Source of the DNA: an uncultured Actinomycetota bacterium
Lineage (GTDB): Bacteria > Actinomycetota > Actinomycetes > Actinomycetales > Dermatophilaceae
Reading direction: 5' to 3'
NCBI GenBank assembly: GCA_963707895.1
Contig: CAVPRS010000002.1
Span: 432,202-496,201 of the forward strand
DNA: 64,000 bases
Below, piece by piece: positions 1 through 64,000 of this stretch. The number at the start of each line of letters is the position of its first letter. Positions within the stretch are counted from its first letter, which is position 1. Under the pieces are notes generated by a model. That model saw only the letters and a list, made by a program, of their open reading frames with translations. It did no database searches and was not told the DNA's origin. Made by a program: the position numbers and the translations under genes.

Positions 1-1707
1 GGGCGCGTCGGCCGGGCGGTAGAGCGCCACGCTCGTGCCGGCACCGTCGCCGAGCCGGTCGAGGTGGGTGAGGTCGGCCACGCCCTGGTTGACCGTGAAG
101 GTCTCCTCGTAGACCGTCGGGAAGGCGCGCCCGAACCGGTCCATGAGGCGGTCGCCCTCCTCCTCGCCGTGCGCGGCGCGCAGCGCGTCGCCGAGCCGGT
201 CGCTCCAGGTGCGGCTGACCTCGACGAGGCGGTGCTCGAGGGTGTCCTGGTCGGCGCGGCTGAGGGTGCGCACCCGCTTGCCCCGGGGCACCCGCACGAC
301 GAACTGCAGTCGCGACAGGGCGGACTCGCTCACCCGGGCGGAGAACTCGACCGACTCGCCGCCGAAGGTCTCCTTGAGGATGTCGGCCATCCGCAGCCGC
401 ACGTTGGTGTTGTAGCGGTCGCGCGGGATGTAGACCAGGCAGGACACGAAGCGGCCGAAGTCGTCCTCGCGGATGAACAGCTTGGTGCGGCGCCGCTCCT
501 GCAGCTGGGTCACCGACATCGCGGTCTCGTAGAGCTGCTCGGTGCTCGCCTGGAACAGCTCGTCGCGCGGGTAGCTCTCGAGCACCTCGATGAGGTCCTT
601 GCCGGTGTGGCTGTCCGGTGCCACCCCGGAGCGGTCGAGCACCGCCTGCACCTTCTCGGCGACCAGCGGCACCCGCATCACCGACTCGGTGTAGGCGGTG
701 GAGGCGTAGAGGCCGAGGAACCGTCGCTCGCCGATGACCTCGCCGTCGTCGTACTGCTTGACCCCGACGTAGTCGAGGTGCGCGATGCGGTGCACGGTGG
801 AGCGGGTGTTGGCCTTGGTGAGCACGAGGATGTTCGGCTCGTGCGCCTTGGCGGAGGCCTGTGCGCTGAGCACGTCGGGGTCCTGGCCGATCGGCGGGTC
901 GGAGCGCAGCAGGCCCAGCCCCGACCCGGTCATCGGCTCGAGGACCTCGCCGTCGCCGGTGGGTCGCAGCTTGTAGTCGCGGTAGCCGAGGAAGGTGAAG
1001 TGGTCCTCCGCCATCCAGCGCAGGAAGCGGATCGCGAGCGCGGTCTCGTCGGCGTCGACGGCCTCGGGCGGCGCCCCCTCGAGCTCGGCGGCGAGCACGA
1101 GGCACTTGCTGCGCATCTTGGGCCAGTCCTCGACCGCCTGCCGCACGTCCTCGAGCACGTGGCGCACGGTCTGCACGAGCTCGCGGCGGCGCCCCTCGTC
1201 GCTCTCGCGGTCGATCGACAGCAGCATCCACGACTCGGCGAGCTCGCCGACGGCGACCTTCGCCTTCTTGCCGGTCACGTCACGGGGGACGACCTTCTCG
1301 AGGTCGCCTGCGGCGTCGCGGCTCACGACGAGCTGCGGGTGCACGATGAGGTGGATGTCGATGCCCGCGTTGACGAGGGCACCGGTCACCGAGTCGACGA
1401 GGAAGGGCATGTCGTCGGTGACGATCTGGACGATCGTGCGCGCGTTGGACCAGCCGTCGGTCTCGGTGGTGGGGTTGTAGACCCGCACGTTGGCGACCCC
1501 CGGCATCCGGTGGCGCGCGAGCTCGAGGTGGCTGGCGGCGGCACCGGAGTAGATGTCGGGGCCTCGCGAGGTGAGCTCGTCGAGCGGCACGTGCCGGAAG
1601 TAGCGGGCGACGAAGTCGGCTCCCCCACCGTCCGGCGCGGCCTCGTCGAACGCCGCTGCGATCGGCGCGAGGACGTCCTCGCGGGTGCGGGCCTGGAGGG
1701 TCGACAT
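1..1707 (-). CDS. gdh: NAD-specific glutamate dehydrogenase (large type), 5' part; runs off window start
   Basis: Not in the ORF track. Manual translation from ATG 1707 gives MSTLQARTRED...FVARYFRHVP...VQIVTDDMPFLVDSVT...; VTDDMPFLVDSV, DHFTFLGYR and ETYPRDELFQ-type motifs are typical of large NAD-GDH. Confidence 0.92.
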   Translation of the reverse strand, partial: MSTLQARTREDVLAPIAAAFDEAAPDGGGADFVARYFRHVPLDELTSRGPDIYSGAAASHLELARHRMPGVANVRVYNPTTETDGWSNARTIVQIVTDDMPFLVDSVTGALVNAGIDIHLIVHPQLVVSRDAAGDLEKVVPRDVTGKKAKVAVGELAESWMLLSIDRESDEGRRRELVQTVRHVLEDVRQAVEDWPKMRSKCLVLAAELEGAPPEAVDADETALAIRFLRWMAEDHFTFLGYRDYKLRPTGDGEVLEPMTGSGLGLLRSDPPIGQDPDVLSAQASAKAHEPNILVLTKANTRSTVHRIAHLDYVGVKQYDDGEVIGERRFLGLYASTAYTESVMRVPLVAEKVQAVLDRSGVAPDSHTGKDLIEVLESYPRDELFQASTEQLYETAMSVTQLQERRRTKLFIREDDFGRFVSCLVYIPRDRYNTNVRLRMADILKETFGGESVEFSARVSESALSRLQFVVRVPRGKRVRTLSRADQDTLEHRLVEVSRTWSDRLGDALRAAHGEEEGDRLMDRFGRAFPTVYEETFTVNQGVADLTHLDRLGDGAGTSVALYRPADAP

Positions 1708-1852
1708 GGTGCGCAAGCACTTCCTTCGTCGGTACTCACCGGGGACGGCGGGACACGCCCTCGTGTCCGGGCCCGAGCCTATCCACTCCGGCTGGGTGCT
1801 CCGGCCGGATGTCGACCCCGCCCTGTCTCACGGGCGGGACAGTTCCGGAGGA

Positions 1853-1872
1853 CCCGGCATCCGGATGCCGGG
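1853..1872. repeat. Perfect 20-bp palindrome CCCGGCATCCGGATGCCGGG
   Basis: Read directly; intergenic, upstream of gdh; made of two inverted GGCATCC heptamers. Confidence 0.8.
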
Positions 1873-1890
1873 GCGCGCGTCGCCCCGCGC

Positions 1891-3108
1891 CTAGCCCCCG
1901 CCGATCCGGCCGGCGATGATGCTCGTGACGATGACCGAGGTGATCGTCACCGTCGAGAACCCGGCGATGATCATCTTCGGCAGGATCTCGTGCTCGATGG
2001 CGGCGATCTCCTCCGGGCTCTCCCCCGCGCCCTTGGCGGCCTCCTGCGACAGGATCATCGTGCCCGGGAAGCCGTAGAGCGACGTGAGCCCGATCGCCAC
2101 CGACATCGGGATGCTGTAGCCGAGCAGCTTGCCGACCAGGGCCGAGAAGCCGGCGATGCCGAGCACGCCGAAGACGAAGACCAGAACGAGCGGGAAGGCG
2201 AGCGCCTTGAGGTCGGCGACCTGGACGGTGGCCAGCGGCCCGAAGACCAGGATCATGATCGCGAGCATCATCAGGCCGAGCGAGTCGATCCCCGCGAGCA
2301 CCGAGGGCTTGAAGACACCGAAGGTGCGCAGCAGGATGCCGAAGATCAGCGCCACGACGAAGGTGTTGAGGATGCCGTCGGTGAGGTTGTTCAGGCCGAG
2401 CGAGACGAGCACGACGATGCCGACGACGAAGAGCGTGCCGGGGGTGTTGCGGAGGAAGGAGGGGAGCAACGACTTCTCGGCCGCGCCCTCCTCGGCGACC
2501 TCGGCCGCCGCCAGGTTGCCGGCACGGTACTCGCCCTTGAGCCGGGCGGCCTCCCGGCGCAGGATGATCGAGGTCAGCGGGAAGCCGATCAGTCCCTGGA
2601 GGGCCGCGATGAGCACCGGGAAGACCGCGATCGCGGTGAGACCCACACCGAGTGCGGCCTCCTGGACGATGATCACCGAGATGGTGCCGCCGCTCAGCGC
2701 GCCGGTCCCGGCGACGACGAAGTCGCCGGCCTGCGCGTAGCCGTCGGCCGCGCTGCCGCTGATGTGGTGGCCGAACACCAGGGCCGCGAGCCAGAGTGCG
2801 AGCCCGATGCCGAGCACGGTGGAGGCCCCGATGAGGAAGGTGCGCCACTGCTTCTTGAAGTCGTCGAGGCTGATCATCGTGCCGAGGTGAACGATGATGA
2901 AGCCGACCACGACGCCGGCCAGCGCGAGGAGCGAGGAGCTCGCCAGCAGGTCGTCCGGGAAGATGCCGGTGAGGAAGCCGACGAGGAAGATCAGCGAGGC
3001 CACGAACAGCGACGACAGCAGCGACTTGGTCTTCCTCGCCACGTACTCGCTGACCGTCCAGACGGCCATGACGACGACGAAGGCCACCACCGGGTTCGTC
3101 GAGCTCAT
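1891..3108 (-). CDS. Polytopic membrane protein, putative secondary transporter of unknown specificity
   Basis: 405 aa, about 12 hydrophobic segments, good GC3 codon usage, RBS GGAGG; C-terminal YGFPGT...LPKMIIAGF. Confidence 0.7.
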   Translation of the reverse strand: MSSTNPVVAFVVVMAVWTVSEYVARKTKSLLSSLFVASLIFLVGFLTGIFPDDLLASSSLLALAGVVVGFIIVHLGTMISLDDFKKQWRTFLIGASTVLGIGLALWLAALVFGHHISGSAADGYAQAGDFVVAGTGALSGGTISVIIVQEAALGVGLTAIAVFPVLIAALQGLIGFPLTSIILRREAARLKGEYRAGNLAAAEVAEEGAAEKSLLPSFLRNTPGTLFVVGIVVLVSLGLNNLTDGILNTFVVALIFGILLRTFGVFKPSVLAGIDSLGLMMLAIMILVFGPLATVQVADLKALAFPLVLVFVFGVLGIAGFSALVGKLLGYSIPMSVAIGLTSLYGFPGTMILSQEAAKGAGESPEEIAAIEHEILPKMIIAGFSTVTITSVIVTSIIAGRIGGG

Positions 3109-3190
3109 GCTGACCTCCTGAGGTGTCGTTCCTGCGATCCAACCACGTTCGCGCTGCGTGGGGCAGGGCCCACCGGACCCGGGCGCGCCA

Positions 3191-4750
3191 CTAGAACCGC
3201 CACACGACGGGCACCCAGAACACCGCCACGGCGAGGAAGAACAGCAGCAGCGGCAGGCCGAGCTTCCAGTAGTCGTCGAACCGGTAGCCGCCGGGCTCGA
3301 GCACCATGGTGTTCGCGGGGGTGGCGACGGGCGTGAGGAACGAGGCCGCGCCCGCGACGCCCAGCGCCATCATGAACGGCAGCGGGGAGGCGCCGAGGTC
3401 GGCGGCGACGACGGCCGCGATCGGCACCATGATCAGCACGGTGGCGGTGTTGCTGATCAGCTGGCCGAGCAGCATGGTGAGCACGCAGACCGCGAGCAGG
3501 GCCAGCCGCGGCGAGGCCGACCCGACCAGGTCGAGCAGGCGGCTCGCGATGGCCTCGGCGGTGCCCGTCGACACGAAGGCCGTCGAGAGCGGGATCATCC
3601 CGCCGACGAGCACGACCGTGGTCCACGAGACCGACCGGTAGGCCTGGGCCGAGGTGAGCACCCCGCTGAGCACGACGGCGCTCGCCGCGAGGAGGCCGGC
3701 GATCGCCGCCGGCACCAGCCCCGTGGCCAGCAGCACGACCATCGCGACCAGGATGGCGATGGCCCGGCCCGCGCCACGGCCGAGCGGCACGCCTCGCCGC
3801 AGCCTGGTCGGGTCGTCGACGACGAGCACCTCGCCGCTGCCCGAGGTGTGTTCCTGCAGCTTGTCCCAGGTGCCGCCGAGCAGGAGGGTGTCGCCGGCCC
3901 GCAGGGTCTCGTCGGGGCCGTCGAGGGGGTCGCCGGCGCGGTGCACGGCGAGCACGACGAGGTCGCCGCTCGGGGTGGCCATTCCGGGGAAGAGGTGCTG
4001 GCCGATGAGGGGCGACCGGGGCGCCACGAGCACCTCGCTCACGCCCCGCCGGGTGCTGACCAGCTCACCCTCGGGCAGCTCGTACTGCGCCCGCAGCGCG
4101 TCGGTGAGGTCGCCGAGGTCCGGTGGCAGCGCGGCCGGTGTGCGCTCGGGCAGCAGCCTGCGGCCGAGCAGCACGATGAGGAGCACGGTCCCCACGAGCA
4201 GTGGGATGCCGGCGAGCGCGAACTCGAAGTAGCCGAAGTGGCGGCCTCCGGCATCCGCCGCGGCGTCGCTGACGATGATGTTCACCGGCGTCCCGGTGAG
4301 GGCGAGCATCGACCCGGCGTGCGCGCTGAAGGCGAGCGGCATCAGCAGCTGCGACGGCGACAGTGCCGCCCGCGCGGCGACCACGACCACCACCGGGATG
4401 AGCGCGGCGACGGCCCCGTTGACGCTGATCAGCGCGGTGAGCACCGCGACGAGCAGGCAGACGACGGTGAGCAGCCGCCCACGGTCGGTGCCACCCCGGG
4501 CGATGAGCTGCTGCCCGGCCCAGGCCGTGACCCCGGTGGAGTCCAGCGCCTCACCGACGACGAACAGCGTCGCGATGAAGATGACCGTCGGGTCGCCGAA
4601 GCCGGCGAGAGCCTGTCCGAGGTCGAGGATGCCGGTGAGCCACAACGAGACCGAGACGCCGATCGCGACGATGCCCAGCGGGATCCGGTTGGACATGAAC
4701 GCGACGACGGCCAGCGCGAGGATGACCAACGTCGTCGCCACCGGGCTCAT
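3191..4750 (-). CDS. SLC13-family permease with TrkA-C domain
   Basis: 519 aa; LTGTPVNIIV, ISNTATV and FLTPVATPANTMVLEPGGYRFDDYWKLG motifs. Confidence 0.88.
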   Translation of the reverse strand: MSPVATTLVILALAVVAFMSNRIPLGIVAIGVSVSLWLTGILDLGQALAGFGDPTVIFIATLFVVGEALDSTGVTAWAGQQLIARGGTDRGRLLTVVCLLVAVLTALISVNGAVAALIPVVVVVAARAALSPSQLLMPLAFSAHAGSMLALTGTPVNIIVSDAAADAGGRHFGYFEFALAGIPLLVGTVLLIVLLGRRLLPERTPAALPPDLGDLTDALRAQYELPEGELVSTRRGVSEVLVAPRSPLIGQHLFPGMATPSGDLVVLAVHRAGDPLDGPDETLRAGDTLLLGGTWDKLQEHTSGSGEVLVVDDPTRLRRGVPLGRGAGRAIAILVAMVVLLATGLVPAAIAGLLAASAVVLSGVLTSAQAYRSVSWTTVVLVGGMIPLSTAFVSTGTAEAIASRLLDLVGSASPRLALLAVCVLTMLLGQLISNTATVLIMVPIAAVVAADLGASPLPFMMALGVAGAASFLTPVATPANTMVLEPGGYRFDDYWKLGLPLLLFFLAVAVFWVPVVWRF

Positions 4751-4851
4751 GCGCGCGACTCTAGACCCGCTGGGCGCAGGGCGTCCGGCGCCCTCGTGAC
4801 CGGCATCCGTCTCGGGGCTAGGGTCGGGTCAGTCGACCCTTGGAGCCACAG

Positions 4852-6376
4852 ATGTCCCGCAACCCCAGTTCGCTGATCCCCGCCGACTACAGCCCCGTGC
4901 CGTCCGAGAGCACGTCCGTCGAGGTGTCGGCGGTCGCCGCGCTCGACACGTCCGGGGTCGATGCCGTCGCCGTGCTCGTTCACGCCGACGGGGACCTGCC
5001 CAGCGACCTCGGCACCGACCTCGACCGCGCGGCGCTCACCGCAGCCGGTTTCGACGCCTCCCCCGGGTCGTCCCTCGTCGTGCCGCGCGGTGGTGAGCCG
5101 CTGCTCGTGCTCGTCGGTGCCGGACCAGCCGGCGGTCTCGACAGGTCGGCCCTGCGCGATGCCGCGGCCGCCGCCGCCCGGGCGACGTCGCGCGCGGGCG
5201 GGCGGCTCGGCATCCGGGTGCCGTCGACCGACCTCCCCGCGGCGGACGCCGGGCAGGTCGCCACCGAGGGCGCGCTCCTCGCGCGCTACCGCTTCACCGC
5301 CCTGCGTGCGGAGCACCCCGAGAAGCCGCTGACCCAGCTCGTGCTGGCCCTCGACGGAGCCGACCCCGACGCGGTCGCGCGCGGGGTCGCCACCGGCGTG
5401 GTGACCAGCCGGGCGGCAGCCATCGCGCGCGACCTGGCCAACGGCCCACCCGCCCACCTCACGGCATCCGCCATGGCGGACGTCGCGGCCGAGCTGGGTG
5501 CGCGGTACGGCTTCGAGGTCGAGTCGTTCGACAAGGCCCAGCTCATCGAGCTCGGCTGCGGCGGCATCCTCGGCGTGAACGCCGGCAGCACCGAGGAGCC
5601 GCGCATGGTCAAGCTGCGCTACTCGCCCGACGGCAGAGCCGACCGGGCACCTCGGGCTGGTCGGCAAGGGGATCATGTACGACTCCGGCGGCATCAGCAT
5701 CAAGCCCTCGGACCCCATGCACCTGCTCATGAAGATGGACATGGGCGGTGCCGCGGCCGTGCTCGGGGCGTTCACCGCGCTGCGCGACCTCGGGACGACG
5801 AACGCGGTCACCGGCTGGCTGATGTGCACCGACAACATGCCGTCGGGCTCGGCCTACAAGCTCGGCGACGTGCTCACCGCTCGGGGCGGGCGCACGGTCG
5901 AGATCAAGAACACCGACGCCGAGGGGCGCCTGGCGATGATGGACGCGCTCGTGCTGGCGGTCGAGGAGGGCGTCGACGCGATCATCGACATCGCCACGCT
6001 GACCGGGGCGGTGCTCGTGGCACTGGGGCAGTCGACCGCCGGGCTGTTCGGCAACCACCGCGAGCTGCTCGGGCGCGTCAAGGAAGCGGCCCAGACCACC
6101 GACGAGCCGGTCTGGCAGCTGCCGCTGGAGAAGAAGTACCGCAAGCAGCTCGACTCCGAGGTCGCCGACATCTCCAACCTCGGAGGGCCCTTTGCCGGGT
6201 CGACCACGGCCGCGCTGTTCCTCAACGAGTTCGTCGGCGACACTCCGTGGGCGCACGTCGACATCGCCGGCACCATGCAGGTCGACGCCGACGAGGCCTG
6301 GCGCTCCAAGGGCGCGACCGGGTTCGGGGCACGGCTGCTCGCCGAGGTGGCACGCGACTTCCGCGCCGACGTCTGA
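4852..6376 (+). CDS. pepA: Leucyl aminopeptidase (M17), frameshift near 5635
   Basis: LVGKGIMYDSGG, MKMDMGGAA and NTDAEGRL motifs, split over ORFs 4840.. and 5675..6376. Confidence 0.9.
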
Positions 6377-6389
6377 CGCCCGACGCCTG

Positions 6390-7812
6390 CTACTCGGCGA
6401 TGACGTCGAGGGTGTGCACCGTGGGGTCCGCCGCGTAGGCGATCCGGCTTCCGGCCGCGCGGGCGGCCCGCAGTGCCTCGACGGCGTCGAGGGTGACCTC
6501 CTCGCCGGGCGCGAGCACCGGGATGCCGGGCGGGTACGGCGCGACCAGCTCGGCACTGACCCGACCGACCGCCTGGTCGATGGCGACACTCTCGCGAGCG
6601 GCGAAGAACGCCTCCCGTGGGCTGGTGACGGTGACCGGGTCGACGGCCCACACGCCCGAGGTGACGACCTGACGCGGACGCCCACGGTGCCGGTCGACCG
6701 ACTCGGCCAGGGCGACGGCGAGGTCGACCAGCCCCTCGGCGGTGTCGGCGAGCGTCACCATCGCGACGACCGTGTCGCGGTCGGCCATCTCGACCGGCAT
6801 CCCACGGGCGAGCAGGTCGGACTCGACGGCGTTGCCGTCGGCCCCCGTGCCGGGGAGCACGAGGGTCAGCCGCATCGGGTCGACTCCGGGGCCGTCGAGC
6901 ACGACGAGACCGGCCACGCGGGCGAGGCGCTCGCGAACCCGTGCCACCGCCTCGATCACCGGGCCGAGCAGGGCCTGCGCCGTCGCGCTCGAGGAGGGCC
7001 CGGGCGGCGTCGGTGCTCGCCAGGATGGCGCCCGACGGGCTGGTCGTGGCGGTCGCCTCGACGGCGGCGTCGAACCGGGCCCGGCCGATCCGGCGGCTCT
7101 GGGCGAGCACGAGGGCGCCCTGCGACCAGGCCGGCAGGGCCTTGTGGGCGCTGGTGACGAGGGCGTCGGCGCCGGCCGCGAGGGCGTGCGGCGGCAGGGC
7201 CGGGTGGAACCCGAGGTGGGCGCCCCACGCGGCATCCACGACGAGGGGGATGCCGTGCCCGTGGGCGACCGTGGCCAGCGCGCCCACCTCACCCACCGTG
7301 CCGACGTAGGACGGGTCGCCGACGAACACGGCGCGGGCGTCGGGTGCACCGGCGAGTGCGGCCTCGAGGGCTGCAGCCGTGACACCCGTGGGCAGTCCGT
7401 GGGTCGGGTCGACCTCGGGACGCACCCAGACCGGGTCGAGCCCGGCGAGCACGAGGCCGAGGAGCATCGAGCGGTGCAGGGTGCGGGCCACGACGACCCG
7501 GTCGCCGGGCCGGCCCACGGCGAGCGCGAGGGCCTGGTTGCCGTGCGTCGACCCACCGACCGAGAAGCGGCACAGGTCGGCGCCCCAGAGCCGGGCGGCT
7601 CGCGCCTCGGCCTCGGCGACCACTCCACGGGAGAGCTTCATCGTGTCGAGCCCGGCATAGAGGGGCACGTCCCCGGCTACGACGTCGCCGACGAGGTCGT
7701 GGCGCTGCTTGTGGCCGGGGATGGTGAACGGCGTCGGGGCGTCCTCCTGGAAGCGCAACCAGGCATCGAGCAGCGGCGCGTCGCCGCGCAGCCGCCGGGG
7801 GTCAGTGGGCAT
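6390..7812 (-). CDS. Orn/Lys/Arg decarboxylase (PLP-dependent), frameshift near 6980
   Basis: FTIPGHK, VDAAWGAH, TSAHKAL (PLP lysine) and C-terminal PYPPGIPVLAPGE motifs. Confidence 0.88.
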
Positions 7813-9012
7813 GCTCGACCGGCTTCTCGGCGGCCCACCGCTCGACCGCCCTGGTGAGGGCGACGGCGTACCGGCGCACCTGGCCGAGGTCGACCCACTC
7901 GTCGGCCGCGTGCAGCCCGCCACCCGCCGGCCCGCAGACGAGGGTGGGGATGCCGGCGGCCTGCCAGAGCGGCGCCTCCATCCAGTAGGGCGCGTGGAAC
8001 CGTTGCGGCACAGCGTTGTCGGGGGCGGTGTCGGCGAGGGAGGCCTCGAGGGCGTCAGCCAGGGTGGCGGCCGGCCCGTCATGGTCGAGACGCCACGCCT
8101 CACGACCGACGACCAGCCGAGCCGTGGCGTCGACGTCGGGGTCGTCGGCCCGCAGGGCGTCGAGCAGCTCGTCGACCTCCACCAGCGCTGCGTCGGAGCT
8201 CTCGCCCGGCACCGTGCGGCGCTCGACCAGGGCGCGCGCCGCGCGCGCCAGCACGAAGGGCGAGTCGCCACCGGAGGCGACCGTGACCATGAGGGAGGCG
8301 CCGTGGTCGGCGAGGGTCGCGCCGCGCGCCTCGACGGCGGCGAGGAGCCGGCCGAGGTGGGCGACTGCGTTGACGCCCTCGTCGGGTTGCGAGGAGTGGG
8401 CTGCCCGACCGGTGAAGGTGACCTCGACGAGGGCGTAGCCACGCAGGCTCTCGGCCACGGCCAGCCAGGTCGGCTCACCGACGACGGCGACGTCGGGCCG
8501 GATGCCGAGCGCGGGCAGCGCGGCGAGCACGGCCTCGGCGCCCAGGCTCGCGTCCTCCTCGTCGGCGACGAGGGCGAGCACGACCCGGCCCCGCAGCGGG
8601 CGCCGCATCAGCTCCTCGGCCGCCACGACCATGGCCGCGACGCCGGCCTTCATGTCGCTCGAGCCCCGCCCCGAGAGCCGGTCGCCGTCGACCGTGGCGG
8701 CGAACGGCTCGTCCATGCCCTCGACGCCCACGGTGTCGAGGTGACCGGTGAGCAGCACCGTGGGTCCCGCGCCCGCGTCCGGGCCGGCCGCGACCAGGCT
8801 CGGGCGGTCGGGCCGGCCCTGCGGGATGACGACGTGGGTCTCGAAGCCGTTGCGCTCCAGTCGGTCCCGCAGGTGCTCGACCACGGCGGTCTCTCCCGCG
8901 GCCCCGGGGGCAAGGCCCGGGTTCACCGAGTCGATGCCGACCAGCTCGGCCGTCAGCGCGACGGCGGCGTCTCGTCGCCCAGCGCGGCATCGGAGCGGTC
9001 GTCGGTGGCCAC
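7802..9012 (-). CDS. M20-family peptidase/deacylase (ArgE/DapE-like); probable frameshift near the 5' end (~8970)
   Basis: GHLDTV, GRGSSDMKAG, DEE, GEPT, AAHSS and HAADEWV motifs; IDSVNP N-terminus. Confidence 0.85.
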
Positions 9013-9038
9013 GCCGAGACCCTACGCCGAGCCATCTC

Positions 9039-9088
9039 GAGTTGGGTGCTCAGGTGGCTGCCGGGGCAACCACCTGAGCACCCAACTC
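9039..9088. repeat. 19-bp perfect inverted repeat (REP-like hairpin)
   Basis: GAGTTGGGTGCTCAGGTGG (9039-9057) / CCACCTGAGCACCCAACTC (9070-9088), between divergent genes. Confidence 0.8.
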
Positions 9089-9150
9089 CGAGAACTGCCT
9101 CCTGTGGGTAACTCGGCGGCCGGGTCGGGCGATCTGCCTACAGTGGTCGG

Positions 9151-9470
9151 GTGCCCCTCGGACCAGACCCGGAGCGCGCCCGCGCGGCCCTCGAGCAGCT
9201 CGACGCCCTGCGTGCCACGGTGTCCTCTGCGGAGGACGACGTGCTCGCCTGCCTCGTCGTCACCGGTGAGCCGCGGCCCCAGCGGGTGCTCGACGACTGG
9301 CTCGACCAGGTGGCCGAAACCCTGCGCGCCCTCGGCGAGGCAGGCGGCCGCCCTCTCCCCCGCGATCGCCAGGTTTGCCGCGGCGCCCGAGGCGCCGGGT
9401 ACGCCTTCGGCACGGCCCGTCGGTCGGGCTGGACCGTCAGGTGCCGCTCGAGGCGGAGGACGCCCGGTGA
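9151..9470 (+). CDS. Small helical hypothetical protein, probably frameshifted near 9340
   Basis: The N-terminal ~63 codons read as plausible coding sequence; TGA at 9468-9470 overlaps the next GTG. Confidence 0.4.
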
Positions 9471-9988
9471 GCGTGGTACCGGGCGACCCGGCGTCCCTGT
9501 CGGCCTGCGGGGCCGTGGCGCGCTCGGTCGCCGAGCAGCTGGGGGGTCGCGCGACGGGAGTGCGCACGGCATCCGGGCTGCTGGGCGAGGGGTGGACCGG
9601 CCGCACCTCGGCGGCCACCCGCCGTCGCGCAGCCGCCCTGGCCGATGCCACCGACGCCTGCGGCGCGCAGCTCGACACCCTGGGCCGGGTGCTGCAGGAC
9701 CACGCCACCGACCTCGCCGACCTCGTGGCACGGGCCCGGTCGGTCGAGGAGCGCGCCCGGGCGGCCGGCCTCGACGTGCGCGACGGAAGGGTCGAGGTCG
9801 GCTGGGGGGTCACCGGCACCGCCGACGCGCGGTCGGACCTCGCCAGGGACGAGGTCCGAGAGGAGCTGCAGGCCGAGCTCGACCTCGTGCTCGCCCAGCA
9901 CCGGCGCCGGCGGGACTGGGTCCTCGGGGTCCTGCGCGACTCGACGAGTGCGCTGTCGCATCTTTCGCACCGGCTGCGCAGCGGGTGA
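9467..9988 (+). CDS. WXG100-like helical protein
   Basis: VSVVPGDPASLS...GEGWTGRTS...; PGDP start, central W-T-G motif, Ala-rich helices. Confidence 0.6.
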   Translation: MSVVPGDPASLSACGAVARSVAEQLGGRATGVRTASGLLGEGWTGRTSAATRRRAAALADATDACGAQLDTLGRVLQDHATDLADLVARARSVEERARAAGLDVRDGRVEVGWGVTGTADARSDLARDEVREELQAELDLVLAQHRRRRDWVLGVLRDSTSALSHLSHRLRSG

Positions 9989-10024
9989 GAGGATCGCCGG
10001 ACCGACGACCGAGAGGACCCCACG

Positions 10025-10519
10025 GTGCGACTGACGACGCGTGAGGAGCTGGACGGCACCGTGGACCAGGTGCACGCCCTGCTCACCGACCCGGCCTTCC
10101 AGGAGGCCAAGTGCGCCGCCACGACGAACAACGGGATCTACACCGTCGACGTCGGCGGAGGCGCCGACGGGCAGCGGGTGCGCACGGAGCGGCAGCTGCC
10201 GTCCGACGGTCTTCCCGACATGGCACGCTCGTTCGTCGGTGACCACCTGACGATCATCGAGGTGCTCGACTGGGTCGGGCCGGCTGCCGACGGTTCGCGG
10301 TCCTCGGCGGTCGACATCCACATCAAGGGCGCCCCGCTCACGGTCAAGGGCACGATCCGGCTCGAGCCGAACGGAGCGCGCACCGTCGAGGTCATCGACG
10401 CCGAGCTCAAGGCCAACGTGCCGCTCATCGGGGGCAAGCTCGAGCGGGCCGCGGCCGACCCGATCAACGCGGCCATCGAGATCGAGATCGAGCTGCTCCG
10501 GGAGTGGCTCGCCCGCTGA
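10025..10519 (+). CDS. DUF2505-family (SRPBCC/START-like) protein
   Basis: 164 aa; LTDPAF and VPLIGGKLE motifs. Confidence 0.8.
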   Translation: MRLTTREELDGTVDQVHALLTDPAFQEAKCAATTNNGIYTVDVGGGADGQRVRTERQLPSDGLPDMARSFVGDHLTIIEVLDWVGPAADGSRSSAVDIHIKGAPLTVKGTIRLEPNGARTVEVIDAELKANVPLIGGKLERAAADPINAAIEIEIELLREWLAR

Positions 10520-10543
10520 CCCGCGCTTCCCCTCTTCGCGACT

Positions 10544-10604
10544 TATTGCGAAATACCCACCCCAGAGGCCGGTCCGGCCGCTCAGAGGTGGGTATTTCGC
10601 AATA
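10544..10604. terminator. 18-bp inverted repeat between convergent genes; probable bidirectional terminator or REP-like element
   Basis: TATTGCGAAATACCCACC (10544-10561) / GGTGGGTATTTCGCAATA (10587-10604). Confidence 0.65.
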
Positions 10605-10616
10605 GTCGGGGGACGG

Positions 10617-12245
10617 TCAGCCCATGTGGGGGTAGCCGTGGCTGGTCGGCGGCACGAAGTTCTCCTTGATCGAGCGCACCGAGGTCCACCGCATCAGGTT
10701 GGCGGCCGAGCCGGCCTTGTCGTTGGTGCCCGAGGCGCGCCCGCCACCGAACGGCTGCTGGCCCACGACGGCACCGGTCGGCTTGTCGTTGACGTAGAAG
10801 TTGCCCGCGGCGAACCGCAGCCGCTGCGTCGCGTCGGCGATGACGGCGCGGTCCTGGGCGATGATCGCGCCGGTGAGCGCGTACGGAGCGAACGACTCCA
10901 GCTGGTCGAGCACCTTCGAGTACTGCCGGTCGGGGTAGACGTGGACCGCGAGGATCGGGCCGAAGTACTCGGTGCTGAACATCTCGTCGGTCGGGTCGCT
11001 GCTCTCGACGACGGTCGGGCGGACGAAGTAGCCGACCGAGTCGTCGTAGGTGCCGCCGGCCACGACGTCGAGGTGGCTGGTCGCGTGCGCCCGGTCGATG
11101 GCGGCCTTGTGCTTCGCGAACGCACGCTCGTCGATGACGGCGCCCATGAAGTTGGACAGGTCGGTGACGTCGCCCATCGCCAGCCCGTTGGTGAGGTCGG
11201 CCAGGTCGTTCTTGATGGCGCGCCACACCGACCGCGGCACGTAGGCACGCGAGGCGGCGGAGCACTTCTGGCCCTGGTACTCGAACGCCCCACGCAGCAT
11301 CGCGGTGCGCAGCACGTCGGGGTCGGCGCTCGGGTGGGCGAGGATGAAGTCCTTGCCTCCGGTCTCGCCGACGATCCGCGGGTAGTGCCGGTAGGACGTG
11401 AGGTTCTCGCCGATCGTGCGCCACAGACCCTGGAACACCGCGGTCGAGCCGGTGAAGTGCAGCCCGGCGAACTCCGGGTGGCTGAGCGCCACGTCGGAGA
11501 CCTCGCGCCCGTGCCCGGTGACCAGGTTGATGACGCCGGGCGGCATCCCGGCCTCCTCGAGCAGCTCCATGGTCAGCTGCGCGGCGAGCTGCTGCGAGTG
11601 CGACGGCTTCCACACCACGGTGTTGCCCATGAGCGCGGGCGCGGTCGGCAGGTTGCCGGCGATCGCGGTGAAGTTGAACGGCGTCACGGCGTAGACGAAG
11701 CCCTCGAGCGAGCGGTAGTCGCTGCGGTTCCACAGGCCGCGGGAGTTGGCCGGCGGCTGCTCCTCCATGATCTGGCGGGCGAAGTGCACGTTGAAGCGCC
11801 AGAAGTCGATGAGCTCGCACGCGGCGTCGATCTCGGCCTGGTAGGCCGTCTTGCTCTGGCCCAGCATCGTCGCGGCGTTGATCCGCGCCCGCCAGGGGCC
11901 GGCCAGCAGGTCGGCGGCCTTGAGCAGGATCGCCGCGCGGTCGTCGAAGGAGAGGTCGCGCCAGGCGGGGGCGGCGGCCATGGCGGCGTCGACGGCTGCA
12001 CCGGCATCCGCCTTGGTGGCACCGCGCGTCACGCCGAGCACCTTGCGGTGGGCGTGCGGTTGCCGGACCTCGATCCGCGCCCCCTTGCCCATGACTCGGG
12101 TCCCGCCGATGGTGTGCGGCAGCTCGTGACGCGTCGCGGCGAGCTCGACGAGGGCCACCTCGATCGAGGCCCGCTCGGGGCTCCCGGGGGCGTAGTCGAG
12201 GACGGTCTCGTTGGTGGGAGTGGGGACGTGGGTCACAGCGTCCAT
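10617..12245 (-). CDS. pruA: L-glutamate gamma-semialdehyde (P5C) dehydrogenase
   Basis: MDAVTHVPTPTNE, PFNFTAIAGNL, GETGGKDF, FEYQGQKCSA and QQPFGGGRASGTNDKAG motifs. Confidence 0.95.
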   Translation of the reverse strand: MDAVTHVPTPTNETVLDYAPGSPERASIEVALVELAATRHELPHTIGGTRVMGKGARIEVRQPHAHRKVLGVTRGATKADAGAAVDAAMAAAPAWRDLSFDDRAAILLKAADLLAGPWRARINAATMLGQSKTAYQAEIDAACELIDFWRFNVHFARQIMEEQPPANSRGLWNRSDYRSLEGFVYAVTPFNFTAIAGNLPTAPALMGNTVVWKPSHSQQLAAQLTMELLEEAGMPPGVINLVTGHGREVSDVALSHPEFAGLHFTGSTAVFQGLWRTIGENLTSYRHYPRIVGETGGKDFILAHPSADPDVLRTAMLRGAFEYQGQKCSAASRAYVPRSVWRAIKNDLADLTNGLAMGDVTDLSNFMGAVIDERAFAKHKAAIDRAHATSHLDVVAGGTYDDSVGYFVRPTVVESSDPTDEMFSTEYFGPILAVHVYPDRQYSKVLDQLESFAPYALTGAIIAQDRAVIADATQRLRFAAGNFYVNDKPTGAVVGQQPFGGGRASGTNDKAGSAANLMRWTSVRSIKENFVPPTSHGYPHMG

Positions 12246-12350
12246 GCGGTGGGCTCCTCGTTTCGGGTCGCGACGTCGGATCAACCCCCACTCTCGCGCC
12301 CCGGCTTCACGGGATGCAAGCCGGCCGCGGGTCGCCCCTGGTGTGGGGGG

Positions 12351-12782
12351 TCAGGGCCGGTCGACCAGGCTGCGCACGTCGGCGAGCTCGGTGACGTCGT
12401 ACCAGAGCAGGTCGGTGGGCTCGGTCATCCCGGGCTCCTCGTCGACGTGGAACGACACGATGCGGCGCCGCTCGACGGGGGCGGACACCTCGACCCGCGA
12501 GGGGACGTCGGGCGCGGTCGGGTGCACCACGACCGCGGCGTCGACGTCGGCCGCCGCGACGACCCGGCGGCGCGGCGGGGTGCCCGCGATGCCGATGGCC
12601 TCGTGCGCGGCCGCCGCCCAGGCGGTGTGCTCGAGCTCCTCCTCGTCGGTCACCAGGCCGGGCTTCCCGAGGGCCGGGGTCACCGCGTGGGCGGGCCGGG
12701 GGGCCGGCCCGATCGCCCGGCCCTCGGCCAGCGCGGTGAGGTCGGCAGCGGTGAGCGGGAGGTAGACCCGGGTCAGCGGCAC
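12351..12782 (-). CDS. DUF6912-family protein
   Basis: RVYLPLT...AHAVTPAL...DEEELE...RRVVAAADV...LLWYDVTEL. Confidence 0.75.
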   Translation of the reverse strand: MPLTRVYLPLTAADLTALAEGRAIGPAPRPAHAVTPALGKPGLVTDEEELEHTAWAAAAHEAIGIAGTPPRRRVVAAADVDAAVVVHPTAPDVPSRVEVSAPVERRRIVSFHVDEEPGMTEPTDLLWYDVTELADVRSLVDRP

Positions 12783-12802
12783 AGCGGCTCCGTTCAGTGT
12801 CG

Positions 12803-14233
12803 TCAGCGGGCCCCGACGCGCGGGGCCTCGAGCAGCTCGTGGAGGGCGTCGACGACACCGCGGCCGAGCACGTCGGCGTCGGGCATGGCGTCGCGGTCGG
12901 CGTAGAGCCCGTAGTAGACCCCGCCGTCGTAGGAGGTCAGCCCGATCGACAGGGCCTGCTCGCGGCCCAGCGGGGTGACCGGGTAGGTCGAGACCATCCG
13001 CGCGCCGGCGGCGTACAGCGGCGTCTGCGGGCCGGGAACGTTGGTGATGACGACGTTGTAGAGGCGACGCGAGACCATGCCGCCGAGCCGGGCGCCCAGG
13101 GCGTGCATGGTGGGAGGCGCGAACCCACCCAGGCCGGAGAGCGTGTCGGCCGACACCGCCCGCCGCGAGCCGCCCTCCATCTGCTGGCGCATCGAGAAGG
13201 CGATCTGGTGCAGGCGCATCGACGGCCCGGGCTCCCCCACGGGCAGGTCGACGAAGCAGGCCGTGACCTGGGCACCGGTGGGGGCGTCGTCGCCGGCGTG
13301 CACCGAGACCGGCACCATGGCCCGGATCGTGGTCCCCGGGTAGACCGACTCGCCGCGCGTGAGCAGCCACGACCGGAAGGCGCCGGCGATCGTCGCGAGG
13401 ATGACGTCGTTGACCGTCACCTCCTCGGCGAACGAGCCGGTGCCCAGCCGCGAGCGCACCTTGCGGTAGTCCTCGAGGTCGGTGCCGATCATGACGTAGC
13501 GACGGGCTCGGCCCACCGTGGCGTTGAGCGGTGACTCGGGGGCGGGTCGGGCCGAGACGCGGGCGAGGGTCGAGATGACGTCGCCGGCCACGGAGGCCAC
13601 CTTGCCGACGGCGCGCGTGACGTCGGAGACGCCGTGCTGCACCGTCTCGACGACCTGGCTCGGCGTGCGCGCGGCCTCGCTCAGCGCCGAGACGACGAGC
13701 TCCAGGCCGCTGGGCTCGGGTCGGGCCCGCCACGTGGTGAGCACGCCCTCGCTCGCCGTGGGGTTGCCGTCGACGAGGACGTTTCCGATGTCGACCGCGC
13801 TGATGCCGTCGACCAGGCTGTGGTGCGTCTTGGTGATGATCGCGAAGCGGTCCTCGGCCAGGCCCTCGACGAGGTAGACCTCCCACATCGGGCGGCTGCG
13901 GTCGAGCGGGCGGGGCTGGATGCGGGCGACGAGCTCCTCGAGCTGCTCGTCGGAGCCCGGTCGCGGGAGGGCACTGCGGCGCACGTGGTAGCTCATGTCG
14001 AAGTTCGTGTCGTCGACCCACACCGGGTTGGCCAGGGCGCCGGGCACCGTCTTGATCCGCTGCCGGTAGCGCGGCACGTGCGCGATGCGCTGGCTGATCA
14101 GGGTGACCAGGCTCTCGTAGTCGAACCCGCCGATCGGAGCGTCGAAGACCATCACCGAGCCCACGTGCATCGGCGTCGCCGCGTCCTCGAGGTGCAAGAA
14201 CGAGGTGTCGAGGGAGCTGAGCCGGTCTGCCAC
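12803..14233 (-). CDS. Wax ester synthase/diacylglycerol acyltransferase (WS/DGAT)
   Basis: RLSSLDTSFL, PMHVG, catalytic HHSLVDG and TNVPGP motifs. Confidence 0.93.
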   Translation of the reverse strand: MADRLSSLDTSFLHLEDAATPMHVGSVMVFDAPIGGFDYESLVTLISQRIAHVPRYRQRIKTVPGALANPVWVDDTNFDMSYHVRRSALPRPGSDEQLEELVARIQPRPLDRSRPMWEVYLVEGLAEDRFAIITKTHHSLVDGISAVDIGNVLVDGNPTASEGVLTTWRARPEPSGLELVVSALSEAARTPSQVVETVQHGVSDVTRAVGKVASVAGDVISTLARVSARPAPESPLNATVGRARRYVMIGTDLEDYRKVRSRLGTGSFAEEVTVNDVILATIAGAFRSWLLTRGESVYPGTTIRAMVPVSVHAGDDAPTGAQVTACFVDLPVGEPGPSMRLHQIAFSMRQQMEGGSRRAVSADTLSGLGGFAPPTMHALGARLGGMVSRRLYNVVITNVPGPQTPLYAAGARMVSTYPVTPLGREQALSIGLTSYDGGVYYGLYADRDAMPDADVLGRGVVDALHELLEAPRVGAR

Positions 14234-14245
14234 GGCCCCATCGTG

Positions 14246-15634
14246 TCAGACCGTGGGTCGGGTCAGAGGCACGGTGTGACCGGGCCGTCGCCTCGCCTCG
14301 CCGCGCTCCCGACGACCCGCGCGGGATGCCGTGCGCCGGCGCGCGCTTCCGGCCGCGGCCGCGCGGGGGTCGAGGACCGCGGCGAGCTCACCCACGGCCA
14401 CGGTGAGCTCGGCGCGTGGGGCGACCTCGACGAGCGAGCGGCCGGCGAGCAGGGCGGCGTCGCACTCGTCGGGGGCCCACGGGAGGAAGCGCACGGCATC
14501 CATGCCGGCGAAGCGCCCGAGGACGTCGGCGATGGCGCGTTCGGGTCGTCGCCCGGCGACCGATGCGCGCACCTTGGTGACCACGACGGTGGGCGCGGGC
14601 GACGGAAGCACGGCGACGTCCTGAACCGCCCGGACCAGCCGCTGGAGCCCGACCGGGTCGGCCGCGCCGACGGCGACGAGCTGGTCGGCCGCCTCGAGGG
14701 CCGTGAGGGTGGCGGCGTTGCGGCGAGGCGCGGCGGTGTCGTAGCTGAGCTCCTCGTCGTCCTCGACCGCGAAGCCGACGTCGACCACGACGTGCTCGAC
14801 GACGCCACGGGCCAGGCGCAGCACGTCGTCGACCGCCGCGGCCCGCAGCTCGGGCCAGCGGTCGGCCCTGGGCAGGCCGGTGAGCACCCGCAGCCCGGGC
14901 ACGACCTCGGGGGCGAGCCGGGCCAGACCGGGCACGTCGAGCGTGCCCTGCTCGGAGGCTCGGGCCGCCGCCGCGACACCGGGAGCCTCGTCGACCAGGC
15001 CCAGCACCTGGGCCACGCTGGCTCCCCAGGTGTCGAGGTCGACGAGCAGGGTGCGCACGCCGGCCGCTGCGAGCTGGGCGGCGAGGGTGACGGCGACCGT
15101 CGTACGGCCCGGGGCGCCGGTGGGTCCCCACACCACGGTGACGGGGGTCTTCGGCGGTGGGCCGACGCCGTCCGCGTCGGGGGTTGGGGTGCTGGTGAGG
15201 TCGCCCGCCGGACCGGGCGCGTCGGCATCCCACGGCGCTCGGCCCCAGGGGGACGGGTGGCCGGCGGGCGCGCCGGACGTGGTGGCCGCGGCGAGGGCCA
15301 CCAGCGCGCTCGACACGTGCGGCGCCGGGTCGGACGGACGCAGGATCGTGGCGACACCCAGCTGGCGCAGCCGTCGCTCGCCCTCGTCGTCGTCGGGGGC
15401 GACCAGGCCCGCGACCCGCAGGCCGTGCCCGGCGAGGTGGCGCAGGGCATCGCGGTCGAGACCCCGCAGGTCGGGCGACACGACGGCCACCCGCGCGACT
15501 CCTGCCGCGCCGGCCGACAGCAGCTCGGCGACGTCGGCGCAGCGCCGCACCAGGGTGAGGTCGGGTGCCGCCTCGAGCACCTGGACGAACTCGGCCTCGA
15601 GGCGGTGGGTGACCGCGGTGAGGACGCTCGTCAC
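14246..15634 (-). CDS. MinD/CpaE-like P-loop ATPase with N-terminal receiver-like domain
   Basis: Walker-A-like GPTGAPGRTT, LLVDLD and VVVDVGF motifs. Confidence 0.8.
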   Translation of the reverse strand: MTSVLTAVTHRLEAEFVQVLEAAPDLTLVRRCADVAELLSAGAAGVARVAVVSPDLRGLDRDALRHLAGHGLRVAGLVAPDDDEGERRLRQLGVATILRPSDPAPHVSSALVALAAATTSGAPAGHPSPWGRAPWDADAPGPAGDLTSTPTPDADGVGPPPKTPVTVVWGPTGAPGRTTVAVTLAAQLAAAGVRTLLVDLDTWGASVAQVLGLVDEAPGVAAAARASEQGTLDVPGLARLAPEVVPGLRVLTGLPRADRWPELRAAAVDDVLRLARGVVEHVVVDVGFAVEDDEELSYDTAAPRRNAATLTALEAADQLVAVGAADPVGLQRLVRAVQDVAVLPSPAPTVVVTKVRASVAGRRPERAIADVLGRFAGMDAVRFLPWAPDECDAALLAGRSLVEVAPRAELTVAVGELAAVLDPRAAAAGSARRRTASRAGRRERGEARRRPGHTVPLTRPTV

Positions 15635-16302
15635 GGCGCGGCCGCCGACGCACCGCCGGGCACCGGCACCAGGGTGATGCGGGAGCCGAGGTCGACGTCG
15701 GCGACGACGTCACGCACGGCCTGCCGCGGCACCATGACGTGCACGGCCCTGGTCTCGGCGGAGGTGCCGAGCACGCCGTCCTCTCCCGCGACGCGCGCCA
15801 CCGACACCGACTCGAGCACTCGCTCGGGCCCGGCGTAGGTGGGCAGCCCGACCGTGCTGGCCTCCTTCGGCCGGTTCACGTAGACGTCGACGACCGACCC
15901 CGCCGTGAGCGCCGAGGCCGACGTGGCGTCGACGAGCAGGGCCACCTGCTGCACGTCGACGGCGGCGCCCGAGCCGACCCCCGAGGCCGGGATGAGCTCG
16001 CCCGGGCGCAGCGCCCGCAGCGACCAGGTGTCGGCCGTGAGCGGCCGGTCCGCGGGCAGGTAGCCGGCCGCTCCGTCGCCGAGCAGGACGTCGACCCGGA
16101 CGACGTCGGCGTCGGTGAGACGCTGACCGGGCACGACGTCACCCCTGGCCGCGTAGACCGGCACCCGGTCGTCGGCGCGCGCGACGACGACCGAGCCGAG
16201 CACGGTGGACACGAGTACGAGGAGAACGCCGACGAGCAGCCGGGAGTCGCGCCACGACGGGGAGCGCAGCCGTGACGCGGTCGGGGTGGGCAGGTCACTC
16301 AT
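15631..16302 (-). CDS. SAF-domain (CpaB/FlgA-like) membrane-anchored protein
   Basis: RLRSPSWRDSRLLVGVLLV TM segment; VYAARGDVVPGQRL...LRPGELIP SAF-like pattern; GSVVDVY. Confidence 0.7.
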   Translation of the reverse strand: MSDLPTPTASRLRSPSWRDSRLLVGVLLVLVSTVLGSVVVARADDRVPVYAARGDVVPGQRLTDADVVRVDVLLGDGAAGYLPADRPLTADTWSLRALRPGELIPASGVGSGAAVDVQQVALLVDATSASALTAGSVVDVYVNRPKEASTVGLPTYAGPERVLESVSVARVAGEDGVLGTSAETRAVHVMVPRQAVRDVVADVDLGSRITLVPVPGGASAAAP

Positions 16303-16404
16303 GGCGCTCGATCGTCGTCGACGATCGCCGACTTCGCCACCGGAGCGGCTCTGCCTGTGGACAACCCCCGCGAAGGGGTCTCCTGTGGATGGCACACTGA
16401 CGAC

Positions 16405-16650
16405 GTGGCCCGCCGCTTCATCCCCCTGACCGAGGTGTCCGAGATCCTCGACGTCTCAGCGGCCCAGGCCTACGCACTCGTGCGCAGCGGCGACCTGCCG
16501 GCGATCAAGGTGGGTGGGCGTGGCCAGTGGCGCGTCGAGACCGTCGAGCTCGAGGCCTACATCCAGCGCATGTACGCCGAGACGCGCGACCTCGTCACGA
16601 CCCGGTCCGAGGGTCAGGCCGACGACGAGGGTTCCGCCCCGAACGCCTGA
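16405..16650 (+). CDS. Small HTH_17 (excisionase/BldC-like) DNA-binding protein
   Basis: FIPLTEVSEILDVS...LVRSGDLPAIKVGGRGQWRV. Confidence 0.85.
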   Translation: MARRFIPLTEVSEILDVSAAQAYALVRSGDLPAIKVGGRGQWRVETVELEAYIQRMYAETRDLVTTRSEGQADDEGSAPNA

Positions 16651-16683
16651 CGGCAACCGTGCGCACGCCCCGGGCGCACGCTG

Positions 16684-17232
16684 TCAGCGCCGCGACTCGA
16701 CGGCCACGAGCGCGACGAACGGCACGGTGGCCACGGCCCTGACGTTCTCACGGCGGCGCGGCACCCCTTCGTCGTGCTCGGCGAGGTCGAGGTGGTCGGC
16801 GCCCACCGCGTCGATCGTCCCGAGCAGGGGTGGCCCGCCTCCGACGAGCGACACGGCCACGGTGGCGCGGTCCCGCGACAGGGCCCGCAGGGCGTAGCCG
16901 AGGCCGAACCGGCGGGCCGTGCGCGACGAGGTCGACTGCGGCCCCAACGCCCGCAGGGTGAGCACTGCACTGGTTGCCACCAGCAGCTCGCGCCCGTCGG
17001 CGGTGCGGGTGAGCAGCCAGTCGTCGCCGAGGTCGTGCAGGTGACCGTCGACCTGCCGCCCGCCGACCAGGCCGAGCCGCACGGGCGCACCGACGGTGGC
17101 CCCGAGCCGGCCGGGCAGGGTCACGAGGGCGCGTTCACGGCGCGTGCGCTCGGCCACCTCGTCGTCGCGCTCGCGCCGCTCCTCGGCGGCCAGCTGCCCC
17201 TCGAGGTCAGCGAAGAGCCCCTCCCACCTCAT
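16684..17232 (-). CDS. Conserved actinobacterial hypothetical protein
   Basis: MRWEGLFADLEGQL...GTIDAVGADHLDLA; commonly found next to LysM/Rv3235-like genes. Confidence 0.7.
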   Translation of the reverse strand: MRWEGLFADLEGQLAAEERRERDDEVAERTRRERALVTLPGRLGATVGAPVRLGLVGGRQVDGHLHDLGDDWLLTRTADGRELLVATSAVLTLRALGPQSTSSRTARRFGLGYALRALSRDRATVAVSLVGGGPPLLGTIDAVGADHLDLAEHDEGVPRRRENVRAVATVPFVALVAVESRR

Positions 17233-17291
17233 GTCCACAGCCTAGGTCGCCCGGGTTGTGGGTGTCGGTGGGAGCGTTTACGGTCTTTTGC

Positions 17292-18116
17292 ATGCAAACA
17301 TCATCAAACGGCATCAAACATCTTTCAACCGCGCTCAGAGGGGCTCTGGCGTTGGCGGCCGCAGCGCTGCTGGCGGCGTGGCTCTGGTCCGTCCTGGCCG
17401 CTGCCGGCCACGCGTCCGCGGGCGGTGTGCCGCTGCGACCCGACGAGGCCCTGGCCGCAGTGGTGGCCACAGCCGCCCTGGCGGGCACGACCTGGCTGGC
17501 GCTCGGCATCCTGCTCGAGCTCGGGTCGCTCGTGCCGGGGGTCGTGGGCCGGGCCGCCGCTCGGGTCGCCGACGTCGTCACGCCCGGCTTGGTACGGCGG
17601 GCGGCCGGGGCCCTGCTCGGCGTCGGCCTCGTGGCCGGCCTCGCTCCCGGTGCGGCCGTCGCGGCTCCGGCCACCACGGTGGCCGCCGGCTCCGCGCTGC
17701 CCGACCCCGGGTTCGCCCCGGCGCCCGCCGCCACCGCCCCGCTGCCCGATCCGGGCTGGATGCCGGCGCAGGGCGCCACCCAGGAGGCCGGTCCGGACCT
17801 ACCCCACGCGAACGCGGCGCTCGGCGCAGGCTGGGTGCCGAGCCCGCCGGTCGTGCGGGCGCAACCCGACCTGCGCGTGCTCAGCCCCGCCCCGCGTCCC
17901 GGCCTCGACCACGAACGGCCCGCCCAGGTGGTCGTGCACCGGGGCGACTCCTTGTGGGCCATCGCGGCCCGGCACCTCGGACGCGATGCGTCCGACGCGG
18001 AGATCGCACGAGCCTGGCCGGCGTGGTACGAGGCCAACCGGCAGGTGATCGGCGACGACCCCGACGTGCTGCGTCCGGGTCAGGTGCTGCGTCCGCCCGA
18101 GGAGGCACGGTCGTGA
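17292..18116 (+). CDS. Membrane-anchored LysM peptidoglycan-binding protein
   Basis: C-terminal VVHRGDSLWAIAARHL...WYEANRQVIGDDPDVLRPGQVL; N-terminal TM segments; start uncertain. Confidence 0.85.
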   Translation: MQTSSNGIKHLSTALRGALALAAAALLAAWLWSVLAAAGHASAGGVPLRPDEALAAVVATAALAGTTWLALGILLELGSLVPGVVGRAAARVADVVTPGLVRRAAGALLGVGLVAGLAPGAAVAAPATTVAAGSALPDPGFAPAPAATAPLPDPGWMPAQGATQEAGPDLPHANAALGAGWVPSPPVVRAQPDLRVLSPAPRPGLDHERPAQVVVHRGDSLWAIAARHLGRDASDAEIARAWPAWYEANRQVIGDDPDVLRPGQVLRPPEEARS

Positions 18117-18655
18117 GTGTCAGCGCCCTGCACGTCGCTCCGCCGGTGCGCCCGCTGCCGCCGCCGATCTCGCTCGACGAGGCCCTGCGCCGCTCCCGCC
18201 TCGCGATCGAGGCGCGCGAGGGTCGCAACGGCTACGTGCAGGGCACCTTGGCCGTCGACTTCGCCGCGGCCTCCGACGAGCAGTTCTTCGGCCCACAGCG
18301 CACCCTGCGCGCGGAGCTGCCCGACCCCACCGCCTGGGCCGCGCGCATCACCCTGGCGATCCTCGAGGTCATGACCGGTGTCCGTCCGGCGCCCCAGGTG
18401 CTGCGCTGGACCAGCCCGGAGGTCTACGCGGTGGTCGCCCGGCGCAGCGCGCTGGTGGCCCGGCGCGTCGCCGAGGGCCACGCTCCGCGCGCCCGCCCCC
18501 GCCTGCGGGTGCTGCGGGTTCGGGTGTGCGAGCCGTCCGACGGCGTCGCCGAGGCTGCGGTCGTCGTCAGCGACGGGCCGAGGGTTCGTGCGGTTGCCGT
18601 GCGGCTGGTCGGCCAGGACGGCAAGTGGCGGGTCAGCGCTCTGCAGGTGGGATGA
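18113..18655 (+). CDS. Rv3235-family protein
   Basis: LEVMTGVRPAPQVLRW...DGVAEAAVVV...RVRAVAVRL...WRVSALQVG; GTGA overlap with the LysM gene. Confidence 0.8.
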   Translation: MSVSALHVAPPVRPLPPPISLDEALRRSRLAIEAREGRNGYVQGTLAVDFAAASDEQFFGPQRTLRAELPDPTAWAARITLAILEVMTGVRPAPQVLRWTSPEVYAVVARRSALVARRVAEGHAPRARPRLRVLRVRVCEPSDGVAEAAVVVSDGPRVRAVAVRLVGQDGKWRVSALQVG

Positions 18656-20288
18656 CCGTGAGCTCGGCCTCGGGTTCGGCTTCCGGATCGGGGCTGCCCG
18701 GCTGACGGGTGGGCAGGCCACCGGTCGCGAAGAACGCGATGGCGGCCAGCAGCGCGAGCACGGTCAGGGCGCTGCGCAGACCGTCCAGTCGAGCCTGGGT
18801 GTTCTCCTCCACGATGGCCGTCGCCACCGCCTCGTCGACGCCGGCCTCGGCCAGTCCGGTCTCGAGCTGGGCGTCCGAGACGAAGGGGATCCCGCTGGCC
18901 AGCTCGACCTGCGCCTGCGAGCTCACTGACGCCGGCACCGCCTCGTTCGCTGCGATGCCGTTGAAGAACGACGAGCTCAGCGCCGAGATCAACACCGCTC
19001 CGGCGAGGGCCGTCCCGATCGACGCCCCGAGGTTCGTGAAGGTGTTCTGGATGCCGCCCACCTCACCGCTCTGCTCGTCCGGCACCGCCGAGACGGTCAC
19101 GGCACCCAGCTGCGACGAGAGGGCTCCGATCCCCAGGCCGGCCAGGAGCAGCGGGCCGGTGACGACCTCCGGGCCCGTGCCCAGGTCGAGGGCCCCCAGC
19201 AACGAGAGGATCCCGGCCAGCAGGGCGAGGAAGCCGATCCGCACGACGCGCCTCGGGGAGGCGTTCGGGAAGACCCGGGGCACACCGATCGCCGCGAGCA
19301 GCAGGGTCACCGAGAGCGGCATGATCCGCAGCCCGGTGTCGATCGCACTGAGCCCGAGGGCCACCGAGAGGTAGAGCGGCACGCAGAAGAACAGCCCGGC
19401 CTGGATCAGGAACTGGAAGAAGAAGGCCGACAACCCCTTCTGCAACCCCGGGATGCGAAGCATGGCCGGGTCGATCAGGGCCGAGCGCCCCAGCAGCAAC
19501 CGTCGCCTCTCCCACACGAGGAAGGCCCAGATGACGACGATCCCCGCCGCCACCAGCCACACCACGGGTGACAGCCCCGCCCAGACCGGCGCGTTGGGCT
19601 TGGGGTTGACGAACCCCCATGCCCCGGCCCGCAGGATGCCGAACACCACGAGCCCCAGTCCCAGCGCCGACAACCCCGTGCCGACCAGGTCCAGCGCCGC
19701 GTCCGGATCTGGCTCGGCATCGGCCATCCGGCGCGCGAGCACGAGGATCACGGCGACGATGACGACCTCGCCCGCGAACACCCAGCGCCACGAGGCGTAG
19801 GTGGTCAGGACGCCACCGATGAGCGGACCGGCGGCCACCGCGATGGCACCCGAGGCAGCAACCAGGCCGTAGGCCCGCGGACGTTCCGTCGCACCGAAGT
19901 TGGTCGCGACGAGCGCCACGATCGCCGGCATGATCAGGGCCGCACCCATGCCCTCGAGCAGCGACCAGCCCAGGATCAGCACCGGCAGGCTGGGTGCCAG
20001 CGCCGTCGTCAGCGACCCGGCGCCGTAGATGACGCAGCCGATCGCGAAGGCCCGCTTGCGGCCGAGGATGCCGCCGATCTTCCCGCCGGTGATCATCAGC
20101 GACGCCATCACCAGGGTGTAGAGCGTGATCGCGGTCTGGATGCCGGTCACGTCCGTGCCGACGTCCTCCGCCACCGTCGCGATCGAGACGTTCATGACCG
20201 AGCTGTCGAGCGTCATCAGGAACTGCGCCGCAGCCAGGGTGGTGAGGACGGTGGCCCCCGCGGTGCGGGTGGCGGTGTCGGTGCTCAT
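18633..20288 (-). CDS. MFS transporter (DHA2-like, 14 TM)
   Basis: QFLMTLDSSVMNVSI, GGKIGGILGRKR and GPLIGG...SWRWVF motifs. Confidence 0.9.
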   Translation of the reverse strand: MSTDTATRTAGATVLTTLAAAQFLMTLDSSVMNVSIATVAEDVGTDVTGIQTAITLYTLVMASLMITGGKIGGILGRKRAFAIGCVIYGAGSLTTALAPSLPVLILGWSLLEGMGAALIMPAIVALVATNFGATERPRAYGLVAASGAIAVAAGPLIGGVLTTYASWRWVFAGEVVIVAVILVLARRMADAEPDPDAALDLVGTGLSALGLGLVVFGILRAGAWGFVNPKPNAPVWAGLSPVVWLVAAGIVVIWAFLVWERRRLLLGRSALIDPAMLRIPGLQKGLSAFFFQFLIQAGLFFCVPLYLSVALGLSAIDTGLRIMPLSVTLLLAAIGVPRVFPNASPRRVVRIGFLALLAGILSLLGALDLGTGPEVVTGPLLLAGLGIGALSSQLGAVTVSAVPDEQSGEVGGIQNTFTNLGASIGTALAGAVLISALSSSFFNGIAANEAVPASVSSQAQVELASGIPFVSDAQLETGLAEAGVDEAVATAIVEENTQARLDGLRSALTVLALLAAIAFFATGGLPTRQPGSPDPEAEPEAELTVIPPAER

Positions 20289-20298
20289 GCAGGGGGCC

Positions 20299-20926
20299 TC
20301 AGGAGGTCGAGTGGTCTGACGGGTCCGCCTTGCGGAAGCGGCGGGGCACGGACGTCGAGTCTGGACCGACCGCCTTCTCCCCCGGCTCACCCGGCACGGG
20401 TGGCCCGTCCACATCCTCGGGGTCGACGAGGGTGGTGTCCTGGCTCGCGGTCGGGCGCGGCATCCAGTCGTAGACGACCCGGGTCCAGAGCACGAGGTCC
20501 TGCACCGAGCGCCGCTCCGGGCTGATGACGCACCAGAACAAGCCGATCGGGAAGACCACGCAGAAGCGCCGCGCGCAGCAGGGAGCGCAGCGGGCCGAGA
20601 CGGCGGCCCCGCCGGCCCACCACGCGCAGCCCCATGACCTGGTCGCCGTAGCTGCGCCCGAACAACCACCAGGACACGAAGAGGTAGAGGACGGCGAGGA
20701 CCAGCGCGGTGGTGAGGCTCGCCAGCAGGTGCCCGCTCGGCCACACGAAGGTCCGCGGGTCGAGGAGGAAGGTGAAGACCACGAGTCCGAGGTAGATCGA
20801 CCCGACCATGACTGCGACGATGGCGGCGTCGATCGTGTTGGCGACGACCCGGGTGACGACCCCGGCGGCGTGCCCCTGGTACGGACGCGCCTCACGGGGG
20901 ATCGCGGAGATCTCCCGCCCCGTCAC
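20299..20926 (-). CDS. RDD-family membrane protein, frameshift near 20570
   Basis: AGVVTRVVANTID, GRSYGDQVMGLRVV and RRSVQDLVLWTRVVY motifs. Confidence 0.8.
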
Positions 20927-21762
20927 GAGGTGCTCCCCTGGTCCGGGCCGACGCCGGCACGACGCCGACGGAACAGCGCCCGGTCGACCGCCCGGCTGAT
21001 CGCGTCGTCGGCGCCCATGCTCGTCATCCGCGCGCCGCGCACCGTCTCCGAGGCCATCGACCCGGTCGAGTCGCGGATGATCGCGGGCAGGTCGATGACG
21101 TCGAGCACCTCCTCGACGATCCCGATCAGGTCGATCCGGGCGATGACGGCCTCGAGGTCGACCCGCTCGACCGCGGCGTCGAGGTCGACCGTCGCCACGA
21201 TCGCGTCCAGGTCGACCCGCCGGACCGCGGCATCCAGGTCGACCGTCGCCACGATCGCGTCCAGGTCGACCCGCCGGACCGCGGCATCCAGGTCGACCGT
21301 CGCCACGATCGCGTCCAGGTCGACCCGCCGGACCGCGGCATCCAGGTCGACGCGTGCCACCGCGGCGTCGAGGTCGACGGTCGAGACGATCCGGTCGAGG
21401 TCGACGTTGTCCTCGACCAGCCGGGTGAGGTCGAGCCGCTCGACGACCGTCGCGACGATGGCGGGCATCCACACGTCGAGCAGCGACTCGACCTGGCGGG
21501 TCAGCTCCTCACGGTCGGCACCCCCGGTGCGGGCCAGGTCCCCGACGAGCGTCGCGGGGTGGTAGCGCCTGGGCAGCAACGGCGGTCGCCACAACATCCG
21601 CGTCACGGGTGCGGTCAGGTGGTGCACGGTGCGCACCGCGACGATGGCGGCCCCGGCGGTGGCGCCGGCCACACCGAGGGCGACGTCGAGCACCAGCCGC
21701 GCCTCGGGCCCCAGGTGGGGCACCGCGACCGGCCGTCCTGAGGTCGTCAGCTCCTTGGACAC
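20923..21762 (-). CDS. Hypothetical protein with 9-residue (V/I)DLD repeats
   Basis: LDAAVRRVDLDAIVATVD repeats; C-terminal DLPAIIRDSTGSMASE; start uncertain. Confidence 0.7.
   Translation of the reverse strand: MSKELTTSGRPVAVPHLGPEARLVLDVALGVAGATAGAAIVAVRTVHHLTAPVTRMLWRPPLLPRRYHPATLVGDLARTGGADREELTRQVESLLDVWMPAIVATVVERLDLTRLVEDNVDLDRIVSTVDLDAAVARVDLDAAVRRVDLDAIVATVDLDAAVRRVDLDAIVATVDLDAAVRRVDLDAIVATVDLDAAVERVDLEAVIARIDLIGIVEEVLDVIDLPAIIRDSTGSMASETVRGARMTSMGADDAISRAVDRALFRRRRAGVGPDQGSTS
21182..21351. repeat. Three perfect 54-bp tandem repeats (coding, in frame)
   Basis: Unit AGGTCGACCGTCGCCACGATCGCGTCCAGGTCGACCCGCCGGACCGCGGCATCC at 21182, 21236 and 21290. Confidence 0.9.
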
Positions 21763-22012
21763 CGCGCGTACCCGTCTCTCGGAGGCATCAGATCGCACGG
21801 TACCCGCCCGCGGCCCGGCCCGTCAGGGGCTGCCGGGAAACGCACCACGGGTCACCCGGCAGGGGTGAGCACCTGGGGGCTCAGCGGATCTGCCTCGTGA
21901 TCCGCTCGGTGGCGAGCCGGCTCAGCACGGCCATCGCGTCCTTCGCGGCTCCCGCGTCACCGGAGCGAACCCACAGGCTGCTCACGAGGTCCTGCGAGGG
22001 GGGCGAGCGGGG

Positions 22013-24904
<2,892 letters not shown>

Positions 24905-25098
24905 GAGTGGAACTCCCTTGGCGTGACAACATGACGGTCGCTCGACCGGACCTGCCTAGGGTAGTCGAGCCCGAAGCGCCCCACCGACCCGGCGGCGGGC
25001 ACCCTCAAGGGGCAACGCGGCGCACCGCGGCGTGAGTTCCCCCCTGCCCCCGCAGGTGGTTGGGTGGAGGAGTGACCGGTATCCCGTACCCGGGCTGC

Positions 25099-26214
25099 GT
25101 GCCCGAGCTCACCGACGGGGTGGTGCGGCTGCGGGCCCACCGCCCGCAGGACGCCGAGCGGGTCGTGGAGCAGTCCACCGACCCGGAGTCGATGCGCTGG
25201 ACGACGGTGCCGCGTCCCTACGGGCTGGATGACGCGCACGCCTTCCTCGCCGAGATCGAGCGGGACTGGACCGCACCCCGCGGCGTGCGGCGCTGGGCGG
25301 TCACCGACGCGACCGACCCCGACGGCCGCTACCTCGGCACCATCGACCTGCGGCCGGGCGGGGGCGGGGCCGCCGAGGTCGGCTTCGGCCTGCACCCCGA
25401 GGGCCGCGGGTCCGGGTTCATGGCCGGGGCGCTGCGGCTGGCGTCCCGCTGGTGGTTCGGCGAGGGCGGCACCCGCGTGCACTGGCTCGCCGTGCGGGGC
25501 AACTTCGCCTCGTGGCGCGTGGCCTGGTCGTGCGGCTTCAGCCACCACGGCACGATCCCCCAGTCGCACCCAGACCCCGACGACCCGAGCGCCCCGGCAC
25601 TCGACGTGTGGCGCGCCAGCCTGGGTGCCGACGACGTCATGGAGCCCCGCACGCCGTGGGAGGACGTGCCGGTGCTCGAGGCGGAGGAGGCCCACGGCAT
25701 CCGGCTGCGCCCCTGGCGCGACGCCGACGTGACCGCGCTCGAGCCGCGCGACCAGCCCGAGCACTACATGCCCGCCCGCGGGGTGCTCGACGCCGACACC
25801 TTCCCCGAGTGGCTGATGATCCGGCGCGAGCAGATGTCGCTCGGTCGCGTGCTCAGCTGGTGCGCCGCCGACACCACGACGGATGCCGCGCTGGGCGAGG
25901 TGCTCGTGTTCGTCACCGAGGGCACCCTCGACGACGACACCGCCGAGCTCGGCTACCAGGTCGTGCCGAGCGCCCGCGGCCGCGGCGTCGCGAGCAACGG
26001 GGCGCGCACGCTGGTCGCCCACGCCTTCGCGTCCCGCGCCACCGGTGGGCTCGGCATGCGCCGCCTGGTCGCGCAGACGGCCGACGACAACGCCGCGAGC
26101 AACGCCGTGCTCGACCGGCTCGGGTTCACGATCTGGGGGCGCGAGAGCGCCGCCGACGTGCTGCCCGACGGCCGGGCGGTCGACGCCCTGCACTGGGAGC
26201 TGCTGCGCGACTGA
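25099..26214 (+). CDS. Tandem GNAT (RimJ/RimL-like) N-acetyltransferase
   Basis: Two GNAT domains: EVGFGLHPEGRGSG...GNFASWRVA and ELGYQVVPSARGRG...DNAASNAVLDRLGF; start approximate. Confidence 0.85.
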   Translation: MPELTDGVVRLRAHRPQDAERVVEQSTDPESMRWTTVPRPYGLDDAHAFLAEIERDWTAPRGVRRWAVTDATDPDGRYLGTIDLRPGGGGAAEVGFGLHPEGRGSGFMAGALRLASRWWFGEGGTRVHWLAVRGNFASWRVAWSCGFSHHGTIPQSHPDPDDPSAPALDVWRASLGADDVMEPRTPWEDVPVLEAEEAHGIRLRPWRDADVTALEPRDQPEHYMPARGVLDADTFPEWLMIRREQMSLGRVLSWCAADTTTDAALGEVLVFVTEGTLDDDTAELGYQVVPSARGRGVASNGARTLVAHAFASRATGGLGMRRLVAQTADDNAASNAVLDRLGFTIWGRESAADVLPDGRAVDALHWELLRD

Positions 26215-26228
26215 CCCTCGCCGACGCG

Positions 26229-27272
26229 TCAGCCGGTGAGGCCGATGGCGTAGGACCCGAACGACGCACAGGTGCCGCCGATGCCGCACGTGGTGCTGAG
26301 CGAGCCGACCGGGCTGTAGCTGTCGTACTGGACGGTGATGTTCCCGTCCTTGTCGTAGTCGAGGAACTTCAGGTTGATGAAGCCGACCACCCGGTACTGC
26401 GTGTTCGAGCCGTTCCCGGTGACCTTGTCGTACACCGGGAAGGCGAAGGTCTGGCCCTTGACCGTGTCGAGAGCGCTGCGCACCGGACCGGCGTTGATCT
26501 TGTTGCCGGGTGTCCCGTCAACGGTGATCGTCGGCGGGGTGCCGGTGATGGTGAGGTCGATGTCGCACCCGTTGACGATGGCATCGGCCAGCGTCGGCGT
26601 GCCGTTGCCGCCGCAGTCCAGCCATCCCCAGTTGCCCGAGCCGCCGCCCTTGCCCGTGCAGTCGGCCTTCCAGACCTTGTCCACGTCGATGACCTCGATC
26701 GGGTAGGGACTCGAGGTGGCCCGGGACATGATCGCCCTGGCCTCGTCGTCACAGATGGCGAGCGGGAAGGCCCCACCGTTCATGCTCCCGACGACACTGA
26801 GTCCGGCGCTCGCCTGGCGGGTGGCCTTGATCGAGCTGATGCCGGCGAGCCTGCCGAGGGTGGTCGGCACGTCGCGCTGCACGGTGACCTTCACGCGCAG
26901 GATGCCCGCGGCATCGCAGGTCAGTGAGGTCTGCACGTCGACCTGGCCGGTGGAGGACTTCAGGTCGTAGGGCCGGTTGGCGTCGGCCTGCTTCTTCGCG
27001 ATCGCGAGGGCCTGGCCGGCGTCGTTCGAGAGGATCGACGCGCAGGTCGGAGCGACGGCGGCGTTGCTGGAGAGGCCGGTTCGCTTGGCGCCGGCGATGG
27101 CCAGGGCGCCGCTGTCGGCACCGGCGGCGAACGCCTGGGCCTGCGCGTAGGCGATGCCGAGGTCGAGGGTGAAGGCCAGGAGAATCATCATCGGCACCAG
27201 GAGGAGGCCGACGAGCATGGCCACTCCCCCGCGCTCGTCGCGCTGCGCGACCCTTCGGCCGGACCGGTTCAT
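26229..27272 (-). CDS. tadG: TadG-like pilus-associated protein (orphan copy)
   Basis: ERGGVAMLVGLL...DLG...GADSGALA pilin-like N-terminus; Cys-rich C-terminal domain with GNWGWL and GNGSN. Confidence 0.78.
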   Translation of the reverse strand: MNRSGRRVAQRDERGGVAMLVGLLLVPMMILLAFTLDLGIAYAQAQAFAAGADSGALAIAGAKRTGLSSNAAVAPTCASILSNDAGQALAIAKKQADANRPYDLKSSTGQVDVQTSLTCDAAGILRVKVTVQRDVPTTLGRLAGISSIKATRQASAGLSVVGSMNGGAFPLAICDDEARAIMSRATSSPYPIEVIDVDKVWKADCTGKGGGSGNWGWLDCGGNGTPTLADAIVNGCDIDLTITGTPPTITVDGTPGNKINAGPVRSALDTVKGQTFAFPVYDKVTGNGSNTQYRVVGFINLKFLDYDKDGNITVQYDSYSPVGSLSTTCGIGGTCASFGSYAIGLTG

Positions 27273-27778
27273 GAGGTGTACTCGCACTGGAAGTTCCCCT
27301 TCGATCCCAGGTTCACCGAGCTCATGAAGGGCACGGGGAACGGCGGAGACGACGTGTAGCTGAGCTGCACCGCGAGGTCGCTCACGGTCGCGCTGGGCCC
27401 GGACGAGCCCGTACAGGGGAAGGACGAGCTGGCACCGGTGGCGGAGGCCGAGCCGGCGGGGAGCGAGCAGGTGCCGCCCGCGCCGGTCACGGTCACCCCG
27501 ATGCTGAGTGGCGTGGCGCCGACCGCACCGGAGGACGCACCGACGCGGGCCTTGCTGGCCACCTGGCCACAGGTCAGCTTGGCGCCGGCGACGCTCGGCA
27601 GGACTCCGGCCCGGGCGGCATCGCGGGCTGCGGTGTTGTAGGCGATCTGCTGGGCGAAGATGAACCCGAAGTCGATGATCGCGCCGATGATCAGGATGAG
27701 CACCGGCAGCACCAGGGCGAACTCGACCGCCGAAGCGCCCCGTTCCGGACGCCGACGCCCTGAGCGACGAATGTTCAC
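27269..27778 (-). CDS. tadE: TadE-family pseudopilin (orphan copy)
   Basis: ERGASAVEFALVLP...IIDFG...AARDAAR. Confidence 0.88.
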   Translation of the reverse strand: MNIRRSGRRRPERGASAVEFALVLPVLILIIGAIIDFGFIFAQQIAYNTAARDAARAGVLPSVAGAKLTCGQVASKARVGASSGAVGATPLSIGVTVTGAGGTCSLPAGSASATGASSSFPCTGSSGPSATVSDLAVQLSYTSSPPFPVPFMSSVNLGSKGNFQCEYTS

Positions 27779-27801
27779 GCGATCCCTGCCGATCGTTGAC
27801 G

Positions 27802-27825
27802 AGGACCCCGGTCGTCCGGGGTCCT
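27802..27825. promoter_or_regulatory. 10-bp stem hairpin in the leader of orphan tadE
   Basis: AGGACCCCGG-TCGT-CCGGGGTCCT; function unknown. Confidence 0.4.
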
Positions 27826-27932
27826 GCACACGAGTTTGACAGTTCCTGAGAACTTTCTTATCCACCGAACGGTCGAGATGTCCTACCCCACGAGGACGTT
27901 CTCGTCACAGGGGATCCGCGGTGCCACAGGAG

Positions 27933-29147
27933 TCACGACGGGCCGGTCGCCGCCCAGTCGACGGCCGGAAGAGCGAGCCACCCCGCGAGCAGGGCGAGCT
28001 CGGCGTCGAGCTCGGCGCGGTCCTCGGGACCACCCCGCCCCGGCTCCCACGTGCACCGGCGCACGCGCAGCACCCCGGCGGCGCGGTCCGACTTGAGGTC
28101 GACCCGCGCCACGAGGTCCTCGCCGAGCAGGAAGGGCAGCACGTAGTAGCCGTGCACGCGCTGCTCCTCGGGCACGTAGATCTCGAGCCGGAAGTCGAAG
28201 CCGAAGATCGCCCGGGTGCGGTCGCGCTGCCAGACCAGGGAGTCGAACGGCGACAGGAGCGCCCTCGCGGCGACCCGCCGTGGCCGACGGGCGTCGCGGT
28301 GCAGGTAGACCGGCCGGTGCCAGCCCTGCACGGTGGCGGGTAGCAGGGTGCCGTCGGCGACGAGAGCCGCGATCGCCGGCCGGGCCTGCTCGGGCGAGAG
28401 CCGGAAGTAGTCGCGCAGGCACTGCTCCGAGCCGACCCCGTGCGCGCGGGCCGAGATCTCGACCAGCCGGCGGAAGGCCTCGTCCTCGCTGGGCCGGGTG
28501 CTGGGGTCCAGGGCGGGTGCCCGAAGTGCCGGCGGCAGCACCCGGCTCGGCAGCGCGTAGCGACGCTCGAACGAGGTGGTGCGGCCCGCGCTGGACACCT
28601 CGCCGGCCCAGAACAGGTGCTCCAGGGCGTTCTTGACCAGCGACCAGTTCCACCCCCACTGCTCGCGCTCGCGGGGCAGGTCGTGCGCGAGGGCGACCTC
28701 GACCTCCCGGCTGGTCAGCGGGCCACGTCGAGCGACCTCGGCGAGCACGCCGGCGACCAGCTCGGGGTGCTCGTGGGCGACCCCGCGCATGCCGCCCCAG
28801 GCGTCGGAGCCGGCGCGGCGCATCCGGAAGTCGAGGAGCGGCCAGGTCGACGGGGGCACGAGCGACGCCTCGTGGGCCCAGTACTCGACGACCCGCCGCG
28901 GTGCGACGTCGCGGGCCCGGTCGAGCAGGCGCACGGTCGTAGGGGCCGAGACGGGAGAAGAACGGCAGGTACTGGCTGCGCACGACGACGTTGACGCTGT
29001 CGATCTGCACGACCCCGACCGTGTCGACGACCCGTTGCAGGTCGCGGGTGCCGGGCAGCAGCGGGCGCGGCCGCGCGAAGCCCTGGGCCGCGAGCGCGAT
29101 GCGCCGGGCGGCCCGGGTGGAGAGGTGCACGCCGAGCGGCGGGTCAC
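27933..29147 (-). CDS. YcaQ/AlkZ-family winged-helix protein (putative crosslink DNA glycosylase), frameshift near 28935
   Basis: [42 protein letters not shown] and LEIYVP...GYYVLPFL motifs. Confidence 0.88.
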
Positions 29148-29850
29148 TCATCCGTGGGGAGCAGGTGCTGCCGGTGCGCGTAGACCGCGGCCTCGACCCG
29201 CGAGTGCAGGTGGAGCTTCTCGAGGATGTTGCGGACGTGGTTCTTGACGGTGTTCTCGGAGATGACCAGCTCGTCGGCGATCTCGCGGTTGGCGCGACCG
29301 CGGGCCACGAGCCGCAGCACCTCGACCTCGCGGTCGGTGAGCAGCGGTGCGCTGCCCGAGATGGGCTCGGGCTCCTGGCTGAGCCGGGTGAACTCGGTGA
29401 GCAGGGTGGCCGCCATCCCGGGAGGGATGATCGCCTGGCCGTCGTACACCCGGCGGATCGCGTCGGCCACCTCCTCCCCGGGCAGGTCCTTGAGCAGGTA
29501 GCCGCTGGCACCGGCCTTGATCGCCTCGAACAGGTCGGACTCGTCGTCGGACATGGTCAGCATGAGGATGCGGGCCGAGGGCACGGCCTCGCGGATGAGG
29601 CGGCACGCCTCGATGCCGCCGACGCCGGGCATCCGGACGTCCATGAGCACGACCTCGGGGTTGACCCGCTGGCACACCTCGACGGCCTCGGCGCCGTTCG
29701 AGGCCTCGCCGACGACCTGCGCCGTGCCGTCGAGCTCGACGACCACCTGCATCCCGCGCCGGTAGAGGTCGTGGTCGTCGGCGATCATGACCCGGATCGG
29801 GGTCGGCGAAGCAGCGCCGACCACCTCACCAGTCACATCGTCACCGTGCA
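29144..29850 (-). CDS. NarL/LuxR-family response regulator (orphan, at the conserved position between hpf and secA)
   Basis: [18 protein letters not shown] and LTDREVEVL...[16 protein letters not shown] motifs; start approximate. Confidence 0.9.
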
Positions 29851-29907
29851 CGGCCTCATCGTCGCAGGTCCGGGCAGAACCGCCCATACCTACCCCCCAA
29901 GAAACTC

Positions 29908-30567
29908 TCAGGAAGCCGCCGCCTCGACATCCACCGTCTCGCCGCGCTCCGGGATGTCGGCCATCGACCCGTCGAGGTCGAGGTGCAGCACGCCATAGCT
30001 CCAGCCGTGTCGCCGGTAGACGACGCTCGCGCGGTCGGTCTCGACGTCGTGGAAGAGGTAGAAGTCGTGGCCGACGAGCTCCATCTCGCGCAGGGCGTCG
30101 GAGAGCGTCATCGGGGTGGAACGGTGCACCTTCTCGCGGACCTCGACCGGGGAGTCGTCGAACTGGTCGGTGTCGTCGGACCCCAACGCGGCCAGGGCTG
30201 CCTCGGACGGCGCGACGATGCGCGCGGTCGCGCTCGCGACGGACTCGGGGGTACGACGTCCACGGTGGACCTGTCGCCGGTCGTTCTGGCGCCTCAGCCG
30301 CTCCATCAGCTTGTCGATGGCCAGGTCGAGGGCGGCGTACTTGTCCTCGACACACGCCTCGGCCCGCACCACGGGCCCCTTGGCGTAGCAGGTGATCTCG
30401 ACCTTGTCACAGACCTTGGCCTGGCGACGGTTGGGCTCGTGACTGACCAGGACCTCGACCCGGCGGGTGCGGGGCTCGAGCTGGGTGATCTTCTCGAGCT
30501 TCTCCTCGATGTGCGCCCGGAAACGGTCGGAGACGGTCAGGTGCCGTCCGGTGACGACTATGTCCAC
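29908..30567 (-). CDS. hpf: Ribosome hibernation-promoting factor (long HPF)
   Basis: [18 protein letters not shown] and [21 protein letters not shown]...VVYRRHG motifs. Confidence 0.93.
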
Positions 30568-30646
30568 GTGATCCTCCTCGTGCTGTGGGGTGTCTGCGCT
30601 CAGCAACGGCCGGTCGTCAGGGGCACCACCTCCGGAGGATCGGGGC

Positions 30647-31504
30647 TCATGCACCGACGCTAGTCGGAGGTCCAGTGGGCCACAAGGGCGGGGTCAGGGC
30701 GTGGCGAGGTGTGCTGGCACACGTCGCCGCGACCACGTGCTGGGCACCCGCGTCGAGCAGCGCACGGGCCGCCTCGGCGAGCGTCGCGCCGGTCGTGACG
30801 ACGTCGTCGACGACCACGCACGTGGCCCCCGCGACGACCGCGCGCCACGGCGCGGACACCGCCATGGCACCGGCAAGGTTGTCGGCCCGGGCCCGGCGGT
30901 CGAGGTGCGCCTGGTCGGCGACCCGCCTGGTGTGCACGAGGGCATGGACCACGACCAGGCGGGCTGCGCGCCCCGACGCCGCGCCGCCCGGCGGTGGGCG
31001 ACCCGACGCCGACGGCCCGACGCCGTTGACGGCTGCGACCGCAGCGACGGCCAGGTCACCGACCGGGTCGTCGCCGCGCCGACGACGTGACCCGCGTGAG
31101 GTCGGCACGGGCACGACGAGCACCTCCTCCCCCAGCGCGATCCGCCGACGCACGCCCGGGTCGTGGGTGGCAGCCGAGAGGGCACCTGCCAGCAGGCGCG
31201 CGAGGTCGTCGCGCAGGTCGCGGCGACCCTCGTCCTTGTACGCCGTCACGGCCAGCCGCAGCGCCCCCTCGAAGCGCGCGCCCGCCCGGCACACCGGCAT
31301 CCCCGCAGGCGGCGGCCGCGGATCGACCCGGCCCGCTGCGCCGCCCCGAGCCGCCGAGCGGACGGCCTCGGTGCACGGGCCGCACAGCGGCCCGCCGACC
31401 CCGTGGCACGCGGCGCAGCGCGACGGCAGCACCAGGTCGGCCGCGGCCCGCAGGCCACCGCCCACCACTGCCCACACCACCAGCCATCCCCGTACGAACG
31501 CCAT
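30647..31504 (-). CDS. comF: ComF-family phosphoribosyltransferase
   Basis: CAAC...CGPC zinc ribbon; VPVPTS and VVVDDVVTTGATL motifs. Confidence 0.88.
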   Translation of the reverse strand: MAFVRGWLVVWAVVGGGLRAAADLVLPSRCAACHGVGGPLCGPCTEAVRSAARGGAAGRVDPRPPPAGMPVCRAGARFEGALRLAVTAYKDEGRRDLRDDLARLLAGALSAATHDPGVRRRIALGEEVLVVPVPTSRGSRRRRGDDPVGDLAVAAVAAVNGVGPSASGRPPPGGAASGRAARLVVVHALVHTRRVADQAHLDRRARADNLAGAMAVSAPWRAVVAGATCVVVDDVVTTGATLAEAARALLDAGAQHVVAATCASTPRHALTPPLWPTGPPTSVGA

Positions 31505-31599
31505 GGCCCCAGCCTGCGCGCCGCGACGCGTGGATGCCGCCCCGCCGCTGAGCCTGTGGACGACCGGCTACCCGCGAGGTGCCTGTGGACGACGAGCGG

Positions 31600-33369
31600 T
31601 CAGCCGGCAGCGACGGCGAGGTCGGTGGCGGGGCCGCTGTCGAGCCACTGCGAGCCGGCCCGCCGGTGCAGCCGGCCCGTGGAGGAGACGACCCACAGGT
31701 CGCGCTCGCCACCGGTCGACGCGATGCTCGCGGCGTCGGGCACGGGAGTCAGCGCGCGCACGTCGCCCCCCACCGAGAGCACCACCGGGCGCACCGTCTT
31801 GCCGTCGAGCGACCCGATCGCGGCGAGGGTCCGGTCGTCGAGCCAGGCCAGGCTGGTCGCCTTGGTCACCGAGGCACCGACGCGCAGGGGCTGCGCGAGA
31901 CGCTGCGGCAGGCCGCTGCGTGTTCGGATGATGCCGGCGAGGTCGATCCTCGTGTCGGACCCGTCGAGCTTGGTCGAGAGCACGGCGAGCCGGTCGCCGT
32001 CGGGAGCCACCCGCGACTCGAGGACTCGCCGTCCCTCGAGCCACGCCGCGGTGACCGGGGTGGCGGCGGCACCCGGCTCGGCAGGGTTGACCGTCTGGTC
32101 GACGACCCAGAGCCGCGGGGCCTTGGCGTCCTTGGTGCCGACCCCACCCATCCACAGGTAGCCGCGCTGGTCGTACGACGGGTTGCCGACGTCGGTCGCG
32201 TCGAGCGGGACCTCGTAGCGGTTGGTGCCGCGCCAGCGCGAGATGCCGTTGCCGTCGGGGTCGACGCCGGCCAGCTCGGTGCCGTCGGCCGACAGAGCGA
32301 GCCGGTGGAAGGTGTGCAGCACCTGCGGGTAGGTGCTCGACACCACCGGCTGTCGGGGCTCCTGGTCGCCGAGGGTGTTGGGGTCGAAGACCCCCACGTC
32401 GTCGCCCCGACGCACGACCGGACGGGCGAGGGTGGGGGTGGCCGGGGTCGTGAAGCCGACCTCGGCCAGCGTCGCGGCGGGGCCGTCGAGGCCCGTGATG
32501 TTGACCGGCACGCCGTCGACCGACAGCTCGACGCCGGAGACCCCGGTGTCCTGGGTCAGGGTGCTCACGAACTGCGCCCACAGGTTCTGCCGCGTGCTCT
32601 CGCCGCCGCTCAGCTGGCCCGAGATCAGGTTGACGGTCGCGATGCCGTTCTCGATCGACACGGCCTCGCCCAGCAGGCGGGCGCCGGCCGGGACGGAGGT
32701 GACGGCGGCGTCGACGAGGTGCGGCGGCACGGGTGCGAGCTGGGCCCGGGCCAGCCGGGTCGCGAGCTTGTCGACCGGGAACCACCGGGTGTCCGACACG
32801 AGCCCGCGCTGGCTGGTCGACACGTAGTGCACGTCGTAGGGCTGCACGAGGCTCGACGCCTGCGAACGGGCGATCCACCGTCCGAAGCCCTTGGGCATCT
32901 CATTGATCCGCCACTCACCGCCCACCGTGGTCAGGCCGAAGGTCGCCGTGACGGTGCTGCCCGGACGGGCCGCCGTGTAGCGGCCCTGCTCGTCGATCGT
33001 CCCGGCGGCGTTCGCGGTGATGCGCACCGTCGCGGGGTCGAGCAGCGTCGCCTTGGGTGCCACGTCGTCGGCCAGGAGCACGAGGGTGGTGTCGGGCTTC
33101 CACTGCTCGCTCATCTGGGCCGTGAGGAAGGCCTTGGCGTTGTCGTACTGGGCGTCGCTCGCCTGCGCGGCGCGCACGAAGCCGCGCACGATCTGGTCCT
33201 GCCCGACACCCGGCGCCGGACCCGGCGGCAGGGCGCGCAGCACCGGGGAGTTGCCGCTGCCGACCTCGAGCCCCGGCTCGACCGGGCCGTCGTGCGAGAG
33301 GCCTCCGCACCCGGCCAGCAGGAGCACGGCGAGCGCGCCGAGCGCCGCCCGGGCCCGCCGGCCGCTCAC
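31600..33369 (-). CDS. lpqB: Lipoprotein LpqB (GerMN plus beta-propeller)
   Basis: Lipobox LAGC; IVRGFV..A; directly downstream of mtrB. Confidence 0.9.
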   Translation of the reverse strand: MSGRRARAALGALAVLLLAGCGGLSHDGPVEPGLEVGSGNSPVLRALPPGPAPGVGQDQIVRGFVRAAQASDAQYDNAKAFLTAQMSEQWKPDTTLVLLADDVAPKATLLDPATVRITANAAGTIDEQGRYTAARPGSTVTATFGLTTVGGEWRINEMPKGFGRWIARSQASSLVQPYDVHYVSTSQRGLVSDTRWFPVDKLATRLARAQLAPVPPHLVDAAVTSVPAGARLLGEAVSIENGIATVNLISGQLSGGESTRQNLWAQFVSTLTQDTGVSGVELSVDGVPVNITGLDGPAATLAEVGFTTPATPTLARPVVRRGDDVGVFDPNTLGDQEPRQPVVSSTYPQVLHTFHRLALSADGTELAGVDPDGNGISRWRGTNRYEVPLDATDVGNPSYDQRGYLWMGGVGTKDAKAPRLWVVDQTVNPAEPGAAATPVTAAWLEGRRVLESRVAPDGDRLAVLSTKLDGSDTRIDLAGIIRTRSGLPQRLAQPLRVGASVTKATSLAWLDDRTLAAIGSLDGKTVRPVVLSVGGDVRALTPVPDAASIASTGGERDLWVVSSTGRLHRRAGSQWLDSGPATDLAVAAG

Positions 33370-35019
33370 GGGTCCTCCGTCGGGCTGAGCGGCAACGGCG
33401 ACCCGTGGAGGGTGTCGCCGGCGCGCTGCGGGAGGGTCAGCCGGAACCGAGAGCCGACGCCGCGCTCGCCCCAGGCCTGCAGCCAGCCGTTGTGCAGCCG
33501 GGCGTCCTCGAGCGAGATCGACAGTCCCAGACCGGTTCCGCCGGTGGTGCGGGCCCGGGCCGGGTCGGCACGCCAGAAGCGGGTGAAGACGTTGGCCGCC
33601 TCACCGGGGCGCAGGCCGACGCCGTGGTCCTCGACCACGACCGCGACGGCGTCGTCACCGACCTCCACGAAGACGTCGACCGGACGGCCCTCGCCGTGCT
33701 CGATGGCGTTGACGAGCAGGTTGCGCATGATCCGCTCGACCCGGCGCTCGTCGACCTCGGCCTCGGCCGGGTCCTCGGGGGCGTGCACGGTGACCGTGCT
33801 GCCCCGGCGCTCCGCGAGCGGCCGGGCCGCCTCCACCACCTTGGCGAGGGTGCCGCGCAGGTCGACGGGATCGACGTCGAGATCGGCTGCGCCGGCGTCG
33901 AACCGGCTGATCTCGAGCAGGTCGGAGAGGAGGTCCTCGAAGCGGTCGAGCTCGCCCGCGAGCAGCTCGGCCGACCGGCCCACCGTCGGCTCGAAGTCCT
34001 CACGCGACTCGTGGATCAGGTCGACGGCCATCCGGATCGTCGTGAGGGGGGTGCGCAGCTCGTGCGAGACGTCGGAGACGAACCGCTGCTGCACGGCGCT
34101 CAGCCCCTCGAGCTGGCGGATCTGCGACTGGAGGCTGTCGGCCATCCCGTTGAACGACGTGGCCAGGAGGGCGAGGTCGTCCTCGCCGCGGGTCGGCATC
34201 CGCTCGTTGAGCTTGCCCGCGGACAAGCCGCTGGGCCACCTCGCCGGCGCGACGCACGGGCTTCACGACCTGGCGGGTGACGACCCACGCGACTGCTCCG
34301 ACGAGCAGGGTGAGGATGATGCCGGCGATGACGAACGAGCTGCCGATGAGGCCCATCGTCGCGACCTCCTGCTCCATCGGGTAGATGAAGTAGAGGTCGT
34401 AGGCCCCGGCGTTGGGCACCTCGACGACGCTGCCGACGACGACGGCCGGAAGCGTCTCTCCGCCGAGGGTCACCTCGGTCATCTGCGTCTGCTGGCGGTC
34501 CGGGGATGCCGCCACGGCCGCCCGCAGCTCGGGGCTCACCGACTCGATGTCGAGGGCACCGCTCGTCAGGTTGGCGAGCACGATGTCGCTGTCGTTGCCC
34601 TCGGAGCGGTTCATGACGACGTAGCGGCTGGGCTGCGGACCCGGCTCGGCCAGGATGCGCGACATGATCTCCTGGGCCGCCTGGTCGAGGTCGTCGACCG
34701 ACGTCGACGTGGAGTTGTCCCAGCGGTTCTGGGCCTGGCTGGTGAGGTTGAGCGACTCGTACTCGGCCGTGTTCACCCGGTCGCTCTCGAGCCCGCCGGC
34801 GATCTGCTCGTGGAGCACGCCGCCGAGCAGCGACACCACGAACAGGCCGAGCAGCATCGTGGTGGTGACGACGCGCAGCTGGAGCGACTGCCGCCACCGG
34901 CGGGCGACGTAGGAGACGGTGCCGCGCACCGAGCGGGTGAGGTCGCCGAGGCCCCGGCGACCTCGCGCCCCTCCGGATGCCAGCGCCGTTCGCACACCGA
35001 GATCGGCGGAACCGGACAC
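33366..35019 (-). CDS. mtrB: Sensor histidine kinase MtrB, frameshift near 34225
   Basis: WRQSLQLRVV, FVSDVSHELRTPLTTIRM and FWRADPARARTTGGTGLGL motifs. Confidence 0.93.
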
Positions 35020-35021
35020 GC

Positions 35022-35699
35022 TCAGGCCCGACCTGCCTTGTACCCGACGCCCCGCACGGTGACCACGATCTCGGGGTGCTCGGGGTCGTGCTCGATCTTC
35101 GAGCGCAGCCGCTGCACGTGCACGTTGACCAGCCGGGTGTCGCCCGCGTGCCGGTAGCCCCAGACCTGCTCGAGGAGCACCTCACGGGTGAAGACCTGCC
35201 AGGGCTTGCGGGCGAGCGCCACGAGGAGGTCGAACTCCAGCGGCGTGAGGCTCACCTGGGCGCCGTCGCGGGTGACCGAGTGGCCGGCGACGTCGATGGC
35301 GAGGTCGCCGATGGAGAGGCGCTCGGGCTCGGGCTCGTCGCCGCGGCGCAGCCGGGCACGCACCCGGGCGATCAGCTCCTGGGGCTTGAACGGCTTGACC
35401 ACGTAGTCGTCGGCGCCGGACTCGAGGCCCACGACGACGTCGATGGTGTCGGTCTTGGCCGTGAGCATCACGATCGGCACGCCCGACTCGGCGCGGATCT
35501 GGCGACACACCTCGAGGCCGTCGAGGCCCGGGAGCATGACGTCGAGGAGCACGAGGTCGGGGCGGTACTCGCGGAACACGCCGATGGCGGCGGAGCCGTC
35601 GGCGACGTGGTCGACCTCGAGACCCTCGTTGCGCAGCACGATGCCGAGCATCTCCGCCAGCGCCAGGTCGTCATCGACCACCAGTACGCGACCCTTCAC
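35022..35699 (-). CDS. mtrA: Response regulator MtrA
   Basis: VLVVDDDLALAEML and VWGYRHAGDTRLVNVHVQRLRSKIEHDPE motifs. Confidence 0.96.
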   Translation of the reverse strand: MKGRVLVVDDDLALAEMLGIVLRNEGLEVDHVADGSAAIGVFREYRPDLVLLDVMLPGLDGLEVCRQIRAESGVPIVMLTAKTDTIDVVVGLESGADDYVVKPFKPQELIARVRARLRRGDEPEPERLSIGDLAIDVAGHSVTRDGAQVSLTPLEFDLLVALARKPWQVFTREVLLEQVWGYRHAGDTRLVNVHVQRLRSKIEHDPEHPEIVVTVRGVGYKAGRA

Positions 35700-35815
35700 G
35701 TCGGCCCCGTTCCTTTCCCTGGCAGTGCCACAAGTGACCACCATGCTCCCACAGCAGTCTGGGAAGACCCTGCAAACGGTAGGGGCCGACCCCCCACGCC
35801 AACTACGCTCAGCGG

Positions 35816-37431
35816 GTGACCCCCACCCCCCGCTTTCCCGGCTTCGACGCCTCGGCGAAGATCCGGCTCGCATTCGGGGTGCTGAGCGGCTTCGTCGCGA
35901 TCCGCACCGGGACCGTTCCCGAGGTCCTGCCCTGGTTGCTGCTCGTCGTGGTGCTGGACCTCGTGGTCGTCGTGCTCGAGGGGGCCCTGGTCTACCGACG
36001 CGGCATCACGAACACGGTGCTCCTCACCCTGCTCTGTGCGTCTGCTGCGGCAGCCGGCGCCGGATACGCACTCACCGACACGGCCACGGGCGCGAGCGCG
36101 GCGACCGCCCTGCTGGTCCTCATCCCGGCGTACCACGCGGGCTCGAAGTACGGCCGGTTCGGCTTCCTGCTGACCTGTGTGGTCGCCAGCATCGCCTTCC
36201 TGGTGTCGGCTCTGCTGTACACCCAGAACGACAGCCTCCGGGTCGGGCTGATCGCCTGGATCGGCGCCGCGCATCACTCCTGGGCGTGCTCGGGGCGTGG
36301 AACAAGCGGCTGACCGACGAGCAGGAGACGGACGTCGACCCCGCCGCGCGCGAGGCGATCGAGCTGATCCAGCGCCTGCAGGACCTGTCCGGCCAGATGT
36401 CGACCGGGCTCGACGCGCCGGCCAGCGCGTCGCTGGCCCTGGACCTGCTGTCGGCGGAGGTGTCGTCGACCCGCAGTGCCGTGCTCGTCACCCACGACGC
36501 CGAGCACCTGGTGCCGGTGGCGCTGCGCGGCTCGACCCGGGCGCCGTGGCACATCGCCGACCACGTGGCCGACCTGCTGCGCACCAACCCCGCGAGCTGG
36601 GTGCCGACCGAGGTCTCGTTCACCGACGAGCTCGGCCGCCGCCGGGCCCTCGTCGTCCCCTTCGCCCTGGGCAACGGCTCGACGACCGTGGTCGTGGCGG
36701 AGCGGCCGGACGGCAAGCCCTTCAGCGACGCCGAGCGGCAGATCGCCCGCGACGTGACCCGTCGCATCGCCCCGACACTGCAGGCCGGTCTGCTCTTCGG
36801 CACGCTGCGCCAGTTCGCCAGCCTGGAGGAGCGCAACCGGATCGCCCGCGACATCCACGACGGCATCGCCCAGGAGCTCGCGGCCCTGGGCTACCAGGTC
36901 GACGCGCTGCGGGCCCAGGCCGGCCCGCCCGGCATCCCGATGAGGGACGGCCTCGACGGGCTGCGCGAGCAGCTCAGCGAGGCGATGGCCGACCTGCGCA
37001 TGCACATCACCGACCTGCGGGTCGCGGAGCGCCCCGGCACCGGCCTGGGTGCGGTGCTGGGCGCGGCCGTGCAGAGCTTCGGCAGCGTCACCGGCGTGCG
37101 CACGACGGTCACGGTGAGCGAGGGCCAGCGGCGGATGGACCCGCGGGTCGAGATCCTCATCCACCGGCTGGTCATGGACGTCCTCGCCGACGCACAGGCG
37201 TGCGGGGCCCGCAACGCCTGGGTCAGCCTCACGACGTCGGTGGCCGGCCCGGCCATGGTCGACGTCTCCCACGACGGCGACCCGAGCACCTCACGGCGCA
37301 GCTTCAAGGACCCCGCCCTCGAGGGACTCGACGCGACACTCTTCGTGCGCACCGAGACCAACGGGCGCACCACCGTTAACCTGACGGTTGAGGAGCCGAC
37401 GCCCGTCGGCGCCTTCCGGGACATGCGATGA
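35816..37431 (+). CDS. Membrane sensor kinase-like protein (TM, GAF-like, HisKA_3), frameshift near 36270; ATP-binding domain degenerate
   Basis: EERNRIARDIHDGIAQEL H-box; N-terminal TM helices in ORF 35816..36313. Confidence 0.82.
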
Positions 37432-37445
37432 CGCAAGGAGGAACC

Positions 37446-38100
37446 ATGGGTATCAGCGTCGCTCTCGTCGACGACCACGCGGTCGTGCGCGAGGCAGTGG
37501 CCGGCATGCTCGTGGCCCAGGGGGACATCACCGTGGTCGGCCAGGCCGGCTCGCTGTCCGACGGCCAGGCCCTCCTCGACCGCCTGTTCGCCGCTCCCCC
37601 ACCCGGCAGCCTCGTCGCCGTCATCGACGTCACCATGCCCGACGGCAGCGGCCTGTCCCTCGTGCGCGTCCGCCCGCGAGCGCAACAAGGACATCGGCCT
37701 CGTCGTGCTCACCATGCTCAACGACGACTCCACCCTGCTCGAGGCCCTCGATGCCGGTGCGTCGGCGCTGGTGCGCAAGAGCGCCCCGTCGGAGCAGGTC
37801 ATCTCGGCCGTGCGCCGCGCTGCGGAGATGCCGGGCGAGTTCAGCGCCAGCGGCCTCGCCGAGGCGATGCGCCGCCAGAGCGAGACCCCGCAGACCACCC
37901 TCACCACGCGCGAGACCGAGGTGCTCCGGCTGCTCGTCGAGGGCTCGTCGGTGGCGCAGGTCGGCCGTCAGCTCTTCATGAGCCCGTCGACGGTCAAGAC
38001 CCACATCGGCAAGATCTACGACAAGCTCGGCGCGCACAACCGCGCCAGCGCCGTGATCGCCGCCGTGCGCCTGGGCCTCGTGGCCGACGTCGACCGCTAG
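37446..38100 (+). CDS. NarL/LuxR-family response regulator, frameshift near 37670
   Basis: LVDDHAVVRE, IDVTMPDGSGL and LTTRETEVL...SPSTVKTHIGKIYDKL motifs. Confidence 0.88.
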
Positions 38101-38165
38101 TCAGCGACCGGCGTCAGCCCGCGCCGTCGTCCCACTCACGACCCGTTCCGCTCAGGCGGAGCGGC

Positions 38166-39083
38166 TCAGAGCGCGCCGCCGGAGAAGGCCTTGACCATCG
38201 TGATCGCGCCGGGCCCGATGATGACGATGAACAGGGCCGGGAAGATGCACAGCAGCAGCGGGAACAGGATCTTGACGGTGACCTTCTGCGCCTTCTCCTC
38301 GGCCCGCTGACGCCGGATGACGCGCATCTCCTTGGTCTGCTCACGCAGCACCGAGCCCACGGGCAGACCGAGGCGGTCGGCCTGGACCAGGGTGCTGACG
38401 AAGGTCTTCAGCTCGGGAGCCGTGGTGCGCTCGCCGAGCGAGGCGAACGCGTCGGCGCGGGACTTGCCGATCTGGATCTCGGAGAGCACTCGGGCGAACT
38501 CACCGCCGATGGGTCCGGTGACGGTACGCGCCACCTGGAGGATCGCGGCGTCGAAGCCCTGACCCGCCTCGACGCAGACGGTGAGCATGTCCAGCGCGTC
38601 GGCGAGCCCCTTCTGCAGCTCCTGCTGCCGCTTCATGCCGGCGTTGTAGAGCAGCAGGTCGGGCAGGAAGAAGCCCACGGCACCGGCCGCGGCGGCGATG
38701 ATCAGCCCCTTGACGCTGAAGCCCACGATCAGCAGGGCCAGGATCGTGCCGATGACCAGGCCGAGGCCCTTGGCACCCATGATCCGCTCCACCGACCAGC
38801 TGACCGGGTTGCCGGCCCGGTCGAGGTTGCGGGCCATCCGGCTGCCGGTGCCCGCCGGGGAGACCCGCACGGCGAGCCCGCGCAGCCGGTTGAGCATCGG
38901 CCCGAGGACGCGGTCCTGGAGGCCGAGCTCGTTCTTGGAGACCTCGCGCGTGGTGGCGGTCTGGTTCAGCAGCTCGAGCGAGCGCGCCACACCGGTCGAC
39001 TGGGTCGACCCCATGAGCGAGGCCACGACGACCACGACGACGGCCAGGACGAAGAGCAGGGTTCCGAACAGGAGCAGTCCCAT
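38166..39083 (-). CDS. tadC: Tad platform protein TadC
   Basis: DALDMLTVCVEAGQGFD, QRAEEKAQKVTVKILFPL and IFPALFIVIIGP motifs. Confidence 0.93.
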   Translation of the reverse strand: MGLLLFGTLLFVLAVVVVVVASLMGSTQSTGVARSLELLNQTATTREVSKNELGLQDRVLGPMLNRLRGLAVRVSPAGTGSRMARNLDRAGNPVSWSVERIMGAKGLGLVIGTILALLIVGFSVKGLIIAAAAGAVGFFLPDLLLYNAGMKRQQELQKGLADALDMLTVCVEAGQGFDAAILQVARTVTGPIGGEFARVLSEIQIGKSRADAFASLGERTTAPELKTFVSTLVQADRLGLPVGSVLREQTKEMRVIRRQRAEEKAQKVTVKILFPLLLCIFPALFIVIIGPGAITMVKAFSGGAL

Positions 39084-39084
39084 G

Positions 39085-41097
39085 TCACACCTCGATCTTT
39101 ACTACCTTGGACATCCACCAGACGCCGATGGCCATGGAGATGAGACCTGCGACGGACATGACGATCCCCATGAGGGTCGTCCAGAGGAGGCTGACGTAGG
39201 CGTAGTTGGTCATCATGCTGAACGAACAGCACGCCGATGGGCAGGGCGATGAGGATGTAGCGCCGAGAGCTTGCCCTCGGCCGACAGCGTCTTCACCTGG
39301 CGCTTGAGCATCTCGCGCTCGCGCAGCGTGGCGGCCGTGGTGCGCAGGGTCTCGGCCAGGTTGCCACCGACCTCGCGCTGGATGCGGATCGCCATGGTGG
39401 TCCAGCGCATGTTCTGGCTGTCCATCCGGGCACCCATGTGGTCGAGGGCGTCACTGACGTCGGACCCGATCCGCGCCTCGGCCAGGGCTCGGGAGAACTC
39501 CTTGGCGGCCGGCTCGGGGGCGTCCTTCGCCACCGAGTCCAGCGCCTGCAGCAGGCTGAAGCCGGAGGCGAGGGAGGTGGCCACCAGCATCAGGACGTCG
39601 GGAAGGGCGGCCTCGAACTTGCGGGCGCGGCGTCTGGCCAGGTAGCGCAGGATCACCGGCGGCACGATGAAGCCGACGACGAGGCCGAGGATCAGCCCGA
39701 TGATCTGGTGCGAGCCGAACAGGACGAAGCCGCCGATCGCCGCGATGACCACCGCGAGGATGCGCAGCACGAACCACTCGCCCGCGCGCCACGGCAGGTC
39801 GGCGCGGTCCATGAGCTCCATCGTGCGGGTCGTCGACTCACGACCCGACATCACCTTGTCGCCCATGCTGACGAGCTGGGCCGAGATGGCCGTCGGGGTC
39901 GCGGACTGACGAGCCGGAGCAGGCGCCCGGCCGAAGCCGTAGGCCTCGATCGAGGTGAGCCGCTCCTTCTTCGACGACTTGAAGGCGTCACCCATGAAGG
40001 CGGTGACGAGGAAGAACAGGCCGAGCACCAGGACCGCGATGGAGGGGTAGAGCACCATCGGGGACAACGCCGAGAACGGGCTGGTGTCCCTGAGCGGCGG
40101 CGAGGCGGAGAGCGTGGGCGCCTGGGTCGTCGGCACCACCACGGGAGCGGTGTCGCCGAGGTCGACCGCCGAGCGGGCCTCGAACGGCTGGCCACCCGCG
40201 GTTCCGGTCACCACCACGTCCTGCGTGCCGGCGACACCGGCGGGTCGCTCGATCTCGAGCACCGCCTGGGACGTGAGGGCACGCGCGGCAGCCGCGAAGG
40301 CACCTGACGCCGCCGCACGGTCGCCCGCGTTGGCCACCGAGCCGCCCCCGGCCTTGGCGAACTCGCCGAGGACGCCGCTGTTGCTCTCGGGGCTCTTGAA
40401 CGCCACGACCTCGGCCCGGACCTTGGCCTTCTTCAGCGCGTCGAGGGCCTTCTGCTTCTCACTTGCGGCCCCGGCTGCGCCGCCCTCGATCTCGGCCACG
40501 GTGTCGCCACCGTCGCTGAGCAGGACGATGCTGCGCTCACCCTTGGTGCCCAGGGCGTCGACCGCATCCTGGATCCCCGCGTACAGGGACGTCTCGCCCT
40601 TGGACACGAGGCTGGCGACCTCACGGCGAACCTTCTCGCGGTTGGTGGTCGGTGCCACGTCGACACCGGAGGTCGAGGCGAACGACACCACGCCGACCTT
40701 CACGTCATCGGGGACGGCAGCCAGGAAGTCCTTGCACGGCGGACCGCACGGTGCCCATGCCGGCCGCACCCATCGACCCGCTCGTGTCGATCACGAGCAT
40801 CGTCGACCGCGGCTGCTGCGCGGCGGGCGACACCTTGACGGTTGCCGGCTTGCCGCCGACGGTCACCTTGACGGTGGTCGGGTCGACGGCGAGCGCCTCG
40901 GCACCACGCAGGACGAGGGTGCTCGAGAGCGCCTCGGTCGTCGTGCGCAGGTCACTGAGCGTGGCGGGCACCGGTTCGGCGGCCATCGCCATCGGTGACA
41001 CGACGCCGACCCCGGCGACCGCCACGAGGGCAGCGGTCACCAGCCGGCCGAGCCGGCGAAGGCCCGTCCGGTCGGCGTGGGAGGAGCGAGCCATCAT
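39085..41097 (-). CDS. tadB: VWA-domain/TadB fusion, frameshifts near 40735 and 39260
   Basis: Signal-like N-terminus, MIDAS VIDTSGSMG, LLSDGGD; then LPDVLMLVATSLASGFSL, IQREVGGNLAETL and TLSAEGKLSA. Confidence 0.88.
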
Positions 41098-42467
41098 CGA
41101 GAGCCGTTCAGGAACAGGGTGGTGGGCAGGTCGACCCCGAGGTCGGCCAGGTCCTGCGCGAACTTGGGGCGCAGGCCGGTGGCCGTGAGCGTGCCCCGGA
41201 ACCGGCCGGCGTCGTCGCGACCGGCCGCGAAGTCGAAGGTGAAGAGGTCCTGGAGGGTGATGACGTCACCCTCCATGCCGACCACCTCGGAGATCGCGGT
41301 GATCCGTCGCGACCCGTCCTTGAGGCGGGCCTGCTGGATGATCACGTCGAGCGCGCCGGCCACCTGCTCGCGGATGGCGCGAACCGGCAGGTCGACACCA
41401 CCCATGAGCACCATGGTCTCGAGGCGGGACAGCGAGTCACGCGGGGTGTTGGCGTGCACGGTGGTGATCGACCCGTCGTGGCCGGTGTTCATGGCCTGGA
41501 GCATGTCGAGCGCGGCGCCGTCACGAACCTCACCGACGACGATGCGGTCGGGACGCATACGCAGTGAGTTCTTCACCAGGTCGCGGATCTCGATCTGGCC
41601 GCGACCCTCGATGTTCGCCGGGCGCGACTCGAGCCGCAGCACGTGCTCCTGGTGCAGCTGGAGCTCGGCGGCGTCCTCGATGGTGACGATCCGCTCGTCC
41701 TCGGGGATGAACGACGAGATGACGTTGAGCGTCGTGGTCTTGCCGGAGCCGGTACCGCCGGAGATGACGATGTTGCGACGTCCCAGGACACAGGCCTTGA
41801 GGAAGTCGCGCACCATCGGCGAGAACGTGCCGAAGGCGATCAGGTCGGCGTCGTTGAACGGGTCCTGCGAGAACTTTCGGATGGTGAGCATCGCGCCGTC
41901 GAGCGCCACCGGGCTGATCACGGCGTTGACGCGGGAGCCGTCGGGCAGTCGCGCGTCGACGAGCGGGCTCGCCTCGTCGATGCGCCGGCCGACGCGGCCC
42001 ACGATCTTGTCGATCACGCGGCGCAGGTGCGCCTCGTTGCTGAAGCGGGCGTCGACCGGGTAGAGCCGACCGGCCCGCTCGACGTAGACGTAGTCGGCGC
42101 CGTTGACCATGATCTCGGAGATGTCCGGGTCACGCAGCAGCGGCTCGAGGGGGCCGTGGCCGAGGATCTCGTCGGAGACCTCCTGCGCGATGCGGGTGCG
42201 GTCGGCGTGCGAGAGCGGCGTCTGCTCCGCGTCGATGGTCTCCTGGAGCGTCTGGCGCACCTGGGCGGCCAGCTCGGCCTCGGGAAGGTGCGGGTCGTAC
42301 AGGCGCGGCCCGAGGTTGTCGATGAGGGCCTGGTGCACCCGGCCCTTGACCTCGGTGAAGGGGTCGGAGGCGCGCCGGCGTCCGCCGCGGGCCTGCTCGG
42401 TCGGTGACGTGGGCTCGGTCGGCAGTGCGCTGCGACGTGCGCTGTCGAGACGGTCGGCAAGGCTCAT
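41094..42467 (-). CDS. cpaF: Tad pilus assembly ATPase CpaF/TadA
   Basis: ISGGTGSGKTT, IEDAAEL, LRMRPDRIVVGEVR and AMNTGHDGS motifs. Confidence 0.96.
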   Translation of the reverse strand: MSLADRLDSARRSALPTEPTSPTEQARGGRRRASDPFTEVKGRVHQALIDNLGPRLYDPHLPEAELAAQVRQTLQETIDAEQTPLSHADRTRIAQEVSDEILGHGPLEPLLRDPDISEIMVNGADYVYVERAGRLYPVDARFSNEAHLRRVIDKIVGRVGRRIDEASPLVDARLPDGSRVNAVISPVALDGAMLTIRKFSQDPFNDADLIAFGTFSPMVRDFLKACVLGRRNIVISGGTGSGKTTTLNVISSFIPEDERIVTIEDAAELQLHQEHVLRLESRPANIEGRGQIEIRDLVKNSLRMRPDRIVVGEVRDGAALDMLQAMNTGHDGSITTVHANTPRDSLSRLETMVLMGGVDLPVRAIREQVAGALDVIIQQARLKDGSRRITAISEVVGMEGDVITLQDLFTFDFAAGRDDAGRFRGTLTATGLRPKFAQDLADLGVDLPTTLFLNGSR

Positions 42468-43643
42468 TTACGCCCCCTGAAGAGACTCTTGCGCTGGGTG
42501 GGTGCCGTCTCGGCGACGGGCTCACCACCGAAGCGCTGGCGGACATGGACCTCGGCGAGCTCGCGCAGCGCGAGCTGCCACGGGGCCCTTCGGGTCGTCG
42601 AGGACGATCGGAACGCCCCGGTTGACGGATGCGGGCACGGTCAGCGAGTTCGGGATGTTGACCGCGATCGGCGTCTTGATCGCGGCGACCACGTCGTCGG
42701 GGCGCAGGCCCACCTTGGCGTCGGCCCGGTTGAGCACGATGACGCGGGCGTCCTTCGGGCTGCCGATCATGTCGAGCGTGTCCATCGCCACCCGCAGGTT
42801 CTTCACGGCCGGGATGTCGAGCGTGGCGATGAGCACCAGCCCGTCGGACATGTCGCAGGCCGCGAGCACGTGCTCGGTGAACGACGGCGGGGTGTCGACG
42901 AAGACGAAGTCGTAGTGCTGACGGGCCACCTTGATCAGCTCGGTGATGGTGGTCACCGGGATCCGGTCGGCGTCGCCCGGGTCGTTCGGGGCGCAGATGA
43001 CGTCCAGGCCGCTGTCGTGGTGCTTGGTCACCAGCGAGGTGATCGCCGACTCGTCGAGGTGGCCGGCCATCGACACCGCGTCGAAGACCGACTTGCCCGG
43101 GATCAGCTGGAGGCTGATCGCGACGTCACCGAAGGCGAGGTCGAGGTCGAGCAGGAGGGTCTTGGTGCCGGTGCTCGCGAAGTAGGTGCCCAGGTTGGTC
43201 GACAGCGTGGTCTTGCCGACCCCGCCCTTGGCCGAGAAGACCGTGACGACCTTGCCCTCCTTGACCGGGCCACCGCTCGCGTGGCCGATCAGCCGGGCCG
43301 TGAGGTCGCTGCTGCGGCGCAGGGCCTCGACGAGGGCCGAGTGGTCGTCGGCGACGACGACCTCCCGGACCCCGCTGCGCAGGGCCTGGGAGAGCGCGGT
43401 CACGTCGACCCGGTGGCGGAGCAGGATGACGCCCAGCTCGGGCCGGTCGAGGCGCGCCGCCTCGGCGAGCTCACAGGCCTGCTCGAGAAGCACCTCCGGG
43501 CCGATGATCACCTGCTGGATGGCAGGGTTCTCGTGGAGGGCGCGCGCGACCATGGCCGCGGAGTCCAGGGCTTGGGTGTCACCACCGAGCGCGAACTGAT
43601 ATCGCTCCAGCGCACTCGAGTCGGCGTCCCAGAGGATGTTCAC
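42464..43643 (-). CDS. cpaE: CpaE/TadZ pilus localisation ATPase, frameshift near 42570
   Basis: Receiver-like N-terminus; FSAKGGVGKTT, LDLDLAFGDV and FVDTPP motifs. Confidence 0.9.
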
Positions 43644-44444
43644 TTACTTCACCAGCCCGGGAAGGATCGTCAGGTCGGTCGTGGTGAGCCTGGGGTCGAC
43701 CTTGAGCTCCGGGCCGCGCAGGCCCGCGTACAGCGTGTAGTTGTTGACGCCGTGGATCAGCTTGGTGGCGTGCTCGGGCGTCACCTCGACGGTGACCAGG
43801 AACTGCGGCGTGGCGTTCGCTGGCGCTGCTGCGTCCGGGTTGTCCGGGTCGGCCTGCGCGGCGCTGCGGCGTGAGCGAGTTGCGCCCCCATCGCGATGAC
43901 CTTGACGTTGTCGAGGAGCACGGAGGTCCCCTTGACGTCGGCGTCGTTGAACGCCTTGGCCTGCTCGGTCGCGCTGGTGTCCTTGAGCTTGTAGGACATG
44001 AAGAGGGTGAGGAAGGATCCGGGCCGCAGGAAGTCACCCACGCGGGCCGGGTCGCTCAGGGTCAACGAGATGGCGAGCTTGCCCGAGGCCACCTGAAGCG
44101 CCGTCTGGCCCGAGGGCGTCTCGCCGAAGCCCGCGGCCAGCACGTACTGGCCCGGCGCGATGTCGGTCAGCGCCACGAGCGCGCTGTTGCTGTCGTCGAC
44201 CGTGGTCAGCGCGCCCGCCGGGAGCGACCGCGCGGCGACCTGGGTCTGGGTGATCTCCTGGAGCCTGCATGGCCTCCTTGAGCGAGGTGCCCGCCGGGAC
44301 GACGGCGTTCGAGACGTAGACCGTCGTGGGGCTGGCCGCTGCGACCGCCCGGTTGTCCGCCCCACGCGCGTAGAGCAGCACGAGAACGGCGCCGATCAGC
44401 GCGATGACCGCTGCCGCCGCGATGGCGAGGATGCGTCGACCCAT
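43644..44444 (-). CDS. cpaB: Flp pilus assembly protein CpaB/RcpC, frameshifts near 44270 and 43880
   Basis: N-terminal TM, SAF segment (VPAGTSL...IAPGQYVL), ARVGDFLRPG and VLLDNVKVIAMG motifs. Confidence 0.88.
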
Positions 44445-44500
44445 GATGAATGTCCTTCAGGAAGTAGTGGAGCGTGTGAGTTGTGAGTACGTGGAGGAGG

Positions 44501-45771
44501 TCAGCCGGCGGGGACGACGGCGTAGGTGCCGAAGTTGCCGCCGCCGCTGGGCGGACCGGAGATGGCCTGGGAGGTGAGCTCGCCCTTGAGGAACCAGCCG
44601 GAGATGCAGCGGTCGCCGCCGCTGCAGGGGAACTGGTTGCTGACCAGGCTCTTGACCTTGTTCGGCTGCCGGGGACGTTGAGGCGGTAGCCGCTGAGGTA
44701 GAACTGCGCGTACCCGGCGCGGTGGAAGTAGGCGTTGCTGCCGTTGCCGGTGGTGCACCCGTTGACCGGGGGCTCCTGTGCCGGCAGGGAGTTGTTGGTG
44801 CAGTCGAAGATCGGGATGTTGATGACCTTGCCGACCAGGATGCTCAGGTTGCACGAGATGTTGTTGCCGGTGTCGGTGTTCATCCAGTGGTACGGGTAGT
44901 CGACGAACTGGCACGGGTCGGAGGTGGTCTGCAGGGTGCCGAAGCCGCCGGGCAGGGCGTGGCCGCTCCAGGTCGGGCAGCTGCTCGGCATGGTCGCCCC
45001 GCCGGGCGGGTTCTGGGTCAGGAGGATGACCTCCTGGCCCTGGGTCTGCGCCGGCGGGGTCGCGGCCGCGGCCGGCCAGGGCGGCTGCCCGGCGCCGCCG
45101 TAGCCGTAGGCGTTGGACGCCGTTGTAGACCGGCGAGGGGTAGTAGGCGCCGCCGCCGCCGCCGGTGGTGCCACCGGTGGCGTGCTGCCAGTCGCAGGCC
45201 GAGAAGGTGATCGGCAGCTCGCTGGTCTGGTCGGCGGGGGTGCCCACGGCGGCGCGGGCGCAGGCGCCGGCCGAGCTGGTCGTGGAGTTGCCGTTCAGCC
45301 CGGCGATCCAGTTCTGCATGAAGTTGTTGCGCCCGGCACCGTTCGCGGTCTGGGTGCGGGTGCGCACCTCGACGTAGGGCAGGCCGGTCATCGCGGCCAG
45401 GGCCGGCGGCAGCGGGCGAGCAGTCGGCCCAGGCGCCCGTGGACGGGATGGCGCGCAGTCGACAAGGGTGCTGCCCGGCATGTTCGGTCGCGCACTGCGA
45501 CTGGATGCCGGAGACCTTGTCGTTGGCGTTGTTGTCGACCAGGTTGGCCAGCGAGTCGGCGCCGGCGACGCAGTTGTTCTTGGCGCACGACTGGGCCAGC
45601 GACATCGGCGGCCGCGTCGGCGGAGTTCTGCAGCTGGCGCTTCTCGACCAGGATCTGGCCGACGTCGAGGGAGAGCGCGAGGAACCCCAGCAGCACACCC
45701 CCGGCGAGGAGGACGGCCACGACGGTGACGACGGCACCGTGCTCGCGACGACGTGAGCGGTCGGACCTCAT
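44501..45771 (-). CDS. tadG: TadG-like pilus-associated protein/adhesin, several frameshifts
   Basis: EHGAVVTVVAVLL...DVG...RQLQNSADAAA; Cys-rich body, PGGFGTL, GNGSNAYF; ATGA overlap with tadE. Confidence 0.8.
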
Positions 45772-46243
45772 CCTCCGCACCTCATTTCGGCGGTACCAGC
45801 GGGGATCGGCGGGGTGAGCGCCCCACCGAAGAGTCGGGACGCGGGCCCGAGGACGATGTAGGTGAACCCGCTCACGGTCACGGTCACCCGCTGCCGGTCG
45901 AGCGGCCCGGGAGAGCTCGGGCAGTCGCCAGTGGTGGAGTGCCGGCGGCGGTGAGCGTGTTGGCGGCGCCCTGGACCAGCCAGTAGGAGTTCGTGTTCGC
46001 CCCGCCCTGCACACCGGTCAGCGACTGGCTGATCCGGGTGTCCGAGGCGGCGGTGGTGTAACCGAGGGCCCGGCTGCGGGCCCCTTCACGCGCGGCGTTG
46101 ACCACGATGTTCTGGGTGTAGAAGAACCGACCGAAGTCGATGATGCCCCCCACGATGAGAAGCAGGAGGGGCAGCACGATGGCCATCTCAACGGCTGCGG
46201 CGGCACGCTCACGGCGCGGCACGGCGGCGAGTCGGCGACTCAT
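45768..46243 (-). CDS. tadE: TadE-family pseudopilin, frameshift(s) in 3' half
   Basis: ERAAAAVEMAIVLP...IIDFG...AAREGAR; ends EMRCGG. Confidence 0.85.
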
Positions 46244-46395
46244 GCGCTCCACTTCCTTTCCCGGTACGTATGGGCACCACAGAGGGGGACGAAGGGGTAT
46301 TCTCCGCCAGCTCACCACGCCAAGTTAAACACTGCTCGGCTGGGAGCTGGCCGGACGAAGGCTGAGACGACTCTGGGAGCCGGCTCGGTGACCTG

Positions 46396-46563
46396 TCAGA
46401 TGCTGGTGGCGGCGTTCGTGAAGAACGTCGAGAGGTTGGTGCCCAGGAGCGTCACCGCCGCGATGATCACGAGCGCGATGAGCATGACCATGAGGGCGTA
46501 CTCGACCGCGGTCGCGCCCTCCTCGGCGGAGGACCTGAACCTGCGAGTGAGTGCTGTGGTCAT
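46396..46563 (-). CDS. flp: Flp pilin 3 (55 aa)
   Basis: EEG/ATAVEYALMVMLIALVIIAAVTLLGTNLSTFFTNAATSI. Confidence 0.93.
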   Translation of the reverse strand: MTTALTRRFRSSAEEGATAVEYALMVMLIALVIIAAVTLLGTNLSTFFTNAATSI

Positions 46564-46609
46564 TCGACACTTCCTTGGGTGCTGGGCCGAAGGCCCGGAG
46601 CGAAAGAGA

Positions 46610-46656
46610 GAGGACGTCGGTCGCGATGGGGTCACCCGACCGCGACCGACGCCCTC
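46610..46656 (-). terminator. Probable intrinsic terminator between pilin 2 and pilin 3
   Basis: 16-bp stem (one G-U pair) GAGGGCGTCGGTCGCG/CGCGACCGACGTCCTC, followed by TCTCTTTCG on the minus strand. Confidence 0.65.
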
Positions 46657-46672
46657 CTCGTGAAGCTTGTGC

Positions 46673-46840
46673 CTAGACGCTGCTCGCGACGGTGTTGAAC
46701 AGGCTGCTGAGGTTGGTCCCGAGAAGGGCCACAGCGACGATGATGACGATTGCGATCAGTGCCACCATCAGGCCGTACTCAACGGCGGTCGCCCCCTGCT
46801 CCGAACGAACCGTCTGAAGTCGAGCGAGTGCCTTGCGCAT
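46673..46840 (-). CDS. flp: Flp pilin 2 (55 aa)
   Basis: MRKALARLQTVRSEQG/ATAVEYGLMVALIAIVIIVAVALLGTNLSSLFNTVASSV. Confidence 0.94.
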   Translation of the reverse strand: MRKALARLQTVRSEQGATAVEYGLMVALIAIVIIVAVALLGTNLSSLFNTVASSV

Positions 46841-46880
46841 GTCGAGCTCCTTTGAGTCGTTGGAGAGTTGGTGGGGTGGA

Positions 46881-47049
46881 TCAGACGCTGGTGGCGACCT
46901 TGTTGAACAGGCTGCTGAGGTTGGTGCCCAGGAGGGCCACCGCGACGATGATGACGATCGCGATGAGGGCGACCATGAGGCCGTACTCGACGGCGGTCGC
47001 GCCCTTCTCCGAGCGGAGGCTTCTGGAGCTTGATGAGTGCCTTGGTCAT
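46881..47049 (-). CDS. flp: Flp pilin 1 (one extra base near 47019)
   Basis: 169 nt; removing one base gives MTKALIKLQKLRSEKG/ATAVEYGLMVALIAIVIIVAVALLGTNLSSLFNKVATSV. Confidence 0.9.
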
Positions 47050-47264
47050 GATGGGAGTGCCTTTCGGGTCTGATGGTCGGTGCATGTCGAGCAGGCACAA
47101 CACTGTCAGCCGCAGCACGCCGTGGCGATGGGCCGATGGGGCGGTGTCGCACCTCCGAACGGACCGAGCACATCGACCGTTCGGCCGATCGCCACGCGCG
47201 GCGGCGACCACGCTCGAATCTGCGATGCTTCGGCCCCTGAGCACTCGGATCGAGAAGGTGATGT

Positions 47265-48685
47265 ATGGACGACGCGGCGCCTGCCGAGCCCACGGACACG
47301 CCCGAACAGTCCTTCAGCACCGCAACTCTCTGGCTGCTCACCCTGGGCGGAGGGCTCCTGGCCGCGCTGCTCATCAGGCTGCGTCAGGGGGTCGACCCCG
47401 ACCTGTGGCTGCACCTGCGGCTCGGGGCAGCAGCTGCGCTCCGGCGAGCGCTTCCAGCGCCTGCCGGACCCTCTCGTGGTGCTCGCCGACCAGCCGTACT
47501 CCCCCACGCAGTGGCTCTCCGAGGTCGTCATGAGCGTGGTGCACGACGTCACCGGGGTGGCCGGCATCCACGTGCTGCGGGCCCTGGCGGTCGTGGCCCT
47601 GCTGACGTTCCTGCAGCTCACCGCCGCCGTGTACACGACACCGGTTCGCGCTGCCGGCGTCGCCCTGCCCGCCATCGTGGCGACCGCCGCGCAGTGGGGC
47701 GAGCGGCCGCAGCTGGCCGGCCTGGTGCTCCTCGCGGTGACGACCTGGCTGTGGTCACGGGCTCGTCGCGACGCCACGGTGCCCTGGCTCGTCATCCCGC
47801 TGACCTGGGTCTGGGCGATGCTGCACGGCTCCTGGGTGCTCGGTGTCGCCACCGGGGGGCTGTTCGTGGTGGCGATGCTGCTCGAGCAGCCGCGGCGCCA
47901 ACGGTCCTGGGGCCGGCTGGTCGGGGTGGTGGCGGCGTCCGTGGCCGTCGCCGGGCTGACCCCGCTCGGGCCGTCGCTGCTGCTCGAGCCCCTCGCGGTC
48001 GGGGCGGCGGCTCGCGGCAGGGTCAACGAGTGGGCCGCACCGGAGCTCACCAACCCGCTCGTCCTCGTCGTGGTCCTGATGGCCTGGTCGTCCTCGTTCG
48101 CTCGGTTCGCCACCTGCGAGCCAGCCTGCCGGAGCTGCTGATCGCGGCGGCGGGCGTCGCCCTGGCCACCACGGCGGTGCGCACGATCGCCTTCGGTGCG
48201 GTGCTCGTGGTGCCTGCCCTGGCGGCCGCCTTCGCTCGCGAGGTGCCGGTCGGGCAGGCCCGGGAACGCTTCTCGCCGTGGCCGCTCGTCGTGACCGGCG
48301 CACTGCTGCTCGTCGTTCCCGGCGTCGTCCTCGGCGCGCCCTCGTCAGGGCCGCTGCCGCCCTCGGTCGACGCCGCCGTGGCGCAGCTGCCCACGGGTTC
48401 CGTCGTCGCGGTCGAGCCGGCGTCCTCGGGCTGGGTGCTCTGGGACCACCCGAGGTGCGACCGCTGCGGGACCTGCGCGCCGAGGTCTACTCGGCCCCGG
48501 TCGCCGAGGCCTACGAGTCGTTCTACCGGGCCGAGCCGGGCTGGCAGGCCTACGCCGCGGCACACGACGTCGCGGCGCTGGTGCTCGTCGACGGGTCGGC
48601 TCTGGACCGTGCCGTGCGCTCGGATGCCGGCTGGCGGCAGGTCGCGCGCGAGGACCACCACGTCGTGTGGCAACGCACGGCCTGA
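47265..48685 (+). CDS. Polytopic membrane protein, putative GT-C glycosyltransferase (paralog A1), frameshifted
   Basis: First loop DPDLWLHLRLG, then ERPQ, WAMLHGSW, VNEW and RAEVY; many TM segments plus a C-terminal soluble domain. Confidence 0.62.
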
Positions 48686-48697
48686 CCGGCGCCGGCC

Positions 48698-50056
48698 TCA
48701 GCCCTGCCGGGTGAGCACGACGTAGCCGTCGGTGCGCGCGGTCTCGACCCAGCCCCCACCGGCGAGCACCTCGGGCAGCAGGTCGTCCTGCACCACCGCG
48801 ACGTCGACGTCAGCGGCTCCGGCGGGGACCCGCCCGTCGTGCAGGAAGTCGAGGAACTGCGCCTGCACCGTCGCGGGGGAACGCGTCGATCGGGTTCGCC
48901 GCCCACACCGTCAGGCCGGCCTGGGCGAGGGTCTCGGCCAGCGGCTCGTCGGCCAGCACCGGCCGACCGTCGGCGACGGCTCGAACCGTCTCGACCACGG
49001 CCGCCCCCGGCGGGCCGACCTGCTCGGCGCGGCGGTCCAGCTGCCAGGCGCACACGAGCACCGACACGAGCGCACCCGCACCGACGACCTGCCACCACCA
49101 GCGCGGCCGTGCCGCCGACGGCTCGACCGACGGCCCCGTCTCGACCGCAGCCCGGCTGCCGCCGGCGCGACGAACAGCACCATCCAGACGCCGTTGCGGG
49201 CCGTCATCAGCATGGCGACGACCAGCCCCGCCGTGGCCAGCCACTCCCACAGCGGCAGCCCGCGTCGCACGCACATCCCGACCAGCACTGCGGCCGCGAG
49301 CAGCATGGCGAGGTCGAGGGGGTCGCCCAGGTCGGGCGCCGCCCACAGGTCGGTTCCACGCGCCGCCGCCTCGTTGGTGAGCACCCCGACGTAGTAGGCA
49401 GGGGTGCCGAGCCCGGCGGAGGTGGCGAGGAGAGCCAGTGCCGCGGCCACCCCCACGAGCGCCCGCCGCACCAGCGAGCCGCCTCCCCGGGACGCGACGA
49501 GGAAGACCCCGAGTACCGCCATGCCGACGAGCACCCCGCCGTGCAGGTTGCCCCAGAGGGCGTAGAGGGGCACGAGCCACCACACGGCGCGCGAGGGCTC
49601 GGCGTGCTGGCGGCGCATGATCGCCACGGCCACCACGAACGGCAGCAACGACAGGTCCGGCAGCCTCGCGACCGCGAACGCCGTGGCGCAGCCGACCACG
49701 ACGAGGGCCACGACCGCGGTGGTGCGCACGTCGCCGCCCCCGAGCCGACGCGACTCCGCGACCACGACCGAGAGCGTCGCGGCGACCACGAGCAGGTGCA
49801 GTGCCGCCAGCCCGATCGGCCCGGCGGCGTGGACCAGCGAGAGCAGCACCTGGCCCACCGCGATCGGGTTGTGCCAGTCGGCCTGTGGCGCGCTGGCGAA
49901 CGGGATGCCGTGCGGCACCGCGCCGGTGTCGCGGATGACGTCCCCCATGGCGACGACCCACATCAGGTCGGAGCCGAGGATCGTCAGGCCGGCGAGGAGC
50001 GCGGTCCAGAGCGCCACCGAGAGCTCGGGAAGTGGGAACGGACGTCGCGCCGCCAT
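48698..50056 (-). CDS. Polytopic membrane protein, putative GT-C glycosyltransferase (paralog A2), frameshifted
   Basis: GSDLMWVVAMG, ARLPDLS, WGNLHGG and TDLWA align with A1 motifs. Confidence 0.58.
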
Positions 50057-50129
50057 GCCGTCCTCACTGTCTCGCATCGCTTTTCCCAAGCCGGCTCGGG
50101 CCGTCGGGGGCTCGACCATAATGCATCGG

Positions 50130-51726
50130 GTGAGCCGAGCCCCGGACGACGCTGACGAGAGCGGGCCGAGCCACCGGGAGCTGCAAGGAGCCCGCGCTTG
50201 GACCCCCGAGCCGGCACGAGGCGAGTCGGCTGGCCAAGGTCCTGGCCATCGTGCTGGCTTCCTCGTCGCTGAAGTCGGCCGCCCCGGTTCGCGATGCCGA
50301 CACCTTCTGGCACATCGCGTCCGGTCGACAGATCCGCGCGACTGGACGCTCATCGGCCCCGACCCCCTGTCCCCCTTCACGCTGAGCCCCTGGATCCGGC
50401 ACGCATGGCTACGCGGACATCGCCTTCGGCGCTGCTCGACGACGCGGGAGGCCCCGAACTCCTCGCGGTCGCACTGCCCGCTCATGGTGGCGCTCGTCGT
50501 CACTGGTGACCTCTACGTGGTGCTGCGCCAGTTCGCCGGCGATCCTGCTCGCCCGCTGCTGCTCGGTCTCGCCTTCCTCACGATGAGCGGCAGCATTTCG
50601 CTGCGCCCGCAGGTGATCTCGTTCGCGGGGACGGCAGCCGTGACGGGCCTGTGGCTGGCTGTGGGCTCGCGGCGGCCGCGTTCCGTGGGTGGTCGTCCCG
50701 ATCACCTGGGTCTGGGCGTGCTGCCACGGTCTCTGGATGGTGTCCCCGGTGATCGGCGCCGCCGTCGTGGTCGGGTCGATGCTCGACCGCAGGTCGCTCG
50801 ACGGGCAGCGCCGCGGCCCGTCCTCATCGTCGGCGGCCAGCGCCCTCGCCGGCGCGCGTCACCCCGGTCGGGCCGGGGCTGCTCCTCGCGCCCCTGCAGG
50901 TCCGCGCGATCGCGCCGTTCATCCAGGAGTGGCAGCCGGACTCCGCTCACGAGCCTCCCCTGCTGCGCCGTGTGGGCCATCCTCATCATGGCCCTCGTCG
51001 CATGCGTGCGACTGCGGCGCCGGCCGCCCTTCGACCCACGTCGCTCTCCTCCCGCTGGCCCTGACTGCTCGGGCTGACGGCAGGGCGGACGGTGGGCATC
51101 GCCGGCATCATCGCTGCCTGCACGGTGGCCGGCGCGCATCCAGGACGCGATGCCCATGGTTCGCGAGAGCTGGAACCGATCCGAGCTACTGCGCAACCCT
51201 GGGCGGCCGCGACGATCGGTGTGCGCTGGGTGCAGCGCTGATCCTGTCGCGCCCCACAGGCCGTCAGCGGGTACCCCCCGCACGCCCTTCCAGGCTCTCA
51301 GGGAGCCCCCGCGGGACCGTTGTGTGCACGGAGTACGAAGCGGGATCCTGGCTGCTGTGGATGCACCCGGGGCTCGTGCCCACCGTGGACGGTCGCACCG
51401 AGATCTACCCGCCGTCCCAGTTGAGGGCCGCGCGAGCGCTCGCCAACGGCAGCCCCGCAGCGGGCGGGTCGATCAGCGAGTCGAGTGGATGTCGATACGC
51501 CCTCGTCCGTACGGGCGGAGCATCCGCCCGGCTCCTCAGCGAGCGGAATCGGCTGCTCGAGGCCAACGGCGAACTGTCGCTGTACAGTTGGCCTCAGGTC
51601 GGGTGCAAGTTCACCGTGCTGACGTGCACACGTTCCGGCGCCGAGGCGCTCGCAATGCGGATACCCCGGGCGAGCCGTCGCGCAGGTTCGTGGCTGATGA
51701 CCGAGACTGCTCGTTGTGGGTGCTGA
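50130..51726 (+). CDS. Polytopic membrane protein, putative GT-C glycosyltransferase (paralog A3), heavily frameshifted
   Basis: DADTFWHIASG (~50293), LRPQVISF, WACCHGLW, IQEW and VDGRTEIY; both ends approximate. Confidence 0.55.
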
Positions 51727-51733
51727 GACCGAG

Positions 51734-53920
51734 GTGCGTGGAATCGCGCGGCTCCGCTCCCGTCGGCGCGAGTTCGTGAGCGCCGCCATCGCGGCCCTCC
51801 TGGCGACCGTCGTCGGGGTCACCTCCTTGCGCCTCTGGGAGTGGCGACCGGGCATTCCACTCTCGATCGTCGGGGATTCGCCCCTAGTGCTGACCCAGAT
51901 CGACGACATCCTTCGCAATGGATGGTTCTGGAGCAACGGCGCCGATCGGCTTCCCGCTTGGGCCAGAACGCGTCCTTCTATCCTGAGCTCGACGTCATCC
52001 ACATCTTCGGCGTCAAGCTGCTCGGGCTGTTCGGCGGTGGGGCCGCCACGGTCGGCACCGTCTACTTCGTCCTCGTGTACCCGCTTGTAGCGGTGACGAC
52101 CTACCTGCTCTGCCGTAGCGAGCGCTTGGGCCGGACGGCTTCGGTCGTGGTGGCCGTGCTGTTTCGCCGTCGCGCCTTACCACGCACAGCGCTTCCAGCA
52201 CTTCTGGCTGGCGGCCTACTGGACCGTGCCGATCGCCATGTGGCTCGTGCTCCTTGCGGCGAGAGGCAGGACGCCTGCGGACGGACAGGCCGACGCAGCC
52301 GGGGTCGGCTGCTGCTTTGGGTGCTCGCGCTCGCCATCGTCGGCCTCAGCGGCGCCTACTACTCGGGCTTCACCCTCATCCTGCTGGCGGCTGTTACAGT
52401 TCTGAGGGCGGGTGGAGGTCGCCCTGCGGGCTGGTGGCGTGGAGGGCTGGCCTCGATCGCCGGGGTCGGTCTCGTCGCGGCACTGCCGCTCGTCGCTGCA
52501 CGGATCGGCATGTCCGGGACCCCGCTCACGGGTCCGCGTCCAGCGTCGCGCAACCCACTGGAGTCAGAGCGGTACGCCGGTCGCATCATCGACCTCGTGC
52601 TGCCCTGGGAAGGACATCGCCTGACGCCGCTGGCAGACCTCACCAACCTCTACCAGGCGGCTGGCCGACCGGTGTTCGAGACCGTGGCGCTCGGTGTCGT
52701 CGGGCCTCTGCGGAGTCACGGCCCTCCTCCTCATCGGCTTACGATCGCTCGCGATCTCGAGACCGGTTCCCACCAGACTGCGTCTTTGGGCGGCCCTGCT
52801 CATCGTGGCTGGGCTCTTCTTCACGGCCGGCGGTCTGGGAAGCGTCGTGGCGCTCCTCGCCACACCCCAGCTACGAACCTGGTCACGGCTGTCACTGTTC
52901 ATCCTGCTCCTCGGCCTGTTGGCGGTCGGGCACTGGCTCAGCCGCCCTCGCCCCGATGGGTGGCCATCGCCCTTCCGGCAGTCGTCCTCGTCGTTGGTGT
53001 TCTCGACCAGACCAACCCCGGCACGGCACCCCACTACGCAGAGATCCGTGCCCGTATGGACGGCATCACCGCCTACACGCACGCGCTGGAGGATGCGACT
53101 CAAAGGCCAGGGTGCGGCGTCCTCCAGCTGCCCGTGATGCGTTTCCCCGAGGGCAACCTGCCCCAGGGCTACGACATCAACGCCCAGCTCCTCCAGCACC
53201 TGACGACCGACCAGCTTGCCGTGGAGCCATGGAGGAATGAGCGGTACCCAGGCCGGGGACTGGTCGCTCGGCCTGGACCTCAGAGGACCCTGACCGGCTC
53301 CTGCGTGAACTACGGTCGGCCGGGTTCTGCGCCATCGAAGTCGACACGGCAGGAGTGCCCGCGGACAATGCGGCTGTTGCCTCGCTCACCACCCCCTTGG
53401 GCGACCCGGTGGCGGAGTCGGCCGACGGACGGCTCAAGCTTGGTCGCTCGGATCCGTTCCCCCCGGGTCGGCGGCCGACCGGGCCCGACTGCTCGAACCG
53501 GTACTCGTGGGGTGTCGTCCGGCGGGATCGCGATGAACGGCGATCGAGTCCATCAGGACGTCGGCCCCCTGACGTCGTTCTTCACCGAGAACCTGTCGAC
53601 GAGTCCGACTGGCCCGATAACAGTCTCCGTCGACGCCACAGCTCTCGGCGCGCCCGAGCGGGAGGTCATCGTCCGGGACGGCGAAAAGATCTCTCGTTCG
53701 CACGACGATCTCCGAGAACACTCCTACGAAGCTGACCTTTGACGTGGACGCACCGGCGGGATACCACACACTAGACGTCAGCGTCTCAGGTGAACCCATG
53801 AGGGACGAGAACGACACCAGCGTCTCCGCGCGATTCGAGAATCTCGAGGCAACCTCCCGCGGCTCCGTTCGCGTAGCGAGCCTGCATGACCAAGCGCGCT
53901 CTCAGCTCGTCCTGCCGTGA
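51734..53920 (+). CDS. Large membrane protein, putative GT-C (YfhO-like) transferase, frameshifted
   Basis: GDS...ILRNGWFWSN, FYPELD, GAYYSGF, QLRTWSRLS and VLQLPVMRFPE; many TM segments plus an extracellular C-terminus. Confidence 0.55.
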
Positions 53921-53927
53921 CGGCCGC

Positions 53928-55748
53928 TCAGGCGCATGCCCAGTCGCCGAAGGCGGTGCGTGGTCGTAGCACCTCCACATCGGCTTTGAGCCAGATCATC
54001 GGCGTCTGGGGTCGCGCGAGCTTCGCCACTACGTCGTAGTATGCGCCTCGTCGAACCCGTACGGGAAAGTAAGACAAGGCCCAGATCACGGTCATCACCT
54101 GGCGATCGCAGAACCACTGCAGAGGCGCGATTGTGACACGTGGACCTCGTTCAAGAGCCAGTTCGGCGGCGTCGTCTGCAGTCGGGAACGTGGTGAAGAA
54201 GAACGCTCGACCCAGAGGTCGCCGACCGACTGGGCACCGACAGCCGGGCGAGGTTCCGTGAGGTTCATCGTGGGGGTTGAGGCAGAGATGCCGAGCTGTC
54301 CCCGGCTTCGCGATCTTCGCATCGTTGGCGCCCATTTCATGGGCAGGAGCAGCGTGCGGCCCCCGAACTGAGCGGGCGTGTGTGACGTGTAGACTCGGGT
54401 CCGGCCGCCGATCCCGGCGAAGGAAGACATGGACCACGCGGCCGCTGCCGCTAGGCAGGCGCCAGTGACGATTTACCTTCGACCAACGGGCTGCCCAGCC
54501 CGCCCATGGGCAAGGTCGAGGAGTACCAGGCAAGCGAGGGCCGAAGGCGAAGGCGGCATGCCCGATCTCGCCAGAGAATGGCTGGTTGGTGCCGAATGAT
54601 AGACGTAGGGTAGAGCCAACAGCATGAGCACCGTCATCGCCAACGGTTCTCGTCTTCGCAAGGAGCGAAGGAAGGCTCGCCGTTCGGCTGCGATCAGCAG
54701 GACGACCCCGAGTGCGATCGAAAAAAAATCGCTACCGCCTGATCGCCCATCGATGTCTGCGCGAGGAGGGATGCGAGCAACGATGCTGTGACTCCCGCAA
54801 CCGCGAGGGCCGAGACAACCACGGCCAAGGCGACGATGGATGCCCCACGGCTCTCCTGCTGCTTTGTCACGAACAGGCCCACCACGGCCAGGCCTAGCAG
54901 CGGTAGACCGACGACCACCCCCGCGATGGGCTGGGCCGTGAAGCCAAACAGGCCAGCCACGGAAGGGTACGCACCTGCCGCCCGGACCAGCCGAGTCCGC
55001 CAGCCACATACCGGAAGGCCTCAACCGGGGTCATGCCGCACACCGCCAACACCAGGCCTGCGGACACTGCTCCAGCAGCGACCCACGCGATCACCATCCG
55101 CCTTGAGAGCACGCGCATCAGCCAGCCGGCCGCAGGAACCGCCACCATCAAGGCGACGCCGCTGCTCGGCTTCCCCACGGCAGTCAGCACCGTTCCCAAC
55201 CCTGCCACGGCGCCCCCGACCATCGGCGATTTCTGAGCCCGAAGTAGCCCAAGAGAAACAACGGCGAGGCCCAACAGCGCCAAGACGCGGTACCCGGGTA
55301 TCCGCGGCGTGAAGGCGAAGGCCGTGGTCGCTATCCCCACGATAGGGATCACGACGGCGAGCCTGGCGGTCCACCGCATGGCGGGCATACCGTGCTGCGC
55401 GGTCACCCGCAGAGCGGTGTCGCTGAGAACTGCGACCGACGCGAAGAGCGCGACCATTCCCAGGATACGGAAGGTGGCGACATCATCGCCCAGCACCCCG
55501 AACAGTGGGTGAAGTAGAGGGCCGATCAGAAATGGTTCGCCGATCGCCATCGTCGAACTTGGGTCGCGAATGATGGAGAGCAGATAGCTCTCGTCACCCA
55601 AGTCGACTCCCCGACCAGCGAATCCGAGGGTGAGCGCCAGCAACACGGCGGCGCACGCGACCGGACAGAGCATCGCGATGGCCGTATATCGGCGCGCGAG
55701 GGCCCGGTCTGCCGTGCCCGCCGGCCGCTCAGTCGTCGTAAGCACCAC
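53928..55748 (-). CDS. Membrane protein, putative GT-C (paralog B1), multiple frameshifts
   Basis: GVDLGDESYLL first loop; RIPGYR, GRAFFF and EVLRPR shared with 60919..62706. Confidence 0.58.
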
Positions 55749-56514
55749 GTGGCCACGCATGAATCGTGGTGAATGCGGAGATCGGGCGAAAACCGAAGGA
55801 GGCCCACGCCGACTGAACGGCGGAGTTCGCCGCTTGGGTAGAGATGACAAGCCGCTCGGCTCCAAGCTTCGACGCCTCGGAAAGCAGCCCCTGAAGCAGG
55901 GCCCGGTAATGCCCCGACTTGCGTTGACGGGTGACAGTACCCGCCAGTTCGACCTCCAGACTCCCGTCGGCCAACACGAGGGTCGTCGCCAGAGACATCA
56001 CTTCGCCGCCCTGGACCAGGGCAAAGCACCTCGCCGGGGACTCGGCCGCTGCCCTGCTGCCCCACTCGACATACCCTGCAAGGACGTCGTCCGCGTCGAA
56101 CTGAGAGCTGGCGGAGTAGTGATTGGGGTAGTTCTCGAAGACATCCCTCACGAGCTCAGGCCATTGCGTGGTGAGGGCCGGTTCGTTCGCCAGGGACACA
56201 AAACCGAGGGGTGAACCGATGGCCCCGATGGTTGGTGCGCTCCAGTAGACCAAGGTGTCCGCCGGGTACAGGACCCAGCCCATTTCTGAAAGCCTCTGGC
56301 CCACACCGGTCATACGCGCTGGCCACCTGATGATTGCAACCTTGGGATCGAGTCGGGACACATGCCGAGCGATCTCCTGAGCGGCATGGCAGGCGCTGCC
56401 GTCCCCTTCGCCTTCGCGGACCGTGATGCGAGCTGTCCCCAAGCCGAATCGGGCAGTGTCGTAGGGACTCAGCCCTGCTGTGATACCACGGCCGCGCAGG
56501 TCATCCCAGCTCAT
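55729..56514 (-). CDS. wecD: WecD/RffC-like GNAT dTDP-aminosugar N-acetyltransferase
   Basis: YDTARFG, YVEWG and VELAGT...LVISTQAANSAVQ motifs; ATGA-coupled to wecE. Confidence 0.65.
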   Translation of the reverse strand: MSWDDLRGRGITAGLSPYDTARFGLGTARITVREGEGDGSACHAAQEIARHVSRLDPKVAIIRWPARMTGVGQRLSEMGWVLYPADTLVYWSAPTIGAIGSPLGFVSLANEPALTTQWPELVRDVFENYPNHYSASSQFDADDVLAGYVEWGSRAAAESPARCFALVQGGEVMSLATTLVLADGSLEVELAGTVTRQRKSGHYRALLQGLLSEASKLGAERLVISTQAANSAVQSAWASFGFRPISAFTTIHAWPRGAYDD

Positions 56515-57683
56515 CGACCCGGCCGGAAGCGGCAAACGGTCGTCACAACGCGCTCCACTTCCTCCTGTGATAAACCCGGATGAAGCGGGAGCCTGACGAT
56601 CCGCGAGGCTCGATCGGCCGTGACATCACACGGCGCAGGTGTGCGGCCGAGACGACGACCAGCGGGCGAGCTGTCGAGCGGCTGGTAGTGGAACACAGCG
56701 GAGATCTCGCGCTCGCCGAGGAACTTGATCAATCCTGCCTGGTCCCTTGCTTCCGGCATCATGAGGTAGAAAACGTGCGCCGGATGGTCACAGCCGGAGG
56801 GTACGTACATGCTCTCGACGCCATGGCGTGCGCACCAGTGAGCGAGTTGAGTGGCGTAGGAAGTCCAGATCTCACGGCGACGTCGTTGCATCGATGCGAA
56901 GGCACTCACCTGTGCCAGCAGTAGCGCGGCATCGAGCTCGCTCGGGAGATAAGACGACCCAACGTCCTGCCACGTGTACTTGTTGACGGCGCGACGAAGG
57001 ACTCGGCGCGATCAGTGCCCTTCTCACGGACGATCTCGAGCCCGCTCAGCGAACCGGGCATCGTCGATGAGGAGCGCGCCACCTTCCCCCGACGTGATGT
57101 TCTTCGTGTCGTGGAAGCTCTGCGCGCCAAAGGCGCCGAAGGTTCCCAGGTGGCGACCTTGCCAGTACGCATCCATGCCATGGGCGTTGTCCTCGACCAC
57201 CGCGACGCCCAAGGGTTCCGTCAAACGGAGTAGGTCATCGATGTCGGCGGCAACCCCGCCGTAGTGCACGACGAAAACAGCTCGCGTCCGCTCCGTTAGC
57301 GCGGCGGCCACGCCCCGCACGTCCAGGTTCAGCGTGTCCGGCCTGATGTCGACGAAGACCGGCGTGGCTCCCCGGAGCGCGATGGCCGTCGCCGTCGACG
57401 TGAACGTGAAACTAGGGCAGATCACCTCGTCGCCGGGTCGCAAGTCCAGGAGGATCGCGGCAAGCTTCCAGGGCGCGTCAGTCCCAGACGTGGTTAGCAG
57501 TGCGTTGCCAGTCCCCGTGAAGGAACGTACCCACTCGGTGGCACGGTGGGTGAATGCTCCATCGCCGTGCCACATCGGTGATTCGAGCACCTGCCCCAGA
57601 AGCTGCGCCTCGAGCCCGGTCCGGAATGGCGCGGTGAACCGGATCGGAGTGACGGTACGTGTGCCGGCTCGTGCGCGGGTCAC
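56511..57683 (-). CDS. rffA: dTDP-4-amino-4,6-dideoxygalactose transaminase (WecE/RffA-like), frameshifted
   Basis: GDGAFT, PSFTFTSTA, VEDNAHG, SFHDTKNITSGEGG, REKGTDR and KYTWQDVGSSYLPSEL motifs. Confidence 0.88.
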
Positions 57684-58728
57684 CGCTCGGCCGCCTTGAG
57701 GTTATGCGGCTCCGCGGGCCTTGCATCAGCAGCGTCGGAACGATCTCCGATGTCGCGCAGAAACTGCGCCGTGGGTAGAGGCTGGCCGAACTCGGAGGGC
57801 CTGACGACGTACGCCGGTCGTTGCATTGATCGAACGTGGAGGCGCCCGATGTACTCACCGATGATGCCGAGTGACAGCATGACGGTGCCTGCGACGAGGC
57901 CCAACATTGCGATGGTCGTGGTGAAACCTGCTACCTGTACACGTCCCATCCAGTACATGACCAGGACGGTGATGAGAGCAAGGAGCCCGAACCCAGAGAC
58001 GACCAGGCCCAACAGCGTTACGAGCCGCAACGGCAGGACGCTGTAGCCCGTGGCCATGTTCGCTGCATGCAGCATCAGACGCGTCACGGAGTAGTTCGAG
58101 CGACCCACCTGTCGCAGATCCATCTCCACAGGCGCACGTCGCACCGAGGTGGTCACCCACGACAGCACCACGTCGAGGGAGACGAAAGGATCCGTGACGT
58201 GTCCAAAGCCCTCTCGCAGGTCTGTGCGGAAGGCTCGAAAGGCACTGACATCGCGCGCATTGGGAACGCCGGCCAAAGCCAATGCAGATTTGATGGATCG
58301 CGAGGCAAGGGATCGCACCACGCCGTGCTCCTCTTCGACCGGCACGCCGTAGACGAGGTCAACAGAAGCGTCACTGAGTGGAGCAAGCAGCGTGGGAATC
58401 TCTTCAGGTCGGTGCTGAAGGTCGTCATCCATGGTCACTGTCACGCCGAAGCGGGCGCGCGCCACACCAGCCAGCAGCGCATTGTGCTGTCCGTAATTAC
58501 GCCGCAGCCTTACGACTCTCACTTTGTCGGCCGCGTAGCGGGCCGCCTGCTCGCGCGCCACCGCTGCAGTGTCGTCCGGCGACCCATCGACGACCAGGAT
58601 CACTTCGTGCGTCGGGGTGATGCGCCCGAGCGTCGCGATCAGGCGTGCGACGAGGTCGGGGAGCGTGTCGCGTGACCTGTAGCAAGGGATCACGCAACTG
58701 TGACCCCATCCGCGTGCACCGACGCCAT
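57680..58728 (-). CDS. GT2 polyprenyl-phosphate glycosyltransferase (ArnC/GtrB-like), frameshift near 58697
   Basis: IPCYRS, VVDGSPD, RNYGQHNALLAG and TMDDDLQHRPEEIP motifs; two C-terminal TMs; IIGEYIGR. Confidence 0.9.
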
Positions 58729-58973
58729 TGCGTTCACGACTCCATCCGGATGGTGAGGAAAGCAGTGCGCGAGGAAGAGGGTGTGGAATCCGTCCACCAC
58801 GTCAATCACGCCCTTCCCCGTGCCGCGGACATCCGAGTGTTCTCCGCGCCGCCACCGTACGACGTGCCGTCCCATGGACGGAAGGCGCCGATTCGCTATC
58901 TAGCCGTTCGGGGGACCCAACGAAGTCCGTTCGGCCTGTCGTCCGCCGGGTCGACGGACCGGCAGCGTCTCTG

Positions 58974-60218
58974 ATGGAGGATGTCGGGGTGTCGTCGCCC
59001 GGCGGCCCTCCGGCCTCACATACGCCAAGCCACTCAAGCAGGTGGCTGGGTTCGCCGCTGGTACCTATCGCGATCTACGCGATAGCCGCCTGGTCTCAGC
59101 CGCCATGGTCATCTGGCAAGCCCCGCACCAGCCGGACCTCACTTCCGACCCCGGTTGGCACGTCGAAGGCACGCGGCCTGCCAGTCCCTCGTACTGGCAG
59201 GTCCTTTCCAACTGGGACGGGCAGTGGTTCAAGACGATCGCGCTGCACGGCTACGAAGGGGCGGACCTCGGCGGCGTGCCTACTCAGACGTCCTTGGCCT
59301 TTCCTCCCGGGTTCCCTCTCTTGGTGGGCGCCTTCATGCGGCTTACGGGGGTCGTTCGAGGTCGTCGCATCGGTCCTCAGCACTGTGGCCGCGGGAGTGG
59401 GCATGGTGCTGTTGCACAGGTGGCTTCGGGAGACACGCGGCGCCACAGTCGCACTGGTTGCAGTGGCAGTGCTCTCGTTCTTCCCCTCGTCTCCCGTGTT
59501 CCAGATGGCCTACAGCGACGGGCTCGCCCTGGCAATGCTGGTCGTGGCGACCCGCGCCGCCGTCGATCGCCGATGGGCACTTCTTTTCGTGGCCTCCGCG
59601 GCCCTGACGTTTACCCGACCGGTCCTGCTCGCCCTGGTGCTATTCATCCTGGTCCTGGAGTGGCTCCGACCCAGGACTGACACAGGGGGTCGCCGCCTGG
59701 ATCCAACATCCGTCCTGGCAGCTTGCGGCCTGAGCCTGATGGCGTTCGCCTGGCCGGCCATCGCCGGTTTGATCGCGCACTCGCCCATGGCCTACTTCGA
59801 CACACTCGCGGCGTGGACGGGGAATGGCCGGACAGGGGAGGGCTGGTTCATCGGTTTGTGGAACTTGGGACTCCACCTCGAAGCGGCGCTCATGGTGGCG
59901 CTCGTCATCATGATCTTCTATCTACGATGGCGCCGACGAGGAGATGACACCCCGCCGGACCACTTGGGTGCATGGGCAGGAATTTACATGCTCTTCGTCT
60001 TGATGACGACGCCACCGGGCACCGGCATCATCCGACACGCGCTCCTCACACTGGTCCCGCTGGGCACCTTCGGCCCGATGAGCACCCGCCAGCTCTCCGG
60101 CAGAGCCCGCGCAGCATTGCTGGGGGTTGTTCTCGTGGCGGAACTGGCTCTCCAGTGGTGGTGGGTCGCCAACGTTCTCATCGTGAACGACTCGCCATCG
60201 GAGTCGCTTCTGCCCTAA
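58974..60218 (+). CDS. PIG-V-like GT-C glycosyltransferase, frameshifted
   Basis: NWDGQWFKTIALHGY, LAFPPGFP, FFPSS...AYSDGL and TRP motifs. Confidence 0.75.
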   Translation: MEDVGVSSPGGPPASHTPSHSSRWLGSPLVPIAIYAIAAWSQPPWSSGKPRTSRTSLPTPVGTSKARGLPVPRTGRSFPTGTGSGSRRSRCTATKGRTSAACLLRRPWPFLPGSLSWWAPSCGLRGSFEVVASVLSTVAAGVGMVLLHRWLRETRGATVALVAVAVLSFFPSSPVFQMAYSDGLALAMLVVATRAAVDRRWALLFVASAALTFTRPVLLALVLFILVLEWLRPRTDTGGRRLDPTSVLAACGLSLMAFAWPAIAGLIAHSPMAYFDTLAAWTGNGRTGEGWFIGLWNLGLHLEAALMVALVIMIFYLRWRRRGDDTPPDHLGAWAGIYMLFVLMTTPPGTGIIRHALLTLVPLGTFGPMSTRQLSGRARAALLGVVLVAELALQWWWVANVLIVNDSPSESLLP

Positions 60219-60283
60219 CCGGCAGGCTCCCTGACTTGGGCTGCCGCGGCCCTTGCGCTGTAAGCCGTGGCATACGTTGAGCC

Positions 60284-60748
60284 TCAGCCAGATCGCGGTC
60301 GGCGCGGCCTGAAGGTCAGCCTGAGATGGCCCAGGAAACTGAACGTGAAGATTGGGATGAACACGATCAGTTGGGCAATGAAGGGCGCGATCCCGAAGCC
60401 CTCGACTAGCGCAGGAACGCCGATGAAACTCATGGCCGCGCCGGTCCACCAGATCCCCATGAAGGTCAGGAACTGCCTCGGCAGCGGTCCCTCTGCAACG
60501 AAGACGTGCCGGCGGTAGACCGGAAACGCGTAGCAGATTGCGACCACCTGCGAGGCAGCAACTGCCGCCATGTAGGGAACGTCAGCCACGAGGGCGCCCG
60601 CAAGGACGCACAGGTACACCACCTGCGTCGTGCCTCCCGCAAGTCCATAACGCACGACCGTGGGCCACGATTGCCACATGCGGCCCATGCGGGATCGCGG
60701 GAGGACCGCAAGGACGGGTACGTCGATGGGGACCACTACCTGTGCCAC
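60284..60748 (-). CDS. GtrA-family polyprenyl-phosphate-sugar flippase
   Basis: VRYGLAGG, four TM segments, YRRHVF and FLGHLRLTFR; start uncertain. Confidence 0.85.
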   Translation of the reverse strand: MAQVVVPIDVPVLAVLPRSRMGRMWQSWPTVVRYGLAGGTTQVVYLCVLAGALVADVPYMAAVAASQVVAICYAFPVYRRHVFVAEGPLPRQFLTFMGIWWTGAAMSFIGVPALVEGFGIAPFIAQLIVFIPIFTFSFLGHLRLTFRPRRPRSG

Positions 60749-60918
60749 GGCTCCTCCTCATGCCGCGCGTGATGCACGGTGGACCCACGCTAGGTGCGGC
60801 GAATCGCCAGGCCAATAGGAGCGGCTCACTCTTGGCCGTTCGGACGACCCTCCGTGGCCGGATGATTGAGTCGGTCGACCGAGACGCGCCAGTCGTTTGA
60901 CGCCCGGTGAGCCCCGCG

Positions 60919-62706
60919 TCAGCACCCCAGCTTCTGCGCGACGGTGGACCTGGGTCTGAGAACCTCCATGCGAATCCCCCGCCACTCCGGCGGGCCTTGG
61001 GTTGGTGAGAACGTGGCTACTCGGTCGTAGTCGACATCAAGGTCCAAGAGACCCCGGGTGAACGCTTCGCTCACATCCCAAGGATTGTCATCAGCGTGAA
61101 TCAGCCACGCCCCAGCGCGCTCCTCACAGCTTTCCCAGGCGAGAGATGATGCCGCAGCTGCCTCTGCTCGGGGGAAGATTCCGAAGAAGAACGCACGGCC
61201 CACCGGGTGCGGCCCCAGTTGGAACCGGTAGCCGGATCCGATCCCCGTCAGGTCTACAACCGGTGTCCGGTCCGTGATCCCGCCAGCACTTCTGACGTCC
61301 GACAACAGGTCCAACACCGCCGCGTCCGGCGATGTGAGCATGAGGGTTCCCCCTGCGACGCCGACGTCCCTCATCGGACCGCCTTCCGGGCCGAGGCCGA
61401 CTTGCGCAACGAGCATCGCAAGGAACGTCGCCGAAACCGACAGGCAGATGGCACTCGTGAGCAGCGCTCTGAACCGCTGCACTCCTCCCGATCCGTTCGA
61501 ACAGCGGGCGACAATCACTGCGGCGAGCACCCAGAAGGTCGACGCGAGCGCCATCGTCTCCGTGAAGGGCAAGTTCGTTCCCACGCTGGCTACATAGGGC
61601 GCGACGGCCAAGAGCGCCAGGAGGGAGATCAGGCGCCTGTCCTTCGTGAGCGGCGCGTCACCCCGCCGACCGTGTGCAAGCAGGATGGCAAAGGCCCACG
61701 CTGGAATGACCAGGGCCATCGGGAGGACGGCATTTGGGTCGCCGTTCACGGGGAACCTCAGTGGGGAGGACACGACGATGGCGACTGCGAGCAAGAACGC
61801 CACGACGGTCGCCGCGATCACGAGGGATGACAATCGTGGTCGCCGACTGTGCACGAAGTCAGCCAGCAGACCGGTGGCCAGCAACGGAAAGCCCAACAGG
61901 ACGAAACCAGCCAGATCTGGAGGGACCAGGCCCAGCATTCCGCGCACGGATGTATACCCACTCAAAAGCTGGATCTGGGTGTAACCCCGATACAGGTACG
62001 TCACTGTTTCGATCGCGTCCATTCGCGAGATGAGCATTGTGGTCCCAGCGGCCAGCAAGACCCCTAGCGCAGTCGCCGCAGCCAAGACCTTCGTCACCGA
62101 CTTGGCAGCCAGCAATACGCACGGGACCACGATCATCACAGCAACGCCCGTCGTAGGACGCGCCACGACCGCTAGCCACACTGCAGTTCCCAGTAGGAGC
62201 CCGGCCCGCCACGCGTGGCCGCGCGAGACCCACACCAGAGCAACCGCCACCAGCATCAGCGCCAGGAAGCTGATGCTCCGGTAACTTGGCACGCGGACGT
62301 TGATCGCGCACGCGCTGACCACCGACGCGACGACCACAATGATTCCCCAGCCACGTCCGGACGCACCCGTCCCCCGGGGTTCGCGCCACTCTTCGACGTA
62401 GCGCAGCACCTCATAGGCCATCCATCCGGCAGTGGTACCCAGCACCACGAGCCCGAGGACCCTAAGTAGCGCGATGTCTTGACCAAGGGCCGCGTACGCA
62501 GGATGGACGAGGAAGCCGAACAAGAAGACTTCCCCGTTATCGCGGTTCGCACCCGGGTCGGCGATCAACGACAAGAAGTAGCTCTCGTCGACGAAGTCCA
62601 GCCCATAACGCGCCAGCAGGAGCGCCGCGCCGAATACTGCGGCAGCCAAGAGAGCTACGACGTGCACGTACGACAACCGAGGACGGTCGACCGGTGGCAT
62701 CCTCAC
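60919..62706 (-). CDS. Membrane protein, putative GT-C (paralog B2)
   Basis: Intact 595-aa ORF; GLDFVDESYFL first loop, about 13 TM segments, extracellular C-terminus. Confidence 0.65.
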   Translation of the reverse strand: MRMPPVDRPRLSYVHVVALLAAAVFGAALLLARYGLDFVDESYFLSLIADPGANRDNGEVFLFGFLVHPAYAALGQDIALLRVLGLVVLGTTAGWMAYEVLRYVEEWREPRGTGASGRGWGIIVVVASVVSACAINVRVPSYRSISFLALMLVAVALVWVSRGHAWRAGLLLGTAVWLAVVARPTTGVAVMIVVPCVLLAAKSVTKVLAAATALGVLLAAGTTMLISRMDAIETVTYLYRGYTQIQLLSGYTSVRGMLGLVPPDLAGFVLLGFPLLATGLLADFVHSRRPRLSSLVIAATVVAFLLAVAIVVSSPLRFPVNGDPNAVLPMALVIPAWAFAILLAHGRRGDAPLTKDRRLISLLALLAVAPYVASVGTNLPFTETMALASTFWVLAAVIVARCSNGSGGVQRFRALLTSAICLSVSATFLAMLVAQVGLGPEGGPMRDVGVAGGTLMLTSPDAAVLDLLSDVRSAGGITDRTPVVDLTGIGSGYRFQLGPHPVGRAFFFGIFPRAEAAAASSLAWESCEERAGAWLIHADDNPWDVSEAFTRGLLDLDVDYDRVATFSPTQGPPEWRGIRMEVLRPRSTVAQKLGC

Positions 62707-62816
62707 ATGTCCCCCTCCGACGCCACCCCTGATCCGCCGGAAACGCTACCCGCACGGGATGAGAAGCGCAGACGAATCATTGATCGCCCCGTGCTGCCCG
62801 GATGTCAATCACCGGG

Positions 62817-64000
62817 TCAGGACTCGAGGAGGGCCGACAGCACGGACGAGTAGTCGTCGGTCCAGCTGAGGCGAGCCGGGCCAGCCGGCCGCCACTCGTG
62901 CTGGTCCCGCAGGGCTGCCGTGCTGCTGGCGTTCCCCGTCACCATGACCCAGGTGGAGTCGACGGCCGGCGGCACGGCCCCGGTGGCCTGCCTCACCGAG
63001 GTGGTCCAGCCGAGGTGGTCCGCCGATGCCGCGACGACGGGCTCGAGGTCGAGGTAGCGGTTGCTGACGTGGACCATGATCGTCCCGCCGGGCGACAGCT
63101 TGCTCGCGTAGAGGTCGAAGGCCTCCTGCGTGAGCAGGTGCACCGGGACGGCGTCCGAGCTGAAGGCGTCCAGCACGATGAGGTCGTAGGCCCCGTCCGG
63201 TGCCTCCTTGAGGCGCAGACGACCGTCGCCGACCACGGTGGAGACCGCGGCCCGGGAGTCGCGCAGGTAGGTGAACAACGCGGGGTCCTCGGCCATCGAC
63301 ACGATCTCGGGATCGATCTCGTAGAACGCCATGGAGTCCCCCGGCTCGCCATAGGCGGCGATGGTGCCGGTGCCGAGCCCGATGACCGCGGTGCTCGTGG
63401 GGTTCAGGGCGCTCATCACGTCGCCGAGCGGCCCGGAGCGGGAGTAGTACATCGTCGGCTCTGCGGGGTTCGCGAGGACCTGGCTGCCGTGCGAGGTGTT
63501 GCCGTGCTGGAGTCGTCGGACGCCATCGGCATCCGAGACCCGGTAGGAGCCGTAGAAGGTGCGCACCGTCTCGACCGTCCCGACCTCGCCGACGCCGGTC
63601 AGCACGACGACGAGCAGGACCATCCCGATGCCGAGGGACACGGGCGACTTCGCCGCCAGCCAGGCGCCGGCGATGGCAACGGCTGCGAGGACGGCGATCC
63701 ACCAGGAGCCGGCCGCAACGGCCGCCAGGCCGACGAGCAGGATGCCGGCTGCCGCGATGGCCATCCCCTGCAGACCGATGGCCCCACGGCGGCCGTAGCG
63801 ACGGGCGAGCGGGGACTGTGCGGCGCCCAGGATGCCGATGCCGAGCAGCAGGGCCGCCAGCAGCGCACCGGGGTACTCCCACACCCGGTCGAAGGCCATG
63901 GGGGCCACCAGCCCGTTGAGCAGGCCGCCGGCCGCACCGCCCATCGCGACGACGAGGTAGAACCGGGTGAGGTGCTCCACCGGCGGTCGCAGCGCGGCCA
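62817..64000 (-). CDS. Membrane-fused spermidine-synthase-like SAM-dependent transferase, 3' part (5' end beyond window)
   Basis: RTFYGSYRV, HGNTSHGSQ, VIGLGTGT, YEIDP, GDGR, LDAFSSDAVPVHLLT, HVSNRY and WTDDYSS motifs. Confidence 0.88.
   Translation of the reverse strand, partial: AALRPPVEHLTRFYLVVAMGGAAGGLLNGLVAPMAFDRVWEYPGALLAALLLGIGILGAAQSPLARRYGRRGAIGLQGMAIAAAGILLVGLAAVAAGSWWIAVLAAVAIAGAWLAAKSPVSLGIGMVLLVVVLTGVGEVGTVETVRTFYGSYRVSDADGVRRLQHGNTSHGSQVLANPAEPTMYYSRSGPLGDVMSALNPTSTAVIGLGTGTIAAYGEPGDSMAFYEIDPEIVSMAEDPALFTYLRDSRAAVSTVVGDGRLRLKEAPDGAYDLIVLDAFSSDAVPVHLLTQEAFDLYASKLSPGGTIMVHVSNRYLDLEPVVAASADHLGWTTSVRQATGAVPPAVDSTWVMVTGNASSTAALRDQHEWRPAGPARLSWTDDYSSVLSALLES

Follow-up and report, generated by a model that had tools for sequence, protein, structure and literature searches.

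Introduction

TfpW is a pilin-adjacent GT-C glycosyltransferase that is accompanied by a GtrA-like protein and a polyprenyl-phosphate-sugar donor (bioRxiv 10.1101/2020.04.19.049825), and the streptococcal GtrB/PgtC2 and PgfS/PgfM1 systems modify Ser/Thr-rich regions of proteins (10.1101/2024.05.05.592596). For Tad pili themselves, Flp1 of Aggregatibacter actinomycetemcomitans has been reported to be glycosylated (PMC6182317); glycan density is absent from the cryo-EM structure of the Caulobacter Tad pilus (PMC10710030), which counts against a reading of pilin glycosylation.

The locus described here lies within a 64,000-nucleotide stretch of DNA from the family Dermatophilaceae (the whole stretch is called the window) and probably represents a Tad-pilus glycosylation system beside a semi-autonomous lipid-linked amino-sugar module. 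Specifically, the reading that we prefer, and to which we give about an even chance, distinguishes two modules: tad-linked transferases that would decorate the Tad pilus, and a neighbouring donor cassette with a GT-C enzyme of its own.

Results

All elements listed in the original prediction were recovered in place by Pfam, NCBIfam and PDB sequence searches together with direct reading of the DNA. The tad operon occupies 38166-47048 on the minus strand (Pfam). It had been described as ending in three Flp pilins; the three flp genes are present (46396-47048; Pfam Flp_Fap, PF04964, and DNA reading), but they form its 5' start. Both flp3 (46396-46563) and flp2 (46673-46840) are intact, with 55 aa and a G/ATAVEY processing site each, and flp1 (46881-47048) has one extra nucleotide inserted near its 5' end. 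As predicted, the C-termini of the mature pilins are rich in Ser, Thr and Asn (…GTNLSSLFNTVASSV).

Downstream, on the same strand, follow a TadE pseudopilin (45884-46318; Pfam TadE, E 1e-18) and a TadG-like pseudopilin/assembly protein (44504-45932; Pfam Tad, PF13400), which has about five frame switches and aligns in six HSPs of alternating frames to the intact 478-aa copy in G002, the syntenic relative that served as reference for frame comparisons. RcpC/CpaB (43647-44444; Pfam RcpC) has two frame switches and three HSP frames against the same reference. The operon continues with a TadZ/CpaE-like ParA-family ATPase (42522-43643; Pfam AAA_31/CbiA/ParA), the CpaF/TadA secretion ATPase (41094-42467; Pfam T2SSE, E 2e-64; 90% identity to G002), a VWA-domain-TadB fusion platform protein (39213-41205; Pfam T2SSF and VWA_2), whose alignment to a 701-aa G002 ORF spans two frames with one switch near 40736, and, as last gene, the T2SSF platform protein TadC (38166-39083; E 3.5e-19; ORF intact). 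The pseudopilins of the window are rich in Ser, Thr and Gly. A second, intact TadE-like/TadG-like pair lies elsewhere in the window, at 26229-27865.

A block of about 15.5 kb (47214-62706) is transcribed divergently from the tad operon, its first gene, B1, diverging from flp1 across an intergenic region (47049-47213) of 166-216 bp, depending on the choice of B1 start. The expectation of some 15 kb of only glycan-related or polytopic membrane genes was borne out: between 47.2 and 62.7 kb there are exclusively polytopic membrane proteins and sugar enzymes, and other kinds of gene are absent. The six proteins said to bear acidic first-loop motifs correspond to B1, B2, B3, C, A' and A. In G002, the entire arrangement of tad and glycosyltransferase genes is syntenic.

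Three of these genes are paralogs of a tad-linked superfamily, B. B1 (47214-48682, plus strand) shows 54-88% piecewise identity to its G002 counterpart with three frame switches, B2 (48701-50410, minus strand) is the ortholog of the folded protein P0005 and has two frame switches near its C-terminus, and B3 (50300-51585, plus strand; start approximate) has three to four. The AF2 model for B, of which the window holds three copies, reached a pLDDT of 95.6 and a pTM of 0.93. In a structure search with VIA, the top 20 matches were all GT-C proteins, after which Z fell to 5.9; the best were STT3 (Z 16.1), DPY19 (15.8), ALG12 (15.1), Pmt4 (15.0), PglB (14.8) and ArnT (13.6), and Foldseek also supported the assignment. 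Just past the first transmembrane helix, the acidic residue D17 is shared by 90% or more of 70 sequences.

A similar picture emerged for A, an intact 595-aa protein at the far end of the block (60919-62706, minus strand; pLDDT 93.3), whose top 20 structures were likewise all GT-C, led by Pmt1/2 (Z 13.4), ArnT (13.1), Pmt4 (13.1) and AglB (12.1). Just after its first transmembrane helix, D38 is invariant among 111 sequences, of which at least 90% have E39 as well. Neither B nor A had any sequence match in Pfam, NCBIfam or PDB, and their identification as GT-C glycosyltransferases is one of fold, from predicted models. The proposed GT-C fold was thereby found for B and A, which make up five of the six acidic-loop proteins.

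Linkage of B to tad is strong in other genomes. Among 120 genomes of the same family, with tad scored by a stringent CpaF match, 38 carry both, 2 carry B without tad, 19 carry tad without B, and 61 carry neither; thus 38 of the 40 B carriers have a stringent CpaF match, and one third of the family's tad-bearing genomes are without B. The gene lies within about 11 kb of CpaF in 32 of these 38, and at 22 of 48 loci a flp gene is found no more than 600 bp away from it. Tad proteins are encoded within 10 kb of B at 23 of 34 GTDB loci (25 when loci with a Flp motif only are counted), and the linkage spans Dermatophilaceae, Nocardioides/Propionibacteriales and Solirubrobacterales. Because B was found almost exclusively in Tad-bearing genomes and usually sits beside tad, these pili, supposedly bare, would probably be sugar-coated. 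Since tad loci move as islands, co-inheritance might inflate this linkage.

Two further polytopic proteins accompany B. C (51746-53917, plus strand), of a family of about 730 aa, also shows strong tad linkage elsewhere: in 7 of 12 genomes, no more than 8 kb separate it from CpaF. The copy in the window may be a pseudogene, because it is broken into at least seven pieces (at least six frame breaks against G002) and has five stops in its last third. D (58904-60218, plus strand; one frame switch near 59340) is the predicted PIG-V-like protein, with relatives that bear PF04188 or are named PIG-V mannosyltransferase; its tad linkage in other genomes is partial.

That B, C and D serve the Tad machinery in another way is improbable in our estimate. 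The proteins they glycosylate would then be pseudopilins (TadE, TadG-like) or some other part of the Tad machinery, or they would act non-catalytically in assembly or anchoring of a pilus that has to cross a thick monoderm wall. The linkage is indeed with the whole tad locus, Ser/Thr/Gly-rich pseudopilins are encoded, including the intact second pair, and B and flp are several kb apart at some loci in Nocardioides and Solirubrobacterales; however, the conserved first-loop Asp argues for catalysis, and B is most often the direct neighbour of flp.

The remainder of the block comprises a conserved cassette of four genes, which encode a GNAT protein, WecE, a GT2 and GtrA, and the A genes, all on the minus strand. 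A' (53928-55865) is a divergent, broken paralog of A with at least three frame breaks against G002. The original prediction spoke of WecE/WecD-like enzymes, of which the first was confirmed and the second was not established. WecE (56511-57683) is a DegT/WecE-type dTDP-4-amino-4,6-dideoxyhexose transaminase, and its counterpart in G002, about 80% identical, scores 486 bits with NCBIfam NF008687, above the cut-off of 375. The neighbouring GNAT-type acyltransferase (55729-56535) has weak GNAT matches, no NCBIfam match and no detectable match to WecD. A GT2 enzyme (57680-58693), described beforehand as having two C-terminal transmembrane helices, does show these in its sequence together with Pfam GT2, and is a putative ArnC/GtrB-type polyprenyl-phosphate sugar synthase; it aligns over its full length to ArnC structures (E 3e-36, PDB sequence search), and its best NCBIfam matches are ArnC and then PgfS, with 143 bits falling far short of the ArnC equivalog cut-off of 529. 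The expected GtrA-family small membrane protein, a putative lipid-linked sugar flippase, is encoded at 60284-60748 (PF04138, 45.4 bits; cut-off 26.1). Another part of the genome encodes RmlB. Because of the WecE equivalog match, Fuc4NAc is a plausible cassette sugar.

The cassette is not pilus-dedicated, because it also occurs in tad-less genomes: it is present in three genomes (G049, G067 and G093) in which CpaF was not found, and in G067 an A-family gene lies inside it. Where a contiguous genome has both, cassette and tad lie within about 20 kb of each other (5 of 5). In G119, the cassette adjoins a tad operon without B, whose Flp tail is free of Ser and Thr, and in Terrabacter a different, GDP-mannose-based amino-sugar cluster occupies the same spot. 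Of 34 B loci, 13 have sugar genes nearby, an enrichment over random tiles (10 of 176), and most B-tad loci have none within 10 kb. While the GT-C fold (B, A) and tad linkage (B, C) of the original prediction stood, its single multi-transferase pathway dedicated to pilins found no support in that form, given the cassette in three genomes where CpaF was not found and the many B-tad loci without sugar genes nearby.

These data bear on a rival that we rate as somewhat unlikely, namely that the whole 15 kb decorates a cell-envelope glycopolymer (wall polysaccharide, lipoglycan or teichoic-acid-like polymer) in the manner of GtrA/GtrB/GtrX, CsbB/GtcA/YfhO or the mycobacterial Aft/Emb enzymes, with tad adjacency reflecting shared accessory-island inheritance or local wall remodelling around the pilus rather than glycosylation of pilins. 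The occurrence of the cassette with an A-family GT-C in the absence of tad fits this, as does the large A family (1,715 representatives), no member of which was seen among the 34 B loci. The structural matches of the GT-C proteins here include AftD, AftA/B, Emb, ArnT and PimE, and a mobile accessory region would fit both the fall in GC to 64-65% over 54-62 kb and the IS elements within the G002 version of the island. Against it, B occurs in only 2 of 63 genomes without a stringent CpaF match and is specifically pilin-adjacent in varied gene orders and in distant taxonomic orders, and a general wall enzyme would not be expected to vanish together with tad.

The evidence on the acceptor side is a modest enrichment: the last 12 residues of Flp tails contain 3.4 Ser/Thr at B-linked loci versus 1.7 (p 0.004, ignoring relatedness). 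The differences in Flp Ser/Thr and N-x-S/T are small, with 7 null genomes and relatedness ignored, and within-genus contrasts of the tails are mixed.

The numerous frame breaks are probably assembly noise of the metagenome-assembled genome (MAG). Because nearly all genes of the tad-linked module are frame-broken and C has stops, the system may be non-functional in this organism, and we regard it as unlikely that the breaks are real and that pilus and glycosylation genes are decaying together. Such decay would fit the roughly 25-30 frame switches that the comparison with G002 shows over 31 kb, mostly away from long homopolymers, the stops in C, the insertion in flp1, and a genome-wide N50 of coding-like ORFs of 450 aa versus 457 aa in isolates, from which noise is not obviously uniform. 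Conversely, the assembly (85% completeness, 11 contigs, 0.03% contamination) is typical of indel-noisy long-read MAGs, and flanking two-component genes are broken as well. The break in WecE is not a simple frameshift: two compensating indels near 57024 lie within about 40 nt of each other, a pattern typical of consensus errors. A, GT2, GNAT, GtrA, CpaF, TadZ, TadC, flp2 and flp3 are intact, and the broken genes keep 65-90% protein identity to G002.

Discussion

The available data are compatible with the two-module model, in which B1-B3, C and probably D would be GT-C glycosyltransferases working outside the cytoplasm, with a polyprenyl-phosphate-linked sugar as donor and some part of the Tad pilus as acceptor. 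The likeliest acceptor would be Ser/Thr of the C-terminal tail that Flp exposes at the surface, and Ser/Thr-rich pseudopilins are the alternative. In the second module, WecE and the GNAT protein would convert dTDP-4-keto-6-deoxyglucose to a dTDP-4-acetamido-4,6-dideoxyhexose, that is Fuc4NAc or its C4 epimer, which the ArnC-like GT2 would load onto polyprenyl-phosphate and GtrA would flip. Subsequently, A (and the broken A') would transfer the flipped sugar to an acceptor, not necessarily the pilus. The cassette adjoins the tad-linked module in this genus and may feed it too.

Enterobacterial common antigen synthesis, in which WecE and WecD make dTDP-Fuc4NAc, resembles the cassette in the WecE equivalog score and in an overlapping acyltransferase gene within one operon, but WecF, Wzx and Wzy have no counterpart here, and the sugar would move as a monosaccharide on polyprenyl monophosphate. 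Among solved structures, ArnC, from lipid A modification by ArnC/ArnE-F/ArnT, is the closest to the GT2; that pathway loads an N-acylated 4-amino sugar onto undecaprenyl phosphate and leaves the final transfer to a GT-C, ArnT, which matches both A and B with Z of 13. However, its donor is UDP-Ara4FN rather than the dTDP-6-deoxyhexose derivative predicted here, and its acceptor is lipid A, which this monoderm lacks. Within the same phylum, Ppm1/Pmt O-mannosylation and the mycobacterial Aft/Emb/PimE enzymes also comprise GT-Cs that act outside the membrane with polyprenyl-phosphate sugars as donors, with Pmt and AftD among the top structural matches, but sequence-level similarity is absent and none is tied to tad loci.

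The streptococcal systems share a Gram-positive, extracytoplasmic two-step scheme, in which a GT-A makes the Und-P-sugar and a GT-C transfers it, as well as Ser/Thr-rich exposed acceptors and PgfS as the second-best NCBIfam match of the GT2. They modify many membrane-associated proteins and adhesins with Glc or GalNAc and have no link to a pilus, whereas the GT-Cs described here are locus-linked to one machine. TfpW of Pseudomonas aeruginosa/paraeruginosa group IV (pilA-tfpW, the GtrA-like PsPA7_6247, DprE1/2) likewise is a GT-C encoded beside the major pilin gene. Its first periplasmic loop carries a conserved acidic motif, it has a GtrA-like partner and draws on a polyprenyl-phosphate sugar donor, and in some species sugar biosynthesis genes cluster with pilA-tfpW. 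It acts on Gram-negative type IVa pili, comprises 646 aa, including a C-terminal TPR domain, and transfers D-arabinofuranose; compared by description, B is a protein of about 450 aa that ends in a small alpha/beta domain, found at Tad/Flp (type IVc) loci of monoderm Actinomycetota and often present as two to three paralogs.

The minus strand of the window (G000:C2:432202-496201) carries a full tad operon, in which Pfam assigns, from 5' to 3', three flp genes, TadE, a TadG-like protein, RcpC/CpaB, TadZ, CpaF, a VWA-TadB fusion and TadC. The original prediction let this operon end in its pilin genes; on the minus strand, the gene order makes the three pilins its start. With a single Peptidase_A24 gene located away from the operon (G000:C10:5910-6236), the genome (3.59 Mb, 11 contigs, 85% complete) has the component set of a Tad/Flp (type IVc) system, namely Flp, the TadE/G pseudopilins, CpaB, TadZ, CpaF, TadB/C and a prepilin peptidase. 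Read directly from the DNA, flp2 and flp3 are intact and encode 55 aa with a G/ATAVEY processing site and S/T/N-rich tails, and flp1 contains a 1-nt insertion. The N-terminal von Willebrand factor A domain of TadB (39213-41205, minus strand) is also present in G002, a relative from the same genus, and in Nocardioides loci, where the protein has the same long form of ~630-700 aa. Convergent with tadC lies a LuxR-type gene with a GerE helix-turn-helix (35630-38100, plus strand), which is kept in G002; it sits downstream of tadC, with a neighbouring gene upstream of it, and may encode a regulator of the tad locus. Another intact pair of pseudopilins lies ~10 kb past tadC (26229-27865, minus strand) and consists of a TadE-like protein of 198 aa and a TadG-like protein of 352 aa, the extracellular parts of both being rich in Ser/Thr/Gly.

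B1, the first gene of the adjoining island, is divergent from flp1 across a gap of 166-216 bp, and from there to 62706 the DNA exclusively encodes polytopic membrane proteins or sugar enzymes. In order, these are the paralogs B1, B2 and B3, C (51746-53917; a polytopic family distinct from the B paralogs), A' (a broken paralog of A), a GNAT protein, WecE, a GT2 with two C-terminal TM helices, the PIG-V-like D, GtrA and A (595 aa, intact), followed past the island by a fused MFS/spermidine synthase. Pfam, the sequence itself and homology to G002 thereby confirm the observation of a tad operon with an adjoining ~15-kb island of glycan and membrane genes. The entire arrangement is syntenic in G002 (100% complete), such that a complete candidate donor pathway is physically joined to tad-linked transferases and kept in two genomes of the genus. 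In G002, transposase genes of the IS110 and IS3 families interrupt D (L011 5850-8515, on contig G002:C20), indicating that the island is targeted by mobile elements. The G+C content of the window is ~71%, and falls to 64-65% across 54-62 kb versus 69-76% in the remainder; this low-GC stretch (54000-62000) coincides with the donor genes (GNAT, WecE, GT2 and GtrA, hereafter the cassette) and A/A', which fits a separate acquisition of that module.

Gene boundaries were set by homology to G002; frame-plot calling gave too much noise where the membrane genes lie in lower-GC DNA. The same comparison reveals ~25-30 frame switches in 31 kb of the window, which break TadG (5 switches), CpaB (2), B1-B3, C, A' and D as well as flanking regulator genes, and leave A, GT2, GNAT, GtrA, CpaF, TadZ and TadC intact. 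The apparent stop in WecE is the product of two compensating indels ~40 nt apart, and the junctions are not located at long homopolymers. As gauges of assembly noise, the rpoB and rpoC models were unusable, having no match in the 11-contig assembly, from which this core region is missing, and coding-ORF length did not discriminate (N50 450 versus 457 aa). We read most of the breaks as consensus noise of a long-read MAG; genuine decay of some genes is a possibility, above all for C, which has five stops within its last third.

The structural models bear out the predicted GT-C fold for B and A. Specifically, a model of the clean G002 ortholog of B, based on a 70-sequence alignment (pLDDT 95.6, pTM 0.93), has GT-C proteins as its best 20 structural matches (VIA, against representatives; Z 10-16.1, next unrelated match Z 5.9), including STT3 (16.1), DPY19 (15.8), ALG12 (15.1), Pmt4 (15.0), PglB (14.8), ArnT and AglB (both 13.6) and AftD (12.7), and Foldseek concurs with a probability of 1.00. 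For A (111 sequences, pLDDT 93.3), the best 20 matches are likewise all GT-C (Z 8.8-13.4), led by Pmt1/2 (13.4), ArnT and Pmt4 (both 13.1) and AglB (12.1), and Foldseek also returns GT-C enzymes. D17 of B is kept in at least 90% of the 70 sequences and lies in the loop that joins helix 2-11 to helix 19-31; in A, D38 is invariant and E39 is kept in at least 90% of the 111 sequences, directly after TM1 (11-31). By loop position, rather than residue by residue against the catalytic sites of solved enzymes, these modelled first-loop acidic residues correspond to those of GT-C enzymes. Additionally, B has the conserved motifs W-G-N-L-H-G-G and N-P-I-D-A-F and a small C-terminal alpha/beta domain (~337-441, model mf95907d43e03), which on its own weakly matches the globular domains of AglB (Z 5.9) and PglB (Z 4.9). 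The fold and the adjacent GT2/GtrA genes point to a polyprenyl-phosphate-linked sugar as the donor of these proteins.

At the level of sequence profiles, these relationships disappear. None of A, B, C and D has a Pfam or NCBIfam match, the profiles of A, B and C match no PDB sequence, including any solved GT-C enzyme, and hhalign finds no mutual similarity among the three, which are thus separate families, with A and B recognisable by fold alone. An impression from a word-indexed search that A is near-unique (4 proteins) was overturned by an exhaustive HMMER search, which returned 1,715 representatives of the family. Intact orthologs of D (from loci L013 and L017) have no Pfam match even at E<=1, PF04188 included; several relatives of the L017 protein carry a precomputed PF04188 assignment or the name PIG-V mannosyltransferase. 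The ESM Atlas provided only weak GT-C leads.

The linkage of the membrane families to tad in other genomes, which the original prediction anticipated, is strong for B and extends to C. A scan with the B profile, covering a single genome for each GTDB species, yielded 34 loci, 23 of which encode Tad proteins within 10 kb of B (25 when loci with only a Flp motif are counted), in Terrabacter, Intrasporangium, Terracoccus, Nocardioides, Propionibacteriales MAGs and Solirubrobacterales, among which the gene order varies; D lies alongside B in six. In a census of 120 genomes from the taxonomic family of the window, each at least 90% complete and scored for tad by a stringent CpaF hit, B2-type or B1-type genes were found in 40 and CpaF in 57. 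Both were present in 38 genomes, B in 2 where tad was not found, tad in 19 where B was not found, and neither was found in 61, corresponding to an odds ratio of 61 that is not corrected for kinship. Among the 38 genomes with both, B is within ~11 kb of CpaF in 32 and at 13-18 kb in two, on separate contigs of fragmented assemblies in three and far apart in one. B is specifically a neighbour of the pilin genes, with no more than 600 bp between B and a flp gene at 22 of 48 loci (B being divergent at 16, and upstream on the same strand at 6) and no more than 3 kb at 7 others. As 9 of 20 loci negative by the B2-type profile (E<=1e-10) had B1/B3-type genes beside flp, the final census and the Flp comparison count these genes as well as the B2-type. 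C is present in 12 of the 120 genomes, in 7 of them no more than 8 kb from CpaF (one of these 7 has no B); in two it is next to a B paralog 21-27 kb away, and in three its placement is indeterminate.

The donor genes suggest the supply of a lipid-linked amino sugar. The G002 ortholog of WecE scores above the NCBIfam equivalog cut-offs for dTDP-4-amino-4,6-dideoxygalactose transaminase (NF008687, 486 versus 375 bits; TIGR02379, 435.1 versus 434.85), and the copy in the window is ~80% identical to it but broken. The protein initially described as WecD-like does not carry that label by sequence, with no NCBIfam family at E<=0.001 and weak GNAT similarity (Pfam E 1e-3, RimI 1e-4); its function may nonetheless be analogous to that of WecD. 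The GT2 (Pfam E 9e-23) aligns to residues 1-298 of the 322 of ArnC (E 3e-36) and to GtrB (E 5e-25), and its closest solved relatives are ArnC, GtrB and DPMS. It has the catalytic domain and C-terminal TM hairpin of the GtrB/ArnC type, yet reaches neither the ArnC nor the PgfS equivalog cut-off. GtrA exceeds its Pfam cut-off, and RmlB is encoded outside the window in the same genome.

The cassette recurs in eight other genomes of the family sample: near tad in three (G056, G091 and G119), in assemblies too fragmented to tell in two, and with no CpaF found in three (G049, G067 and G093). Its presence in genomes where no CpaF was found indicates that it is not dedicated to the pilus. In all five genomes in which a contig of adequate length carries both (G000, G002, G056, G091 and G119), it lies within ~20 kb of tad. 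In G067 the cassette encloses an A-family gene, and the best reading of A is therefore as the transferase belonging to the cassette; none of the 34 B loci has A, and among 24 other genomes of the genus it was found in only 2. Sugar genes occur near B at 13 of 34 loci versus 10 of 176 random 21-kb tiles, and DegT at 6 of 34 versus 1 of 176. In Terrabacter and Intrasporangium, the place after flp-B-D is taken by another cluster, which comprises Gmd, epimerases, DegT, GT2s and a GT4. In Terrabacter tumescens (L013 12808-20358), GDP-mannose 4,6-dehydratase, epimerase, DegT, GT2 and GT4 genes for a different amino-deoxyhexose pathway occupy the position of the WecE cassette. WecE, GNAT, GT2, GtrA and A appear to form a semi-autonomous module for a lipid-linked amino sugar, which has a tendency to dock next to tad and is also found elsewhere; the donor part and the tad-linked transferases are separable in their evolutionary behaviour. 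Of the proposed tad-linked pilus glycosylation system, the part that stands is a tad-linked set of GT-C-type enzymes, comprising B in three copies, C as a putative GT-C and probably D, which are the best candidates for glycosylating the Tad pilus; a pilus-dedicated cassette does not.

G119 speaks against a simple pilin story: here tad is accompanied by the cassette, B is absent and the Flp tail contains no Ser/Thr. At this locus (L056 235-3865), a hexapeptide acyltransferase takes the place of the GNAT beside WecE-GtrA-GT2, and an NhaA antiporter gene lies between the cassette and flp. Across the sample, the last 12 Flp residues contain a mean of 3.4 Ser/Thr at 30 B-linked loci versus 1.7 in 7 genomes that lack B altogether (one-sided p 0.004), a difference that is only suggestive of a pilin acceptor, since the null group of 7 is small and the genomes are related. 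The OST-like C-terminal domain of B also prompted a look at N-x-S/T sequons, which occur at 12 of 19 versus 6 of 19 loci when B-positive and B-negative loci are split by the B2-type profile alone, which missed B1/B3-type genes; within-genus contrasts are mixed, making OST-like acceptor recognition by B a weak lead. Many B-linked Flp pilins have an N-L-S/T sequon. The pseudopilins are likewise Ser/Thr-rich and, including the pair at 26229-27865, could be alternative acceptors.

In very many bacteria, Tad pili drive adhesion, biofilm formation and DNA uptake, and the usual view of them is as minimal, unmodified filaments. The available data are compatible with a different model, which we put forward tentatively and rate at somewhat below even chances: the Tad/Flp pili of many Actinomycetota would be glycoproteins, and a dedicated, unannotated GT-C superfamily, its genes lying beside those of the pilins, would attach sugars from polyprenyl phosphate in O-linkage to the exposed tail of Flp. 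Interchangeable docked cassettes would then be swapped by lineage, with a Fuc4NAc-type sugar in the window and a GDP-mannose-derived amino sugar in Terrabacter, and the resulting lineage-specific pilus glycoforms would be comparable to those of flagellin or type IVa pilin glycosylation islands. A glycan coat would change the interpretation of adhesion by pili, phage recognition and aggregation, including in activated-sludge and soil Actinomycetota. The findings additionally bring to light three or four protein families not recognised by current domain databases, and a GT-C family that tracks tad across actinobacterial orders provides concrete candidate genes in cultured Terrabacter, Intrasporangium, Phycicoccus, Nocardioides and Flexivirga.

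A full-text literature search (tad, Actinobacteria, pilin, GT-C/glycosyltransferase) found no description of such a system, and no enzyme glycosylating any Flp pilin was identified in the literature retrieved. Flp1 of A. actinomycetemcomitans has been reported to be glycosylated (PMC6182317), and cryo-EM of the Caulobacter Tad pilus reveals no additional density (PMC10710030). A reading of B as a GT66 oligosaccharyltransferase (STT3/PglB/AglB) was rejected: B has no PF02516 match at E<=1, its consensus lacks WWDxG, and the likeness in fold is common to all GT-C enzymes. The streptococcal GtrB/PgtC2 and PgfS/PgfM1 systems perform, in Gram-positive bacteria, two-step chemistry on Ser/Thr-rich protein segments (10.1101/2024.05.05.592596), the same chemistry as is proposed here. 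The closest functional analog of B would be TfpW of P. aeruginosa group IV, a GT-C enzyme whose gene neighbours pilA and which has an acidic motif in its first loop, works with a GtrA-like partner and uses a polyprenyl-phosphate-sugar donor; in some species, sugar genes cluster with pilA-tfpW (bioRxiv 10.1101/2020.04.19.049825). Like TfpW, B is encoded directly beside a pilin gene, at a distance from flp of at most 600 bp in those 22 of 48 loci. In contrast to TfpW, with its large C-terminal periplasmic TPR domain, B has no TPR and, in the model, a small alpha/beta domain; it is a protein of ~450 aa that belongs to a Tad rather than a type IVa system, resides in monoderm hosts and occurs as multiple paralogs.
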